Below the pieces are notes generated by a model. The model did not search any database. It was not told the origin of the DNA and worked only from the letters and a program-made list of their open reading frames with translations. A stretch of 64,000 nucleotides of DNA from positions 96,001 through 160,000 of the forward strand of contig JAJREF010000002.1 of the NCBI GenBank assembly GCA_047459655.1, written 5' to 3'. The position numbers and the translations under genes are program-made. Positions 1-64,000 of the stretch are shown here, piece after piece. The stretch is from Rhabdochlamydiaceae bacterium. Lineage in GTDB: Bacteria; Chlamydiota; Chlamydiia; Chlamydiales; Rhabdochlamydiaceae. Within the stretch, counting starts at the first letter, position 1, and each line of letters begins with the position of its first letter.

Positions 1-331
1 AGTAGCGCAGGAACCCCAACAAGTGGGCAACAACATAGCCCAAAAAACCCTCCCTTATCTAAGGAAAAACAACAAGAAGTCAATGCTATTGCAGAAAAAT
101 ACACTCTACTTGGCAGAGCATTGCATGATATGTCAATAGGAGCTGGAAGTGTTGGCGGAGGGTGGTATGATGCGGAGGCTAAAAGAAGAAGGATTAAAAC
201 ATTTAATCCAAATGGTAATTGAAAACACTAACACATCTAAACAACGATCTCAGCAGCAATACGAAGAAGCGGCTAAGCAAATAGAAGCAGCGATCCAAGC
301 TTACAATGCTGCTGCAAACGCTAGCCACTAA
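1..331 (+). CDS. Hypothetical protein, 5'-partial, probably frameshifted near 150-220
   Basis: Frame 1 is open from base 1 to about 220 and a second frame (ORF 149-331) is Q/A-rich and helical. Followed by an intrinsic terminator. Confidence 0.4.
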
Positions 332-360
332 TTTCTCTTTTCTCATTTTGTGCCTCTTGG

Positions 361-390
361 GCCGTGAAGATTTTCTTCACGGCTTTTTTT
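361..390 (+). terminator. Rho-independent terminator
   Basis: GCCGTGAAGA-TTT-TCTTCACGGC perfect 10-bp stem followed by T7. Confidence 0.85.
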
Positions 391-468
391 ATGCTCTTTC
401 AAAAATCTAAAATCTTTAGAATCTAGAGCTTGAATTTTTTTTCTTTTTTGTAGACTTTTGAAACTCAA

Positions 469-516
469 CTACTATATATGGTGTGTTTAAGGAAAGAGAA
501 CTACTATCCATAGTAA
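469..516 (+). promoter_or_regulatory. Tandem NrdR boxes upstream of nrdA
   Basis: CTACTATATATGGTGT (469-484) and CTACTATCCATAGTAA (501-516) resemble the NrdR consensus acaCwAtATaTwGtgt. Starts are 32 bp apart, upstream of a ribonucleotide reductase gene. Confidence 0.75.
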
Positions 517-559
517 TACGCGCCACTTAAGAAAAAGTTAAAAATCAGGAGATCTGTAT

Positions 560-3500
560 ATGAAAAGCCTATCTTTATCTCAAGAAAAAGATCTAAAACA
601 AGCATCACGAGAATCTAAAACTGCACACGAGCTTGCTGTTGTTAAAAGAAATGGGACGATGGTTCCTTTTAGAAAAGAAAGGATCTATAGAGCAATCGAA
701 CTTGCCTTCCGCGACACAAAAAGATTCGAGGTGAGGAAGTTTTTCCTGAAGACTTAAAAGAGACGGTAATGGAGATCACAGAACAAGTGGTCAAACAGCT
801 ACAGACCTTTGCATCGAAAGGGACTAGTCTCACAGTTGAAGGGATACAAGATGTTGTAGAAGTCACATTGATGAAGCTCGGCCACCATGATGTTGCAAGA
901 GACTACATCATTTATAGAGATCACCACAAACAACTCCGCACAGATTCACCACAACATTTCAAAGTATTCAGAAGAGATGGATCTTCTGTTCGTTTTAATC
1001 CGATGAAAATCACCTCTTCTATTGTAGATGCCTTTAGACGCGCTTGGCGCATAGAGGGTCTCTCCTCACCAGAAATTGTAGAAGCGGTTAACCTACTGAC
1101 ACAAAAAGTAGTAGATAGAGCTGTACGAGTTGTAAAAGAAGGTGGTTCTTTACATGTGACACGCATTCAAGATGAGATTGAAAATCTGCTCATGGAGGAG
1201 AAGTTTTTTGATATTGCCAAAGCTTATATCTTGTATAGAGCATCTATCGGAGAACAGTCGGTTGTAGAAGAAGAAGTAGGAGAGAAAGTAAAGAGACAAT
1301 TTACCATTCTTGCGCGGGATGGAAGCACCTATACAGTCGATGAACATTTCCTTAAAAATCGTTTAAATTATGCGTGTAAAGATCTCTCTGATGTTTCTGT
1401 AGAAGAGCTTCTTGAAAGTACGATCTTGAATTTCTATGAGGGGATGAAAGAGCATGAAGTAGATCTTGCGATGATTATGTCAGCAAGGGCAAGGATTGAA
1501 GTGGAAGAGAACTACTCGAAAGTAGCAGCTAGACTTCTCTCCGACGTACTATATAGAGAAGCCCTACATGTATCTGCATTCGATACAAAACTCGAAACGC
1601 TTCATACAGCTTATTTCAAAAAATATATTCAGCTTGGAATCTCTTTGCAACGCCTTACCCCTGCTCTTTTAGAATTTGATCTTGATCAACTAGGTCAGGC
1701 TCTTGATATAAAAAGGGATGATCTTTTTTCTTATTTAGGGATTCAAACTCTCTATGACCGCTACTTCATCCACGACAAAGAGCGCAGGCTAGAAACGCCA
1801 CAAATTTTCTGGATGCGTGTTGCAATGGGACTGGCACTGAATGAAGGAAAAGAAAAAAACAATAGAGCTATTGAGTTTTATAACCTCTTGTCGACGTTTG
1901 CATTTACTTCAGGTACACCGACTCTCTTTAACTCTGGAACGCTTCACTCTCAACTGAGCTCTTGCTACCTCTCAACGATTATGGATGATCTAAGCCATAT
2001 ATTTAAGGTTGTTGCCGATGATGCCCAGCTTTCTAAATGGGCAGGTGGCATTGGAAATGACTGGTCCTATGTAAGAGCAACGGGAGCTACTATTAAAGGA
2101 ACCAATGGCAAGAGCCAGGGAATCATTCCTTTTCTTAAGGTTGCCAACGATACAGCTGTTGCAGTCAATCAAGGTGGTAAGAGAAAAGGGGCTATGTGCG
2201 CTTATTTAGAAACATGGCACCTTGACATTGAAGACTTTTTAGAGCTTCGAAAAAATACGGGTGATGAAAGACGTAGAACACATGACATGAACACAGCTAA
2301 CTGGATCCCTGATCTATTCATGAAGCGTGTCATGAATAACGAAATGTGGACTCTTTTTAGCCCCTCTGATACGCCAGATCTTCATGATCTTTATGGAAGT
2401 GCCTTTGAAAACCGTTATGTTGCTTATGAGCAAATGGTTGAAAATGGAAAGATTAAACTCTTCAAAAAAGTCGAGGCTCTCCAGCTATGGCGTAAAATGC
2501 TTAGCATGCTTTTTGAAACAGGGCATCCTTGGATAACCTTTAAAGATCCTTCGAATATTAGATCTCCACAAGATCATGTAGGGGTTGTTCATAGCTCTAA
2601 TCTGTGTACAGAAATTCTACTTAATACATCTGCAGATGAAACAGCTGTATGTAACTTAGGATCGATCAATCTTGCGCTTCACTGCACAGAAAGTGGGATC
2701 GATGAGAAACAGCTTGCACAAACGATCAAAACAGCGATCCGCATGCTAGATAATGTGATCGACATCAACTACTATCCAACAAAAGAGGCACAGGCTTCTA
2801 ATGCAAAACACCGCCCTATCGGTATGGGGATCATGGGCTTCCAAGATTGCCTTTATATTCAAAACATCAGCTATGCAAGCCATGCAGCTGTTGCTTTTGC
2901 CGATAGCTCTATGGAACTTGTCTCTTTTTACGCGATATTGGCCTCTTCAGAGCTTGCTAAGGAAAGGGGAACCTATGAGTCCTACAAAGGCTCTAAATGG
3001 GATAGAGGCTTTTTACCTATCGATACGATCGGCCTACTTGCGCAAGAAAGGGGTGGATCTGTCGATATGGATGCCTCATCTAAGTTAGACTGGGATATTG
3101 TACGTGCCTCTGTCAAAAAATATGGGATGCGCAATAGCAATACAATGGCAATTGCCCCAACTGCCACAATCTCTAATATCACGGGTGTAACTCAATCTAT
3201 CGAGCCAATGTATAAACACCTCTTTGTCAAATCGAATCTCTCTGGAGAATTTACAATTCCTAACACCTATCTTGTTAAAAAGCTTAAAGCTCTTGGTCTA
3301 TGGGATCAAGAAATGCTCGATGATCTCAAATACTTCGATGGTTGCATTAGAGAAATTGAAAGAATCCCAGAAGAAGTAAAACAAATCTACTTAACCGCCT
3401 TTGAAATCGATCCTGAGTGGATTATTGAATGTGCAAGTCGCCGTCAAAAATGGATCGATATGGGGCAATCTCTCAACCTCTATCTTGCTGAACCATCAGG

Positions 3501-3741
3501 GAAAAAACTCAATGATATGTACTTACTAGGGTGGAGCAAAGGATTAAAAACCTTCTACTATCTCCGAACCTTAAGTGCTACACAGATTGAAAAATCTACA
3601 ACTGACATTAATAAACGAGGTCTCCAACCTCGTTGGATGAAAAACAAATCCGCCTCAAGCAACATTAAAATAGAGCGAGAAGAAACTGTTTCTGAGCCAA
3701 AAGTATGTAACCTAGAAGAAGGCTGCGAAAGCTGCCAATAA
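560..3741 (+). CDS. nrdA: Ribonucleotide reductase alpha subunit with three N-terminal ATP-cone-like repeats (frameshift near 735-745)
   Basis: VVKRNG / RRDG / ARDG cone starts, TPTLFN..QLSSC, SNLCTEI, PTATIS, C-terminal CESCQ. RBS AGGAG before 560. Confidence 0.95.
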
Positions 3742-3754
3742 GGAGTAAAATAAT

Positions 3755-4780
3755 ATGAAAAATACAGAAGAACGTGCAAAAGTTGATCAAAAAAGACTGA
3801 TTAATTGCCATCAAGTCGATGTTAATCAGCTCATGCCACTCAAATATAAGTGGGCTTGGGAACACTACCTAAATGGCTGCGCCAATCATTGGATGCCCAC
3901 AGAAGTTCCGATGGGAAAAGATATTGAGCTGTGGAAATCAAATACGCTTAGCTCTGATGAAAAGCTTGTAATCATGCGTAACCTTGGGTTTTTCAGCACA
4001 GCAGAAAGCTTGGTGGGAAACAACATTGTCCTTGCAATATTCAAGTTTGTTACAAACCCTGAGATTCGCCAGTATTTGCTACGACAGGGATTTGAAGAAG
4101 CAATTCACACCCACACCTTCCACTATATTGTAGAGTCGTTATCTCTTGATCAAGGAGAGGTCTTTAATATGTACAATGAGGTCAACTCGATCCGCAATAA
4201 AGATCAATTTGAGATGGAGCTTACAAAAGATCTTATGGATCCTAATTTTACAACAGCTACCCCTGAAGGAGCTCAGAAGTTTCTCGAAAACTTGATTGGA
4301 TACTACCTCATCATGGAAGGGATCTTCTTCTACAGCGGATTTGTCATGATTCTCTCTTTCCACCGTCAAAACAAAATGACAGGGATTGGAGAGCAGTTTC
4401 AGTACATCCTCCGCGATGAAACCGTCCATCTTAACTTCGGGATAGATCTTATCAACGGTATCAAGGAAGAAAATCCCCACTTGTGGACAGAGGCATTCCA
4501 AAAACACATCATTGAACGTATCCAGAAAGCTGTTGAATTAGAATATCTATATGCAGCTGACTGTTTACCCCGCGGGATCCTTGGCCTTACAGCCCCCATG
4601 TTCCGCGAATATGTCCAGTATATCGCTGACAGACGCCTTGAAAGAATTGGTCTTAAGCCCATCTATAAGTCGAAAAATCCTTTCCCTTGGATGAGTGAAA
4701 CCATCGACCTTGGCAAAGAGAAAAACTTCTTCGAAACACGGGTCACTGAGTACCAATCCTCAGGAAATCTGAGTTGGTAA
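3755..4780 (+). CDS. nrdB: Ribonucleotide reductase beta subunit, class Ic (Mn/Fe) type
   Basis: EEAIH and DETVH metal motifs. Phe at the radical-Tyr position (IHTHTF) and Glu as first ligand (STAES). C-terminal [10 protein letters not shown]. Confidence 0.95.
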
Positions 4781-4788
4781 GAGCAATC

Positions 4789-4817
4789 AGGGCTAGATAG
4801 AGTAAATCTAGCCCTTT
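4789..4817 (+). terminator. Probable terminator after nrdB
   Basis: AGGGCTAGAT-7nt-ATCTAGCCCT stem with a short T tail. Confidence 0.6.
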
Positions 4818-4909
4818 CCATAACAAAAATTGGCTTATTTATCTCTTGTCTCTAAACTATCCCATGCAATAAAATAGACCTCTTAAAAATAGGGTCAAGG
4901 GGGGAATAT

Positions 4910-5755
4910 ATGGAAGCTATAGGCATAAAAAACACAGTACAGACATCTGAAGGAACCATTTCAGTCTGGGATAGTCAAGGAGAGGGAATACCTGTTGTTT
5001 GCCTTCATAGTAATTCAGCCTGCAAGGAAGCTTTCCATCAACAATTCTCAGCTCTTGGCCACACTTTCCGTTTTATAGCGGTCGATCTCCCCGGGCATGG
5101 TATGAGTGAAAATGCAAAAAATCCTTCTATTTATTCTATCCCAGGCTATGCCCAAATAATCTTTGAAGTTATAGATGCAATGAAAATCAATCGGGTAGTA
5201 GTTTTGGGTTGGTCTCTGGGTGGTCATATTGGCATTGAAATGGATCAACAGCAACCCACCCGTCTTATAGGACTTTGTATTACCGGTACGCCTCCTATTC
5301 CTTTCAGTCAAGAAGGATTTAATGCAGGATTCAGACCCATTCCCGTTATCCAAAATTTGCTGGGCAAAGAGGTTTTTACAATTAGAGAAGCGCAAGAGTT
5401 TAACAGATGCGGTGGTATTGATCTTACAACAGATCATTATCTTCTGGATGCAACCCTAAGAACTCATGGATTAGCACGATCGCATATGCTTGCTTCTTTG
5501 ATAAGAGGAGAGGGAAACAACCAAAAACAAGCTGTTGAAAAATCAACGACCCCTCTTCTTATAATCGCAGGAGAAAAAGATGAGGGTGTAAATAACGATT
5601 ATTTGACTCAAGAAGTATGTTATAAAAATCTCTGGTCAGGGAGAGTTCACATAATTGATGGTGCGGGTCATGCTACCCTGTTAGCAAGAGCGGATGCATT
5701 TAATGGAATTCTCTCACAGTTTTTAGCAGAAGTTTCTACACCTGCTAAAGATTAG
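4910..5755 (+). CDS. Alpha/beta hydrolase
   Basis: DLPGHGMS, nucleophile elbow GWSLGG, GEKD and AGH triad positions. Confidence 0.9.
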   Translation: MEAIGIKNTVQTSEGTISVWDSQGEGIPVVCLHSNSACKEAFHQQFSALGHTFRFIAVDLPGHGMSENAKNPSIYSIPGYAQIIFEVIDAMKINRVVVLGWSLGGHIGIEMDQQQPTRLIGLCITGTPPIPFSQEGFNAGFRPIPVIQNLLGKEVFTIREAQEFNRCGGIDLTTDHYLLDATLRTHGLARSHMLASLIRGEGNNQKQAVEKSTTPLLIIAGEKDEGVNNDYLTQEVCYKNLWSGRVHIIDGAGHATLLARADAFNGILSQFLAEVSTPAKD

Positions 5756-5943
5756 CGTAGGCCCTTTAGTAGAGATTCTTTTTCAGCAAGGAACTCTTTG
5801 AGCACCTGTTCGAATTCTTGGTCATTTGCTTCTTTGCTCACCTGAGAGGCGGCTAGATCGCGCAGCGCAAGGCGGCATACACGAGGATCTTCATCGTGGA
5901 GGGCTGCTTTTAAAGCTCTAAGGGAATCTGTAGCTTTACTCAT
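5752..5943 (-). CDS. Small hypothetical protein (HEAT-like motif)
   Basis: ORF coupled to the upstream gene, contains ALHDEDPRVC. Confidence 0.45.
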   Translation of the reverse strand: MSKATDSLRALKAALHDEDPRVCRLALRDLAASQVSKEANDQEFEQVLKEFLAEKESLLKGLR

Positions 5944-6206
5944 GACAACCCAAAATCTTTTAAGAGAGTGTCGACAAGGCCAATACCATTGGTTGTTAGA
6001 TAAAGGACGTTGCCTTCCCCTTTTTTGATGAAGTTGGCTTGGGCTAAGTGTTTGACGATGGTATCGATCCCTTTGTCGTTTTGGCCGATGGCTTGTCCAA
6101 TGAGATAACGATCGATCTCAGTTGTAACATCACCTGCGGCAAGAGCCATCTCGTGGAGTTTGATGAGAAAGCGTTCATCTTTGGTTGTGCTTTTTTGATT
6201 TTTCAT
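5940..6206 (-). CDS. Hypothetical protein, possibly winged-helix
   Basis: Coupled to the cysS stop. LAQANFIKK..LYLTTNG resembles a wHTH wing. Confidence 0.6.
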   Translation of the reverse strand: MKNQKSTTKDERFLIKLHEMALAAGDVTTEIDRYLIGQAIGQNDKGIDTIVKHLAQANFIKKGEGNVLYLTTNGIGLVDTLLKDFGLS

Positions 6207-7618
6207 TACGCTCCTTTTTTCTTTAATCTAGCGCCCGTAGGGGTATCTTCTATGGCAAAGCCCTTGGCAAGTAAAAGATCTCTGCAGGCGTCTGCTTCTT
6301 TCCAGTTTTTTGCACTTCTTGCTTCTTCTCTTTTTGTTAAGAGAAGAAGAAGATCGCCTGAAACATCTGCTTGTTTAGTCCCTAAAGGCAGTACTCCCAG
6401 TACTTGATCGATTTGCTGGAGAAAGTCAAGCGTTTTCTGCGCATCTTCTCTGCTGACTTTATCTTCATCAGCAAGGGTATTGAACTGCCTAATCAGTTCA
6501 AAGAGCGCTGCAAACGCTAAAGAGATATTGATATCATCAGAGAGTGCCTCTGAAAAAGCTTGGTGGGTTTGTTTAAGGAGGGGCTCTACTAAGCCAGCGC
6601 TTTTCATGGTTTCTACACTTTTTAGGCGCAGGATAAAATCTTCTATTCTTTGAAGCGATTTAGCAGCTGCGTGAAGCCCTTCGATCGTAAAGTTCATCTG
6701 CGTGCGGTAGTGGACTTGGAGAAGCATGTAGCGAACTTGGAGTCCTGTAAAGCCTTGTTTGAGTAAGTCTCTGAGAGTATAGAAGTTCTTAGCACTTTTT
6801 GACATTTTGCGATGATCGACTAAGAGGTGTTCAACATGGAGCCAATATCTTACAAAGCGCTGTTTAGAAAAGGCCTCTGATTGAGCAATTTCATTCTCGT
6901 GGTGGGGAAACATATTATCGACCCCACCTACGTGGATATCGACGGTGTAGCCAAGGATTTGCATGGCCATCGCGGAACATTCGATATGCCACCCAGGACG
7001 CCCCTTACCAAAGGGACTTTCCCAAAAAATATTGCCATCCCGCTCATGATCGTACGCTTTCCAGAGAGCAAAGTCAGAGACATGCTCTTTATCATATTCA
7101 TCTCCTGCGGTCCTCTTAGAAGCCCCCGCTTGGAGATCACAGAGCTGTAAATGGGAGAGCCTTCCATAGGAAGGAAACTTTGTAATGTTATAGTAGATGC
7201 TGCCATCTGATCCTTGATAAGCGATCCCCTCTTCTAGCAGTTTTTCAATGATCTCAATCATCATTCCAATATAATCGGTTGCAAGGGGGTAATATTCTAC
7301 AGGCTCAATACCTAGCTGGCTTAAGTCTTCAAAAAAGGCAGTGGTATATTTTTCTGTGAATGCTTTTAAAGAAACCTTCTCGCTCAGAGCTCCCCGAATG
7401 GTCTTATCTTCTACGTCTGTGATATTCATAGCCTGGATCACTTGCATCCCAAAAAATTTTAAAGAACGTCTAAGCAAATCTTCAAAAACATAGGTCCGGA
7501 AGTTTCCAATATGGGCGTAGTTATAAACAGTAGGGCCACAGGTATACATGCGGATGATATTGCCCTCTGCAGGGATGATCTCTTCTTTCTCTTTGGTTTC
7601 TGTGTTGAACAATTTCAT
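6206..7618 (-). CDS. cysS: Cysteine--tRNA ligase
   Basis: MYTCGPTVY, HIGN, GRPGWHIECSAM, KMSKS. Confidence 0.97.
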   Translation of the reverse strand: MKLFNTETKEKEEIIPAEGNIIRMYTCGPTVYNYAHIGNFRTYVFEDLLRRSLKFFGMQVIQAMNITDVEDKTIRGALSEKVSLKAFTEKYTTAFFEDLSQLGIEPVEYYPLATDYIGMMIEIIEKLLEEGIAYQGSDGSIYYNITKFPSYGRLSHLQLCDLQAGASKRTAGDEYDKEHVSDFALWKAYDHERDGNIFWESPFGKGRPGWHIECSAMAMQILGYTVDIHVGGVDNMFPHHENEIAQSEAFSKQRFVRYWLHVEHLLVDHRKMSKSAKNFYTLRDLLKQGFTGLQVRYMLLQVHYRTQMNFTIEGLHAAAKSLQRIEDFILRLKSVETMKSAGLVEPLLKQTHQAFSEALSDDINISLAFAALFELIRQFNTLADEDKVSREDAQKTLDFLQQIDQVLGVLPLGTKQADVSGDLLLLLTKREEARSAKNWKEADACRDLLLAKGFAIEDTPTGARLKKKGA

Positions 7619-10295
7619 TTGCAAAGTAGCTCATCTAAAGCACGGTAATGTGTCTTTCCTGTGCCGGTTAAAGGGATCTGTCCTATTTTACGTACTTCCC
7701 CAATTTTTATAATAGCGCCGTGGCCATGTTCTCTCAGAGCTTGGTTAACTTCTTCTCTAGAAATATCAAATGTTGCAAAAAGGACAATTGTCGGCTTTTC
7801 ACTCTCTCTTTCTAAGACAGACACCGCCAGGGCAGGACCCTCTAATTGTAACGGAAGTGGCCATTTTTTATCGAGTGCTAGAAGATAAAGCTCTTCTTCA
7901 AGCCCCCCTAAGCTCACCATCTCCCCCAATTTTGGCAAAACGCTTCAGCCTGCCTGAAATCAATAAGTTACCCTCATGGTCCATGAATCCTTTATCGCCG
8001 GAGCGGTACCAATTTTTACCTTGAATTGTAATAAAAGGAATTTTTTGAGATCCTAAATACCCATAAAAAACGTTAGGACCTCGGATACAGATCTCCCCTT
8101 CTTTACCAATAAGCAAAGGGATATTTGTCTCCACATCGATGATGCAGATATCAACACCAGGGATCGGCTTGCCAACACCCTTCTTCGGTTTCCCAGGCCT
8201 CGTAATACTCACAATAGGAGCACACTCGGTAATTCCATACCCTTCAATGATTTCCTTGCCACCACCCAGCTTCTCAACATAGTCAAATAATTCTTTGGGT
8301 GTTTTTTCCGCTCCCGATACGATGTAACGAAGGCTCTCTAGTTGCTCAGGTGTTGCTACTTGAAACACCCCTTTGATAAATGTAGGCGCGCAGCAAAAGA
8401 TGGTGGCTTTCCACTTACCAATTTGTCTTCCAATCAAGTGATAGTCGGTAGGATCTGGTGCATAATATACCCTCATTCCTGATAAAAGGGGGAAAAGACC
8501 GGTCACAGAAAAGCCAAAGGAGTGAAAAGGGGGCAAGACCCCATAAAAAATATCTTTAGCATTAAAATCGACGCAAGAGAAGCCTGCTTGCTGATTTGTT
8601 AAAATATTATGATGAGAGGAGGAACCCCTTTAGGCAGGGTTTCTGTGCCACTTGTAAATAAAATAACAGCTTGATCTGTGTCGCGGATGTCTCTCAAATC
8701 AAAATCTTCCAATAAGGCTTCTGCATCTTTTAGAAGATGATAAAAACCAGATAGTTTATCGCCAAATGTGATTTTCTCTTTTATCTCTTCCAATAGGAGG
8801 AGCATATCTTCAATAGGATCTAAATCAGCGTTCTTGACATTATTTAAAAAACGCCTAGAACTGAGTACATGGCGAAGGTGGGAATTTTTTACACAGTGCT
8901 CTAGCGCCCTTGCTCCTACCGTCCAATTGAGCATTACAGGAATTTTTTTAGCTAAAAGCGTTGCAAGGATCACTAGATAAGTAGACGCAGAAGAGGAAGG
9001 AGAATTCCGATATATTTCCCATCTAGCTTTTGTAGCTTTTTAGCAAGAATCAAGGCGCCGAGCTTAAAACGTCTATATGTCATCACGCCGTTTGAAGATA
9101 TCTGCACATGCTACTGAGCCATCCATCCGATCACAGGCTCTTAAGAAAGCTTCTTGGATTGTCTCTCCTGTAGGCGCAAGAGCAGGCGGCCTTGTTCTTT
9201 CTTCAGGCCATCCTACATGTGCTATTTCATCTGGTTTTTCCTTTTTGTTTCCACTGCGCCACTAATCGCGCGCAAGATATCTCCTACTGTCTCTATTGGG
9301 CTAGCGGCTAAATCCTCTAAATCATATTTGTTTTCTAGAAAAAGATATAGATCAGCCATGTCTAAAGAATCAAGCCCAATATCGCGCGATAGGTGAGACT
9401 TTCTTTCGATTTTTTCTGGACTTTGACGGGAAATATCGGAAATCTTTTTCGTAACTTCTTTTTCAATTTCAGGAGAAATGGTGATGTTTGTCTGCTCCAC
9501 AGCTACTTGCTCTTGGAGAGCTGTTGTGGGTAAGCACTCCTTCCAGAAGCGATCTGACACCAGTTTAACAGGCTCTACTTCGGGCGTGTTGTACCACCGC
9601 TCTAAATATTGATTCATCTCCAGGCGAGAGCCTTTCAAAGGGAAATCTTGTGGGGGTAGCTCTATTTCAACTGAGCACATCTCTTTTAGGGGTAAAAAAA
9701 ATACCATTTTTAAAAATTGACTTAATGCCTTCTATAAGAACTTTGCCAAAATCAGGTCTAGATCCACTCACGGCTTTAGAAAATCTACTACCCCACAGTC
9801 CTGTTGTCCGTATGAGTACAATATTCAGGTCAGGGCACGCTTGTACTAAATTATGTACTAAGGAAGCCCCTCCTATTTTTTCTCCATTAGAGACTCTTAG
9901 TTTTCCAGCTGGGTAGATGAGAAAATTATCCCCCTCTCGCAATTGCTCTTGGATATCACTAAAAAGCCTTTCAATCTTCTTCTCTTTCCATTTATTGGAA
10001 ACTCTATCCATCATATCTGGGATGGGAATTGCTCCGACAAGCTCCATCAAGTAGCGAATACCAGGTAAGTAATAAAAATGCTCTATGACCAAAGAATGAG
10101 GCTGAAATTTCCCCATAGTATTGTCATTAGAATAACAGGATCAATCTCGGCAGGGTGGCTAGGAAGAAAAAGCGTACCGCTCTTGTTATGGAGCCGCTTA
10201 AGATTTTCTAGCCCACGCACGTGCACGCGGTAGCGTAGGCGTAAACAAGTTTTGACAATTACAACGATGAACCATGTCCCAATCTTTTTCAACAT
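7615..10295 (-). CDS. aas: Aas-like acyltransferase / acyl-carrier / acyl-ACP synthetase multidomain protein (several frameshifts)
   Basis: HPAEID and YPAG (PlsC-like), GLDSLD (ACP-like), LFTSGTETLPKGV, EGYGITE, YRSGD, GRLKRFAKIGG, TGK (AMP-binding) in consecutive ORF pieces. Confidence 0.85.
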
Positions 10296-10337
10296 AGATA
10301 CCGATATATCCTATTCGAATATTCTTGCCCAGTTCCT

Positions 10338-10376
10338 AACCCCGAAATTTGAGTGAACCTGAGTTTACAACTACCT
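10338..10376. repeat. Palindromic element family E, one-arm remnant
   Basis: AACCCCGAAATTTGAGTGAACCTGAGTTTACAACTACCT matches the right half of the 44253-44319 element. Confidence 0.7.
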
Positions 10377-10379
10377 CTC

Positions 10380-11120
10380 TTACGCTAAAATCTTCTTCCA
10401 GTCTATGCAAGGAGAGAGATACTCTTCTTCGACATGTGTAGACCATCCTGGGACAGAGGAAACTAAATTCCGTCCCTGCTTTCCTAAAGCTAAAAACTTC
10501 TCATGGTCAGCAGAAATTTTACGCCCCTCTGAAAATTGTCTATGGATTGTGATATCTTGTTGGAGAGTACCATAGCGCATGGCATAAGTATTTGTCGTGG
10601 AAGGAGTCGTTCTCCAGTGACAATGCTCTGTATGAAAGATTTTCGATTGTAAATTGCTATAATTCGGATGAAAGTATTTATCACGGTGATCAAATAGTGT
10701 GATATAATGCGCATCTGGAATTGAGAATCCCTCCATTAAAACATCGACCCATCCCTCTCTATGCAAGTAATCATCTTCTAAAAAATAGACTATTGTATCG
10801 GGAGAAAGTGCAAGGCTTTCGACATAAGAGAGCAAGTAGAGAAAAGATCCTGTTTCTGTTCCTTCTTTAATTTCAACCACCGGATATTTTGTTTGCTCTC
10901 GTACAAAGTGAGGGGCTGGAGAAGGGTGGTGGATATCTAAAAGAAATGTAAGGTTAACTCTTTTGGGATCAAGCGTAGCTAGTAAATTGTCATAACATTT
11001 TTTTCTAGAAAATCCAGACAGGCGATTTTTGTGCGTGCTAATTTCAGAAAAATGGCAGTGTCTGACAATCAATTCTATTTTAGGCTGGAATAGTTCTTTT
11101 ATTTTTTTAAATAAAACCAT
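10380..11120 (-). CDS. Putative GT-A fold glycosyltransferase
   Basis: IVYFLEDDYLH DxD-like motif, intact 246-aa ORF. Confidence 0.6.
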   Translation of the reverse strand: MVLFKKIKELFQPKIELIVRHCHFSEISTHKNRLSGFSRKKCYDNLLATLDPKRVNLTFLLDIHHPSPAPHFVREQTKYPVVEIKEGTETGSFLYLLSYVESLALSPDTIVYFLEDDYLHREGWVDVLMEGFSIPDAHYITLFDHRDKYFHPNYSNLQSKIFHTEHCHWRTTPSTTNTYAMRYGTLQQDITIHRQFSEGRKISADHEKFLALGKQGRNLVSSVPGWSTHVEEEYLSPCIDWKKILA

Positions 11121-11127
11121 CGAATCC

Positions 11128-11553
11128 CTACGATTTTTTTAGGAACTGGAGTAATGCCTTACACATTGATTTGGACTCATTAAAAAAAAGATGAGATACA
11201 GCTTCTTCTAACAACACCCATTTTGCATCTTGGATCTCTTCTTCTTGTAAAATCAAATCTCCTGAAACAATTGCAGGGAAATAGGACACTTTTTTTTGAA
11301 TAATTTCCTGTTTACGATAAAATCGGTATTTTTCTACCAGAGGATCATCTTGCAAAACGCTATCCACGTTAAGGCCTGTTTCTTCTTTTAATTCGCGCTC
11401 TGCTGATTGAAGAGGGCTTTCTCCTGGATTACCATGACCTTTTGGAAAGGCCCAATGCTTTCCTTTTTGATGAAGAACGAGCAGGACATGCCAATGGGAT
11501 TGCCTCCAAATTAGAGGAATGATTCCAAAGGATTCCTCTTGTACTACGCGCAT
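11128..11553 (-). CDS. NUDIX hydrolase (Ap4A hydrolase-like)
   Basis: WAFPKGH and Nudix box GNPGESPLQSAERELKEETG, downstream of fabF as in Chlamydia. Confidence 0.9.
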   Translation of the reverse strand: MRVVQEESFGIIPLIWRQSHWHVLLVLHQKGKHWAFPKGHGNPGESPLQSAERELKEETGLNVDSVLQDDPLVEKYRFYRKQEIIQKKVSYFPAIVSGDLILQEEEIQDAKWVLLEEAVSHLFFNESKSMCKALLQFLKKS

Positions 11554-11566
11554 GAGCTATCCTTTA

Positions 11567-11730
11567 GGGGTTGTAAAACAATAAAATGAACGATTTCACC
11601 GCGCCAAATCAATCGAAAATCGATGATCGGAAATGGGGTTATATCCCTATGAATACTACCCCATTTCCGATCGTCGATTTTAGACGATTTTACGCTGGTC
11701 AAATCGTTCATTTTATTGTTTTACAACCCC
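11567..11730. mobile_element. Palindromic MITE-like element A1 (164 nt, TTA direct repeats)
   Basis: GGGGTTGTAAAACAATAAAATGAACGATTT...AAATCGTTCATTTTATTGTTTTACAACCCC, near-fully self-complementary. Second copy at 37737-37900. Confidence 0.9.
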
Positions 11731-12980
11731 TTATAGGGAGCAATAATCATGGAAGAGTTATGCCCGCCAAATCCAAAAGCGTTGATAAGAGCTGCAGTTA
11801 CAGTGAGATCTTGAGCTTTACCAGCAACAATATTTGTAGAACCAAGCCCCTCTTCAGGTTCGTCGACATTGATGGTGGGGTGGATTTTTTTCTTAAGAAT
11901 CGCTTGTAGAGCTACAACTGCTCCAAAAGCACCTGCGGCTCCCAATGTATGACCAATCATAGATTTTGTGGCATTGACAACTATCTTATCCATCTGGCCA
12001 CCAAATACTTTTTGAAGTCCAAAAATTTCACACATATCTCCAGCCGGAGTAGATGTTGCATGCGCATTCACATAATTGATGTCTTTTTTGGAAATTCCTG
12101 CATCTTCGATTGCTTTTTCCATACAGAAAGCTACCTCAGTGCCGTCTTCTCGAGGGCTAGTCATATGGTAAGCATCACAATTGACAGCCCCACCTAAATA
12201 TTCCCCAAGAATAACAGCTCCCCTAGCAAGCGCATGCTCTAAACTCTCCAGAACCAAAACAGCTGAGCCTTCTCCCATAACAAACCCATCTCTTTTTTTA
12301 TCCCAAGGGCGAGAAGCTTTTGTGGGTTCATCATTTCTTTCAGACAAAGCTTTAATAGCAACAAACCCTGCGACACCAATAGGAGTAAGCGGAGCTTCTG
12401 ATCCTCCACAAAGCATGAGATCTGCTTCTCCCCTGCGAATATGCTCTGCGGCTGCATTAATCGAGTAACTACCAGTTGCACATGCTGTCGAAATTGAGTA
12501 GTTCGGGCCCTTAAAACCTAGGTCAATTGCTAAAAGAGCTCCACACATGTTGGTAATAATATAAGGGACAAAAAAAGGCGTAAGTCTTTTAAAGCCCTGA
12601 TTTAACAGTGTTCCAACACCGTCATAAAAAACATTCATCCCACCCATCCCAGAACCTATGATGATTCCACAACGCTCTTTATTTAGCGTCTCTAAGTTAG
12701 GTCCTAAAAGGCCCGCTTGCTCCAAGGATTTTTTCCCAGCTACCATTCCATAGCGAATATAGGGATCTATACGCCTTGCTTGTTTTTTATCAATGTAGTT
12801 CTCTGTATCGAAAGAAAGAACGCTTCCTGCAAAGCGAGTAGGGTACTCTTCGCAAGGGAACTGATGAATCGCGGAGACTCCACTTTTTCCATCAAGTAAA
12901 TCCTGATAGAACCGGTCAACATCGTTTCCTAAGCAAGATACGATACCCATTCCTGTAATAACAACTCTTTTTTTAGACAT
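11721..12980 (-). CDS. fabF: 3-oxoacyl-ACP synthase II
   Basis: KRVVITGMG, STACATG, NAHATST, KSMIGH, FGFGGHN. Confidence 0.97.
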   Translation of the reverse strand: MSKKRVVITGMGIVSCLGNDVDRFYQDLLDGKSGVSAIHQFPCEEYPTRFAGSVLSFDTENYIDKKQARRIDPYIRYGMVAGKKSLEQAGLLGPNLETLNKERCGIIIGSGMGGMNVFYDGVGTLLNQGFKRLTPFFVPYIITNMCGALLAIDLGFKGPNYSISTACATGSYSINAAAEHIRRGEADLMLCGGSEAPLTPIGVAGFVAIKALSERNDEPTKASRPWDKKRDGFVMGEGSAVLVLESLEHALARGAVILGEYLGGAVNCDAYHMTSPREDGTEVAFCMEKAIEDAGISKKDINYVNAHATSTPAGDMCEIFGLQKVFGGQMDKIVVNATKSMIGHTLGAAGAFGAVVALQAILKKKIHPTINVDEPEEGLGSTNIVAGKAQDLTVTAALINAFGFGGHNSSMIIAPYKGL

Positions 12981-13059
12981 AAGTAGCTTGGAATATAGCG
13001 TAATAAGGCAATATTTCTCAATATTTTTAGATTGCGCTTTCACAAAATTTGGAGTACAC

Positions 13060-13390
13060 TTCGCATGTTCGACTATCAAGGGCGTGGATAGAATACTTCC
13101 TTACTTTGAAGAGGACCTCAAGCAGGGATATTATCCTTTTATATTTGAAGACCCCAATTCTTACTATGAAAAAATCTCTAGAGTCATTGGGAAAACAATT
13201 TTTGAAGATATAGCAAACTACTACAATTTGAAAACGCCCAATCTTCAGTACTTCAAGAAACTACTGACATATCTTGCTTCACCCCCCCGGGAGAACTAAA
13301 TATGCACAATTTAGCCAAGAACTTGGGAATAGATCACAAAACAGTAGAACACTACGTGTCGATTTTGGCTTCTGTTGGGCTCATTAGGGA
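13060..13390 (+). pseudogene. Internal fragment of an AAA+ ATPase (AAA_14/DUF4143-like)
   Basis: FEEDLKQGYYPF...IFEDI...LAKNLGIDHKTVEHYVSIL...GLI across a frameshift. No Walker A region; ends at element B1. Confidence 0.6.
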
Positions 13391-13549
13391 GTCTCTGGAT
13401 AAGTGCTTTGTCGGAGATTGCTGATCAGTTTTTCGAAGACGACGATTTTGGAGAACGCAGCTAACATGTAGAATGTTAGAGAGTTCGAAAAATCTAGTAT
13501 TCGCAAAAATTGGCGGCAAGATTTGGCAAATGACTTGTCCAGAGGTTCC
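13387..13549. mobile_element. Palindromic MITE-like element B1
   Basis: Degenerate left end and ACTTGTCCAGAGGTTCC right end, TTA on both sides. Highly similar to 19109-19270. Confidence 0.85.
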
Positions 13550-13951
13550 TTAAAGGGGAAATTCCGCTTTTTCTTTTTGGGTTTCTTTATTAGCCCCTAC
13601 GTTAATAGTAAGGTCGACGATTTTTCCCTCTTTCCAGAGCTGCTCAAGCTGGTATTTATCTCTGAGACCTGGCTGGAAAAGATGGACCATGATGTCAAAG
13701 AGATCAAGAACAGCCCATTCCCCTTCTTTAACTCCTTCTGTATGCTCGACTACTTCGCCCTTTTTTTCTAGAGCTTCTATGATAGCCTTACCGATAGCGC
13801 TTACATGGCGATCAACATTACCTTCTGCGATAATGACGTAATCTGTCATAAAAGAAACGCCTCGTACATCGAGAGCTAGGATGTTAATCCCTTTTTTATC
13901 GTAGATTGTTTGCGCAATGAGATTCAAAGTGTCTAAGGGATCTCTTTTCAT
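13550..13951 (-). CDS. rsfS: Ribosome silencing factor
   Basis: DKKGINI..DYVIIAEG..RHV..EG..WAVLD..VHLF..R..Y.LEQLW. Confidence 0.93.
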   Translation of the reverse strand: MKRDPLDTLNLIAQTIYDKKGINILALDVRGVSFMTDYVIIAEGNVDRHVSAIGKAIIEALEKKGEVVEHTEGVKEGEWAVLDLFDIMVHLFQPGLRDKYQLEQLWKEGKIVDLTINVGANKETQKEKAEFPL

Positions 13952-14574
13952 ACGTAGAGTCCATTTTCTTTAATGTACTCTCCTACTTTAATAGGGAGTA
14001 AATGTCCGCAATATAGGTTTTTTTTGAGGCGCGCCCTGATATCTGTGCTGCTGATTTCTATGATTGATGTTTTCGTAAGCCCTTCTTTCAAAATAGTAGC
14101 CACTTTTTTAGGGAGTTGTTTATTAGATAACTCATTTTCCTGTATCCGAGTTCCGATCAAGGGAGGGGCTAGCTCTACAAGCTCTTCAAAATCTTTCCAT
14201 AAGTGAAAGTTTTCTAAGGCATCTTCTCCTAAAATTAGGTGATACTCTTTCTCTTTGCTTGCATCCATTTTAATCAGGTATCTAATAGAGTCAATCGTAT
14301 AACAGGGGGCTGTTTTTTGGATTTCAATATCTAAAAACGTGAACTTGGGAATAGGGCCAATGGCAGCTACTACCATTGCCCGCCTTTGATCTTTTGTCGC
14401 AACAGGAGGCTCTTCTTGTTTATGAGGAGATTGACTAACAGGGCAAATAAGGACTTCATCAAGCTCATGGATTTCTAGCATTTGAATCGCAAGATTTACA
14501 TGTCCAATGTGAATGGGATCGAATGTTCCCCCAAAGAAACCAACTTTTTTTACCTTGCTCAAATCACACTCCAT
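13948..14574 (-). CDS. nadD: Nicotinate-nucleotide adenylyltransferase
   Basis: FGGTFDPIHIGH, YTIDS, ISSTDIR. Confidence 0.95.
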   Translation of the reverse strand: MECDLSKVKKVGFFGGTFDPIHIGHVNLAIQMLEIHELDEVLICPVSQSPHKQEEPPVATKDQRRAMVVAAIGPIPKFTFLDIEIQKTAPCYTIDSIRYLIKMDASKEKEYHLILGEDALENFHLWKDFEELVELAPPLIGTRIQENELSNKQLPKKVATILKEGLTKTSIIEISSTDIRARLKKNLYCGHLLPIKVGEYIKENGLYV

Positions 14575-15203
14575 TTGCGTAGGCGGGCTATTTTTAAGAG
14601 TTTACGGTCTGGATTCACAGCGATGGGACAACCTGCTTCTAGAAGAAAAGGGAGGTCATGGTAACTATCAGAATAAGCTGTGATAGCGTCTTTCGATATT
14701 TGAAAATGTATAGCTAATTCCAACAGATAAGCTGCTTTATTTCTTCCTTCCATTAATTTCGCAATCTTGCACAAGCGGCGATCTTTGTCAACTGTGTACT
14801 TGGTTGCTCCCCACTCATCGACTTGAAAAAATTGGGCAATAGGCTCTACTAAAAAGTCAGGGGAATTAGACAGAATAACTGTATAATCGCCTCTTTTTTG
14901 AGCTTTGAATAATTCTGCCACCGTTGGCAAGTAAAGAGAAGAAAATAGAAAGTTCTCCAAAAAAGAGGGAACCTGTTTTTTTAAGGTAGTAAGAGGTAGT
15001 CCTAGAAGGATTTTTTTAAATACCTTGTCATGCAATTCTTCAATGGAAAGAAAAGAAAGTTCGTGGCCTATTCTATAGGCTGCACAACAGAGTAATTGTT
15101 TAAAAGAAATGATCTTGCATTTGTAAAGATGTCTACAAAACTCGTAACTGCTGTTAGAAGCTAAAAGAGTCTTATCAAGATCAAAGGCGGCGAGTTTCAA
15201 CAT
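14559..15203 (-). CDS. HAD-IB family phosphatase
   Basis: FDLDKTL motif I; AYSDSYHDLPFL and AVNPD motifs. Confidence 0.9.
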   Translation of the reverse strand: MLKLAAFDLDKTLLASNSSYEFCRHLYKCKIISFKQLLCCAAYRIGHELSFLSIEELHDKVFKKILLGLPLTTLKKQVPSFLENFLFSSLYLPTVAELFKAQKRGDYTVILSNSPDFLVEPIAQFFQVDEWGATKYTVDKDRRLCKIAKLMEGRNKAAYLLELAIHFQISKDAITAYSDSYHDLPFLLEAGCPIAVNPDRKLLKIARLRKWSVI

Positions 15204-15217
15204 CCCGGAGCCCTTAG

Positions 15218-16649
15218 TTACGCAAGAGGTCTATCTTCCAAGCTGCTGATCTTATCTTCTATATCTTCTATAGCAGCATTGACTTTATCTAAGCGCAATT
15301 TTTCCGCATCCATCATCTCTCGGTAATGCATGGCTTTTTCGAAGTCAAAGTCAGACCCAGCAAGAGCTTTGCGGTAATGGTCTACTTGCAACTTGATCTC
15401 AGCGCGTTGAGCTTGCCCTTCTGCCAATTTCTCATTTAAATAGGCAAGAGATTGCTGCTGCTCTGGGGAAAGAGTAGATAAAGCTTTTTCTTTTTTATCG
15501 AGGATTTTATCTCGCATTTTCTTCAAAAGATTCTCTAGAATTTCTTTTTCAGCAACGGCTAACATCAATTTTTTGACTTTCTGAGAAAGTTGTTCGCGGA
15601 GTGCAATTGCTAAATCAAGAGGAGTAACTTCAACAGATTCTAGAGCTTGCTGGATTTCAGTACGAAGCTCTTCTAGTTTTTCTCTCTTTTGACGTTGTAG
15701 CACTTCTATTTGTAAATTTCTTTCCTCTTCTTCTTTAGAAACTTTCACTAAGACCTGCCTACTTTCTTCTTTTTTCTGTAGGTATTCCTTTCTAAAAGCA
15801 TCTTCTCTCTCTTTTAAAAGATCCCAGCATTTACTCAGAATAACACGCGTATGGTTAAAACTATGGGCATCTAACGTAAAATCCTTTGCAACAGACTGAA
15901 GGCTTTTAATTCTCTGCCTTGACGTTAAAAGTAGGCTGGTTTGCTTGAGAAGCATCTTCGAAGTTTATTTTAGCAAATGCTTCCAAATCCCTTAAAAACT
16001 GTTCTGAGACTTGCTTAATTAATTCTTTCCGTCTTGGGAAAACACTATCACCCACAATTGAAAGACGCTCAAAAAACTTGTTCTTGATCCGTGCTCTCAT
16101 TTCTGTTTTAATGATTTCTTTACGCAAGCTATTAACACGCGAGGCCATGGTATTTAGCCAATGCAACTCTCGTTGCAGAGCATGGTAGAGCTCTTTGTTT
16201 TTAGAAAGTGTCTGGACAAAATCCAAAGATACCTGGCAGGGAAGCTGCGCTATGATCTTATCTCGATTTAGCAAATCTTGCTCGAGAGCGTTAATAGCCA
16301 AATCTAGTTGTTCTACGATGAAAGCCGACTGTTCATCCAGTATATCCTTGAGTTGCTTTCCTTCTGCAGAAATTTCAATATATTCCTTCCAAAAGCGGGA
16401 ACGGGAGGAAGAGTTAAGATTTTCCTTGAAAAAGGGGAGGCAGATCTTCTTAATTTCCCAAAAGTCTCTAAACCGAGGAGAGGATTTTTCAGCAAGGGCC
16501 TTTTGCATGAAATCAAGACTCAAGCGAATCTTCTCTTCTGGTTTCTTAGATTGACTTAGAGATTCTTGAAATTTGTCAAAAGGAGCAAGCTCTTTTTCTG
16601 CTTGGATAGGATCTTGCTCTGCCTGTAGGTCTTCAGTCGTAATACTCAT
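15218..16649 (-). CDS. Conserved chlamydial coiled-coil protein (CT768-like), one frameshift near 15905
   Basis: Two abutting helical ORFs between miaA and nadD/rsfS. Assignment rests on recalled chlamydial synteny. Confidence 0.65.
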
Positions 16650-16721
16650 ATATTTAAATCCTAGGAAGACAGTCTAATGCAAAGAGTTATTAAGATTAAA
16701 GTCTAAAGTTTTTTTTTAGCC

Positions 16722-17743
16722 TTACCCTAGCTCATAATCTTGAATAATCATTTCGGCGGTATGATCAAAGCCCATAGTGCCAATATCGATCCAACGAAAG
16801 AGCTCTTCTTTCCTAAACCACGTGAACTGCCGCTTCGCGTAGCGGCGTGAAGCTTGCTTAAAAAGGTCTACAAATTGGGTCCAATCTTCGACCGTCTGAG
16901 GAGTCTTTAAAAAATCTAGACACTGGCGATAGCCAATTGCTTGGGCAGCTGTCGTATTATTACGAAGACCTTCTTGATCTAATTGCTTGACCTCCTGCAC
17001 AAACCCATTCGTGAGCATCTGCTCACATCTTGCTTCAATCTTGGGATATAAAACCTCTTTGGGCGTATACACAAACCAACATCGAAAATCATATTCATGG
17101 GAGATGTGGCATGCTTTCTCAAAAAAAGAGACTTTCTGATTTGTTAGAGTGATGATTTCAAGGGCACGCACGATTTTATGGCGGTCTCTAAAAGTAATGG
17201 TAGCAGCATATTCAGCATCTAATTTTTTTAACCTTTCATACATAGCAAGTAAGCCAAGAACATCTACCTCTTGTTCTAGCTTTTCTCTTACTTCAGGAAC
17301 TGAAGCAGGACCACACGGTGGCCCATAGATTAAAGAGTGGATATAAAAACCTGTTCCTCCTACTACAATCGGCACATGATCTCTTGCAAAAATTTCCCTA
17401 AAGGCCTGCATAGCCTCGCTGTAAAACTCAACCACATTAAATGTTTCATCAAGATCCCGGCTATCGATCAGATGGTGGCGGATAGAGCCTCTTTCTGCAG
17501 GTGTAACTTTAGCGGTTCCAATATCCATACCCCTGTAGACTTGCATCGAATCAGCAGACACAATCTCTCCCCCTATGGCTCGTGCAATCATAAGAGAAAG
17601 TTGCGTCTTTCCCACTCCCGTAGGCCCCGCAATGATAATGATTCTCTTTTTTATGAAAAGTGGGAATTCTTGCTTTTAGAGGCAGGTCAAAACCTTGAAC
17701 CTTTGATCCTTCGAAGATAAAATTCGAATGCACAGCAACCCAT
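16722..17743 (-). CDS. miaA: tRNA dimethylallyltransferase (5' frameshift, start approximate)
   Basis: GPTGVGKT, SADSMQVYRGMDIGTAK, VGGTGFY, YAKRQFTWF. Confidence 0.95.
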
Positions 17744-17806
17744 CTGGGGTTAAATGATGATTATACACATTAAACACGACGTGAGAATTTTTCTAATAGA
17801 AAATAT

Positions 17807-18037
17807 TTACTGGATAAGCTCAATACGAACGCGTCTACCAAATCTTGCTCCCACAATCATGGCGATCGTGCGTAGGGCCTTAATAGTACGACCTTGCTTG
17901 CCAATAATTTTAGCGACATCGCCTGAAAAAGCTCTGACTTCTATCATGGTTCCCTGATCGCCCTCTACTATTTGGATATCGACAGATTCAGGTTGATCAA
18001 CAAGATTTTGAATTAGATATGCAATAAATTCTTTCAT
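17807..18037 (-). CDS. khpA: KH-domain RNA-binding protein
   Basis: MKEFIAYLIQNLVDQP...IIGKQGRTIKALR. Confidence 0.85.
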   Translation of the reverse strand: MKEFIAYLIQNLVDQPESVDIQIVEGDQGTMIEVRAFSGDVAKIIGKQGRTIKALRTIAMIVGARFGRRVRIELIQ

Positions 18038-18106
18038 ATTCAGTCTTTTTTCTTTCCGCTGAAGAAGACAGGATACCAATCGCTCAAATTTGGCGCAATC
18101 GGTTTT

Positions 18107-19306
18107 TTACTTGTCTAGTGAGAAAAAAGATTCATTTATAAGATCTGCTATTTCCCTTTTCATAGTTTTTTTGTACTCAAGCCACCATGCATAACACTTT
18201 GCACGAAGCGCTTCTAGCTCCACAGGGTTTTCTAATAATTTTTGGACAATAGCTGGCGCCTCACCCAAGTATTAACTGCCAAGAAAGGATAATCTCCCAT
18301 TAGCCTTTGGAAATAATCAAAAGGAATTTTTTCAACAATCGAAATACAACCACATTCCAAGGCTTCGCAGACTCTAAAGCAATCAAAATTCCAACAACCC
18401 TTAGGGCATGGCATAAAGGTGGTATTTAGAAACAAGTTTCGATACTCCTCAATAGAAAGAGAATCTGGCCCATTAAAAGACATGATCTCATGTATAAAAT
18501 AGTGAGGAATATTTTCATGCTTGGAGCCATTGCTATTCGGGTGCTTTTGGTAATCTGCCCTGCAAAACTCCAGTTGTACATCCGCTTAGAAACCTCTTAA
18601 TCTCAGGGTGCATCCCATCTCCCCAAAAAACCTGCTCGTATCCGAATAGAAAAAATTTGATCTTTGTATTTACAACCGCTAATGGCTGCTTTTTTCTAAA
18701 TATATTCCTTGTGTTCAGAATGGGTTTTAGAAATTTTTTATGCCAATAATTTCTTAAAACAAATGCGCAATACTGATAAAAGTTCGTTGATTCTGTATAA
18801 ATTTCATCTGATGAAATAATAGCGCCTACTTTGTATTTCATATCGTGTAATTTAGCAAAATAATGTTCAATTTTATCTCCAACTCCCCCACAAATAATGA
18901 TTGATTTATCCATGAAGATTTCATATTTTCCATCTACTACTTCTAATATTTCTCTTATCCAGTCTCGCTGATGAAATTTTTCAGGAAAGGCATCTAATGC
19001 TTCTATCTGCCAAATTAGATTAACGGTATAAGAAGACGCCAAAATACAAGATGATAAACATAGAGCGATAATTAGCTTAAATAGAAGCCTTCCAGATGTG
19101 GTAGTTAAGGAACCTCTGGACAAGTGCTTTGTCGGAGATTGCTGATCAATTTTTCGAAGATGACGATTTTGGAGAGCGCAGCTAACATGCAGAATGTTAG
19201 CGAGTTCGAAAAATCTCATATTCGCAAAAATTGGCGGCAAGATTCGGCAAATGACTTGTCCAGAGGTTACTTAAGCAATCTTTAAAAAAACAATCAGCCA
19301 AGACAT
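18107..19306 (-). CDS. Exostosin/GT47-like glycosyltransferase, frameshifted, with element B2 in its 5' region
   Basis: C-terminal FMPCPKG..DCFRVCEALECGCI resembles the GT47 signature; N-terminal hydrophobic segment. Confidence 0.55.
19109..19270. mobile_element. Palindromic MITE-like element B2 (162 nt, TTAA both sides)
   Basis: GGAACCTCTGGACAAGT...ACTTGTCCAGAGGTTAC with an internal GCTAACAT/ATGTTAGC hairpin. Confidence 0.9.
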
Positions 19307-19511
19307 AGATCCCACTCCCTTTTTGTAAACTCTGAACGCATATTCTTGCAGATAGACACCTTACATGAAATGTTCATTTTGAATACAAAATTTAATCTCT
19401 TGTTCTTTTTGACATTGCGCTGATATGTTAGAAATTAATTTCAATTACCCAGATGTTTTCTTGCTATAGCGATACATACCTAGCAGAATCGAAAAATCAA
19501 AGGAGTTAAAG

Positions 19512-20215
19512 ATGTTGATGTGTTTATTAATATTATTATGTCAATGGATAGGATTAACAGCGAACCCGACTGACCTCCCACCACCTTATGATAGCGTAGA
19601 GCTCTTACCCTTTAATCCCCACGGTTGGTTTGCGGAGGGAATCGAGTAAACATAGAAAAGCTTATAAAAAAGAGGCAAGTAAAAGTAGTCGTTGAAGTAG
19701 GTTCTTGGCTTGGAGCCTCTACACGCCATATAGCCAATATGCTTCCCGAAGATGGCGTGGTGTATGCGGTTGATCACTGGCTGGGGTCTCCTAACGAGGA
19801 TAATAGCGCCTATGATATACCTAATTTATATACACAATTTCTTTCAAATGTAATCCATACAAACCTAACCCATAAGATCATCCCATTGAGAATGTCTAGT
19901 CTAGAAGCTGCTAAAACGTTTACAGTTAAACCTGATTTAATCTATCTCGATGCTACCCACGACTTCGAGAATGTTTATGCAGACTTACAGACCTGGTTTC
20001 CTTTTGTCAAAGGACATGGCATCCTCTGTGGAGATGATTATTACTGGAAAGACGATCTTAAACGCGCTGTAGACTTGTTTGCCGAGGAAAATAATCTTGT
20101 AGTCCATGATATGGGTTGGTTTTGGTACTATGAAGAAAAGGATCTGTTGCCACAAAACGATAAAGAAAGGCAATTATTGCCAAAAAAAAGACAAGGCTTT
20201 ATGCGCCACAGATGA
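19512..20215 (-). other. No separate minus-strand feature; the gene here is on the + strand (next entry)
   Basis: Antisense ORFs 19586-19777 and 19985-20173 are shadows of the + strand gene. Confidence 0.1.
19512..20215 (+). CDS. Class I SAM-dependent methyltransferase (Methyltransf_24-like) with signal-peptide-like N-terminus, frameshift near 19635
   Basis: RBS AGGAG, hydrophobic MLMCLLILLCQWIG, VEVGSWLGAS, DLIYLDATH, GILCGDDY. Confidence 0.85.
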
Positions 20216-20237
20216 CGTGTCTATTTCTTGCTAGGCG

Positions 20238-21772
20238 CTAATTTTTTACAACAAGAGCCTGAGCTTGGTTTCCTCTTCGTCCATAGATGTAGAAGGCACT
20301 GAGAATGGGAATGAGAAAAATAAAGACCCATCCCATAATATAGAAACAATCATTTAATCCGAGCATAGCAGCTTGCTGATCAACAATCACATTGAGGGCG
20401 GCAAGGCCCTCTTGGCCTTTGAGGCCTTGGGTACTTAAATCCGTTAACATTTCATTGGTTTGCCAAGAAAATGGGGTGGCATGCTCTCCTAGAACTTCAT
20501 GATGGTAGCTTGTTCTCCTTTCCCACAACGTGGTAAAAATAGATGTCCCAAATCCTCCAACCATTGCTCTTACAAAATGGAAAAGACCTGTTGCACTGGG
20601 AAGGCTTGGGCTGGGAATATCTTGCAGACTCAAAGCAAATGCAGGTGTTATAAATAAGGTCACTCCAATTCCAAAAAAGAAACGTGATAAGGCGATGTGA
20701 AAGAAGTCGATGTTAGTGTCAAATAAAGTGGGGTAGAAAGAGGATAATATAAAGCATACCACTCCTAAAATCATAGGCCTCAACGTTCCGAATCTGTTGA
20801 TCACTTGACCAATAAAAGCAGAAAAAGAAAGGGGAAAATCCCAAAAGGTGCAACTGCAAAGCCTGACCATGGGGCAGTATAATTCATATACTCCTTAAGC
20901 CATAGGGGAACTAAGACGATTGACCCAAAGTAAAGGGCATAGAAAAACATAAAGGAAAATAGAGAGGTAAAAAAGCTTCCGATCTTCATCAGCCTTAAAT
21001 CGACAAAAGGCCGATGGTGCTTAAGCTCCCAAGCAATAAAAAAAGTGAAGGAAATCAGGCAAATAGTTGCTAAACTCTTAATAATGTGTGATCGGAACCA
21101 ATCAAATTGTTGTCCTTTATCAAGGATAATCTGCAGCGTGGCAACGCCGATTAGAAGAAGGGAAAAACCTAACCAATCCATCGGTTTTTTTTCTAAGATC
21201 CCTACCTTATCTTTGAGCAGCGCCCAAATTACGGTAGCTGCAATAAGACCTATAGGAATATTGATATAAAAAATCCAGGGCCAGGAATAATCAAACGCAA
21301 TCCATCCTCCGAGTACGGGACCAAGAATAGGCCCTATCAAAACAACAGCACTAAAAAAAGCTAGCACCTTATTTTTCTTTTCTGGAGGATTAACTTCTAT
21401 GAGAAGTGTCTGGCTTAAAGGGACCAAAGGACCCGAAACAAGCCCCTGAAAAAATCTACATATGACAAGCATTGTAATATTAAAGGAAAATCCACAGAGA
21501 AAAGAAAATAAAGCAAAGAGAATTACAGAGCTTACAAGGCATTTCACCAATCCAACTCTTTTAGAAAGCCAATCTGACATGGGAAGAGCAACGGCATTTC
21601 CCACTGCAAACGATGTGATGACATAAATCCCCTCCTCCACACTAACAGCTAGATCCCCTGCAATGTATGCAATACAAACATTGGCAATTGAGTAATCAAG
21701 CACAATAAGAAGCGTTGCCATGCAAAGCGCTATGTTCAAAAAAATTCTTGTTGCTGAAGATAAAGTTTTCAA
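20238..21772 (-). CDS. emrB: DHA2-family MFS efflux permease (frameshift near 20830)
   Basis: LDYSIANV, GPVLGGWI, WIFYINIPIG, LDKGQQFDWF. Confidence 0.9.
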
Positions 21773-22938
21773 CGATCCTCTTGCGCCATCAAAAGGGTAC
21801 CCACATTTTCTTTAATAATCCTTTCAAATACCTCTTCTACCCCTTCTATTTGCTTACCATAGACACTCGAGCCATAGATACGTTTTTCAGTCATTACCTG
21901 AGGCAGAACCTTTCCTAAACGATCGTGAGTATCGATCACAACATCTAAAGAAAGTCCCAACCTCAGGGGATATTGGGTAATCTGTTCCATCGGCAGAGAA
22001 ATTCTAACGGGGAGTCTCTGAACAATTTTAATCCAATTACCTGTTGCATTTTGGGGTGGAAGGAGAGAAAAAACACTACCAGTTCCACCTTCTATTCCCA
22101 TTACATTCCCATTAAAAATTACACTACTCCCATAAAAATCTGCTGTGACTCTAACTGGTTGCCCGAGTCTGACATATCGTAGATCTCTTTCTTTGAAGTT
22201 GGCCTCTACCCAAATTTGGTCTAGGGGTATGACCGCTAGTAAATTAAAGCCAGAGCCTACCGTCTCTCCTACTTGAGCTGTCCGTTTTGCGATAATCCCT
22301 TTTGCTGGCGCAAGAATTTGGCAACGCTTGAGGTTTATCCAGGCAAGTTCGAGCGACTCTTTTGCTTTTTTGACAAGAGGATGGGTTACTACAGTGGTAT
22401 GAGCAACTTGAGCAAGAGCTGCTTTATATCTGTACTCTGCAAATATAAGAGAAGCCACTGCAGCAGAAAGAGAATTCTCAGAATGTTCAAAATCTTCTGT
22501 AGACACGCCCCCTTCTTCGATCAGTCCCTTGCGATGCTCGAAATCTTGGACAGCCTGCTTCAGTTTTGCTTTTTTAATATCTATTTGCGCTTTATATTCC
22601 TCAACTTGCGCAAATAATTTTGTCACATGACGAAGCATCTGGCCTAGCTCTGCTTCTGCTGACTGCAGTGCTATTCTAGCGTCTGTAGAATCAAGTTCAA
22701 TCAGGAGCTGTCCTTCCTCCACAAGCTGCGTATTGTCGACATAAATTGCGCTAATTGTCCCGTGAACCTGCGGGGTTACAATGACCATATTACCTGTGAC
22801 ATAGGCATCTTTTGTACCCGCCTGAAAACGCCCCCACATGTACCAATACGCAAAGATGAAAATAGCAGCTGTAACAAAAATGACGGTGATCCACAAAAGA
22901 ACGTGGGAAGATTTAGAAGGAGACTTAACCTCATCCAT
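21769..22938 (-). CDS. emrA: Efflux membrane fusion protein
   Basis: DAYV, WVEANFKE, FSLLPPQNATGNWIKIVQRLPVRI. Confidence 0.93.
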   Translation of the reverse strand: MDEVKSPSKSSHVLLWITVIFVTAAIFIFAYWYMWGRFQAGTKDAYVTGNMVIVTPQVHGTISAIYVDNTQLVEEGQLLIELDSTDARIALQSAEAELGQMLRHVTKLFAQVEEYKAQIDIKKAKLKQAVQDFEHRKGLIEEGGVSTEDFEHSENSLSAAVASLIFAEYRYKAALAQVAHTTVVTHPLVKKAKESLELAWINLKRCQILAPAKGIIAKRTAQVGETVGSGFNLLAVIPLDQIWVEANFKERDLRYVRLGQPVRVTADFYGSSVIFNGNVMGIEGGTGSVFSLLPPQNATGNWIKIVQRLPVRISLPMEQITQYPLRLGLSLDVVIDTHDRLGKVLPQVMTEKRIYGSSVYGKQIEGVEEVFERIIKENVGTLLMAQEDR

Positions 22939-24347
22939 TGAACCCTCCTCCCAAAGCTTTGATTAAGCCTACTTTGGCAAGGATGAGCAGTTCTTTAAGA
23001 TCAATGAGCTTTAACTGCTCTGAGCATAGTAACTCTTTGACTTCAATCACTTCAAGCGCGGTTGCAAGACCATGGTATAGCCGAGACTGAGCCAACTCTA
23101 CTTGCGCTTTAAGTGTTGCAACTGCTTCTTTTTGAAGCTTTAATTGAGCAGAAACCCACTTGACCGCAGCAATTTTATCTGCAACTTCCTGAGCTGCCCT
23201 AAGGAGCGTTTCATTGTAGGAAAAAATCGCCTCTTCAAACTTAGCTACTTTACTTCTTAAGTTAGATCTAATGCGCCCTGCATTAAAAATAGGCAGGTGG
23301 ATAGCTGGCAATATCGTGTAAAGATAACTTTGCGGAGAGAATAAAGTCTCAAAATGTAAACTCTCAAACCCTGCAAATATATTCAGATCGACGTTTGGAT
23401 AAAAATCTGCTTTAGCAGCGCCCACATCGTGAGCTGCTGACTCTACCCTCCAAATCTGCGCAGCTAAATCAGGCCTTCTTGCGACCAAATCAAGGGCAAT
23501 ATTCTCGGGAAGAATAAAGTCAGACTCTGGACCAAGAGAGGTGAAGGTAATGGCATTTGTCCCTGGACTCTCACCCACGAGGCTATCGATGATATATTGA
23601 TCTGTTTCAATGCACCTTTCATTTGCGGCTAATGCTTCTTGGGTATCTTCAAGCCTTTTTTTGGCCCTTAGATTGTCCATCTCTGTTCCCAACCCTTGGG
23701 TTCTTTTCTGGATAGTCAACTGTAAAAAAGAAAATCGTAAACGCTCGATCTCTTGCAGCAGATCTTTTCTTGCCAAATCTTTTTGCACACTAAAATAAGC
23801 TTGCGCAATCGATGTAGTCACAATGAGCGTGCTACTTGCAAGTTCTGCCTCTTCCATTTTTTTTAAACCCAAGGCTGATTTAAACATATGCATGTTTTTG
23901 CCCCAAAAATCGAACTCATAACTCAATGTGGGACCCACATCAATCTGATCGATATAGGGAGGAAGATTAGGATCCAGCGATCTAAAAAAAGAGTTCTTTC
24001 CGTAATACATCCAATTAGACTGCGCTTCAATGCCTACGGCAGGAAAAGAAAGAGCGCTTTACCTTAGCAAACTCAGCTGCGCTAGCAATCCTTGCTTGCG
24101 CTCTCTTCAGCGTAGGGTTTTCTTCCAGCCCTCGCTTCATTAAATCTGCTAGTTGTTGATCACATAACCCCTTCCACCAGTCTAAGCCTGGCCAATCTCC
24201 TTTTACAAAAGTGGCACTGTTCTGGGTCTTTATTTCCACTTTTTCTAATGAGATATGGGAAACGCGCGCATCCCCTTCCATTTGAGGAATTGATGTGCAT
24301 GCCCCCAAAAAAAATAAAATAGAGACGGCTATTAATTTATTGCTCAT
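22931..24347 (-). CDS. Outer-membrane efflux lipoprotein (NodT/OMF), frameshift near 24045
   Basis: Lipobox FLGAC, YEFDFWG, RRPDL, PIFNAGR, KALGGG. Confidence 0.9.
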
Positions 24348-24461
24348 TGATTTCCTTATTATAAAATACACATTTTTAATCAACCAAGTTCTATAATAAA
24401 AAAACTTTCTTCCATTTTATTTTCAATTATTTGTATAAACAAAATAAAGAGGTATTAATAT

Positions 24462-25898
24462 ATGGCGCGCTTTTTGCACCCCCTGTCCAAGAAAAGAACT
24501 CTTCTCTTTTTAACATCCGCCTATCTCTTACACTCTCCGCTTTTCTCAGCAGAGCAGAACAAACAAGAATCTGTCAATACGGACAGGTTCACGCTAAGAC
24601 ACATCGAATCAAAAGGGATCGGGTATAATCAGGGGTATACAACACTAGAAGCCTTTTTTCTTCCCTTAGAGCCCCTCAGGGGTCGTTGGGTCCCCTTCCT
24701 AGATGGAAGGGCGCATATTTTTAATAATGCAAGACCCGCTGCCAACATAGGCGTGGGCGCACGCTATCTGAACTCTAGAATATGGGGAGCTAATCTCTAT
24801 TACGACTTCCGTCAAACATCCAAGCTCAACTACAGCCAAATTTCTTGTGGACTAGAAACTATCGGGGAAAAAATCGATGCCCGGATCAATGGATACTTTC
24901 CTGTTGGTAAACACACTAAGATATATGGCCGAACCACATTCGATCACTTCCAAGGGAACTACATGTATCTATCTCAAAAGGAACAATTTGCCCTCCAAGG
25001 AGTCAACGCAGAGCTAGGTGTCCATCTAGGTAGATCAAAAAAAATAGCCTTCTATACCGCTTTTGGACCTTATTATTTTTGTAATAATTCCAAACAAGCA
25101 ATTGGTGGATCTGCTAGAATTTCTATGGATATCCAAGACGCTTTTAAACTAGAAGTCAACACCTCTTACGATACTCTCTTTGGTTGGATTGGACAAGGAC
25201 AAATCAGTCTTTCCTATGCCTTTCAGCCTCGAAGATTTGATAGACTGCGCGGCCAGAAAAAGCCTTCCTCCCCTTCTTTTGATATCCGCACGCGCCTCCT
25301 CCAAAAAGTTGATAAGTTTGAAATCATCGTAGTGGACACTAAAAAACACAAAACAAAAGCAATCAATCCCACAACAGGACAGCCCTACTTCTTTCTCTTT
25401 TTAGATCCCAACAATGCTGAAAATGGGGTTGGAACTTTTGAATCTCCTATTAACTCATTAGAAAACATCGAAAATTTCGTCCCGCTACACCATGAGCCTA
25501 TAGAAACACTACCCCTTTCTCTACCTGCCGAACTAGCTCCAGAAAATCGCATGACTCTTCATTCAGTAGAAGAAATTCCCTCTAAAACCCCTGAAGAACC
25601 GCTCATTCATAGACTAGAAGTCATTGCCTCACCTCCTCCATTAACAACTCCTTCTGAAAAATCAATGCAGTTAATAGCTGAAGTCCCTAATATCTCTCCC
25701 CAAAAACCCGCATTAAACGAAATCTTTCTTGTTCCAGACAAAGGGCAAGAACTACAAACAACTCTAGGAACCGTTATGGTTCCTGCCTCACAAAAAGGCC
25801 ATCCTAAAATTACACATGTGAAAGACATCGAATACCAAGGTAAAAAAACCCATGTTTTTGTCATTACAATGGAAGAAGACGATGTCGATTCTCAATAA
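24462..25898 (+). CDS. Inverse-autotransporter-type beta-barrel protein with Pro/Glu-rich tail
   Basis: Signal peptide; ANIGVGARY, WGANLYYD, DARINGYFP barrel motifs; GTFESP motif then a low-complexity tail. Confidence 0.7.
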   Translation: MARFLHPLSKKRTLLFLTSAYLLHSPLFSAEQNKQESVNTDRFTLRHIESKGIGYNQGYTTLEAFFLPLEPLRGRWVPFLDGRAHIFNNARPAANIGVGARYLNSRIWGANLYYDFRQTSKLNYSQISCGLETIGEKIDARINGYFPVGKHTKIYGRTTFDHFQGNYMYLSQKEQFALQGVNAELGVHLGRSKKIAFYTAFGPYYFCNNSKQAIGGSARISMDIQDAFKLEVNTSYDTLFGWIGQGQISLSYAFQPRRFDRLRGQKKPSSPSFDIRTRLLQKVDKFEIIVVDTKKHKTKAINPTTGQPYFFLFLDPNNAENGVGTFESPINSLENIENFVPLHHEPIETLPLSLPAELAPENRMTLHSVEEIPSKTPEEPLIHRLEVIASPPPLTTPSEKSMQLIAEVPNISPQKPALNEIFLVPDKGQELQTTLGTVMVPASQKGHPKITHVKDIEYQGKKTHVFVITMEEDDVDSQ

Positions 25899-26051
25899 AT
25901 AGTTGATTATCAATCAAAAAAAATCAGCAGTTTCCACCAGGTTTTTTATATATAGAAAGGAATCAAAAAAAATTTTGCATAAGGTGAACTGAAGAGAGAA
26001 CCCACGCATAATTTACAATTTCTAGCGGAAGCTGCTGCAAAAAGGGAATGA

Positions 26052-27516
26052 TGTCAACGCAAAATAGAAATGTCCGCTTTTCTCCAATTTAGAAATGTCC
26101 TCTTTGGATGTTCTGATCTTCATTGGACTTGTCCGTTTTTTATCTAAAATACCCATTTTCAAAAGCTCTTCTCTTATCTCCACGGGTGACTCCTTGAAGG
26201 TTTTTGAGGTTTTTTGTTTATCCAATTAAGTGCTAAATCTATTTCTTTGGACATCACAATTTTCCCTTGCGGTTCTTCCCCATATATCTTGTATTTTAAC
26301 TCCTTGCCCTTATACAGCACTCTTACCCGTCCATTGAGATCTTCTAGAAGCATGACTTTTGCTTTCCTTAGAGTGTATGATGATCTTTCACTATCGATCT
26401 GATAAAGACTGTTTTTGTATTGGAAGCTTAAGTTTTTAGAGAGACATCGGATTTCCTGGTAACTGAAAATCTCTTCTAAGTTCTCTTCTGGTTTTAAAGC
26501 TCGATGAGCATCTTCTGCGTTTCTAGGAGCTACGGCAAATTTTTTGTTATACTTCTCTATGAACTCGGGAATCCATTCATTTGCCTTTTCAATAGTTGAA
26601 ATATTTTTTTCTCTCATCTCCTTGACTAAACGATCTTGCAATGTTTGATTGGCTTTTTCAACTCTTCCTTTTGCCTGGGGTGTATTGGCACAAATGAGCT
26701 TGATATCGAGTTTTTTTAGGACTCTTCCAAACTCTGTCACTCCATTACCAGATACAGCTTCTTTGTGGTTGACTCTAAAAACTCCATATTTATCGCTGTA
26801 GAAAGCAAGTGGTTTTCCACATCTCTTTAGATACCTTTTTGTCGCTTTAAAATAAGATTCTGTTGTTTCACCAAGAGAAAAAAACAGCTCGACAAGTCTA
26901 CTAGTTGCATCATCAATGTATACTAAAAGGGTACACCTGGGTCCTCTATTTTCAAACCAGTCATGGGGAGATCCGTCTATTTGTACAAGATCTCCATACT
27001 GACTCCTTCTTGGTCTCATCGGGTGGATAACTGCCTTTTTAGCTTTTTTAGGAGACCAAATATTTTCTTCTATCATCCATTTCCTAAGCGTCTCTATAGA
27101 CAATGTAAGCTTATGTTTTTCCTCTAACTTTTCTTGAGCTAACGTAGGGCCATAATCTGCATAATGAGCGGAAATCAGCTTTAGGACTTGTGATCTAAAA
27201 GCTTCTGTTAACCTGCGATTACTAGGCTGCCCTCTCTTTTGGAAACTAAGCCAGCTTCTCCATGCAGTTCGTAAGCTTGTTTTAAACGTCTAACTTGTCT
27301 GGCTGTTATCCCCAGACGTTGTCCCACTTCTATCTGGGAAAAGCTTTTTCTTTTTAAATTGCGCATCATTTCAACTCTTTCTAATTCTCTTCTGCTCATA
27401 GTTATCAACTCCTTCACTCTCACCTCCTTTCAAAAACAAATTTGAATGAGGTCAGTATCTTCAAAAGAGGACATTTCTATTTAGCAGAAAGAGGACATTA
27501 TCATTTTGGGCTAACA
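26052..27516 (-). mobile_element. Insertion sequence, IS1202-family-like (ISNCY), 1465 bp with 14/15-bp target duplication
   Basis: Ends TGTCAACGCAAAATAGAAATGTCC and GGACATTATCATTTTGGGCTAACA; repeated subterminal TAGAAATGTCC; flanks CAAAAA(A)GGGAATGA at 26038-26051 and 27517-27531. Confidence 0.9.
26174..27423 (-). CDS. DDE transposase (frameshift near 27230)
   Basis: N-terminal HTH (LGITARQVRRL), QIDGSPHDWFE, YIDDATS, YSDK, PQAKGRVEKANQTLQDRL. Confidence 0.92.
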
Positions 27517-27567
27517 CAAAAAAGGGAATGATTGTAAAAAAATTCAATAGGTGCTAAAGTCATTCCC

Positions 27568-28923
27568 ATGGATATCATTAGCTCTCTTACTATTAGTAGA
27601 CAGATTAACTTTAAAACCGTTTCTCACGCTGCACCTCTTATCATTCAGGCAGCTTTATCTATTTTAGGAGGCTTAAAAGGCCCTCTTAGTCCAGGATTAA
27701 AAGGTATCGCTACATTCGTTATCCCAGGAATTTCTTTACTTGTTTTACGAAGTTTCTCCTTGCCTTGTAGATTAATAACAGTTGCCTGTATAGTAAATTT
27801 TTTATTCGAACAGTTAAATCCCAAAAGTGAGAATCCAGATCAACATAGAGGCCCTAATGACCTTCAAGTCGCTCCATCGATCCCACCCACTACAGCTTCA
27901 TTACAAGAAGAATTAAAAAAAGCCCTTTTAGATCTTGGGATGGCAAGAGAAGAGAATCTTCAATTATTGGAAAAAACTCGTTTAAAAGCTCTTACCGAGG
28001 AAGGTAGTAGACAAGAAATACAATCTCTTAGAAAACAAGTCGTTGCACTTGGTGGTCAATTACCAGAATTAACCATTAGCAATGTAATTGATCAAATCCA
28101 TCAAAAACAGGAACAGTTGCGAGCGCACCATTGGAGCAACTCTCCATTTTTTAAAAATCTATTAACTCATTACCAAGTTCACTATAATCCTCCTCAAGCA
28201 GATGTATTACAACTAACAGAAACTGCGATTGGGAACCATCTAAACACTAACGGTCAAGTTAAATTTTCTATTCCTTTCGCTAATTTCCATAGAAATTGCC
28301 TAGATGCCTTAAACTTAAATAAGAACCCATCGGAAGCAACTTTGGAAAGTGAAAGACGATTTCGACTTTCAGCAAAATTTGACCCCTTTCCCAGATGCTT
28401 AACAATGATATCTAATGGAGCAAACCCAAGATTTCCAAGCCAACGCCAAGTGGGGAATTATATCCTTGTTAACTCTACATATGGAGAAATAACTAATTTT
28501 TGGAAGATAGTAAAAAACCCGTACCCTGAATATGGGACTAGCTTACAACTTAATGTCTGTTCACAAGATGATCCAGATAGATTTTTTCTTTCCATCTCTG
28601 CAGCATCTTTCGCTATTTGTAATACTGGAGCTCATGTGCCCCTCGAATCGTATCCCTCCTCATTTCAAGAATTCCTTAAGAATGATAAAGCCGTACGCGG
28701 TATTATTGATGATTACCTCTACGACACCAATTTTAGATATCCCTTTATGTTTTGGGGAGATGGTGACCGTGAATTTTGTAGTACAATGGATTACTTGGGA
28801 TTATCGGCGTGTCTTTTTCTCCCTGGTACTATGACAAAAACAGGAAGTCAGCTTTCTGAAGCTGTTCTAGTGCTTGGGGAAACTTGTTCTACACAAATAC
28901 GTAAGCTTTTGACCCCTCCCTAA
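27568..28923 (+). CDS. Hypothetical protein: hydrophobic N-terminus, coiled coil, globular C-terminus
   Basis: Intact 451-aa ORF; hydrophobic residues about 20-80, heptad-rich region about 110-185. Confidence 0.75.
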   Translation: MDIISSLTISRQINFKTVSHAAPLIIQAALSILGGLKGPLSPGLKGIATFVIPGISLLVLRSFSLPCRLITVACIVNFLFEQLNPKSENPDQHRGPNDLQVAPSIPPTTASLQEELKKALLDLGMAREENLQLLEKTRLKALTEEGSRQEIQSLRKQVVALGGQLPELTISNVIDQIHQKQEQLRAHHWSNSPFFKNLLTHYQVHYNPPQADVLQLTETAIGNHLNTNGQVKFSIPFANFHRNCLDALNLNKNPSEATLESERRFRLSAKFDPFPRCLTMISNGANPRFPSQRQVGNYILVNSTYGEITNFWKIVKNPYPEYGTSLQLNVCSQDDPDRFFLSISAASFAICNTGAHVPLESYPSSFQEFLKNDKAVRGIIDDYLYDTNFRYPFMFWGDGDREFCSTMDYLGLSACLFLPGTMTKTGSQLSEAVLVLGETCSTQIRKLLTPP

Positions 28924-28924
28924 A

Positions 28925-28990
28925 GGAACCTCTGGACAAGTCCTTCGTCGAATCTTGTTGCCAATTTTTGCGAATACTAGATTTTTTGAA
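28925..28990. repeat. Truncated element B4 (inverted relative to B1/B2)
   Basis: GGAACCTCTGGACAAGTCCTTCGTCGAATCTTGTTGCCAATTTTTGCGAATACTAGATTTTT is the reverse complement of the B1 right arm. Confidence 0.85.
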
Positions 28991-29043
28991 AGAAATCTAA
29001 CGTAGAAGATGCAGAAGAACTGCTAGAATTCATTTGACTCTTA

Positions 29044-29821
29044 CTACTTGAGAAAAGCCAGCTGAGATAGTCTAAGATCTATTGTATAGGGTTTTTCTGG
29101 GAGCTCTTTTCGAAGCTCGAGGTAGTTCCCTAAATTTTGCTCATACTCTTTTGTATGTAACCGAAGAGTTCTAAGAAATCCCCCATCTTCAAGTGATTAA
29201 TACTATTCCTCTTGTTCCTAGTGTTTCTTCGAAGGCTTTCTCTACATCGATCTGTTTGAGAGTAAAGGGAAGCTTAGAAGAAAACTTCAATAGGGCAAAA
29301 GCAAGCGATAGCTTTTTATCTAAAATGGGCTGGTTCCACTTGATCTCAGTCTTTCCTAAATAAATGTAAGGGAAGATTTTTAGGAGGGGAAAATGGAGAA
29401 ATGGGAAAAGGGTAACCAAACTCATCAATAGCGGTATTTTCAAAATCACGTAGGAGGGCCCAGGGTTGCCGAACAGTGTAATCGATGTAGATCGTATCAG
29501 GCTCTATTAACTCTACCTTTGCCTCTTTGATAACAGGTGATGCAAGGAGCCTTTTTTCAGCAAGTTGAGGGTTAAAATAGGCAATGGGAGTCGGGGGATC
29601 TGCTGCAATATTGATCAATTCTGCTAAATAAGTGGTGGTAAGTATCTCTTTTTGAGGGCCTGTCTGCACAATACGACTCAAGTAGTAGTGAGGGCTGTGC
29701 TTTCTTTGGTATTGTTTTCTAACATAAGATCTTTAAAATAAGATGAGAAGTTCCTGTAAAAAAACAAGCTGCACCCCGCAATCCATATTAAAGCTTCCAC
29801 CAAAGGGAGTTGCTTTTTCAT
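29044..29821 (-). CDS. FtsQ/DivIB-like protein (frameshifted)
   Basis: N-terminal TM, LLASPVIKEAKV..PDTIYIDYTVRQPWA, C-terminal IDLR; follows ddl. Confidence 0.65.
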
Positions 29822-32159
29822 GTTTGCAATTTGCGATTTTGCATGCGCCCCCTTTGGAATCCTGACACGATCATTCGGTCAAATGTTTCGTGCTCAGACA
29901 AGCCTTTTGTTGCCCATAATTTAGGGTAAGGACTGGTTGGCGTACACCCTGGCATTGGATTAATTTCATTGAAAATCCAGCTTCCATCAGGCCTTAAGAA
30001 AAAATCGATGCGCGAAAGCCCTGCACACTCAAATACTTTGTATGCTAAAGAAGCTAGCCGCTTTCCCTCTGCGGCAATGGGATCCGGAAGAACAATATCG
30101 ATGGTAGAGGGGGTTGCTGTAGACCCATATTTTTCTGCATAGGTATGCAATTCATCATGGCGCGTGATTTCTAAAGGAACTATGAGGAATTGTTCGTTCC
30201 CTAAAAATCCAAACTGAATCTCTCTTCCAACAATTTCTTCTTCGATTAAGAACTTGTAGTCACAAGCTTACAAATGGCATCAATTGCCTTTTCTAGCTCA
30301 TCTAGATGTTTAATACGGAACACTCCAATTGTAGAACCGAGATGGGAGGCTTTAGCAAAAAAAGGAGGTTTAAATGTTTGTGCAATTTTTTGTATACACT
30401 CGTCACGGGATTTCTCCCATTCATAAGCAAAAAACTCAAGAAAAGGGGCGATAGGAATATGATGCGACTGTGCAACGTGCTTTGTCCATACTTTATCCAT
30501 GACAATAGCACCTGTTCTATAACTGCAGCCAACATAGGGAATGTCAAGAGTTTCTAAAAATCCTTGCAGCATGCCATCTTCTCCAAAAGGCCCGTGAAGC
30601 ATAGGAAAACAGATATCGCTTTCTCTAAGCTCCTGTATGGCCTGCATGAGCCCTACTTGCTGTCCTTCGATCAGCCACTCTCCTTTTTTTGAAATGGTGA
30701 AATGCTTTATCTCATAGTAATCAGAATTAACCATTGTTGAAATCACACTGGCTGAACTCAGTGATACTTCGTGCTCAGAAGACTTCCCTCCTGAGACAAG
30801 AGCAAGTTTATAGGAAGGGATTGGCATCTTTAAAACTTCAGGGCCTAAATGTGTGATGTTTCCAGCTCCCATGGTGATGAGGACATCGTGAGGTCTTAAA
30901 AATTGGGATAGAAATCTAGACATTTCTTCTCGCTTACAGAAATAGCTTTCGAAAGAGTTGTGCTCTTGGATTTCTTTGAAAAGACGGAAACCCGTTACCC
31001 CTTCAATGGGCTCTTCTCTTGCTGGATAAATATCTGTGAGCAATAAAACATCTGCTGCTTCAAAAGCCTTTAAGTAATCTTTCCAGGTGTCTTGAGTCCG
31101 CGTATAACGATGGGGCTGAAACGCCACTATCAGTCGTTTTTCACCTGTAGCTGCTCTAGCAGCTTTGAGCGTAGCTTTAATCTCTGTAGGATGATGAGCA
31201 TAGTCATCATAGATGAGAACGCCCCTTTTTTCTCCCTTTTTCTCCATACGTCTTTTAACGCCACTGAAAATTTTAAAAGCTTTGCGAATAACAGATGCAG
31301 GGATACCGACAGCAAGGGCAAGGGCAAAAACTGCTGTAGCATTAAGGGCGTTATATCGACCTACAATCGTTGTTTCTACCTGTGAAAAAGTTTCTCCTTC
31401 AATATGAAGATCAAAAGTGGAGCCCCACTTCTCCTGTTTCCAATGGCTTATTTGAATATCCGCATCTTCTGAAAAACCGTAGCTTTTTCCATTTAGTCGA
31501 AGGTGGGATAAGCAAGGATCATCGGCACACCAAAAGAGTTTGTCTTTGTCTATGACATGTGAGGCAAATTGCTGAAATCCAGCAATGAGAGCTTCTTCTG
31601 TTTTCCAATAATTGAGATGATCGTTATCGATATTGGTAATGATAGCTCCATAGGGCGCGCATCGTAAAAAAGAGCCATCGCTTTCATCTGCTTCTGCTAC
31701 GAAAAACTCTCCAACACCATGCCCTCCATTTGACTCAAAATTACAAACAGTTCCTCCAATAGCAAAGGAAGGGGCATAATTTGCCTCGGCAAGCACATGA
31801 GCAAGCAAGCTTGATGTCGTTGTCTTCCCATGTGTTCCTGTTACGGCAAGAACCTGTTTTTCTTGCATAAGCTCTGAGAGCAATTCAGACCTATGCATGA
31901 TGCGGAGATTATGCGCATGCGCGGCCTGAATTTCTGGATGATCTGCGGAAATATCTGTACTATAAATAACAGTCATTGAGGGAGAAACATGCTCATAAGA
32001 GTGCCCGACAAAAACACTTGCGCCTGCTTGCTGTAGGCCTTCTGTGATATAAGAGGAAGAAATATCGCTTCCTGATACGCGGGCTCCTTTCTGCAGGAGG
32101 ATTTTTGCAAGAGCGCTCATACCGATCCCGCCAATTCCAATAAAATGGTACGTATTCAT
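29818..32159 (-). CDS. murC-ddl: MurC-Ddl fusion (frameshift near 30260)
   Basis: GIGGIGMSALA, GTHGKTTT, DDYAHHPTE, then GGKSSEHEVS, LHGPFGEDG and NEINPMPG. The MurC-Ddl junction lies within one ORF. Confidence 0.95.
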
Positions 32160-32214
32160 AATGATATCCTTGAACCTATTCCGTATTATTATCGGGATAG
32201 GTTCTTCTTAAATA

Positions 32215-32301
32215 ACTCACCTTACACAAAAAAGATAGGTCATGGAGTGTTTGAAAGCTGTTGAAACACTCCATGACCTATCCTTTTTGCGTAAGGTGAG
32301 T
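32215..32301. mobile_element. Palindromic element C1 (internally deleted, 87 nt) with TAAATA direct repeats
   Basis: ACTCACCTTAC..GATAGGTCATGGAGTGTTT / AAACACTCCATGACCTATC..GTAAGGTGAGT. Full-length copy at 50531-50693. Confidence 0.88.
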
Positions 32302-33360
32302 TAAATAAGCATAAATAATATCAGACAGTTCTTCTTTGCTTTCATCTTTGTAAGAAGCAATCGATGCACGCATTTCCTCTAAACGCTTAGGATCAATGTT
32401 TTCTTTCACAAGCTCGCCCATTGATTTTGCGTTAAGCTGGGATTCTACACAGACAACAGCAGCCCCTTTTTCCTCTACAGCGCGCGCATTGATCTCTTGA
32501 TGGTTTTCTGTTGCGTGAGGAAATGGGATAAAAAAGAGCAGGAACGCCTGCCGCCATTTGCTCTGCTACCGTCCACGCTCCTGATCTACAAACGACATAA
32601 TCAGCAGAACTCCACGCTTTTTCCATCTGTTCTTCAAAAGCTTTGACGCATGAATGAATCCCTTGAACTCCATACCATTTCCGTACTTTTTCTGCACTCT
32701 CTGCTGTTCCTGTGATGTGAATAACCTGAAATTGATTTTTTTCAAGGCCGATTTGGCTAACTGCTTGAGAAAAAGGTGGTTGATAGAGTCAGCACCTTGG
32801 GATCCTCCAAAAACAAGGAAGGTAAATCTTTGAGCATCAAGATAGAAATACTCCCTTGCCTCTCCTTGCCCTGTCTTCTTCTTAGGAACTTGCATTTTTA
32901 TCTCTATACACCGCCCTTTCATCCATTTCGCAGCTTCTTTAAATTGGAGTGTAGAAAGGAGGGCCCATCTAGAAAATAAGCGGTTCACTTTTCCTGGAAT
33001 AGCGTTAGGCTCAAACAAGATAATGGGGATTTTTTTTAGCTTAGCTGCCACCAAAACAGGGAAAGAATAAAAACTACCAAAACCAATCACTAAGGTAGGC
33101 TTATAGGTTGAAAGAATTTTCAAGCTCTGGACCACGCCTTTGAGAATGTTCCACCAAGCTTTCAAAATATTCCCTCGAAAGGGCGTTGAGCTAGACACTT
33201 CGACATACAAATGTGCATCTCTTTTAAAGTACTTGTTTTTTTTTACCTCTCCCCCAGCAAATAAGATATCGATCCCTTTTGCATATAGTTGCATTGCTAA
33301 AGCCTGTGCTGGAAAGATGTGGCCTCCTGTGCCGCCTGTTGTGATGACAACTTTATACAT
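32278..33360 (-). CDS. murG: MurG GlcNAc transferase (frameshifted; stop lies inside element C1)
   Basis: GGTGGHIFPA, EPNAIPGKVN, FGGSQGA, CRSGA. Confidence 0.93.
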
Positions 33361-34450
33361 GAACTCTCTTTTGGTAATGGGAAATGTTTAAGATTACGCA
33401 AACCATGATGAAATTCGCAAGAAGAGAAGAGCCTCCCTGGCTGAAAAAGGAAGGTTGGTTCCTTTACTGGGAAGCAGTCCTGAAACAACGCCCAGGTTAA
33501 GAAATGCCTGAAAACAAAGTAAAAAGGTAAAAATGGCTACGATATAAAACGCTTGGAGATCTTGCGTTTGAGAAGCGATAGAAAAACCAGCATACGCAAT
33601 TAACATGTAGATAAAAATCAATCCTACCATGCCTATGAACCCAAATTCTTCTGCAAAAATAGCCGCGATATAATCGCTCCTTGCTTCAGGGAGGTAATCG
33701 AGTTTTTGCATGCTCTCTCCCAACCCTTTCCCCAAAAGGCCTCCTGAACCTGCAGCAATTTTTGCTTGGTGAGGCTGATGCCCCTTCCCTTGCAAATCAA
33801 GTTCTGGATGGAGATAGATTTGAATCCTTGCACCCACATGAGGCATTTGAGAAGCAACTGCAATACCTACTCCCGTTAAGAAAAGGAGAGGTAATCCCCA
33901 GTAGATCCACTTGGTTTTTGTTAGGATAAACAACGTAAAGAGAGTGGCCATAATGATAGCAACTGTTCCATTATCAGGCTCAATTAAAATAAGGCCCATA
34001 GGGATTGCAATTTTACCAAGAATTTTTAGAAAATTATTCAATGAAACAGGTTTTGGAAGTCCCGCAATAGCCTGAATGTAGTACATAGGGATAAACAGCT
34101 TAACAAATTCAGAGGGTTGAAAGGAATACCCACCTATATTAAGCCACCTGTAGGCTCCATTGATATTTTGTCCGATCCCTGGAATGAAAACACAGATGAG
34201 AAGAACTGTACTTGCAACTAAAAAAAAGCCACTCAAACGGAGCATGTTTTCATAGCCTAAAAACCAGATGCAAATGGCAGCAACAGACCCTAAAATAGCA
34301 TACAGTATCTGTTTCATCATTGCATGGTATGTTGCGCGAGGTAGAGATCTATCCAACACCTCCGCTGACGTTGTATTAAACACCATGCATAAGCCGTAGC
34401 ACAAATAAAATTAAAACACAGATAACAAGAACAAGCGCTCTTTTACTCAT
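33353..34450 (-). CDS. ftsW: SEDS peptidoglycan polymerase (frameshifts near both ends)
   Basis: GAYRW, FQPSEFVK, EPDNGT, LPEARSDYIAAIFAEEFG, GLLPSKG. Confidence 0.92.
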
Positions 34451-35155
34451 GTATGCGAATCTGATCACCGGCTTTTAAACGACGAGCTTTCTCTTCTGTC
34501 AAGTTATTTAGCTTGAGAAGATCTTCCATTTTCATGTGGTTTTTGACAGCAATTGCCCAGAGATTATCCCCATTTTTAATCGTATAGTATTTGACATGAC
34601 TTGCTTCAGCAGGATTAGAAGAGGTTGCCTGTGTTTTTTTGCTTTTTGTAGGGATTTTAAGAACCTGCCCAATTTTAAGACGTGTATTGCTCATCTTGTT
34701 TGCTTGCATGATCTCATCTACGGTGACATGGTTCAACCTAGCAATTTTTTCAAGCACGTCCCCTTTTTCACTTTGACCTCTTTGTAAGAAGAGTCTTCTG
34801 TGATAGCAGGAGCATCTTGAGCAGGAGAGGTTTGAAAAGGAGAAAGGCCGGTGATTGCTTGCACATCTTCTGCAAAATTGGGTTTGATTTCAACAGGAGT
34901 TGCAGCAACAGAAGGGGTTGCATACTGACTGAATCATTTGATCAACTTCATCTCCTGATAAACTTGGAGCTATTTTAGGAACTTCTGGTAAGTGTCAAGG
35001 CAGGGGGTTCTTCTTTTTGAATAATAGTTGGGGAGACACTAGTAGTCAGTGGCTCTCCTGCGCTGGGATCACTCTTTCAGGCTTGTAGCAAACAGCACAA
35101 TCAACAGACCAGCATTCAATAAAATAGCTATAATAACCGTATCTTTTCGGCTCAT
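34443..35155 (-). CDS. LysM-domain protein (chlamydial NlpD-like), frameshifted
   Basis: N-terminal TM MSRKDTVIIAILLNAGL, two C-terminal LysM repeats, located between murD and ftsW. Confidence 0.85.
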
Positions 35156-36475
35156 ATTTTTACTCCTTTTGGACTCATCAAATAACAGACACAACGCTTA
35201 AATTCTTCTCCTCTATGCGCATAGTCTCGGAACATATCGAAACTAGCACACCCAGGCGACAACAAGACGCATTCCCCTGACCTTGCATATTTCCCTGCCT
35301 GTTCAACAGCGGCTGCGAGAGAAGATACTACATGTACAACAATATCTGGTAGAAGTTCTTGCTTAATTTTTTCTGCCGCTTCTCCTATTGAAAAAACCAT
35401 ACGCACTTTACCAGAAAATTTTTCCTTCCAAATTTTATAAGAGGCGCCTTTATCAACACCTCCTGCAATTAAAATAACAGCCCCTGCCATCGAATCTACA
35501 GCTTTCATGGTCGCATCGATGTTTGTTCCCTTACTATCATCGAAATAAAAAACTCCTCCAATCTCCGCTACAAACTCTATACGATGTGCAGGCTTTTTGA
35601 ATGTTTCAAGAGCACTCAGAAACCCCTCTTTCTCTACACCAAGCTCTTTACAAACAGCCCATGCTGCTAAAACATTTTCGCTATCGTGCAATCCTTTCTG
35701 GTTATAAACCTGCGGCAATAAGAATTCAACTTTTTCAAGTTGTTTAACTACGTGTCTATCTGTCCATAAAAAAGCTCCTGACAAAGAACCAAATGTTCTG
35801 TGCTTGCTCTTAAACAAATATCCAAACTCCCTTAACACCTCAGCATTCACATAAAGAGCAGCATTTGGCTGCATACAATTTTGTATTAAGCTTTTGGCTG
35901 TAGCATACTCCTCCATCGAAGGGTAACGATCCAGATGATCAGGAGTAATGTTCAATAATACTGCTATGTCAAGCACTTTAGAGGTAAGAGTTTCTAGTTG
36001 ATACGAGCTTAGCTCTGCTACGATGATCTCTCCTGGATTAGGACTAAGACAGTATTCCGTAAAGGGGTCTCCGACATTCCCAAGCGCTATTGCACGTCTT
36101 CCACTTTCTTTTAAAATATGCTCAACAAGGAGTGTAACGGTTGTCTTTCCATTTGTCCCGGTTATCCCTACAATTTTATGTCCAGAAGATCGCTCTACTA
36201 ATTCTCTCAGTCCTAGTTCGGCTTCACCTATGATTTTTTTGCCTAGCTTTTTTGCATCCAAGTACCATTGATTTGTAGGGGAATCCCTGGCGATAAAACG
36301 ACTTCATCAAAATGCTCGATCTGGGGAGATTCAGAAACATGGAGCCCTTCTTTCTGCAATTTTCTAAAAGATCGCAACTACTATCACACCCGACAAGATC
36401 ATGCCCTTTCCTTTGGAGTAAACGGTAGGCAGATTGCCCACTCTTTCCCATTCCAATCACAAGAATTCTGCTCAC
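35152..36475 (-). CDS. murD: UDP-MurNAc-L-Ala--D-Glu ligase (frameshifted)
   Basis: GMGKSG, GTNGKTT, ELSSYQL, DSKGTN, LSPGCASFD. Confidence 0.95.
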
Positions 36476-36484
36476 CGTGACACC

Positions 36485-37683
36485 CTATTGTAACTTTAGA
36501 GAAAAAAACCCTATAACAGCTAATATCAATCCAAAAAGCCAAAACCGCAGGACAACTTTTGTCTCGGGCCAGCCCATATACTCAAAATGATGATGGAGGG
36601 GAGCGCAGAGAAAAATCCTTTTTTTGTTGCGCAACTTATAACTACCTACCTGTAAAATTACAGATAAAGCCTCTGCCACAAAAATCCCTCCGACCAGTGC
36701 AAGCAATCCTTCTTTACGCATTAAAATAGCAGCAGCCCCTAAAATACCGCCGAGAGCAAGAGACCCTGTATCCCCCATGAAAATCTGGGCCGGGTACCCA
36801 TTGTACCATAAAAATCCCAGGCACGCACCCATCATAGCAAAAAGGTAAATGGCGATCTCTCCGCTCCCGTCCACATAAAGAATGTTCAGATACTTAGATA
36901 TTTCAACGTTATTGGATAGAAAAGCCACCACCCCCAAAATACATGATACAAAGACAACACACCCGGCTGCTAGACCATCTAATCCATCTGTGAGATTGAC
37001 CGCATTTGATGTTCCCACAAAGACAAAAATTGTGATGAAAAAAGCAAGCACAATCAAAGTGCCATTTAAAATAAACACAGGGTCTTTAAAGAAAGGAACG
37101 TAATACTGCGTCATGTATTCTTCTGTCTTTAAGGTTACAGGCTTCGTATCTTGAATCTGCTCTTTAGCAACCGGCGGTTTAAACCAAGCTCCTACGTGGA
37201 TTTTTTCTGCAGCGTGCGGAACCAACGTATAGACCCCAATAAAAGCTGCCAAAAGCATCTGTAAAAAGAATTTCTTTTTGGCCTTGAGCCCACGAGAGTT
37301 TTTGTATTTAAGCTTCAGGTAATCATCATACCCTCCGATCAACCCCAACCACACCGTCGTGACAAATAGAATCAACGTAAAGCTACTCCTTAAATCCATC
37401 CATAAAACAAGGGAGAGCAACATCGCCGATAATATTAAAATACCACCCATTGTGGGAGTGTTTTTTTCTTTTCATGAAGCTCAGCAAGCATCGGGCAATC
37501 TTCTACCCGGATCGATTGCCCTGTCTTCATCTCATAAAGTTTTTTGATGTAACGAGGCCCCAGAAATATCGTGAATAAAAGGGCTGTAAGAGCAGAAAAC
37601 AAAAGACGTGTAGAGATATTACCGAAAACTACGGGAACTTTGTAGCCCAGCAAAGAAAGTTGCTCTATTAAAAACAGCAGCAT
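36485..37683 (-). CDS. mraY: Phospho-MurNAc-pentapeptide transferase (frameshift at the A-run near 37465)
   Basis: TPTMGG, DDYLK, NAVNLTDGLDGL, FMGDTGS, APLHHHFE. Confidence 0.95.
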
Positions 37684-37736
37684 GTAGACACCCGAACCTA
37701 TTATAAGTAGATTTTTTTTCAGAAGAGGTCTAGCAA

Positions 37737-37900
37737 GGGGTTGTAAAACAATAAAATGAACGATTTGACCAGCGCAAAATCGTCTAAAATCGACGATCGG
37801 AAATGGTTTAGTATTCATAGGGATACAACCCCATTTCCGATCATCGATTTTCGATTGATTTGGCGCGGTGAAATCATTCATTTTATTGTTTTACAACCCC
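37737..37900. mobile_element. Palindromic MITE-like element A2 (164 nt, inverted relative to A1)
   Basis: Same termini as A1; flanks CAA / TAA. Confidence 0.9.
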
Positions 37901-37996
37901 TAAGCGAACAAACCAGATTTTCTTTTCATCTTATAGAAAATGCACAAAAAAATGCTAGTGTCTAATTAGAAAGATTTGCAAGTAGATACGTAATAT

Positions 37997-38159
37997 GAGA
38001 CCGTTGCATAAGTGATCATGTTTGTAAAAATGCACATTTTGCGATCTTTCGATTTTCGCTCGCCCCTATGGGGCGTCCCCCATATGCGAGCTCGTTCAAT
38101 TCAAAGTTTCATCAAAATGTGCTACTTTTTCAAAACACGCTGACTTATGCAACAGTCTC
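37997..38159. mobile_element. Palindromic MITE-like element D (163 nt) with AATAT direct repeats
   Basis: GAGACCGTTGCATAAGT...ACTTATGCAACAGTCTC; internal GCACATTTTG/CAAAATGTGC stems; AATAT at 37992-37996 and 38160-38164. Confidence 0.85.
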
Positions 38160-38188
38160 AATATGGTTAAGAAAAAGAAAAAATATGA

Positions 38189-38226
38189 ACGCGGGGCGCC
38201 TGTGCCCGATGTCTATATTTTTCCTT
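38189..38226 (+). repeat. Hairpin fragment homologous to the end of structured element F
   Basis: ACGCGGGGCGCCTGTGCCCGATGTCTATATTTTTCCT versus reverse complement of 40585-40623 ACGCAGGGCGCCTTGGTGCCCGACGTCTATATCTTTCCT. Confidence 0.75.
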
Positions 38227-38265
38227 TTCTTTTCCTCACTCATATTACGCACGTAACATGAGTTG

Positions 38266-39581
38266 CTAATTTAAAAGCTGCCAAAGATTGGTGTAGTTCG
38301 CGCCTTTGATCAATACAACATCACCCGGTCTTAAGGTATCAAAAGCAACTTTCTTCAGCTGCTCAATGTCTGAAAAAAACTCAACCGTTTTTCCTGCTTG
38401 TTTAAAAACATCTACCATGGGCAAACACTGTTTCCCTAATAAAAAGGCATGATCCACCTTTAAAACGGCACATGCTGCGACTTCTTTGTGGTTCTTTTCA
38501 GAATAAACCCCTTGCCCTGAAAGCTCTCCTAATATAGCAATCGTTTTTCCACCGAGTGCGGGAATAGGCAGGCTTTTGATTGCGGCTTTTGCAGCTTCTG
38601 GGCTTGCATTGTAAGAATCATTGATAAAAATAACACCATTCCTTTCTACTCTTTCAAAGCGCAGCTCTACTCCTTTTAAGAATCTCCCTTTTTTAAAAAT
38701 CTCTTCCCACTCTAATCCCATTTCTCTTGCAACAGTTGCTGCTGCTAAAAAGTTTTCAGCAAAATGATCCTCTTCGAAAGGAAGTTCGAACTGCCGCGTC
38801 TCTTGCCCCCTCTCTTGAATAAACCACCCTCTTTTAAGAAAAAAATCTGCTGGCCTATCAAAGCCAAATGTAATCTTCTTTTCTAAAGACAACTCCCCTA
38901 GCCTCTTAAACAGGAGTGCCTCTGCATTGATGATCCCAACTTTTGTTTTCGGGTGGGAAAAGATCATAGACTTTTCTCTAACAATCCCTTCTTGTCCATC
39001 ACTGAAATAGCCGATGTGGGCTTGTCCAATTTTTGTTAAAAGAGCAAGATCAGGAGGAACAATCTGTACAAGCTTTTCCATTTCACCCACTTCGCTCATT
39101 CCCATTTCTATGACAAGTACATCGTACTCTTCTTTGTTATTTAAAATGAAAAGAGGCAAACCCACCTGCGAGTTGGCATTCCCAGGAGTTTTTGCTACTT
39201 TAAATCTTATCTCTAACAGAGAAGATAAAAATTCTTTTGTCGTTGTTTTTCCAACCGAGCCTGTGATAGCAATCACATATCCTTTTCGCTCAGCATGGAC
39301 TGCTTTAGCAAGCTTTTGCAACGCCTCTACCACGTTTGGCACGCGGATCAGTTTCAATCCAAAGGCGCCCCCTCTATAGTCCTGATCTACAACGGCTGCT
39401 ACCCCCCTTTGAGCGCCACCTCGTGTAAAAATTTATGCGCATCAAATTTTTGTCCTTTTAGGGCAAAAAAAACATTCCCCTTCTTTACCTGCTTGCTGTC
39501 GATGACAAACCCATCAATCTCTGCTTCTTCTGTTTTGATATCTAAAATCTTTCCTAGCTTGCTCAAGGTAGTTAGTTGCAT
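38266..39581 (-). CDS. murF: UDP-MurNAc-tripeptide--D-Ala-D-Ala ligase (frameshift near 39400)
   Basis: IDSK..FFALKG..DAH, ITGSVGKTTTKE, EMGMS, INDSYNASP. Confidence 0.93.
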
Positions 39582-39616
39582 AGTTTCTCCTTAAAAACAC
39601 AAGTGTATAAAATCGG

Positions 39617-39645
39617 TTGCTTTCTAGAGAAGTTTTTTGCATAAT
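39617..39645 (+). promoter_or_regulatory. Putative sigma66/70 promoter for tRNA-Cys and rsmI
   Basis: TTGCTT-17nt-CATAAT shortly upstream of the tRNA. Confidence 0.55.
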
Positions 39646-39661
39646 CCTCCTCATCTCTTAT

Positions 39662-39732
39662 GGTGGCATAGCCAAGCGGTAAGGCAGAAGCCTGCAAAGC
39701 TTCCATCCTCGGTTCGATTCCGAGTGCCACCT
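39662..39732 (+). tRNA. tRNA-Cys (GCA), CCA not encoded
   Basis: GGTGGCA/TGCCACC acceptor stem, GAAGC-CTGCAAA-GCTTC anticodon arm, GGTTCGATTCC T arm, U discriminator. Confidence 0.97.
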
Positions 39733-39746
39733 ATATAAGATTATAT

Positions 39747-40562
39747 ATGCTTTACCTTGTCGCAACACCCATTGGCAACCTTCAAGATTTTTCTTTTCGC
39801 GCGCTCGACATTTTAAAAAATTGCGACTACATCCTGTGTGAAGATACACGCCATAGCTCCATTCTACTCCAAGAATACGGGATAAAAAAAAACCTTAAAA
39901 GCTTCCACATGTTCAATGAAAAAAGTGAAGAAGAACGGGTCATTGCCGATTTAAAAGAGGGCAAGACCATTGGGCTGATTTCGGATGCAGGAACCCCCGG
40001 TATCTGCGATCCAGGAGAAGCGCTTGTCTCAAGGTGCAAAAAAGAAGGACTAGAGGTTAGAAGCATTCCAGGACCTTGTGCCTGGGTACTTGCTCTTTCC
40101 CTTTCCTCTATGAATAAAGAGAAAGTACAATTTCTAGGGTTTATTTCTAAAAAAGAAAAAGCGTTAAAAAAAACACTTGCTGAAATTTTCACATACTCAG
40201 GAACATCGATTTTCTACGACACTCCTCATCAAATCCTAGATACCCTGACAGCAATTACTCAGCTTGATCCCCAAAGACTTATGTGCATCATGCGCGAGCT
40301 GACAAAAAAATTTGAAGAACATTTAGAGGGCACAGCACAAAGCCTGCTCACTCACTTCCAAAAAGAGAAGCCGCGGGGAGAAATGGTTGTGCTAGTTGCC
40401 GGTAAGCAAGAGTCGTATATAGATATCTCCCCCCAAGAACATGTCCAGCTCCTTCAAAAAACTTATAACCTTTCTCTCTCAGAAGCCATCAAGGTCTCAG
40501 CAGAACTCAAAGGGGTTCCCAAGCGCACCATCTACAACGAATTCCACAACAACAACGATTGA
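39747..40562 (+). CDS. rsmI: 16S rRNA C1402 2'-O-methyltransferase
   Basis: LYLVATPIGNL, CEDTRHS, SDAGTPGICDPG, RELTKKFEE. Confidence 0.95.
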   Translation: MLYLVATPIGNLQDFSFRALDILKNCDYILCEDTRHSSILLQEYGIKKNLKSFHMFNEKSEEERVIADLKEGKTIGLISDAGTPGICDPGEALVSRCKKEGLEVRSIPGPCAWVLALSLSSMNKEKVQFLGFISKKEKALKKTLAEIFTYSGTSIFYDTPHQILDTLTAITQLDPQRLMCIMRELTKKFEEHLEGTAQSLLTHFQKEKPRGEMVVLVAGKQESYIDISPQEHVQLLQKTYNLSLSEAIKVSAELKGVPKRTIYNEFHNNND

Positions 40563-40584
40563 ATATCTTCTGCGAAAAATTAAT

Positions 40585-40815
40585 AGGAAAGATATAGACG
40601 TCGGGCACCAAGGCGCCCTGCGTCCCTTGCGCCTAACTACAGCTGTGCCAAAATTTTCCTCTGCTCGAGAGAGCGTACAAAGTACTGCCCTCTCTTGTTC
40701 GAAAATTTTTTGCTTTGCTGTAGCAGCTATCGGCTGCTTGCGCGTTCCTCCCCGCAAGAGAGTTGCGGGACCTATCCCACGTCGCTGCGCAGATTAACTT
40801 AATCTAACCCCAACT
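40585..40815 (-). other. GC-rich multi-hairpin element F (structured ncRNA candidate or mobile-element remnant)
   Basis: At least four stem-loops in tandem; partial second copy at 38189. Confidence 0.55.
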
Positions 40816-41030
40816 CGTTTTTAAAGTGGCTCCATATTGAACAGCTAGATTGCACTTTTTATATAGGAACAGAAGGTTTGTAAGGACTAAGGAAGTAGCC
40901 CACAAGTCCTCTAGCAAATTCATAATAAAGTTATTAAGCGCAACTCAAAAACAAGTTGTCAAATCGGCAACAATCAAGTAAGGTTAGTGATTCTTTGATG
41001 GTTTAGTTTGACAAATCGAGAGGTAAAAAT

Positions 41031-41333
41031 ATGAATGTTCCATTGAGATTTATAAAGTGGAAAAAGAATTGGATACTTCCTATCATATTAACCAGCGCCC
41101 TTAATTTTGCCTTTGTAGACCATCTTGTTGATTTTCATGTACACTCTCCGCAAGAAGAAGAGAACAGCAAAGAGCAGAACGAGAGCATGAAAAAGCAGAA
41201 AAAAACAAAGAGAAACAAAAAAAATCTAAAAGAGAAAGAGAGTCATCCAAAAAAAAGTAAGTGAGAAAACAAAGAAAAAAGAACGGAAAGCCGAAAAAAA
41301 AGCGGATCAAAAGAGATATGAAAAACAGCTTAA
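41031..41333 (+). CDS. Small K/E/R-rich hypothetical protein, probably frameshifted
   Basis: RBS GAGGT, hydrophobic N-terminal stretch, charged low-complexity tail. Confidence 0.4.
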
Positions 41334-41407
41334 ATCAGGAAAATGTGTTTAATGACACTATAATTGGTGTTACTATTAGGCAATCCTTTTTATCGAGGAG
41401 ATCTATA

Positions 41408-41666
41408 TGAAACAGTCAGTAAAAGGTGAGCTCATGGTGCTTTTCATATGTATCGTTGTTGTTCCTGTAGTGCTTCTATTTGGGGGGAATGGGTTGAACT
41501 TTTCTATATGAAACATATGTCTCAGCGCAAATATTCTTATCTCGATCAAGGAATAACTGAAAGAGGAAAACATTGCTTTACCGTAACAGATGCAACAGAT
41601 TCGAAATTTATCAAAAGTATTTCACTAACAGAATTGCAAGAAAAGTTTTTAGACCCTAAAGAATAG
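41408..41666 (+). CDS. Hypothetical protein (probable 5' frameshift)
   Basis: RBS GAGGAG before ATG near 41408, plus ORF 41448-41666. Confidence 0.35.
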
Positions 41667-41827
41667 GACCCAAGTAAGTATTTGCTTTATTGGCCAGCCT
41701 TCTTTTCCATAGATACCCTATCACGAAAAATCTTTAATATGCAGGGCGTTTAAACATCATCACGAAGATTGCTAATATCTTTCAGTTCATATATCATTTT
41801 GTTTTTGTATGAGCAAAGGAGTGAATT

Positions 41828-43422
41828 ATGTCCGCTGAAGCCAAGGAACTTATCTTTCAAGAAGAAGCAATAGAGAAATTACGGGAAGGTATTGAAAAGC
41901 TGTCAGATGTCGTAAGCGTAACTTTGGGCCCTAAAGGAAGAAGCGTAGGAATAGAGGCATCTTACGGCTCTCCTAATCTTACTAATGACGGACATACTGT
42001 GGTGCAGGGGATCGAGTTCAAAGACCAATACGTCAATATGGGCGCTTCGATGGCTAAAGAAGTAGCTACCAAGATGAAAGAAATCTGTGGAGATGGAACC
42101 ACAACCAGCATTTTACTTCTTAGATCCCTTGTGCAAAACGGAATTAAAAATATCACATCCGGTGCCAGTCCTATTCTTTTAAAAAGAGGGATGGACAAAG
42201 CTGTTGCAGCTGTGATTGCAGAAATAGAAAAAATCTCTATCCCTATTCAAACAGATAAAGACATTCAAAACATTGCATTAATTTCTGGATCTGGTGACGA
42301 AGAAGTGGGCGCCTTTATTGCAGAGGCTATCAAAAAAACAGGGAAAGAAGGGTCATTACCATAGAGGAAGGAAAGAGTACAGACACAGTGATTGAAATCG
42401 TGGAAGGAATGCAGTTTGAAAGAGGCTATACAAGTTCTTACTTCTGCACAAATACAGAAAATCTGTCGGTAGAGCTCACCAATGCAAAAATTTTAATCAC
42501 CGACAAAAAAATCTCCTCTATTCAAGAAATTTTACCCATTCTCCAGTCAATTGCGGCAACAGCCACCGAGCTTTTAATCATTGCCGATGACATTGAAGGA
42601 GATGCTCTATCTACGCTTGTCGTCAATAAGCTAAGAGGAACACTAAAAGTCTGTGCTGTGAAAGCCCCTGGCTTTGGAGACCGTAGAAAAGCTTTGTTAG
42701 AAGACATTGCTATCTTAACAAATGGGACTCTAGTCTCTGAAGATAGAGGGATGACCCTACAAACAACTTCTATAGAATCTTTAGGTGAAGCAGAAAAGAT
42801 TATAATCACTAAAGATAAAACAGTGCTTGTAGGCGGCAAAGGCCCAGCAAGCGCCATTCAAGCCAGAATTGGCCAAATAGATGCTGAGATAAACCTAGCA
42901 ACAAGTTCTTATGATAAAGAAAAGTTAGAAGAGAGAAAAGCCAAGCTAGCAGGTGGTGTTGCCGTAATCCGCATTGGTGCTGCCACAGAAACAGAGATGA
43001 AAAAGAAAAAACAAGCGTTTACAGATAGTTTAAACTCCACAAGAGCTGCTCTTGCGGAAGGAATTGTACCTGGCGGCGGCCTTGCGCTCCTGCAAGCCAG
43101 CCTTGCGATCTCTCTTTCTTCTCTAAAAAATGAAGAGAAGACGGGTGCTCAGATTGTGCTCAAAGCCTGTGAAACTCCTTTCCGCCAAATTGTCTCTAAC
43201 GCAGGATTTGATAGTTCTGTTATTTTAGAACAGCTCACGGCTCTTGGTGTCAACTTTGGATTCAATGCGCAGAATGAAAAAGTAGAAAATCTTGTCCTGG
43301 CAGGTGTCGTTGATCCAACCAAAGTGGTTAAAAATGCTCTTAAATTAGCGGCTTCTGTTGCAGGAGTTGTCTTGATATCTGAAGTGTTAATTGGAAATGC
43401 GCCTGAAAACAATGTCTCTTAA
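41828..43422 (+). CDS. groEL: Chaperonin GroEL paralogue (frameshift near 42350)
   Basis: VTLGPKGR, GDGTTT, EGMQFERGY, KAPGFGDRRK, GIVPGGG, VVDPTKV. No GGM tail and no adjacent groES. Confidence 0.93.
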
Positions 43423-44258
43423 GCAAAAAGCAGTTGTCATACCCTCTTCTGGTATTGGAGATGCTCTGATGATGATGATTGCCTCAGAGCATCTTCGAAA
43501 AGCTGGCATTGCTGTAACGACCATCTACCCCAAACTCCTTGAGCTCCAAGAGTGGTTTCCAGAGCATGTATTTGTGGAAGCTAAGGATTTTTCTCGTGAT
43601 GAGTGGGTGATTGTCCAAAATAATAATCTGCCTCATATCAATGTTTTAAAAAACACCTGCCGTAACCATCTCTCTATTTTGTACCCCACGTACTCCTACA
43701 ATAAACACGGGGCTATCACCCCTTTAAGATAGAGTTTTTAATGCAACGCAATCAATGGCAGACAATATTGCCATCGCGATTCACTCCCTAACAGGCCAGT
43801 GTAGTGTCTCGAAAGAAAACGGCATGACCCCTCCCTCCCACCTCTCTCACCGCCGACATCCTAACCGTGTGCTTATCCACCATACAAGCAGCGCCCAGAA
43901 AAAAATTGGTTAAAACATAAATACGATGCTGTCTTTAGAGGTCTTGAGAAGAGGATTTGAGCCGGTTTTTGTGCCAGAATTTGCTACATTGAGCAAGCTT
44001 GCCGCTTTTGTTTATGAGTCAGGTTTTGTGATTCGGTAACGATTCTCTTGTAGGGCATTTAGCTTCTAATCTAAGGATTCCTACGCTGATTATTGCAGAT
44101 CAATTTGATCGCATGCGCCTCTGGCGCCCCGGATGGTATCCAGGCGCTGTTGTCACTGTAGACAAATGGCTTTCACATTGGAAGTTCTTTAGAAAAAATG
44201 GCAACATTTTATTTCCCCTTCTCACGTGTTAAATATTTTTGATGGATTACGGAGGTAA
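43412..44258 (+). CDS. GT9 (heptosyltransferase-like) protein with multiple frameshifts
   Basis: GIGDALM N-terminus; downstream pieces VLIHHTS, KNW, GNDS..GHLAS.L.IPT. Confidence 0.65.
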
Positions 44259-44319
44259 TTGCAAAACTCAGGTTCAAAAGAACCCAAAATTCGAGTGAAC
44301 CTGAGTTTTGCAACTACCT
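44253..44319. repeat. Palindromic element E (67 nt)
   Basis: AGGTAATTGCAAAACTCAGGTTCA...TGAACCTGAGTTTTGCAACTACCT, 24-bp arms with one mismatch. Confidence 0.8.
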
Positions 44320-44335
44320 ACAAGGAGATTTTTTT

Positions 44336-44896
44336 ATGAAAAGAGTAACAAAATGGTTATGTGGGCTCCCTCTCATGTGTTCTTTTGGCCTTCAGGCTGG
44401 AGAAGCATCTTTTACAATGCCAGCAGATCCTGTGATGGTGATAGAAACAAATCAAGGAAATATCGAAGTGCGACTATTTCCAAAAGTAGCTCCCAAAGCA
44501 GTGGAAAACTTTATCCGCTTAGCAGAAAAGGGCTATTATAATAACACCACCTTCCACCGCATTATTCCTAATTTCATGCTCCAAGGAGGAGATCCTCTAG
44601 GCAATGGAACGGGTGGACAATCAATCTGGAACACAAAGTTTGAAGATGAGTACAGCTCATCTCTATCGTTAACAAACCTGGATATTTAGCCATGGCCAAT
44701 GCAGGCCCTAATACCAATGGAAGTCAGTTTTTTATTACGACTGCAGATACCCCTTGGCTTAATCGTAAACATACGATTTTTGGTGAGGTGATCGCAGGTC
44801 AAAAGGTAGTCCAAGCTATCGAAAAAGCTGGGTCTCCGAGTGGTAGACCAGTATCTACTACAGACAATTTTAAAAATCTCCTTGAAAACACCTTAA
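44336..44896 (+). CDS. Cyclophilin-type peptidyl-prolyl isomerase with signal peptide (frameshifted)
   Basis: [44 protein letters not shown]. Confidence 0.93.
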
Positions 44897-47092
44897 GGCT
44901 TGTAATAAAGAAGAGGTGGTGGAAGATTCACAATTGTCGTATCAATATAGTCTCCCCGTTTTTCCGAGGAAAGATGGGGAGCTAACGACGAAAGTAGATC
45001 TTCGAGGAGTTTTTCAAAAAAATCTCCCAGTAAGCTGAAAAGACTGCCACTCGTTGAAAATCATAGCAGGCGGATGATTCCCCGCAATAGGGTGCAAGAT
45101 GTTATCGATAGATGCTCCTTGTAAATGGGACCAATTGGGGAGATGCGCACATAAATCTTTTGATCTGAGTAAACAGCAAGCTCATTTTGTATAGATCCCT
45201 GCCTTGAATTAAGATAAACATTCCCCTTCGATGTGATTTTATGAGATGAAAGTCCACCAACGGTGTCCCTTTGCGCATCCATATTGACAGAGGTCCCAGA
45301 GATATTTCCATGCATTGTTATGTGTTTAGCCTCTATGTTTATCAGGAGAGAGAGGTGCAGAAATCTCTCCTGATGACAATACACCTGCAGAAAGTGAGAT
45401 GTTTGCTTTCTTAGGAGCCTCTATCGCAAAAAATTTAAATTCCCCTTTCCCTGTATTGGCTTGAAAAGTTTCACCTTTGAAAACAACCGATCCCCTTTCA
45501 AAAGCTATATCCTTTCCATGAGAAATAAACTGGGTAGAAGCATCGACAATAAAATGGTCAGCTTCCCAGGTCTGCTTTCCTGTATTGTATCGATTCCCCT
45601 TCAGATCAATATTATTTTTGGCACGCACACTTATCTCTTCAACACCGCTAGCCTCTCCCCCCACACTTCCTATTTGAACATCCTTAGCTGTAGTTTGAAG
45701 CTTATTTAAAGGTGTTATCTCTCCAATAGATCCATGAAATGCTACGGTCCCATCTCCCGCGCTAATAGCTAATGCAGAATAAGCACCTTGTCCATCCAAA
45801 GGACCGTTGAATCTTACATCTCCCTTGCTCGCCCCGGTGCTCAATACAATTGGTGTATTTCCTGCTAATACAACAGGCCCATCAAACGTAATATTGCTTT
45901 GCGCAGCTGTAATGTTACCCGCTAGATACGTCTCACCTGTACAAGTAACGGGTGATTTAGTTCGAATAGGTTGATTCACTTCTATCCGTTTGCCCATCAC
46001 CTCTAAAGGAGAGGGGACCGCTCCGTTAAGCTTTACCTAGTGAAATGGTCCCTACAGGAGCAATCAATGACAATTTCTTGTTCATTGTTAAAGTATCTTG
46101 AAAATCTATACCCTTTTTGCCAGCAGCTGATATCACAATGTTAGAGGTATCGACTGACATATCTCCTTTAAAAGAAATGCTATCTCCTGCATGAATATCG
46201 GTCCGCACATATGTTTTTCTGCGCTGCAACATTCAAGTTGTGAGAATGTATTTTCCAGCAATCGCTACGGTAGGAGCATCAAGAAAGGTGTTTCTTGCTA
46301 ATATTTCACTGTAACCTGCAATCCGTACGACCCCATTTTCATTAATGATCCCATGCCCCTCTATGAGACCATCTTTGTTGACAACACTTTCAATCACTTT
46401 TTTAGCAGCAGAAAGACGTAGATAGACATCCCCTTGTTCACAGGCAACCTTTCCTAGCTGTTGAATAATACCCTGTTCTAACTCCCCTTCAACAGCAAAG
46501 CTAACAAGATGATCACCGGTCAGATCGAGTGTTACGATAGGAGCTCCAACTAAGGCAACTCTTCCTGCCGTTGCATGGATGATTCCCTCGTTGATGATAT
46601 GAGGGGCCATGAGCACAATTTCACCTTCTAGACTGGCCGTCAAAGTCCCATGATTGATAATTTTACTGCCTTTTCCTTCAGGAGATAATTGAAAACGGAA
46701 ATTCCCCTTTTGGAAATTTTCATTGGAAATATCCAAGGTCGACGCAATCAAAGCGCCTGTACTAATGACACTATTCGGCCCAAAAACGATTCCATTGGGG
46801 TTGATTAAAAATACTTTTCCAATCGATTCAAGTTTGCCTAAAATTTTAGAAGGATCATTGCCCCGCACGCGCGTTAACATTCTAGATTTAGCACTCGGCT
46901 GAACGATTTTGACCGTATAATTCTCGGAAATGTTAAAACTTTTACAATTGATAATTGTTGCATCGTTCGTGGTGATCTCAAGGTGTGTGGGGGTGACTTG
47001 CTGAAACTGCGCCGATCCATGCACCACCTGAGGCTCTTCCATATGAGCAAATAGCGCAAGCGGAAGTGTGAAAAAAGAAAAGGTGTTCTCAT
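44893..47092 (-). CDS. TpsA / filamentous-haemagglutinin-family exoprotein (several frameshifts)
   Basis: Signal peptide, TPS domain ([34 protein letters not shown]), beta-helix-like repeats. Confidence 0.85.
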
Positions 47093-47093
47093 C

Positions 47094-48865
47094 TTATAAA
47101 ATTTGAAGTCCAATTTTAAAATACACAATGGTGTCGGAAGATCTAAATTTTTGGGTTAACGGATACCCAGCATCGAGACTAAAGTCAAACCGCCAGGGTC
47201 CATAAATACGAATGCCGGCTCCTGCAGCCGTTAAAATCGGTCGATTCACTTGTGGAACAGCACTCACTTGCTTTTGTCCCTCTGAATTTCTTGTAACCTC
47301 TTTAATTTTATCAACCCCTATCGAAAATGTTTGTCCATGATCGAGAAATCCTACAAAATGCACGAGTTCTCCCCATCTTTTCTTAGACCAAAGAGCTCTG
47401 TGACCTCTTAAAAAAGGAGGTGGCACACGCAGCTCTACATTAAACACAAACCCCTGATCCCCCAATCCTTCTGCTAACTTATATCCACGCACAGTCCCAA
47501 TACCACCAATATAGAACTGCTCAGGAAGGGGAAGTTTATTGAAACTATACTGGCCAAAACCATTGAGAATTAAGACACAATCCCAAGGAAGCTTTTGAAA
47601 TCTTTGCCCACTGCCTCCTAGTTTTATAAACCTTCCACCAGCTCCCTGCCGGCTTGAATCTGAGTCATCAACTTTCATCCCTTGCAAAATATCAGGGATA
47701 CCCCAACTCATGTATCCAGCAAACAGGTTTCTACCCTTCCAATCATCTCTATAATCAATATTCATGCCACCTGTCAATACGCGAAGCTTATCAAACGATG
47801 ACTGCAACCCATTTCCTAAGTTTTGTATCTGCTTATATTCAAACGATGTGAAAAAATCAGTGCTTAATTTTCTAGTACGATGGATGGCCTGTATAAATTT
47901 TCCTGCTGCAATATGGGTCTTCCCTTCAAATTTAATGTCTTGGCCCACATCACCTGTCTTAAAATTGGCCAGCAAGTAAGAAAACTCGAAACCACTGCCC
48001 CTTGTATTCACAGGAATATAGTAAATAGCATCTGTAAAATCTAGACTTGAAATCGGACTCCCAACAACTTCTATCACAGATAGCGTGTCTCCATACCTGA
48101 TCAAGCTACCCCAGTCTAGCTTTGCGCCTGTTCTCATTGTAGAGGTATGATCAGAACCATAATTGTTGGTATCTGAGCAAGGTGGATTGGCCGTGTGTCT
48201 TTAACACGGAGTAGAACATCTGTTGTCCCAAATGAATGCCCCTTCATGAAAATTGCTGCAACTTCTAGGTCCATATTTTCACCTAAGAGGAGCAGCTCTT
48301 TTAGAAACTCGTCATAGTTGATCGCTTTATTGCGAAATCTTTCAAAATAACTCCGAATGAAAGCATCGCTATAATATTTGTTACCTTTGACAGTAATCTC
48401 TCCTAGCTTGCCTTCAAGAATGGCAATTTTGAGCACGCCCCCTTGAAGTTCTTGCGCGGGAGTATAGGCTCTTGTTAAAAAATACCCAGCTTTCACATAT
48501 TTTTTTGGATTAAGACACACATCTCTCTGATTTCTTGCATCGAAAAGCAGATGCCCTAAATAGGGAGCTACTACCTTGAGCAATTCTTTCGTAGAAAAAA
48601 CCTCATGACCAGAAAATGTCACTTCTTCAATCGTAACCTTTTCATCTCCCACATCGAGTTGATCTTCGGGAATATCTATCTCAAGAAGGGGAACTGCCTT
48701 TTCAGCTTCAATTTTGCGCGCTTCATACTCTTGCTCGATTTGCCTTTCGGCAAGCCCTGCTGGAGGAACTCTGGGGTTAGGAAGTGCCCAAGCTAGACTG
48801 GGAAATAAAAAGATAAAACAGATAACCCCCGACTTGAAATATGAAATAGATCTATCGTGTGTCAT
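47094..48865 (-). CDS. TpsB (ShlB/FhaC) transporter (frameshifted)
   Basis: POTRA (YVKAGYFLTRAYTPAQE..GVLKIAILEG); EQFYIGGIGTVRGY motif. Confidence 0.9.
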
Positions 48866-50512
48866 TTTCCAACAAAGCCAGCGCTTCTTGTGCTGAAATT
48901 CTCTTTTGAGGATCAACTTGCAACATCCTTCCTACAATTTTCCATACAATGTCAGTTTCTCCATAATTATCTTGCTGTTTTTTACATAGATTAGCTAGAT
49001 CTTGATCCAACCGCTCTTGTCCGATATTTTCCAATTCACGATCAGGGATATGATAACTTCTTTTAAAACAATCTTGCAAGCAAGGAAGAGGGGGAATATT
49101 CATCTTTGAAACATCAGGAGTTCCCGCCCAATCTGGGAATCCATTTGCAGACCGTGTAGCTTGCTCACCACAGAGCATGGTCAAAACAACAAGCCCGAGC
49201 GCCCATACATCTCCTTTATGAGCATTCTCAAGATTGAACCTCACCACTTGCTCAGAATGGCCTTGTTTCTGAACACAAAATCTGACATATTCCGGAGACC
49301 TAAACCCTGGAGTTCCTGAACAAACACTAGAACATCCAGCTCTATCAAAACCAGATAAAGTTGCCCTCCACTTTCCCTCTTTTTGTACAACAAGAACCGT
49401 ATTACAAGAAATATCGCCATGAAAAAATTGAGAATCTGCTTTGACTTGATCCTTTTGTGGATTTCTGATATTTAACCTCTTTAGGCTGGCGGTGAATATG
49501 AGCAAGTGCAGATAAAAGATCCCCTACAAGAGAGCGTATTTGTTTAGGCTCCATGAGTGGCTTTGTCCTAAATAAATCTGGAAGAGCCCCTTCTGGACAT
49601 CTCGTAATGACCTCCCATTGTTCAGGAGACTCTCCATCTTCTGAGGTCCGATTAATTGCTAAAGGAGGCCTTAATCCCCGTGTTCCTTCCACAACTGTAC
49701 GCAAAAAAGCCCTTCCCTCTTCTGTAGGAGCCTTTCTTCTAAAAAAATACTTTCCATGAGTAAGACTATAACATAAAAGCCCTCCGAGCTTTCCAAAGAC
49801 CCGTTCAGTCATGAGCATGACATCTCGTAATTCCCTGTATTCACTATAGAAAAACCGGAGGGTTAATCCTTGACAAACATCTCTTTCACAAATGAGAAAA
49901 GAACCACTTGCTTGACCAACATTAAGAGACTGTAGAAAGCCATCAAAAACGCCCTCCACCTGACCCTTTATTTGTTCATCTATGTCCAGATCAGATAATT
50001 GAGGCGGCCACACAAGCACCCTTGGGTTAGGGTTCAGGACCTCAGGCTCTTGAGGTCTTATACTAATAGGCTCAGGGAGAATTTTTAAAAAATTTTGCCA
50101 TGTTTCATAGATCGCTCTTTTATACTTTCCACGAGTCTTATCCCCAAGGGTCCTGAGTATTTTTGTGCGGATATTCATTATCCGACTGAACATATCTAAA
50201 GAGGGAGTGTTCTCTTTTTCTTTTTAAAGCATTTAAAACGCCCCTAGCTACCCGGTCAGCACGCACAGAGCCAAGTAAATCAATGCCAAACAATAGAAAA
50301 AAAGGATTTAAAAAAACAAGAGTCCACCACTGTATTCCCCAGCGTCCAACAACCTGTAAGTTCTCATCAATGACAGGAGATCTATAGACCGATACTCCAA
50401 GAAAACGGTGAATGATACCCGCTATGGGAACATAGGGGTTGTTTTTCTCAGTATAAAAAGTTAGCGAACAGTTGCTAATCTCTTACCCAAAACTTATTCC
50501 AGAGGGATCCAT
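48852..50512 (-). CDS. Degenerate Ser/Thr-kinase-like protein (in-frame TAA at codon 10 plus frameshifts)
   Basis: ALAHIH, HGDIS, GTPGFRSPEY, DVWALGLV, MLQVDPQKRISAQEAL. Confidence 0.7.
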
Positions 50513-50530
50513 ATACCCACGAATTAAATA

Positions 50531-50693
50531 ACTCACCTTACGCAAAAAGGATAGGTCATGGAGTATTTGAAAGCTGTTGATAAATCGAATTGCAGAAAAT
50601 GGGTAGTATTGAATGAAATACAACCCAATTTCTGCAATTTGACTTTCAACGCTTTGAAACACTCCATGACCTATCTTTTTGCGTAAGTTGAGT
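50531..50693. mobile_element. Palindromic MITE-like element C2 (163 nt)
   Basis: Same arms as C1 plus a central hairpin; flanks TAAATA / TAAACA. Confidence 0.9.
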
Positions 50694-50787
50694 TAAACAA
50701 AAAAACTTTAACACTCCAGCTTTTTATAGTCGATTAAATTTTGATTTACAACCTTACCTTACGCAACAGGTCTATTTTATTTCTTTA

Positions 50788-50924
50788 GGAACCTCTGTAC
50801 AAGTGCTTTGTCGGAGATTGCTGATCAATTTTTCGAAGATGACGATTTTGGAAAACGCAGCTAACATACAGAATGTTAGCGAGTTTGAAAAATAGACAGC
50901 AAGATTCGGCAAATGACTTGTACA
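50788..50924. mobile_element. Palindromic element B3 (internal deletion, eroded right end)
   Basis: GGAACCTCTGTACAAGT...ACTTGTACA, body collinear with B2. Confidence 0.87.
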
Positions 50925-50928
50925 AGCC

Positions 50929-51314
50929 CTAAGGTAAAAATCTCCCTTTAGAGAAGGCAACATCTTGAAAAGATATTTTCTTGAAAAACAAATGCCTGAA
51001 AGAGGCGATAAGACGATACAAAAGATCGATAAAAGGAATCACATAAAGCCACCCCACCCACCTCCATTTTCCGCTAAAGGAGCCATACTGTGCGAAAAAC
51101 GGCCTTCCCCACGCAACCACCTCCTTCCTTCAGGAGCCTCAACTAAAACCATCGTACTTTTATCAAAGTGAGCGTGCAGATGCCTACGCGCCGTCTGTCC
51201 GGAAAGAGGAGCAAATAAAAATTGTCTTTTTTTATCGTGGTGTAAAATCCACATCACAGCATTCTGACAAAGCCCACAGGTATCATCAAAAAAAATAAGG
51301 TGATGAGATTTTAT
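50929..51314 (-). CDS. DCC-family (DUF393) thiol-disulfide oxidoreductase, frameshifted, start uncertain
   Basis: LIFFDDTCGLC, FLFAPLSG, DLLYRLIASFR. Confidence 0.8.
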
Positions 51315-53084
51315 AATAAGGTAACCTCTGGAAGCTTTTTCTTGATTGCGTCAAATTGTTTAGCTAGCTCCAGGACTTCTTCTTCACTCAACTTTCCACC
51401 ATGGATTTTAGCCTTAATAGTCTCCCTATCTTCCATCCACTGCCTTTGAAGGATTTTTCGAACCGCCTCGATAACCCCCTCTTCTGCTTTCTGTAGATTG
51501 ACTTTTCTTTGCATGATCTCTGACAAAATGGTTTGATCATCCTCCTTCTCAAGGCAAGTTGAAAAAAGGATAAAATCAAGAGCAGCACTCTCTGTCTGTA
51601 AGCAAAGCTCGTAGAGTCTACGACAAAGTGGCGTACGAAAATGGGTGGGCTGCAGATTCACTCTAATAATTTCTAAAAGTTTAGGCGTTGTTTGCCCTGC
51701 AAGCACGATCCAACGGAGGAGGTCTGCTTCTAAAATTCTATCAGGGTCAACTAAGGAGCGGGAGGCTTTCTCAGAACGCTTCATAGGAGCCATATGGAGA
51801 ACATCAACCCCAATCAGAGATTCAGGGATCCCCACAAGATCTGCGACTCTCCGTAAACTCTCATGCACCATGATGGGCTGATCCCATGCTTTGATGCGCC
51901 TTGTTACCATCTCGACAAGCTCACTCTTTCCAGACGGCGACTCGAGGTTGACCGTTTTAGAAAGATGAGCTACCAAAAAAGTTAAATAATCTCGTGATTC
52001 TTCTAGAAGTTTAACAAAGGCTTTAGGCCCTTCTTCCTTTAAAAAAGAGTCAGGATCTTTTCCTTCTGGGATAGGAACAACGGAGACTTCTACTCCCTTT
52101 TTCTGAAAGATATCTCCTATTTTTACCATTGCTTCTTGTCCCGCTGTATCTCCATCCAGCGCTAAAAAGACATGATGTACCCCTAAATTACAAAGCTCTT
52201 GCGCATGCCCCTCTCCAAAAGCCGTTCCCTGACCTGCCACCGTAAAATTAAACCCTGTATGGATCAGCCGCAGTGCATCAATCTGCCCCTCTACGATGAT
52301 TGCTTTCCGATCTTTGGCAATCCGTTTTCTAGAGTAACTCAGCCCAAACAACACCTGAGACTTTTTAAAAAGAGGCGTCTCTGCTGTATTGATGTACTTA
52401 CCTCCAAATGTCTCTTCCTTGATCTTACGCGCTGAAAAACCAATCACAGATCCGAGCGCGTCACGAATGGGAAAGGTAATCCTCTCGGAAAAAAAGTCCC
52501 GTTTGCGGCCACTTTCTGTGACCAACATAAGCCCTGCCTGTTCCAAAACAATATCTGGTATTCCTTCTGCTTTCATCACTTGTTGGAATAGCTCTTTGGC
52601 AATAGGGGCATACCCCACCTCGAAAAATCGAATAAAATCAAGGTCGATACCCCGATCATCAGAGATAGTGCAAAGCCTTTTGCCCTTCCTCGGTATAAAG
52701 GAGAGCAAAATGATAAAATCTAGATGCTTTTTGGAGCGCTTCTTTCAGCTGCGTTTTAGAAGGCCCCGATCTTTTAGCGCCTGCCTCCTCTTTTTCTAGA
52801 TGCACTCCAAAGCGATCCGCCAAATGCTCAATAGCATCAGAAAAGCTCATCTTGAGATGAGACATCAAAAAAGCAATCGCATCGCCATGCGCCCCACATC
52901 CAAAACAGTGGTAGTGCGTATCCCCCTTTTGCATCACGAAAGAAGGCGTTTTCTCCTCATGAAAAGGGCACAGCGCTTTGTAAGATGCCCCTGCTCTTTT
53001 TAAATTTATGTGGGAAGATAAAACCTCTGCCAGATCAATTTTCTGTTTTAAAGTGTCTAAACTCTCTTTTTTATATAATGCCAC
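51311..53084 (-). CDS. dnaG: DNA primase (frameshift near 52660)
   Basis: CPFHEEKTPSF..CFGC zinc finger, KYINT, VEGQID, DGDTAG, KDPD. Confidence 0.96.
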
Positions 53085-53469
53085 TAGACCTCTGAATTTT
53101 CTTCTTAGAATGATGTTTTTTATCTGCTAGCATCTTCTCTTTTGAACGCCGTGATCTACGTCTTTTTTGCCTTTTGATCTTTTCTCTTGCTTGCTGTTTT
53201 TGCGACTTGATACCCTGAACCTGTTCCTCTAGCTGCTCACATAATTTACGCCGTGCGAAAAACCGGTTCATCTCTCTTGAACGATCCTGCTGGCACTTGA
53301 CTTCAATCCCCGTTGGAAGATGTTTCAGATACACACACGATGAGGTCTTATTGATTTTCTGTCCACCGCTACCGGAACCCAAAATAAATTTTTCAATCAA
53401 ATCTTCCTCTTTGATTCCCAGACGATCCATCCTATCTCTCAGAGCATCTTCCCGATTTTTTTGAATCAT
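53071..53469 (-). CDS. Stand-alone GGQ peptidyl-tRNA hydrolase (ArfB-like ribosome rescue factor)
   Basis: GSGSGGQKINKT, CQQDRSREMNR, basic C-terminal tail. Confidence 0.85.
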   Translation of the reverse strand: MIQKNREDALRDRMDRLGIKEEDLIEKFILGSGSGGQKINKTSSCVYLKHLPTGIEVKCQQDRSREMNRFFARRKLCEQLEEQVQGIKSQKQQAREKIKRQKRRRSRRSKEKMLADKKHHSKKKIQRSSGII

Positions 53470-53520
53470 AGCTTATCTTTCTTCTTGAATTTTCTCTCAA
53501 TGTAGCCGATAATTTCTCGT

Positions 53521-55938
53521 ATGTCCACAGATCTTAAATTATCACCAATGATGCTTCAATGGCAAGAGTGTAAAAAAAATGCCAAAGGAGCGCTCTTACT
53601 TTTTCGCTTGGGAGATTTCTATGAAACTTTTGAAGAAGACGCTGTAACACTCTCCAAAGAACTAGATATTGTCCTCACTAAAAGGCAAGAAACCCCCATG
53701 GCTGGCATCCCCGCCCATGCTTGTGATAATTACCTCGACAGACTCTTAGCGAAGGGATATAGAGTTGCCATCGCAGAACAGATGGAAGATCCCAAAGCAA
53801 CAAAAGGTCTCGTCAAAAGAGCTATTGTGAGAACTATCACGCCAGGAACAGTGATCAACTCTAACCTACTTTCTGATAAAACCTCAAATTTTCTTGCAGC
53901 CATTACCCAAGTCAATACGATCTTTGGTCTTGCCATACTCGATGTGACAACAGCTGACTTCCGCGTACTTGAGTGTGAAAATGAAACTGAACTCCTAGAT
54001 GAACTCTCTCGACTCCAACCCAAAGAACTTTTAATCTCTCAAAAGTGCGCCAAAAATCTCTCTCAAATTTTTACCTGCTCAAAAGAAATCAGAGAAGAGT
54101 GGCATTTTGATCATCAAACATCTACAGAAAGGCTCCTATCGCACTTTCGCGTGCATAGTTTAGATAGCTTTGGCCTTAAAGGGATGATAGCTGCCATCAA
54201 TGCTGCAGGAGCTCTCCTTGCCTATGTAAAAGACGACTTAAATCTCTCTCTAGATCATGTGCGAGCGCTCCATCCAAGAACGCTCTCCTCTTACATGTCT
54301 ATTGATAGAGCTACACAAAGACACCTTGAGCTCACAGAACCTCTCCATGATAAGGGAGTGACCCTTCTTGACATTCTTGATCAGACAATTACCCCCATGG
54401 GAGCGCGCCTCTTAAAAGAATGGCTCTTACATCCCTTGCTTTCTGTCTCTACCATTAATGCCCGCTATGATCTCATCGACACTTTTTTACGCCATCCAGA
54501 AGAAACTCTAGTTCTTTCCCACTCTCTAAAAGAAATCCGCGATATAGAACGCTTAATCATGCGGATTGAAACAGGATTTGCCTCTCCACGAGACCTCGTA
54601 GGGCTCCGTTTTTCCCTAGAGCCCCTTCCTAAGATATCAACTATTCTATCATCTCTTGGCATGGAGACTCTCCCCGATCTCTCTCTTATCACCTCTAAAA
54701 TTAGAGACGCTCTTGTTGAAGCGCCCCCCCTGAGGTTAAGTGAAGGGGGCATTTTTAAATCAGAGTACCACGCTCCCCTAGATGAACTGCGAGCGCTGAA
54801 ATCCGATAGCCAAGCCTGGGTGCTCACCTATCAAGCCAGGCTGAGAGAGCTCACCCAAATCAAAACCCTCAAAGTAGGCTATACCCATGCCTTTGGCTAC
54901 TATATCGAAGTCAGCCGCGGCCAATCTGAAAAAATGCCTCCAGAATTCCAGCGAAAACAAACCCTTATCAATGCTGAGAGATTCACATCGCAAGAACTCA
55001 AAGAATTCGAGCATAAAATTTTAAGCGCAGAAAGCATGATTCTCTCTCTTGAAAATGAACTCTTCTTCTCCCTCCGTCAAGAGATTACAGGCTATAGAGA
55101 CACCATCTGCAAAGCAGCTAAAATCATTGCATGCACCGATGTAATTCTTTCTCTTGCTAAAGTAGCTAGGGATAGCCACTATACCCGCCCCCTTCTAGAT
55201 GAAAGCGATCATTTCATGATCACAGATGGTAGGCACCCTGTCATTGAAGCCTCTCTCCAAGGAGAAACTTTCATCCCCAATAATCTTCTATTAGATGAAC
55301 AAAAAAATCGCCTACTCATCATCACCGGCCCCAACATGGCAGGAAAATCGACTTATATCCGGCAAGTTGCCCTCATTGCCATCATGGCACAAATGGGCTC
55401 CTTTGTTCCCGCTTCCAAGGTATCCCTTGGTATCATCGATAAAGTCTTTACCCGCATCGGCGCAAGCGATGATCTATCAAGAGGTCAGTCGACTTTTATG
55501 GTGGAAATGTCAGAGACAGCCCATATCTTGCACAATGCAACCTCAAAATCTCTCGTCATTTTGGATGAAATCGGAAGAGGCACGAGCACTTACGACGGAA
55601 TCGCAATTGCCTGGGCCGTTGCAGAGCACCTACTATGCACAAAAAAAGCTAAAACCCTCTTTGCCACCCATTACTGGGAGCTCACCCGCCTTGCTGCTGA
55701 GTACATAGGGGCTGTTAACTTCAACATCGCTGTCCATGAGTCTCCAAACGGGATTGTATTCCTCCATAAAATCGTAGCTGGAGGCACCGACAAAAGCTAC
55801 GGTATTCATGTTGCCAAACTAGCAGGACTCCCCTTCTCTGTGATCAAACAAGCAGAAACCATGCTCCTCAAACTCCACTCTCCTGTTAAAGTCAAAAACC
55901 CCTTACCAAAACAAGAGCTCCAGCTTGAACTTTTCTAA
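53521..55938 (+). CDS. mutS: DNA mismatch repair protein MutS
   Basis: FRLGDFYE, TGPNMAGKSTY, STFMVEM, DEIGRGTST, SYGIHVA. Confidence 0.97.
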   Translation: MSTDLKLSPMMLQWQECKKNAKGALLLFRLGDFYETFEEDAVTLSKELDIVLTKRQETPMAGIPAHACDNYLDRLLAKGYRVAIAEQMEDPKATKGLVKRAIVRTITPGTVINSNLLSDKTSNFLAAITQVNTIFGLAILDVTTADFRVLECENETELLDELSRLQPKELLISQKCAKNLSQIFTCSKEIREEWHFDHQTSTERLLSHFRVHSLDSFGLKGMIAAINAAGALLAYVKDDLNLSLDHVRALHPRTLSSYMSIDRATQRHLELTEPLHDKGVTLLDILDQTITPMGARLLKEWLLHPLLSVSTINARYDLIDTFLRHPEETLVLSHSLKEIRDIERLIMRIETGFASPRDLVGLRFSLEPLPKISTILSSLGMETLPDLSLITSKIRDALVEAPPLRLSEGGIFKSEYHAPLDELRALKSDSQAWVLTYQARLRELTQIKTLKVGYTHAFGYYIEVSRGQSEKMPPEFQRKQTLINAERFTSQELKEFEHKILSAESMILSLENELFFSLRQEITGYRDTICKAAKIIACTDVILSLAKVARDSHYTRPLLDESDHFMITDGRHPVIEASLQGETFIPNNLLLDEQKNRLLIITGPNMAGKSTYIRQVALIAIMAQMGSFVPASKVSLGIIDKVFTRIGASDDLSRGQSTFMVEMSETAHILHNATSKSLVILDEIGRGTSTYDGIAIAWAVAEHLLCTKKAKTLFATHYWELTRLAAEYIGAVNFNIAVHESPNGIVFLHKIVAGGTDKSYGIHVAKLAGLPFSVIKQAETMLLKLHSPVKVKNPLPKQELQLELF

Positions 55939-57708
55939 TTTTCCGACAGATAGCGGCGTCTACCTCATGAAAAATGCAGAAGGTACCGTTATTTATGTTG
56001 GAAAGGCTAAAAATTTAAAAACGCGTATCCAACAATATTTCTCTCCCGGAAGAGATGAAAGAGCCATGGTCCCTTTCCTCACAGCAGAAGTCACACATAT
56101 TGATACCCTCGTCGTCTTCAATGAAAAAGAAGCCCTTTTGCTTGAAAATACCCTCATCAAAAAGCACCAGCCCAAATTCAACGTTCTATTGAAAGATGAT
56201 AAAACCTTCATCCACCTGATGATCAACCACAAAAGCCCCTGGCCACGCATCCAACTCATCCGCTTCAAAGGGAAACGCTCCAAAGATGCGCTCTACTTTG
56301 GACCCTACACCAATGCTCTTGCAGCCCGTCATACCTTCGATCTCTTAGCCAAGCTCTTCCCCCTCCGCCAATGTTCCGATGAAGAACTGAAAAGAAGAAA
56401 AAGACCCTGCCTGCTCTACTCCATCAAGCGCTGCATTGCCCCTTGCATCCAAAAATGTACCCACGATGAATATAACACCTACGTCAAAGGTGCCATCAAC
56501 TTCCTTAAAGGAAATGACAAAACCATCCTCAAAGAACTACAAGCAGCCATGAAACTTGCTTCCTCCAATCTAGAGTTTGAAAAGGCAGCCGCTCTTCTCC
56601 AGACCATCCGTCAGATCGAGCATGTCACAGCAGGTCGAGGGGTTGTCACCGAAGCAGGGCAAAAAAACTGCGACGTCTTTTCCCTGTACAGGCAAGGCGA
56701 CACCGTCATGCTAGCTCAACTCTTCTTCCGAGAGGGCAGCTTAACCGGCGCAGAACACTATTTTTTCTCTCACGTTGCTCAGACTGACACAGAGCTCCTC
56801 TCCTCTTTCTCTTACAGCTCTATCAACAAGAGCTACACATGCCAGAAGAAATCATCCTTCCACTTTCTCTCCCTGAAGCACCCCTGCTTTCCGAAATCCT
56901 ATCCACCCACATCCTCCACCCCAAAATAGGACAAAAGAAAAAACTCTTAGCTCTTGCACATAAGAATGCCAAATCCCTCTTCGACAAAGAAAAAAATCAA
57001 GCAGACATGACAGAAAAAATGCTCCTTGACCTCCAAGAAAAACTCCACCTCAACCGCTACCCTCAACGCATCGAGTGTTTTGACATCTCCAACATCTCTG
57101 GAACAGACCTCGTGGCTTCCATGATCGTCTTTACGAGCGGAGAAAAAGACAGAAAGCGCACCCGCCTCTTCAAAATCAAAAACATCGCCAAAAACGACGA
57201 CTACGCCGCCATGCACCAAGTCCTCTCTCGCCGCCTCATCCGCGGCAAAGAAGAAAACGACCTCCCCGACCTCATCATTGTCGACGGTGGCAAAGGACAG
57301 CTCTCAACTGCTCTGGATGTCCTCCGCGAACTCGATATCGTTACCATCGACCTCATTTCCCTTGCTAAAGAAGACAGCCGCCATGACAAAGGCATGACCA
57401 AAGAAAGAGTCTTTATCCCCTACCAAAGCGACCCCATTACCCTCGACGACAGATCTCCCCTTCTCTTCTTCCTACAAAAAATCCGTGACGAGACCCATAC
57501 AAAAGCCATCTCCTTTCATCGCAAGCAAAGATCCAAGCGCACGCTCGCAAGCTCCCTCGACTCCCTCCCCGGCATCGGCCCCATCAAGAAAAAGCGCTTA
57601 CTACAACATTTTGGAAGCCCTGCAAAGATTAAGGCTGCCTCAGCCGAACAGTTACTGAAAGTGCAAGGTATTACTCATAAAGATGTAGATATACTTAAAA
57701 GATCCTAG
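55925..57708 (+). CDS. uvrC: Excinuclease ABC subunit C (frameshift near 56805)
   Basis: GVY..YVGKAKNL GIY-YIG, ECFDISN, DGGKGQL, HhH PGIGP. Confidence 0.96.
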
Positions 57709-57732
57709 AAAAATCTTTTGCGTGTAAAAATA

Positions 57733-58598
57733 TTACGTCTGTAAGGTGGCTTTTTTATACTCTTTCCCCTCGTATATCCAACCAATGCTCCTATAGTACT
57801 TTTGATTATCTCTGATATAGGCAGGAAAGGTGTCATCCAGAGGCACTATTCTACAATATGCTTCCATATATGTATCCATAGCTTTCTGTGTTTTATTTTC
57901 TGGCAAATCACTTTCTTGATGAGAAAAAGCCTCTAATTTTTCAATTTGCACTTTTAACCCTCCTATGCTGGTGAAGTGCCAACCAGCATCAGGAATGCAA
58001 GGATATAGCAACTTAATGTCTCCATTTACGCTAAGCCCATCACTACCCACTCTTAACTCTTCTGGACCTATCTTGCTTAAATATTGAAAAGTTGTTGCAC
58101 AGGTCCCAACCCATATACAAGGATCTTTTACATTCAAGTAAAAGCGATATATTGGCTGATCACAAACCACTACTTCTTCTTCATGTGAAGAAATAAGTTG
58201 AACAATCTTTGGTATCACAGATCCCCTGACAATCTCATCTACATCCGAAATAAATACAATATCCTCTGGCACGCAGTCTTTTAATCCTCTCATAATTTGA
58301 TTACGTTGAAAGGCTTCTCTTACCCACGGATTGGTTGTGTCCTGTCTTTCTTCCAAAACAACATGAATAATTTTGTCGGAAAACTGTTTATACCTCTCGC
58401 GATTTTCTTGGTAAAATAAAGGCTTAGGCTTTCCTCTAAATGTTTCAACGGATTCTACAATCACGAATTTATCCACATACTCATACATCTCATGTAGCCT
58501 TATATCTAAAATTTCCAATTCGTTAAAAAAAGGAACCCGTCGTAAATGTGAGCATATCCACGAACTATAAAAATCAAAAAAAATACCACATATCGCAT
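57733..58598 (-). CDS. GT17 (MGAT3-like) glycosyltransferase with hydrophobic N-terminus (5' frameshift)
   Basis: FFNELEILDIRL, FVIVES..TF.GKPKPL, EAFQRN, SDVDEI, GWHFT. Confidence 0.85.
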
Positions 58599-58607
58599 AT
58601 AAAACCT

Positions 58608-59285
58608 CTATTCATAGGTTAAAATTATCTGATAGTAGGATAAAGCAATCTTCCAGCCCCTATCTAAAAGATATTCTATAACTAGACGCCCTTTCCCGCC
58701 AAAAGGCAAGGCACAATCATCGATCATAATAATGCTTTTTGCATGAAGCCAAGGATAAGCAGCTATAATTTCCTTCAGATGATGCTCTTGTGATGGTAAT
58801 GGATCATCAAGATCAAAATCGTAGCTATCTAAATACAGAAAATCGATAGGTTTATTAAAATTTTCTAAAAACGTAACAGAATCAGACGCTACAAATGTCA
58901 TATGATCAAGGTAAGGCGTGCACGCGGCAGAAGAACATCTAACAGCCTCCGGATCAATATCCACGCTATAGACATAGGCACCATTCTGCTTTGCCCATTG
59001 ACCCCATATTGGGGTCGAGCATCCATCTCCTGCACAATTACACTCTCCATCGCGCGCAGTTCCTGTTTCGACAATCGTTCTTACCTTTCTTGCACTCATA
59101 AGATGGAGTGTATATTGAAACGTAACAAAACGCTTGTCTTGAGGAGGAATGCGATCTCTTAGAGAATTAAGAGAAGCATTTTCCATACAAATCTTCCGTT
59201 TTCGAAAGGGCGTCGCTTCTAATAAACCTGTTGCAGTCAATAAAACAACCCCACTTAACATAACAAATTTGCATCTTATAACCAT
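58608..59285 (-). CDS. Class I SAM-dependent methyltransferase with N-terminal hydrophobic segment
   Basis: IVETGTAR, YSVDID, IDFLYLDSYD, IMIDD, GKG. Confidence 0.85.
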   Translation of the reverse strand: MVIRCKFVMLSGVVLLTATGLLEATPFRKRKICMENASLNSLRDRIPPQDKRFVTFQYTLHLMSARKVRTIVETGTARDGECNCAGDGCSTPIWGQWAKQNGAYVYSVDIDPEAVRCSSAACTPYLDHMTFVASDSVTFLENFNKPIDFLYLDSYDFDLDDPLPSQEHHLKEIIAAYPWLHAKSIIMIDDCALPFGGKGRLVIEYLLDRGWKIALSYYQIILTYE

Positions 59286-59336
59286 TTTTTTGCTAAAAAC
59301 TCCATAAAATTATACTGGAATAGTTTCTATTACCCA

Positions 59337-60524
59337 TTATCTTTGTAATTCCCCATATTTCTGTAATAACAAAAGCAGATAGAAATAGACATCTTCCTTC
59401 TTGAGATTTTTCTGAGCGAAATCGTTAGCACTGGCCACAATTTGCTGAGCTTCTGCATCATGAATACGTGCCCATTCTATCTTTTCTTTTAGATCACTAA
59501 GATCATAAGCCAGTGGGATATAGTGAACATAGGGAGATAAACAGCAATAGTACCACTGAATATTAGGAGAGGTTTGTTTAAAAATCAGGCAATCAGAAAA
59601 AAGTTGCCAATAGGCTCTGGAATATGTGCACGTATTTCCATCAATAAGAATTTGGTATTTATATCTTAAATGATCAATGACAGAAACGAAAGTCCCAGTA
59701 TAAGGAGATAAAAGATCGAACACTCTAGGATCAGCCTGTGCAAGAACTGTTAGTTTTGCATCAATAAGATATGGATACTTTGCAGATGATTGAACCAATT
59801 TTACACGAGGAAATTCTTGATAATTGTGATAATCTAGAAAATAATTACCAACATGATCTATTCCTGTTGTTGCTCCTCTCCAAAAAGCCTTCTCTTCCTT
59901 TGTATGCCAGGGAAAAACCATACGCCCCTGGCTAGTGTCTGTTAAAACTCTTTCGTAGAACCCTTTTGATAGAGCCTCACTATCTGGCATTAATATAGAG
60001 ACAACATCATTCTTAGACTTCGCAAAAGCAAAAATCGGAACCCCATATTTTCTGAAAAATAAAGCAGCATCTGGATGTAAAGAATCTCCAACACAAACGA
60101 TAAAATCAATATCAGGAAGAGAAGTCAAGTTAGAAAGCTGGATTAAAGCTTCATAAATGGCTTCCCATCTGAAATATGTGCTCTGGGTAGGGGAGGGATC
60201 TAAAGTAAGTATTTCTCTATTTCGAATGCGAAACCTGACCAATTCCCAGCCATTACGTGGCACAGATTTTACGTACTCTTGTATAGACTGATCGATGGCT
60301 TGCAGCGATATTCCAGATGTTTTATAGAATGTAAAATTCTCTACAATTTGACTAGTCATCCATTCCGAGATTTCCCTATTATGAAAAAACTCATATGCAG
60401 CTTTTTTCTGATAAAAAATCCTTTTCCTTTTTCCATTGAAGCCAAAAATAAAGATGACTAAAAAACATCCTAACGCTAAGCAGCACAGATGCTTCAAAAT
60501 ACTCTCCAGATAACATTTTTTCAT
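59337..60524 (-). CDS. GT90 / CAP10-like glycosyltransferase, N-terminally anchored
   Basis: LPDIDF, PWHTK..KAFWRGATTG, YKYQILIDGN, PYVHYIP, IEWARIHD. Confidence 0.85.
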   Translation of the reverse strand: MKKCYLESILKHLCCLALGCFLVIFIFGFNGKRKRIFYQKKAAYEFFHNREISEWMTSQIVENFTFYKTSGISLQAIDQSIQEYVKSVPRNGWELVRFRIRNREILTLDPSPTQSTYFRWEAIYEALIQLSNLTSLPDIDFIVCVGDSLHPDAALFFRKYGVPIFAFAKSKNDVVSILMPDSEALSKGFYERVLTDTSQGRMVFPWHTKEEKAFWRGATTGIDHVGNYFLDYHNYQEFPRVKLVQSSAKYPYLIDAKLTVLAQADPRVFDLLSPYTGTFVSVIDHLRYKYQILIDGNTCTYSRAYWQLFSDCLIFKQTSPNIQWYYCCLSPYVHYIPLAYDLSDLKEKIEWARIHDAEAQQIVASANDFAQKNLKKEDVYFYLLLLLQKYGELQR

Positions 60525-60774
60525 GAATACCTCTAATCAGAGAAACTATAAAGATACCATGACTATTTTTGCTAGATTTTCTATTCCTCATCAATATTTT
60601 AATGACTGTTACTACAAGATACGGTAACATGCCTTCCGATGCAGGGAACTCTTGCGTATTATAAAAGGGTAGTCGGGATTGTGGATTATTTTGACTAGTT
60701 TTCTACTCAACTGGCAAAAACCTAAATAATGCAATAGATCTAATAAACATCTAACTTAGATATAGGATAAAACC

Positions 60775-61467
60775 ATGAATAAAATGCTAACTATTACATT
60801 CTTAGTCTCATCTGTTTTGTTTGGATCTCCTCAAGAAAATTCTCTATTAACTTATCTTGATTTCCAAAATGTCCGTATTACAGAAGGTTATATGGTAACT
60901 GAGCAGCAAAGACAGTTTTGCGAAAGGTTAAAAAGTTATGGGAATATAAAAACCATATTAGAGATAGGATTAAATGCAGGTCATAGCGCTGAAAATTTTT
61001 TTCAAGCCTGCCCTAATTTAGAACTGTTTGTTTCATTTGATATTAATAGCCATGATTACACAAAGCATGCTGTTGATTATTTATCAAATAAATATAGCGA
61101 ACGTTTCTTGTTTGTAGCGGGTGATTCAGCTGTAACCGTTCCAAAATTCTGCATCGACTATCCACACCAACTATTTGACCTTATTTACGTAGATGGGAAC
61201 CATACATTTGAGTACGCCTTCGGTGACATTTTCAATTGTGGAAGTCTGGCTCATCTTAAAACTATTTTATGGGTTGATGACTATTCTGCTCAAGAGGTCT
61301 ATACTGCCATGAAAGCACTTGAAATACGCGGCGTTATTAAGATATTAAACGTCTATCACTCTTCCGAAAGATGTTGGGCAGAGGCTCAGTATACCGCCCC
61401 TTTCCTCTTTTCTCGTCAGAACAGCCTTCCTGCCCGTTATAATCCTTGGCGCATGCTTAAGCGGTGA
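60775..61467 (+). CDS. Class I SAM-dependent methyltransferase with signal peptide
   Basis: MNKMLTITFLVSSVLFG, ILEIGLNAGHSA, GDS, DLIYVDGNH, VDD. Confidence 0.87.
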   Translation: MNKMLTITFLVSSVLFGSPQENSLLTYLDFQNVRITEGYMVTEQQRQFCERLKSYGNIKTILEIGLNAGHSAENFFQACPNLELFVSFDINSHDYTKHAVDYLSNKYSERFLFVAGDSAVTVPKFCIDYPHQLFDLIYVDGNHTFEYAFGDIFNCGSLAHLKTILWVDDYSAQEVYTAMKALEIRGVIKILNVYHSSERCWAEAQYTAPFLFSRQNSLPARYNPWRMLKR

Positions 61468-61540
61468 GCTTTAATTTTATCGACAATGATATCTAGATGT
61501 GTTAATCTCCGTTTCTCTCAAAACAGTAAAGGCGGTTCTT

Positions 61541-62232
61541 ATGATAAAAAAAAACAGCGCTTATCATAGGATGTAGTTTACTTGTTGTAGCTACTTTTTC
61601 TGCTCTAAGAGCAGAAATACGCAAGCAACATAAGCAAGCTCAAAGTTATGCAAAAAAAGAAGCCGCAATTGTTTTAGGAAATAGAATTGCTCCTAGGGAT
61701 CAACGTTTCAATACCCCAAGATATGTACTTAAGCTGATGCATAAAAGAAAAATCAGAACAATCGTAGAAATGGGTACTGCTCGTAATGGAGAGTGTAATT
61801 GTACAGGAGATGGATGTTCGGCCCCAATATGGGGACAATGGGCCAAACAAAACGACGCTTTTATTTACAGCGTAGATATTGATCCTGAGGCTATTAGATG
61901 TTCTTCTGCTGCGTGCATGCCTTACCTTGATCATATGACGTTTGTAACGTCTGATTCCGTGGCGTTTTTAGCAAAGTTTAATAAACCTATCGATTTTCTA
62001 TATTTAGACAGTTATGATCTTGATCTTGCCAATCCCCAGCCATCACAGGAGCATCATTTGAAGGAAATTATAGCTGCTTATCCTTGGCCTCAGGCAAAGA
62101 GCATTATCATGATTGATGATTGCCGCTTTTCCTTGTGGAGGCAAGGGAAAATTGGTAATTCCCTATCTTTTAGACAGAGGATGGAAGGTTGTTTTATCTG
62201 GATACCAAGTGATTTTAATTCGTGAAACATAA
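61541..62232 (+). CDS. Methyltransferase, close paralogue of 58608-59285 (frameshifted)
   Basis: Near-identical peptide blocks, e.g. IWGQWAKQN, CSSAAC.PYLDHMTFV, PSQEHHLKEIIAAYPW. Confidence 0.85.
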
Positions 62233-62304
62233 GCATGTAGTTGCAATATAACCAGTGAAGATATAAAGGTGGCAAGGCTCCGGTACACTAACTAACGAAA
62301 AAAA

Positions 62305-63578
62305 ATGAATAATGATAAAAAAACCGTTAAGATAGTTATAGCTTTTATATTGATCGCTTCTTTGTCCTTTATTACCTTCCATAGGTGGTATAAAAAAACC
62401 AAAGCACCGGATGTAACAGTAATTGAATCTGTAATGGAAGCGAATGGTCCAGAAAGGGTGTCTACCAATTTTATAAACACCTTAAAAGACAGCTTAGATG
62501 TTCAGATTAAAGCAAGCCATAAATTTTTTAAAAGTGATTTGCCACAAGAACAATCTAAATCTACCAAAAACAGAAAAAAACTGGTGGGAAAAGTTATTGT
62601 GTATTTAGATAATTCAATGCTAGGAAAACCGCCTTTGACAGCATTCCTATCAAACAACCAAAGTTCCAATCGCATACGCATAGCATACCTTATGCATAAG
62701 CCAGATTCCATACCGGATGAGTGGACCCGATCGTTGAATAAATGCTTTGACCTAGTAGCTGTGCCAGATGCATGCTTAACCGAGCTGTACAAAAATAGTG
62801 GTGTTACTATCCCTATTTTTGAATTACCCATGGGCCTGAATTTAGAACAGTTCACCAATTTACCTTTGAAAACAACTAAACATTACCCTTTCATATTTGC
62901 ACACTTAAGCACAAATGCATCAAAAAGAAATCAAATTCAGCTAATAAGGGCTTTTTATTCGACGTTTGGAAACTCTCAAGATGTAAAACTAAGAATAAAT
63001 AGCAGATTTATCAATACTTCGTATAACAAAGAAATAAAAAATGAAATACATCGACTTGGAGCGACAAATATTGATTTCACCGAAATAAATATGGATAGGG
63101 ATTTTTACTGCAAAACACTCCAAACGATTGATTGCTATATCAGTTTGTCCCTAGATGAGGGGATATCTACTCACGCTAAAGAAGCGATGGCTCTAGGCAT
63201 ACCTACGATTTTTACTGATGACACAGGGAACTCTAAGATATATAGGAGTAATCTAGGTCGCAATATTTTCTCTGCATGTTCTACATCTAACAATAGTCAG
63301 GAAATATCTAATGATCACGCATCTGAAGAAGTTATCAGTGCTCTAAAAGATGTCTATGAAAATTATAACGTTTACCTCCAACAAAAATTTGCAGCAAGAA
63401 ATTGGGTTAAGCAATATTCCTACGATCAGCTAAAACCTCTTGTTCTTGGACTTATTAAACCTAAAAAATTGTCTTAGGGAACGTTAATCAAATTACTCCT
63501 ACTTGCTTAATTACTAACTCTAAGGCGCTTTGTGGAAAATTTAACCAACTGCTAGGAACTTCTTATGAAGATCAATAA
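62305..63578 (+). CDS. GT4-like glycosyltransferase, N-terminally anchored (frameshift near 63468)
   Basis: TM segment; DCYISLSLDEG....KEAMALGIPTI. Confidence 0.75.
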
Positions 63579-63611
63579 GCCTGTTAAATCCCCAGTTGTT
63601 GGAAAGTCTGC

Positions 63612-64000
63612 ATGAACAAGAGCAGTCATTTTTTTTTCTGTACTGCCATTCTTGTTCCAGCTCTTTGCACACTTTCATATTTCTTATACAGCTCAAAATA
63701 CTCTAGGCCTTATTTAACAGTTATGGGATCTGTCTTAATGGCAGACGGGCTGGGGAGGCATTCTGCTGAGCTTATAGAAGCATTGAAAGACAATGTAAGT
63801 ATCGGATTCGAACCGACAGCTCTTTTTTGTTTAGAGGGAGTCCCCTCTAAAATTCAAAAAATCCTTAGGCAAAAAAAGCCCTTAGGTAAAGTCCTTGTCT
63901 ACCAGGATTATCTTATAGTAAATGGTCGTCCGCTCGATGGAAATATTACAAGTATTAAAAATTCGGGGTCTATACGGATTGCTCAATCTATGTTTGAATC
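63612..64000 (+). CDS. Probable glycosyltransferase related to the previous gene, 3'-partial
   Basis: TM segment, then VTVMGSVLMADGLGRHS..LIEALKD, similar to VTVIESVMEANG...INTLKD of the upstream gene. Confidence 0.55.
   Translation, partial: MNKSSHFFFCTAILVPALCTLSYFLYSSKYSRPYLTVMGSVLMADGLGRHSAELIEALKDNVSIGFEPTALFCLEGVPSKIQKILRQKKPLGKVLVYQDYLIVNGRPLDGNITSIKNSGSIRIAQSMFE

Follow-up and report, generated by a model that had tools for sequence, protein, structure and literature searches.

A palindromic MITE with ISAzo13-like ends supplies the stop codon of fabF in a Rhabdochlamydiaceae bacterium

The fabF gene of this Rhabdochlamydiaceae bacterium ends inside a palindromic mobile element of 164 bp, which provides the last codons and the stop codon of the gene. 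Our preferred reading is that a MITE, likely moved in trans by an ISAzo13-type transposase, inserted into the tail of fabF, and that the protein end stayed nearly unchanged by chance and survival (probability about 0.78). The window, i.e., the whole stretch of 64,000 nucleotides analysed here, corresponds to G000:C2:96001-160000, where G000 is the genome of this bacterium (assembly of 1.61 Mb, 41% G+C, 82% complete). The relevant features, in window positions, are:

11128-11553, minus strand: NUDIX hydrolase gene, 141 aa, PF00293 (open reading frame, domain match and homologues)
11554-11563, minus strand: remnant of the old fabF end, AGGA TAG CTC, which forms the Shine-Dalgarno-like AAAGGA (sequence)
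11564-11566, minus strand: TAA target duplication, copy on the NUDIX side (sequence)
11567-11730, no strand: palindromic MITE of family A, 164 bp, non-coding, hairpin along its entire length (repeat and fold)
11567-11596, plus strand: 30-bp terminal inverted repeat on the NUDIX side (sequence)
11597-11690, no strand: inner segment of 94 bp between two AAATCG repeats, a diverged version of a chlamydia-wide core
11701-11730, minus strand: 30-bp terminal inverted repeat on the fabF side, ISAzo13-type end (sequence comparison)
11721-12980, minus strand: fabF, beta-ketoacyl-ACP synthase II, 419 aa, ending in PYKGL* (open reading frame and TIGR03150)
11731-11733, minus strand: TAA target duplication, copy on the fabF side, not in frame (its T closes TAT and its AA opens AAG)
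37737-37900, no strand: second full-length copy of family A, with 5 differences and flanks CAA/TAA (sequence)

In a profile search, the fabF gene scored 535 bits, where the cut-off of TIGR03150 (fabF) is 494 bits. Homologues of the NUDIX gene are named bis(5'-nucleosyl)-tetraphosphatase or MutT-like, and come mostly from Rhabdochlamydiaceae or Chlamydiales. On the minus strand, the 3' end of fabF reads CCC TAT AAG GGG TTG TAA (PYKGL*). The terminal repeat contributes the G of AAG, the next GGG TTG and the TAA stop, so that the stop at 11721-11723 lies within the element, as the initial annotation had claimed. It had also proposed that removal of the element and one TAA copy would yield PYKG*, CTC and ATG, and we could reproduce this junction in silico.

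The empty site is found in relatives. The best 30 NUDIX loci were drawn from 41 genomes, and 29 of these loci belong to relatives. There, fabF lies upstream of the NUDIX gene in 28 of the 29 loci, and the estimated gap between the two genes is -17 to +19 nt in 27 of these 28, versus 167 nt here. The 28th locus (G013) carries an unrelated palindrome of 178 bp at the fabF-NUDIX junction. In G001, a genome of the same genus, the junction lacks the element and reads CCC TAT AAC GGG TAG TAT ATG, i.e., PYNG*, TAT, ATG. The excised junction aligns with it without gaps over 118 nt, and this sets the inserted length at 164 + 3 bp. The junction of G002 shows a 4-nt deletion, ends in PYEV* and has overlapping stop and start codons (TAATG). 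We have little doubt that the insertion at fabF is real. The G001 junction and the two TAA copies bear out the earlier claim of a true insertion with a 3-bp duplication; the sister-junction alignment shows the arrangement that had been predicted, and the near-abutting genes of 27 of 28 relatives agree with the view that the hairpin separates two formerly adjacent genes.

Eight of 13 sequencing runs, with thin cover, yielded no contig that skips or spans the element and no conspecific empty site. One of these runs (X1) is possibly the source sample and was excluded from support. In another run (X2), a contig of a strain ~97% alike in fabF extends from fabF into the inverted repeat. The empty site is thus known from other species rather than from a conspecific strain.

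The element is non-coding, with stops at most 23 nt from each end in all frames and no PF07592 open reading frame, and its two 30-bp terminal inverted repeats match perfectly. On the mRNA strand, its RNA fold reaches -113.3 kcal/mol (z -19.8), and none of 200 shuffles folded as well; the opposite strand folds alike (-108.0). In Rfam, no family came near its gathering score, the best match being generic microRNA-precursor hairpins with 42 versus 140 bits. A promoter and terminator scan gave one promoter-like and one terminator-like site, the same as in shuffles, and no terminator-like site within the element.

Family A comprises ten copies in G000, of which two are 164 bp, seven 70 bp and one 65 bp long, and an exact TAA or TTA duplication flanks nine of the ten. 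Without its 94-bp inner segment, the fabF element is exactly the 70-bp short form; two of the 70-bp copies are what would be obtained by deleting positions 41-134, bounded by the AAATCG repeats, from the fabF copy. These short copies may have arisen by slippage between the two repeats in the hairpin. The copy in a radC-like gene (gene name by sequence reading) has a gap-free empty site in both G001 and G002. Short length, absence of coding capacity, terminal inverted repeats, a target duplication with an empty site and dispersed copies characterize the A element as a MITE. A search at the DNA level found element matches in 3 of 41 genomes, with two relatives giving short or weak pieces only, while a looser pattern of the A-type end matched 17 of 401 chlamydial genomes (reversed control: 0). 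On a metagenome contig 88% alike to G000:C5:154686, a near-identical element is present at a position that is empty in G000, although the alignment adjoining this site is loose. A scan of metagenomes for the A end recovered six loci, none of which was an IS.

The end scan of the 401 genomes also pointed to a likely parent. An unpaired match in G005 proved to be one terminus of an IS of 1309 bp. This IS has a TAA duplication and A-like ends, and contains an open reading frame of 413 aa, which encodes an ISAzo13 transposase (PF07592, E 1.7e-137; NF033519, 576 bits versus a cut-off of 200). An intact transposase of this type lies at G005:C52:9661-10899. ISAzo13 relatives are present in 9 of the 401 genomes. 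Among the IS ends that could be located, leaving out the truncated end L386, the ISAzo13 ends share 13-20 of the first 25 nt of A, with the best values in G048 (20) and G005 (19 + 19). None of these ends is identical to the A end, the best being 20/25. TWA flanks 13 of the 14 ends of seven two-ended ISAzo13 elements; three of the seven have an exact 3-bp direct repeat, three read TTA...TAA and one ATA...TAA. G000 itself retains an ISAzo13 relic (G000:C3:37459-37782) of 108 codons, 55% identical, with three stops and one end 17/25 like A, and no intact ISAzo13 was found in this 82% complete assembly. Taken together, the ten copies, the TWA duplications, the chlamydial ISAzo13-like ends and the dead ISAzo13 relic identify the 164-bp element as a MITE.

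The A element thus resembles ISAzo13 insertion sequences (PF07592, NF033519) in its ends, of the form G-G-R-Y-T-G-T..A-A-A..A-A-T-A-A and up to 20/25 alike, and in its TWA flanks. It differs from them in that it has no transposase, measures 164 bp rather than about 1300, is wholly palindromic and has an inner ~100 bp that was not seen in the ISAzo13 ends compared. ISAzo13 has been paired with the eukaryotic Zator (PMC5718144). We found no paper giving a target rule for ISAzo13 in the literature searched, which was mainly open-access. Judged by its ends, the A element was probably mobilised by an ISAzo13-type transposase. An ISAzo13-family DDE transposase would have acted by cut-and-paste, with a staggered cut at TWA. 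At fabF, the element inserted into a TAA that lies three codons ahead of the gene end, and duplicated those three bases.

Another DDE family, such as a TWA-targeting IS5-type, IS1182 or IS630 element, might alternatively have driven the MITE. Within the same bacterial family there are IS5-type elements that duplicate TTA/TAA (L272, L280, L312), G000 contains IS5 copies and relics, and one IS1182 has ends 14/25 like A. We nevertheless consider such a parent improbable, since the IS5 and IS1182 ends compared share only 8-14 of 25 positions with A (8-12 in two TWA-flanked IS5 elements) versus up to 20 for ISAzo13, and IS1182 elements duplicate ATC, TCAC or GTGA within G+C-rich palindromes. An IS1182 parent (L116 and 16 related loci, with G219 unscored) was ruled out on ends and target. 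Scans of G000 with PF13359, PF01609 and PF05598 revealed IS5, IS4-like and IS701-like copies (labels partly by reading), which have other ends. The same 82% complete assembly gave no hits for PF01797 (Y1/RAYT), PF13358 (IS630) and PF13340, DUF4096 transposase. Among DUF4096 and DDE_Tnp_4 candidates, ends were recovered at 15 of 58 loci and none was A-like; likewise, no end recovered from 30 IS630 loci was A-like.

The initial annotation described the insertion as a near-perfect repair of fabF. This holds for fabF, whose protein differs by one residue, but is not supported as a property of the element. Four copies supply a stop, and fabF alone keeps its tail; in the other three, 4-8 residues are rewritten (gene names by sequence reading). 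The metG copy ends in LGVVKQ*, where the excised sequence gives LGMGLIK* and G002 has LGKS*; the radC-like copy replaces LKDAGLLG* by LRDCEIIK*; and the sufE-like copy ends in LMSFKTIK*, versus LKACSL* in G002. An A copy that lands in a gene tail will always provide a stop, because stops occur at +10, +18 or +23 nt from the element end or at the duplication itself, depending on the frame. Insertions between genes or within the last codons would be the only survivors and, since all frames run into a stop within the first 8 codons of the end, surviving copies would often supply a stop. In fabF, the lysine was kept because the duplicated target supplies its AA, which leaves the glycine alone as a true coincidence. 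Moreover, fabF did not need repair, since its endings vary widely: beyond the conserved PY/PF, the tails of 28 relatives are variable in length and sequence (EV, NG, NP, RAS, TA, TP, HS, AFS).

How often such an outcome would arise by chance was simulated by inserting A at the TWA sites in the tails of 1451 open reading frames. Within the last 3 codons, the protein remained unchanged at 359 of 709 sites, which presumably are mostly TTA overlapping a TAA stop, and one edit resulted at 23 (23/350 of the protein-changing sites). Within the last 10 codons, it remained unchanged at 364 of 1825 sites and changed by one edit at 27 (27/1461 of the protein-changing sites). A one-residue change thus amounts to 2-7% of the protein-changing tail sites in the simulation, and was seen once in four copies. 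The repair of fabF is probably coincidental.

An alternative explanation is that the element end was selected as a self-repairing cap, which lands in gene tails and makes the insertion harmless by a near-synonymous ending and a stop. Besides the single residue changed in fabF, this would fit the observation that five of the ten A copies touch a gene end, versus 11.5% of tolerated TWA sites (P 0.003). That null is rough, because promoters, RNA genes and short open reading frames were counted as free space; the five copies may also reflect some gene-end preference beyond plain survival. Where a TTA overlaps a TAA stop, furthermore, the leading G of the end changes it to TAG. Yet, autonomous ISAzo13 ends have this G as well as the TAA within the AATAA motif, and both hence are otherwise explained. 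Stops within 8 codons are presumably common in A+T-rich DNA, fabF tails are free to vary, and three of the four stop-supplying copies rewrite the tail, which makes selection for a cap quite unlikely. A broader census, which included 7 of the 10 A copies, found that 17 of its 120 elements coincide with a stop.

The insertion may have had consequences for the NUDIX gene. AAAGGA is retained 6 nt 5' of the NUDIX ATG, where it is Shine-Dalgarno-like and could serve as such, and the predicted fold of the hairpin reaches over its AGG. If the hairpin is co-transcribed, the increase of the fabF-NUDIX gap from ~3 to 167 nt would uncouple NUDIX translation, and RNase III could cut the hairpin. Lost translational coupling and RNase III cleavage are plausible effects, and would be side effects rather than the reason for the presence of the element. 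An RNase III gene is present in G000 and is frameshifted in the assembly, possibly through an assembly error. Other MITEs have been reported to alter the stability of neighbouring mRNA, in the parts of these sources available (PMC3733652, PMC2229807).

Such reports, together with the presence of an RNase III gene and the very stable fold predicted over the Shine-Dalgarno-like AGG, raise the possibility that the hairpin is kept as a regulatory element, i.e., as an mRNA stabiliser or RNase III site by which NUDIX output is tuned relative to fabF. The X2 contig that enters the inverted repeat and the other palindrome at the G013 junction would fit this as well. The G013 palindrome would be equally expected if the junction simply tolerates insertions, however, and 27 of 28 relatives have no element at this site. 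The similar folds of the two strands, the lack of a terminator-like site inside the element and the frameshift in the RNase III gene, possibly an assembly error, argue in the same direction, and we regard a maintained regulatory role as very unlikely.

MITEs at gene ends are textbook knowledge. The insertion at fabF is itself of little weight, as a freely varying protein tail was changed by one residue. It provides a clean example of a TWA-targeting element, with ISAzo13 as its likely parent, coming to supply stop codons.

In the portions of the reviews available, bacterial MITEs are described as stable stem-loops that often lie at gene 3' ends and have filled and empty sites (PMC2229807, PMC3184786, PMC3733652, PMC10969869). 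The A element resembles RUP (IS630-Spn1), Correia/NEMIS, ERIC and YPAL/RU-2, as described there, in its length of 100-200 bp, lack of coding capacity, inverted repeats and target duplication. The long and internally deleted short forms of A recall the 155- and 107-bp forms of Correia in these same descriptions (PMC2229807, PMC3184786, PMC3733652, PMC10969869). It differs in that A duplicates TWA, whereas RUP, Correia and ERIC are described as duplicating TA and YPAL 3-26 bp. A further difference is that A has ISAzo13-type ends and a core that is common to families with unrelated ends and absent from the MITE descriptions in the available review text. RPEs are likewise described, in the parts of the sources available, as whole-length palindromes of ~150 bp from an obligate intracellular bacterium, where they fall into several families and in part lie within genes (PMC2229807, PMC10969869, PMC3733652). 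Compared by these partial descriptions, RPEs fuse in frame into proteins, whereas A adds 167 bp and a stop after 10 nt. REP/REPIN-RAYT systems share dispersed imperfect palindromes with conserved unpaired bases in the available description (PMC3733652); unlike them, A has a DDE-type target duplication and IS-like ends, and no RAYT/Y1 (PF01797) was detected in G000.

In the literature searched, which was mainly open-access and without supplements, we found neither chlamydial nor ISAzo13-derived MITEs described; this includes the available parts of PMC9723776, PMC2878342, PMC13229535, PMC9997750, PMC11602168, PMC9208149, PMC10969869 and PMC3184786. One of these studies collected MITE sequences from 183,232 genomes, and its main text, in the part available, never names chlamydiae (PMC11602168). 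The MITE list of this study may include the chlamydial families described here.

We regard the element as ordinary selfish DNA that belongs to a large and apparently undescribed family of chlamydial repeats. Chlamydiae are usually thought to be poor in mobile DNA. G000 contains 118 long palindromic regions, and a motif census distinguished 120 elements with 13 end types, whose full-length copies are mostly near 160-167 bp. Duplications follow the end type: 3 bp for A, D1, H and I, 4 bp for B (29/45), 5 bp for G2 (7/10), 6-8 bp for C (7/11) and TA for F. Several of these ends match insertion sequences, namely IS5 of G000 (B), IS5 elements of relatives (G and G2) and DDE_Tnp_4 elements (F). Over its inner 100 bp, the fabF element is alike to C, D1, D2a and D2b (z 6.3-8.1 versus palindromic shuffles), whereas the outer 25 bp are unrelated to them (z -0.2 to 0.9). 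The cores of B, E, F, G and G2 differ from that of the fabF element (z 3.0 or less).

The shared core is widespread in chlamydiae. Its pattern occurs in at least 116 stretches of GTDB representatives, and 71 of the 80 matches listed are titled chlamydiae, from several families; three non-chlamydial matches that were viewed are chance matches. Within this bacterial family, the core is present in 20 of 129 genomes (control: 0). Across 82 distinct cores, a stem of 6 bp is paired in 443 of 492 cells, versus 218.5 in shuffles (maximum 244), and two positions are unpaired in 66 of the 82; these counts, like those of length and asymmetry that follow, overstate the case, because the sequences were selected by pattern and are kin. 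The length is 158-172 bp in 29 of the 31 loci that could be extended without gaps. A left/right asymmetry is kept at 68 of the 77 loci (of 120) where both arms were found; two like arms at 8 loci suggest arm-to-arm copying. None of the core loci (at least 116) adjoins a homologue of the 13 transposase queries, which included neither ISAzo13 nor IS630.

The core was also found with TA-type ends like those of IS630, and A-type ends with a different core (L353, L370, L355), so that ends and cores look exchangeable. Plain descent with fast-changing ends may also explain this pattern. As a tentative and rather doubtful extension, environmental chlamydiae might share a group-wide MITE chassis, in which a core of ~100 bp is combined with ~30-bp ends of different IS families to 160-167 bp, with switching of ends. 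The ends, on the same tentative footing, would be ISAzo13 with TWA, IS630-like with TA, and one type with 6-8-bp duplications. The whole-length palindrome could then allow arm-to-arm copying to fix a captured end on both sides and thereby switch the transposase, while the core would be held by some host or transposition factor. If this wider pattern is true, chlamydiae carry a large, modular superfamily of MITEs, in which a conserved hairpin is retained and the ends pass from one transposase family to another. Such a superfamily would be a tractable case for asking how non-autonomous elements persist once their transposases are lost, and which selection acts on the internal structure of bacterial MITEs.

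The core also bears on a last alternative, in which the element moves as a folded single strand by an HUH (RAYT-like) enzyme or an integron-like tyrosine recombinase, with the mismatches and bulges of the inner hairpin as recognition signal and the IS-like ends as secondary. The fixed unpaired positions within compensated stems, the fixed asymmetry of the arms and the near-constant length across unrelated ends would suit such a mechanism, but it is highly improbable, as the duplication length tracks the end type and not the core (3 bp in A, 6-8 bp in C with its related core), the core-less 70-bp copies occupy their own sites with duplications, and G000 (82% complete) has no Y1/RAYT transposase. 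The spacing between the CGATCG boxes of the core centre is variable, at 31-39 nt, and a dif-like reading of its 11-6-11 arrangement was dropped for this reason.

The 70-bp short copies of element A, the palindromic MITE at the fabF-NUDIX junction, provide the stops of genes elsewhere in the source genome (G000), presumably metG, a sufE-like gene and a radC-like gene:

G000:C1:16313-16382, 70-bp copy of A, metG
G000:C1:414988-415057, 70-bp copy of A, sufE-like gene
G000:C2:50622-50691, 70-bp copy of A, radC-like gene

The copy at the radC-like gene overlies the stop of a convergent gene as well. Furthermore, the fabF-NUDIX junction of L011 (G013:C1, from another genus) is occupied by an independent palindrome of 178 bp with F-type ends, located exactly at the fabF stop.

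Palindromes of other end types are present in the window (window coordinates):

13384-13553, family B
19109-19270, family B
28918-28992, family B
50784-50953, family B
32216-32300, family C
50529-50695, family C
37997-38159, G2-type element of 163 bp (5-bp duplication type)
44252-44320, short E-type element

Family B (162 bp, 4-bp duplication, n = 45 in our census of G000), in which tandem arrangement is frequent, has its ends in common with one IS5 element:

G000:C3:6644-7825, IS5 element with family B ends

Both MITE ends are closer to the right end of this IS5, whose gene contains a premature stop, than to its left end. Family C, with duplications of 6-8 bp, shares the inner core of element A but has unrelated ends, and our search for its parent found none among the IS compared. 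The ends of the G2-type element resemble an IS5 of genome G111 (L102), and those of the E-type element resemble DUF772/DDE elements (L114, L115, L122).

The chlamydial core was also found on contigs whose bins carry the titles Acidobacteriota, Verrucomicrobiae and Alphaproteobacteria (L147, L150, L156, L194, L205), which may reflect mis-binning or transfer.

Mobile DNA is nested at two places on G000:C3. At G000:C3:36930-38330, a deleted IS5 copy encloses an ISAzo13 relic, with F- and B-type elements on either side, while an F-type element at G000:C3:40800-41660 carries in its centre a 698-bp repeat with a second copy:

G000:C5:319175-319872, 698-bp repeat

At locus L202, where the contig ends, a D2-type element has on both sides an 11-bp stretch that matches a terminus of the G000:C3:5251 IS; this is a possible intermediate in acquiring new ends. 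IS1182 copies are inserted at the centre of G+C-rich palindromes (L260-L264 in genome G318; L116 in G071), which in G318 sit within larger inverted-repeat elements.

Multicopy IS of G000 include an IS4-like element of 1486 bp (about 8 copies) and an element that we label IS481-like:

26052-27516 of the window, 1465-bp IS with TGT...ACA ends

The latter has about 10 copies (>99% identical), and its intact copy encodes a 416-aa transposase.

Single-base errors in the G000 assembly are possible, because a frameshift near the catalytic signature splits the RNase III gene (G000:C2:202156-202808), several further genes in the window are fragmented (e.g., 7615-10116), and one base, at window position 12293, is missing from sequencing run X1. 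Finally, the window contains an inverted repeat pair of 473 bp (58689-59161 and 61675-62147; 79% alike), which probably represents paralogous genes.

What the first reader, a model, noticed from the sequence alone, without database searches (positions are those of the whole stretch)
11567..50924. Four palindromic element families with unrelated ends share one length (162-164 nt)
Seen: the full-length copies are A1/A2 164 nt, B1 163 nt, B2 162 nt, C2 163 nt and D 163 nt. Their terminal inverted repeats differ (GGGGTTGTAAAAC, GGAACCTCTGGAC, ACTCACCTTACG, GAGACCGTTGCAT), as do the flanking duplications (TTA, TTA/TTAA, TAAATA, AATAT). Each folds into one long hairpin. None matches the TGT..ACA ends of the only IS in the window. 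Inference: independent deletion derivatives of different IS would not be expected to converge on one size. This points to a common ancestor or a shared size/structure constraint, comparable to Rickettsia palindromic elements. I do not know of such a system described in Chlamydiae.
Basis: partly seen in the sequence, partly recalled or inferred. Interest (0 to 1): 0.85.

Follow-up and report, generated by a model that had tools for sequence, protein, structure and literature searches.

The report
Fixed-length hairpin transposons swapping ends
These are real, gene-less hairpin DNA elements of about 163 bases, present in roughly a hundred full-length copies in this environmental chlamydia, in which a few shared inner cores carry the end sequences of several unrelated insertion-sequence families, so they likely survive by borrowing whichever transposase is at hand while keeping one size.

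Summary
Confirmed and larger than reported. The genome has at least 13 end-types whose full-length copies measure 158-166 nt (95 of 104 at 160-166), about 1.4% of the DNA, with target duplications of 2 to 6 bp.

The ends are IS ends. B matches an IS5-family element in this genome and C an IS701-family element in another chlamydial genome. N matches a second IS5-family element, and a relative's copy matches IS630. Parents of A and D were not found.

The interiors are not IS-derived, and both arms usually copy the same IS end. A and C share one core, found in 30 of 200 other genomes of the order with changed, still-paired arms. B and D belong to a second core group. Cores that do not align with these also measure 161-170 nt.

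So this is a MITE system that likely swaps ends. Why the length is fixed remains open, and short deletion forms (51-94 nt) are common. There is no Rfam or RPE match, and no paper in seven searches describes it. This scan noted the system earlier in other chlamydial genomes.

The parts
11567..11730 (.). A1: 164-nt hairpin element, group-I core, GGGG ends, TTA duplication; supplies the last codons and stop of fabF
13388..13549 (.). B1: 162-nt element with IS5-family ends; its right flank TTAA holds the stop codon of rsfS
19109..19270 (.). B2: 162-nt element with IS5-family ends, TTAA duplication
28925..28992 (.). B fragment (one arm only)
32215..32301 (.). Short C (87 nt, centre deleted), IS701-type ends, TAAATA duplication
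37737..37900 (.). A2: 164-nt element, opposite orientation to A1, between murF and mraY
37997..38159 (.). D: 163-nt element, GAGAC ends, 5-bp AATAT duplication; core of the B/D/I group; parent IS not found
44252..44320 (.).
50531..50693 (.). C2: 163-nt element, IS701-type ends, group-I core homologous to A
50727..50750 (+). Lone L-type (TA-flanked) end fragment
50788..50930 (.). B4: 143-nt shortened B with a B left end and an F-like right end; the same base change on both arms
26052..27516 (-). ISNCY-family IS (TGT..ACA); not a partner of these elements

Best explanation
These are non-coding hairpin MITEs in which a few conserved palindromic cores carry the terminal repeats of unrelated IS families and are likely moved in trans by those families' DDE transposases, likely acquiring new ends by capture and arm-to-arm copying while the total length is likely held near 160-170 nt by selection. 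Shown: mobility footprints (family-specific duplications, filled versus empty sites), end identity to IS5, IS701 and IS630 elements, cores absent from those IS, one core with many ends, one end with many cores, both arms copying one IS end. Inferred: (1) an element lands 13-17 nt inside the end of another element or IS, which puts a foreign tip outside its own; a small deletion and fold-back repair copy that tip to the other arm. (2) The size probably reflects the geometry of bringing two ends together on so short a DNA, by a protein-assisted loop or a cruciform, with the core's fixed mismatches as recognition marks. Step 2 is the weakest (about 0.4).
For: IS5-family element G000:C3:6644-7825 (1182 nt, NF033581 295 bits) has B's ends; 43 of 60 full B copies resemble its right end on both arms, 5 are mixed, 12 involve a tie. 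A 1155-nt IS701-family element in G210 (NF049921 345 bits; five ~1155-nt end pairs) has C's ends; 7 of 8 C copies resemble the same end twice. An 898-nt IS5-family element in G089 has N's ends. A 161-nt group-I element in G195 matches one end of an 1147-nt IS630 in G182 for 23 nt on both arms, against 16 for the other end. B cores in G006 carry the right-type end twice (L002) or the left-type end twice (L009). Nested insertions give empty-site duplications of 4 (B), 3 (F) and 5 (D) bp. Cores A, C, F, H, J, K, L are homologous (z mostly 5-14; C-L only 1.6) while their termini mostly are not. The J core is in 30 of 200 other genomes. In 69 de-duplicated group-I elements the arms are 38% identical yet 1728 of 1908 positions pair; C.C (64 of 68) and G.G (57 of 69) mismatches sit 10 bp apart. 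C-type ends flank other cores at 161-170 nt, five of which match no profile. 12 composites show one element 13-17 nt inside another's end, and C1:502415-502581 has M ends on a group-II core.
Against: No transposition was observed. The only matching transposase found in this 82%-complete genome is broken by a stop. IS701 and IS630 partners come from other genomes. Parents of A and D were not found. Short forms keep their duplications and can be commoner than full ones (A70 x7, C51 x4, E85 x4, O94 x3), so 163 nt may not be needed to move. No completed swap was caught against a known ancestor, and the composites may be dead-end nestings. Core conservation in L085-L202 is partly built into the search pattern.
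Confidence: 0.72

Rival explanations
1. The same MITEs, but the length is only inherited: ends drift by point change plus arm-to-arm conversion towards a new transposase, with no selection on size.
For: The alignment of 22 group-I elements is almost gapless end to end. Weak links join group I, M and group II. Short forms persist with intact duplications.
Against: Cores that do not align also measure 161-170 nt. Matches of 16-23 nt to specific IS ends of three families are hard to reach by drift. Internal deletions are frequent, yet the form shared across genomes stays ~163 nt.
Confidence: 0.3
2. The hairpin is kept because it acts as RNA (terminator, stabiliser, translation re-start) or as a two-way promoter; the size reflects the RNA's function.
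For: Very stable folds (-57 to -134 kcal/mol); 55 of 65 consensus pairs have compensatory changes. 104 of 107 copies lie outside called ORFs, and 8 of 97 abut a stop codon. A TTGA-N19-TATT spacing recurs on both arms.
Against: No G.U over A.C excess (arms 35 vs 53, core 69 vs 55). No orientation bias to flanking genes (group I 4 vs 3 here, 5 vs 6 in relatives; B 6 vs 12). The last T of the -10 box is present in only 6 of 30.
Confidence: 0.15
3. Each family is an independent internal-deletion derivative of its own IS, and the shared size is coincidence.
For: The ends do map to different IS families, and a true 586-nt deletion derivative of the IS5 element exists.
Against: Interiors do not match the parent IS, both arms copy one end, and different end-types share a core.
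Confidence: 0.03
4. REPIN-like elements moved as single-stranded hairpins by an HUH (RAYT-type) enzyme that reads the core; the IS ends are passengers.
For: Position-fixed mismatches in a conserved hairpin core.
Against: Duplication length follows the end type (2, 3, 4, 5, 4-6 bp), as expected for DDE transposases. No HUH search was run.
Confidence: 0.05

Closest known systems
Bacterial MITEs (RUP, Correia/NEMIS, ERIC, YPAL, EFAR, Bcr1, Nezha, QMITE2, the Cardinium IS982-derived MITE)
   Same: 70-300 bp, terminal repeats, target duplications, no transposase, long stem-loops, moved by transposases that read their ends (passages of PMC3733652, PMC3184786, PMC10969869; abstract and first part of PMC9769881).
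   Different: In the passages read, MITE cores of different groups show no similarity (PMC3184786), single families vary widely in size (QMITE1 39-400 bp, PMC10969869), and the Cardinium element derives from its parent IS. Here one core carries ends of at least two IS families, one end carries several cores, and the size is shared.
Rickettsia palindromic elements (RPE)
   Same: About 150 bp, ten families in one intracellular bacterium, in-frame insertion into genes (passage of PMC10969869). Here H adds 56 codons in frame to mfd.
   Different: No RPE profile hit for 14 stop-free frames. RPE1 was not found in the genome (its control rang nowhere). In-gene copies are rare (3 of 107), and partner IS are identified here. 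A DNA-level likeness of some ends and of B's centre to RPE-1 is recalled from memory and untested.
REPINs with RAYT
   Same: Hairpin elements with conserved motifs (search listing PMC3116915; passage of PMC3733652).
   Different: IS-type terminal repeats with end-specific duplications; no GTAG/CGTC tag was looked for.

Membership tests
MITE | Short, non-coding, multicopy, with terminal inverted repeats | tested here: met
MITE | Target-site duplication shown against an empty site | tested here: met
   nested insertions of B, F and D into intact element sequences; tallies
MITE | Ends match an autonomous IS | tested here: met
   B-IS5, C-IS701 (51, 53), N-IS5 (81, 84), a relative's group-I copy-IS630 (100); not found for A and D
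MITE | Mobilised in trans by that transposase | not testable with these tools
   needs a transposition assay
Classical IS deletion derivative | Left plus right IS end with IS-derived interior | tested here: not met
   interiors at shuffle level against the matching IS5 and IS701; both arms resemble one end
RPE | Peptide homology to RPE profiles | tested here: not met
   0 RPE hits in 14 frames; negative, control uninformative
RPE | Frequent in-frame insertion in genes | tested here: not met
   3 of 107 inside called ORFs; mfd is the clear case
RPE | DNA-level homology to Rickettsia elements | not tested
   no Rickettsia chromosome was searched; plasmid searches negative
Rfam structured RNA | Score above gathering threshold | tested here: not met
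   only sub-threshold generic hairpin hits
REPIN/RAYT | Linked HUH transposase | not tested
   no search run

The most novel reading that the evidence does not exclude
A transposase-hopping parasite: an old chlamydial hairpin module with its own recognition marks (fixed mismatches one helical turn apart, a fixed ~36-39-nt distance to the tip) that builds a ready-made synaptic structure of ~163 nt and can be re-tipped with the end of any DDE insertion sequence, so it outlives every IS it borrows from.
Probability: 0.35. Interest if true: 0.85.

Novelty: new variant of a known kind. Interest (0 to 1): 0.62.

Why it matters
MITEs are usually seen as decaying offspring of one IS. Here the heritable unit is the core and the IS end is exchangeable across transposase families, at a constant size. 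That gives a natural series (same core with different ends, same end with different cores) for testing what lets a mini-element be mobilised. It also offers a concrete model for the unexplained origin and spread of RPE-like palindromes, including in-frame insertion into a housekeeping gene. The elements fill over 1% of this genome and are widespread in environmental chlamydiae.

Tried and rejected
Rfam: no family at threshold.

RPE profiles: none.

Plasmid collection: four queries, only short chance hits.

My first guess of IS982 for C: IS982 loci had no C ends; the partner is IS701.

Parent of A: the end pattern hit 2 other genomes of 200, one checked and not an IS end. Of 41 metagenome hits, 40 gave no paired IS end and one is a truncated A copy.

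Parent of D: none in the 27 non-self loci read. F end in G141: two single ends, no partner. IS630 of G146, G200 and G195: same style of end, no exact match to the elements compared.

Promoter-pair and RNA-strand ideas: weak. Adding the duplication to the length does not tighten the cluster or give a common reading frame.

RNA: no RNA holder listed.

The two primary RPE and IS50 papers I looked for are not held, so anything about them beyond PMC10969869 is recalled.

Full report
OBSERVATION. The window is G000:C2:96001-160000 of a 1.61-Mb, 5-contig, 82%-complete genome. All six copies exist and fold as single hairpins. Bounds are A1 11567-11730, B1 13388-13549, B2 19109-19270, A2 37737-37900, D 37997-38159 and C2 50531-50693. 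A family-blind inverted-repeat scan found 240 spans of 40-1000 nt, 64 of them at 160-179 with flanking duplications included. Pairing terminal 20-mers gave 13 end-types with full-length copies: A164, B162, C164, D163, E166, F163, G162, H166, I163, J162, K161, L159, M161 (mean 162.8, SD 2.0). I picked the seeds, so that list favours full-length copies. Types N, O and Q have none here. Of 104 same-end elements in a 140-180 window, 95 are 160-166. Paired elements make up 1.35% of the genome. Of 107 full copies, 104 lie outside called ORFs.

MOBILITY. Duplications follow the end type: A 3 bp (exact in 9 of 10), B 4 (40 of 66; 58 with at most one mismatch), D 5 (7 of 8), F 3 (4 of 5), J 3 (3 of 4), I 5 (6 of 14), C variable 4-6, and TA for G, H, L and M. 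Elements nest in each other, which supplies empty sites: B in D duplicates ATAA, F in B duplicates TAA, and D in G duplicates AGAGT.

THE ENDS ARE IS ENDS. B's ends bound an 1182-nt IS5-family element in this genome, broken by a stop. C's ends bound a 1155-nt IS701-family element in G210. N's ends bound an 898-nt IS5-family element in G089. A group-I element in G195 matches one end of an 1147-nt IS630 in G182 for 23 nt. Parents of A and D were not found. The interiors do not come from these IS: scores against the IS5 and IS701 are at shuffle level, and of 52 comparisons only B against two IS630 loci exceeded the null maximum (29 vs 23 and 23 vs 22). Both arms tend to copy one end: 43 of 60 B copies (5 mixed, 12 with a tie), 7 of 8 C copies, and the G195 element (23 vs 16 nt on both arms). 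G006 has B cores with the right-type end twice or the left-type end twice.

CORES. A, C, F, H, J, K and L share a core (pairwise z mostly 5-14 against pair-preserving shuffles; C-L 1.6). E-G score 8.4 and D-I 4.8. The J query matched 30 of 200 other genomes, mostly over the central ~95 nt. Of 24 loci read, 22 had paired spans of 153-176 nt with different arms, one was cut by a contig end and one degenerate. The 80 titled records are mostly Chlamydiota, with many unlabelled bacteria, some 'Verrucomicrobia', one archaeon and one alphaproteobacterium. About 60 of 72 automatically called termini gave 153-165 nt, with TATA/CTAG counted as duplication; 72 overstates the number of true end-types. In 69 de-duplicated elements the arms are 38% identical yet 91% paired, with fixed C.C (64 of 68) and G.G (57 of 69) mismatches 10 bp apart and no G.U excess. 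On a 22-sequence subset, 55 of 65 pairs have two-sided changes. The G query matched 17 of 199 other scored genomes with several ends, at spans mostly 164-178 including flanks. Profiles link B to a D-ended element of G188 (25 bits) and give only weak links among groups I, II and M. Five C-ended elements of other genomes, 161-170 nt long, match no profile. So the four families of the finding fall into two core groups (A+C and B+D), and the size also holds for cores that do not align.

MECHANISM. Shown: MITE anatomy, IS identity of the ends, and a combinatorial core-end pattern. Inferred: movement in trans by the cognate DDE transposases, and end exchange by insertion close to another end followed by a small deletion and arm-to-arm copying. 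Support for the exchange step is indirect: 12 composites with an element 13-17 nt inside another's end, an M-ended group-II element, and B4 in the window with an F-like right end and the same change on both arms. Least certain is why 160-170 nt. I favour selection on end-to-end geometry (loop or cruciform; the general idea of length limits on synapsis is recalled, not read). Against it, 51-94-nt forms with intact duplications are common. The 70-nt A form joins two ACGATTT repeats and may arise repeatedly after insertion. RNA and promoter readings got little support: no orientation bias, and the -10 T in 6 of 30. 8 of 97 elements abut a stop codon, as TAA-containing targets would give.

KNOWN SYSTEMS. 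It is a MITE by every testable feature, is not a classical deletion derivative, and is not an RPE by peptide profile. It works like RPE in the mfd insertion. Seven paper searches listed nothing describing it. I read passages of PMC10969869, PMC3733652, PMC3184786 and bioRxiv 2024.01.18.576219, the first third of PMC9769881, and only listings for the rest. No supplements were read; MITE catalogues in supplements could contain these sequences, and ISfinder was not available. This scan noted the same system in other chlamydial genomes (unchecked AI notes, seen after my reading was formed) and nothing for this genome. The strand-specificity and gene-junction ideas in those notes were only weakly borne out here.

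VERDICT. Real; a new variant of a known kind; interest 0.62.

Noticed in passing
L014 (G000:C3:40808-41659): A group II intron with no long ORF, about 690 nt, is inserted at the centre of an M hairpin element (RF02001 137 bits, RF01998).
   Followed up: partly
L308:131-2791 (G000:C3): mfd carries an H element in frame (+56 codons) near its N-terminus; the region is about 58 aa longer than in G146, and G015 aligns poorly there.
   Followed up: partly
L309 (G000:C1:313420-313582): An I element is in frame with the 5' end of an RND periplasmic adaptor gene; the true start may lie just after it.
   Followed up: no
L011 (G000:C3:2800-8400): Cluster of IS4 (IS4_3), an IS5/IS1182-like element and the broken IS5 partner of B; a 586-nt deletion copy lies at C3:54550-55135.
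   Followed up: partly
G000:C1:162939-163432: Three B copies head to tail, sharing TTAA junctions.
   Followed up: no
G000:C1:736166-736806: 641 nt between two B ends, holding a 146-codon open frame and an M remnant; a possible captured segment.
   Followed up: no
window:26052-27516: ISNCY-family element with repeated GAAATGTCC/GAGGACATT boxes inside both ends.
   Followed up: no
window:30246-37900 and 41828-43422: Several housekeeping genes (murC-ddl, murG, mraY, groEL) look split by frameshifts, probably assembly errors (gene names other than mraY from my reading of the translations).
   Followed up: no
window:45061-48916: Two-partner-secretion-like pair (haemagglutinin-type N-terminal domain beside a ShlB/FhaC-like transporter), also split; named from recall.
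   Followed up: no
L096, L130: The group-I core pattern also hit records labelled archaeon and Alphaproteobacteria; these may be mislabels or real transfer.
   Followed up: no

Follow-up and report, generated by a model that had tools for sequence, protein, structure and literature searches.

Hairpin elements in the window

The window, which is the whole 64,000-nt stretch analysed (positions 96001-160000 of contig C2 of the Rhabdochlamydiaceae genome G000, an assembly of 1.61 Mb in 5 contigs that is 82% complete), carried hairpin elements of two families, A and C (Table 1). A 196-nt stretch with the family C element C2 folded as RNA at -98.4 kcal/mol with a z of -16.3. The left half of the outer core motif of C2 had its partner at positions 50651-50657, and the pairing left a G.G mismatch and a one-base bulge. 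Directly after C2, positions 50726-50921 held an F9-type end fragment, a C-end fragment and a shortened family B copy, showing that hairpin elements pile up at one another's ends.

Table 1. Positions of the hairpin elements of the window and of the parts of element C2.
Feature	Position	Strand	Remarks
Family C element C2, quasi-palindrome over its whole length, 161 nt	50532..50692	+	From sequence and fold
C2 left target duplication, 8 bp	50524..50531	+	Right copy 50693-50700, one mismatch
C2 IS701-type terminal repeat	50532..50547	+	Mirror copy 50677-50692; identical to right end of the G161 L412 element
C2 outer core motif, left half (G before AAAGC, extra T)	50567..50575	+	
C2 inner core hairpin, variable paired stem	50582..50649	+	Region described in the initial annotation
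C2 apex (TAGTATT, 6-nt loop, AATACAA), A.A mismatch six bases from the loop	50604..50623	+	
Family A element A2, 164 nt, ISAzo13-type ends, flanks CAA/TAA	37737..37900	+	Core from 37787, TAGTATT at 37809
Family A element A1, 164 nt, 3-bp TTA duplication	11567..11730	-	Core on minus strand
Short C copy, 85 nt, apex lost, 8-bp target duplication	32216..32300	+	

Among the other features of the window, positions 26052-27518 were one of about 10 near-identical 1.47-kb ISNCY/IS481-like copies with TGT...ACA ends, which were unlike the hairpin ends. The groEL gene (41828-43422) was apparently split in two frames, and murF (38266-39357) and dnaG (51311-52708) were without the N-terminal part of their profiles. 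Another contig differed by one base in dnaG, and these defects are probably assembly frameshifts.

Similarity of the C and A cores

The initial annotation had proposed that the central hairpins of families A and C align without gaps. The C2 core carried the quoted sequence at 50582-50649. The alignment was reproduced with this core identical to the A2 core (37787-37854) at 45 of 68 positions and to the core of A1, read on the minus strand of the element at 11567-11730, at 46 of 68. In either family the core began 50 nt in from the end of the element, the A.A mismatch lay six bases from the loop in A1, A2 and C2, and the variable block differed between the families on both sides of the stem, all of which had been claimed. 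Two statements had to be amended. The similarity to the quoted A core was present but the string itself was a composite, as TGGGG stood before TAGTATT only in A1 and A2 had TGGTT. Secondly, a 68-nt core with unrelated arms had been described; the core was indeed common, but the module was larger and extended to another asymmetric motif, located 37-39 nt inward of either end. The clearly foreign part of the A and C elements was only the outer 16-30 nt, which were transposon ends.

A similarity no better than that of shuffled palindromes had been named as grounds for refuting the shared hairpin. The local scores of C2 were 49 with A1 and 45 with A2 against a null mean of approximately 20, and the numbers of shuffled palindromes that reached the C-A scores were 0, 0, 1 and 0 of 5000 in four tests. 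In addition, a core profile (nhmmer HMM) trained exclusively on 54 cores from genomes other than G000 was searched against G000; A1 and A2 were recovered with E ~1e-10, C2 with E 1.3e-6, and the best match on the reversed genome had E 0.68. Because the scores were far above those of shuffled palindromes and an independent HMM recovered the same cores, the C-A core similarity is real and homologous and not a by-product of palindromy.

Distribution and layout of the elements

A total of 81 hairpins of 140-185 nt were found in G000, in 16 clusters. The core was common to at least eight G000 families (C, A, F3, F5, F7, F9, F12 and one copy nested in family B), and other G000 families such as the IS5-ended family B had different cores. 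Family A had two full-length copies in G000, both in the window, plus six short forms with both ends. Family C had approximately 11 near-full-length copies, and core matches genome-wide were approximately 30. One C copy was counted twice because it lay in an 11.5-kb stretch duplicated at 99.6% (contig C1, 652364-663858 and contig C4, 3262-14749), which like other contig-end overlaps is probably assembly redundancy.

The exact pattern of outer motif plus apex was present in 66 of 401 Chlamydiota genomes (G000 included) with up to 82 matches per genome, and the reversed control gave 0. No exact core pattern was found in the 30 genomes searched of one family of small Chlamydiota genomes. The titles of the pattern-matched records, among the matches listed, were chlamydial for 51 of 80, unlabelled for 22, Verrucomicrobiae for 5, and Acidobacteriota and Chitinophaga for 1 each, and the listed Chitinophaga match was not a hairpin. 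Flanking proteins were 45-88% identical to G000 proteins at 12 of the 16 matched loci tested among those listed, and these 12 included the Acidobacteriota locus and 4 of the 5 Verrucomicrobiae loci. Viral contigs gave 0 matches to the core pattern and 16 matches to the 16-nt C end. There were 142 distinct pattern matches, from which 12 outside 155-215 nt were left out. With crude gene calls, copies were mostly intergenic (9 of 130 inside an ORF). The core alignment left out L045, a perfectly symmetric contig-end copy that is possibly an assembly artefact, while matches near locus ends, flank duplicates and copies with fewer than 52 paired positions of 74 were left out of a larger set of 219 copies in 87 clusters. 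Two metagenome contigs (L171 and L172) carried elements of approximately 165 nt in which ISAzo13-type ends enclosed another core; the neighbouring genes were not chlamydial-looking, and the design of ends plus core at this length may extend beyond Chlamydiota.

From the end inward, the elements consisted of a transposon end of 16-30 nt, a variable paired arm, the outer motif, a variable stem and the apex. In families C, A, F5 and F3 the outer motif lay 37-39 nt and the apex 72-73 nt from the end. The outer motif read G-AAAGC-T on one arm and C-AAAGC on the other, so that a G.G or C.C mismatch and a bulge of one base resulted, and the apex across the family was TAGTATT, a loop of 3-7 nt and AATACAA. 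Mismatches and bulges clustered at fixed distances and perfect stem runs had a median of 24 bp. Several positions outside the fixed search pattern were conserved at approximately 1 bit and were interleaved with freely changing paired blocks. The outer G/C mismatch, which was free in the search pattern, was kept in 68 of 87 clusters. The A.A mismatch and the apex columns were fixed by the pattern and the conservation of A.A is thus pattern-dependent; a loose pattern without the fixed apex gave a few variant apexes (A.G, T.T or fully paired) and mostly chance matches. The element length was 160-165 nt in 47 of 54 measurable clusters with a peak at 162-163 nt irrespective of end and core type. 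Family B, with IS5-type ends and an unrelated core, measured 162 nt in 45 of 65 copies.

Terminal repeats and target duplications

A complete IS701-family element of 1179 bp in genome G161 (L412), with a transposase matching NF049921 at E 4e-105, had one end identical to the first 16 nt of C and the other identical over 15 nt. The G161 element had a 7-bp target duplication in 5 of 5 copies checked. Duplications of C were exact at 6-8 bp in 9 of 15 paired copies, and 13 of 15 had at most one mismatch. C-type ends also flanked an IS701 transposase on a plasmid record. The ends of A, F5 and the nested copy (N) matched both ends of a complete 1300-bp ISAzo13 element (L181; NF033519, E 2e-180) with a TTA duplication, and exact 3-bp duplications were present in 7 of 8 A copies and 4 of 4 F5/N copies. 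A broken ISAzo13 with a similar end was present in G000. The commonest ends in other genomes were flanked by TA and were IS630-like, a looser match than for the IS701 and ISAzo13 ends, with 14 of 58 cluster termini above the 99% shuffle threshold against IS630 ends (obtained from 16 of 31 loci) and some pairs weak. The target duplication followed the end type, being 6-8 bp, 3 bp and TA, respectively.

An ISAs1 origin of the C ends, suspected from a neighbouring fragment in another genome (G001), was rejected. None of 30 chlamydial ISAs1 loci carried the C end, those with clear ends began with CAG, and C did not show the ISAs1 ends with 9-10 bp duplication expected of an ISAs1-derived MITE.

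Homology to the IS ended after approximately 16 nt in C or 20-30 nt in A/F5. The core HMM had no match inside an autonomous IS at 45 IS loci, and its sole match there lay outside its IS. The 82%-complete G000 yielded no intact transposase of the IS701, IS630 or ISAzo13 type, and the IS630 domain PF13358 had no match in this genome. The elements were short, non-coding and multi-copy, with terminal inverted repeats that matched autonomous IS and target duplications of the parent length, as in MITEs. Deletion from a parent IS is the usual origin of MITEs and not a strict requirement; the interiors of C and A/F5 were not recognisable as deletion products of the parent IS.

Other mobile elements of G000 were also recorded. 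An IS5-family element (contig C3, 6643-7826; L001) had the same ends as family B, which with 65 paired copies outnumbered every other hairpin family of G000. A core-bearing element with ISAzo13-type ends and an exact TAA duplication lay in the centre of a family B copy (contig C2, 90318-90481). A 1.49-kb IS4-family element was present in approximately 7 copies, and its ends were unlike the hairpin ends.

Combination of ends and cores

The termini had been claimed to be exchangeable, and the claim is supported more strongly than was proposed, as the termini were the inverted repeats of several IS families that differ in target duplication, and copies with two arm types exist. C-ended elements of 147-168 nt in other genomes had no core-profile match in 8 of 9 cases and a weak one (E 0.037) in the remaining case. 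IS701-type ends enclosed other interiors of 147-168 nt in other chlamydial genomes at L400, L403, L409, L411, L417, L418, L424, L426 and L429, and some of these interiors were apparently branched rather than rod-like. Since the core was not found inside autonomous IS and C ends occur on unrelated cores, ends and cores combine freely.

Dissimilar ends were found in 16 of 219 copies, and of the 10 that were examined, 6 had arms matching two different symmetric families; the L320 hybrid, for example, had one TATAC-type arm and one CTAGT-type arm. The hybrid copies were taken from assembled metagenomes; either recombination within the core or a chimeric assembly join at that place could account for them. 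Short forms without the apex recurred with duplications of their own (a 70-nt form of A five times and a 49-nt form of C four times). The core may therefore be dispensable for movement, and it is also possible that the short forms arose by repeated collapse in place, with junctions at short direct repeats.

Covariation and strand tests

The covariation that had been described between the families was confirmed in a larger alignment of 56 cores, in which 91.7% of cells paired and 23 of 30 pairs changed on both sides. The covariation score was 0.559 versus 0.163 in shuffled alignments (0 of 500 shuffles as high), and sliding gave no more than 0.124. Five near-identical C copies of 162 nt differed by 14 two-sided changes (11 distinct) in the outer arms at positions 10-33, every one of them complementary, and by 15 one-sided changes. 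Covariation is not diagnostic of RNA here because two-sided changes also occurred in the outer arms, as predicted by template switching or arm-to-arm copying. Template switching is described as homogenising the arms of inverted repeats and inverting their spacers in the text available of PMC5941160 and PMC8604942. The outer G/C mismatch was retained in 68 of 87 clusters despite such a mismatch-erasing process, and this asymmetry needs explaining.

A preference for one strand was indicated by early small samples, with a ratio of G.T to A.C of 23:10 in the inner stem and a gene orientation of 14:30 (p 0.023). Both signals vanished on the set of 219 copies in 87 clusters. The G.T to A.C ratio was 39:35 in the inner stem across the 87 clusters, 71:71 for all copies, and 74:80 in the outer stem. 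Orientation to co-directional genes was 40:45 overall and 23:15 in the new set (crude longest-ORF gene calls), 3' read-through was 38:39 in the 219-copy set, and relative to GC skew the copies of G000 were oriented 14:11. The polarity of the outer mismatch relative to the apex was 36:32 in the 87 clusters, plus 9 symmetric and 10 other; the apex and the outer mismatch are thus uncoupled and no single strand carries one constant structure. In addition, both strands folded almost equally as DNA, an Rfam scan of the window gave only a tRNA, and the Y1 transposase (PF01797) had no match in the 82%-complete G000.

Taken as a whole, the initial interpretation is partly supported. Selection on the core is likely, as motifs and mismatch positions persisted across 87 clusters while the stems changed, but recognition as a strand-specific RNA or ssDNA is not supported, given the absence of bias in G.T pairs, gene orientation, GC skew and apex polarity.

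Proposed origin and alternatives

The hairpin element is very probably a modular, non-autonomous MITE. For the explanation as a whole, we lean towards a core with borrowed ends that would be moved by the cognate transposase and would be read on DNA as a spacer and protein-binding module. Movement would depend on cut-and-paste transposases acting in trans, of whichever family gave the ends. The core, as duplex or cruciform, would serve as a spacer and protein-binding module that brings together ends approximately 163 bp apart. Template switching from arm to arm would make the two-sided changes and flip the apex, and recombination through the common core followed by arm-to-arm copying would move ends between cores. 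Selection would keep the motifs and two or three mismatches, probably via a host DNA-binding or DNA-bending protein on two non-identical half-sites, with the side benefit that the palindrome would be protected by mismatches that limit the length of perfect stem runs.

Likenesses of the core to known sites were judged by eye against consensus sequences. A sigma-70 spacing (14-15 nt from a TTGA-like block to TAGTAT) was weighed and dropped, as were likenesses to the IHF consensus, attC, dif and IS605 ends, and by this comparison the core showed no convincing match to an IHF or promoter consensus. A clean empty site was not found among congeners without the element, in which the flanks differed, or in contigs of four DNA runs, which failed to span the site.

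A first alternative, which we regard as fairly unlikely, is the same MITE with a core that has no binding partner and survives because it is a palindrome that is interrupted and has the right length; copies corrected throughout would collapse or be cut, and recombination between copies would keep the core alike across families. The many collapsed short forms, the fixed distances of mismatches and bulges with their short perfect runs, the exchange through the core in hybrid copies and the several unrelated cores that reach 159-168 nt with the same ends all agree with it. However, sequence-specific motifs interleaved with freely changing paired blocks are not readily explained in this way, and neither is the recurrence of the same G/C mismatch in most clusters when any mismatch would do.

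Improbable, in our judgement, is a dedicated enzyme acting on the extruded cruciform (a nuclease, a recombinase or a replication-like protein) that copies the core or grafts ends, with the IS ends as later passengers. The precise register across end types of different transposase families would fit such an enzyme, the conserved mismatches and the bulge resemble recognition marks, a loop varying from 3 to 7 nt suits recognition of a hairpin over that of a duplex with fixed spacing, and a cruciform, in which both strands fold, requires no strand bias. Against this, the target duplications tracked the end type and not the core, and no candidate gene was found in G000, with no Y1 and one GIY-YIG match, in a long frame, that lay beside mutS and away from the elements.

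Two identical 698-bp pieces of G000 that begin with GTGCG (contig C3, 40896-41593 and contig C5, 319175-319872) lay just after a stem-loop ending in GACCTAC, inside a hairpin element of another family, and are presumably group II intron-like. Their position suggests that such hairpins fold; nevertheless, selection of the core as a folded single strand of RNA or ssDNA (for example as a substrate of an RNase or HUH enzyme), for which the strong covariation, the conserved mismatch positions and both early strand signals had also spoken, is highly improbable given that neither signal replicated, GC skew and polarity were balanced, both strands fold almost equally, and neither an Rfam match nor a Y1 transposase was found.

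Comparison with known systems

REP/REPIN sequences with RAYT and the IS200/IS605-derived PATEs are hairpins with conserved mismatches or bulges that move as single strands via a Y1 HUH enzyme and are without IS-type terminal repeats. The chlamydial hairpins share the conserved mismatches and bulges. Unlike REPINs and PATEs, they have DDE-type ends and target duplications, and no Y1 transposase or strand bias was found for them.

The nearest known systems, by their description in the part of PMC2229807 available, were RUP of Streptococcus pneumoniae (with IS630-Spn1 ends), Correia/NEMIS of Neisseria and ERIC/IRU/RU-1. As described in the same text, these MITEs are likewise non-coding, 100-200 bp long, intergenic and formed as a long stem-loop, with IS-matching terminal repeats, target duplications and insertion into other mobile elements (PMC2229807), and the 155-bp Correia MITE of Neisseria binds IHF internally (PMC2229807). 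RUP was the only MITE family tied there to an IS, and to one IS only (PMC2229807). In contrast to RUP, the chlamydial core carries IS701, ISAzo13 and IS630-like ends with differing duplication lengths, was not found inside the IS elements, and shares one end type with several other cores.

YPAL/RU-2 of Yersinia (approximately 168 bp) and the Rickettsia palindromic elements (105-146 bp) resemble the chlamydial elements in size, palindromy over the whole length and the presence of several families per genome, as far as the text of PMC2229807 available describes them. YPAL inserts next to dyad symmetries, and its duplications vary from 3 to 26 bp (PMC2229807, same part), whereas those of the chlamydial elements are fixed per end type. 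In addition, YPAL and Rickettsia elements contribute open frames fused into genes (PMC2229807, same part), while the chlamydial copies were mostly intergenic. An IS982-derived MITE in Cardinium is described in the portion available of PMC9769881. The terms 'MITE' and 'palindrom' were absent from the text available of PMC9723776, and 'chlamyd' was absent from the main text available of PMC11602168, the supplementary MITE catalogue of which may list these sequences. Finally, a full-text literature search judged by titles and openings of abstracts, with few subscription papers covered, gave no description of this family or of a core shared across IS families.

Biological meaning

The elements are a variant of the known MITE type, one conserved core being combined with the termini of at least three transposase families. 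The common view of MITEs is that of deletion relics bound to a single parent transposon. In the chlamydial elements it is the interior that persists, and the ends, taken from at least three transposase families, can be replaced. This reverses the usual picture and gives non-autonomous elements a route to survive the loss of their helper. The fixed length of approximately 163 bp across unrelated ends and cores would point to a geometric or host-protein constraint on short transposons. The elements also serve as a warning that, in a palindromic DNA repeat, even textbook covariation does not have to mean a structured RNA.

More tentatively, and with the odds rather against it, one non-coding chlamydial lineage might be a universal chassis for transposon parasites, in which a hairpin core of fixed length, bearing the motifs and recognised by a protein of the host or associated with the element, captures the ends of any resident DDE family. 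End capture would then occur by one-ended insertion and arm-to-arm copying and, if this were true, a non-coding lineage would outlive the turnover of its helper transposases.
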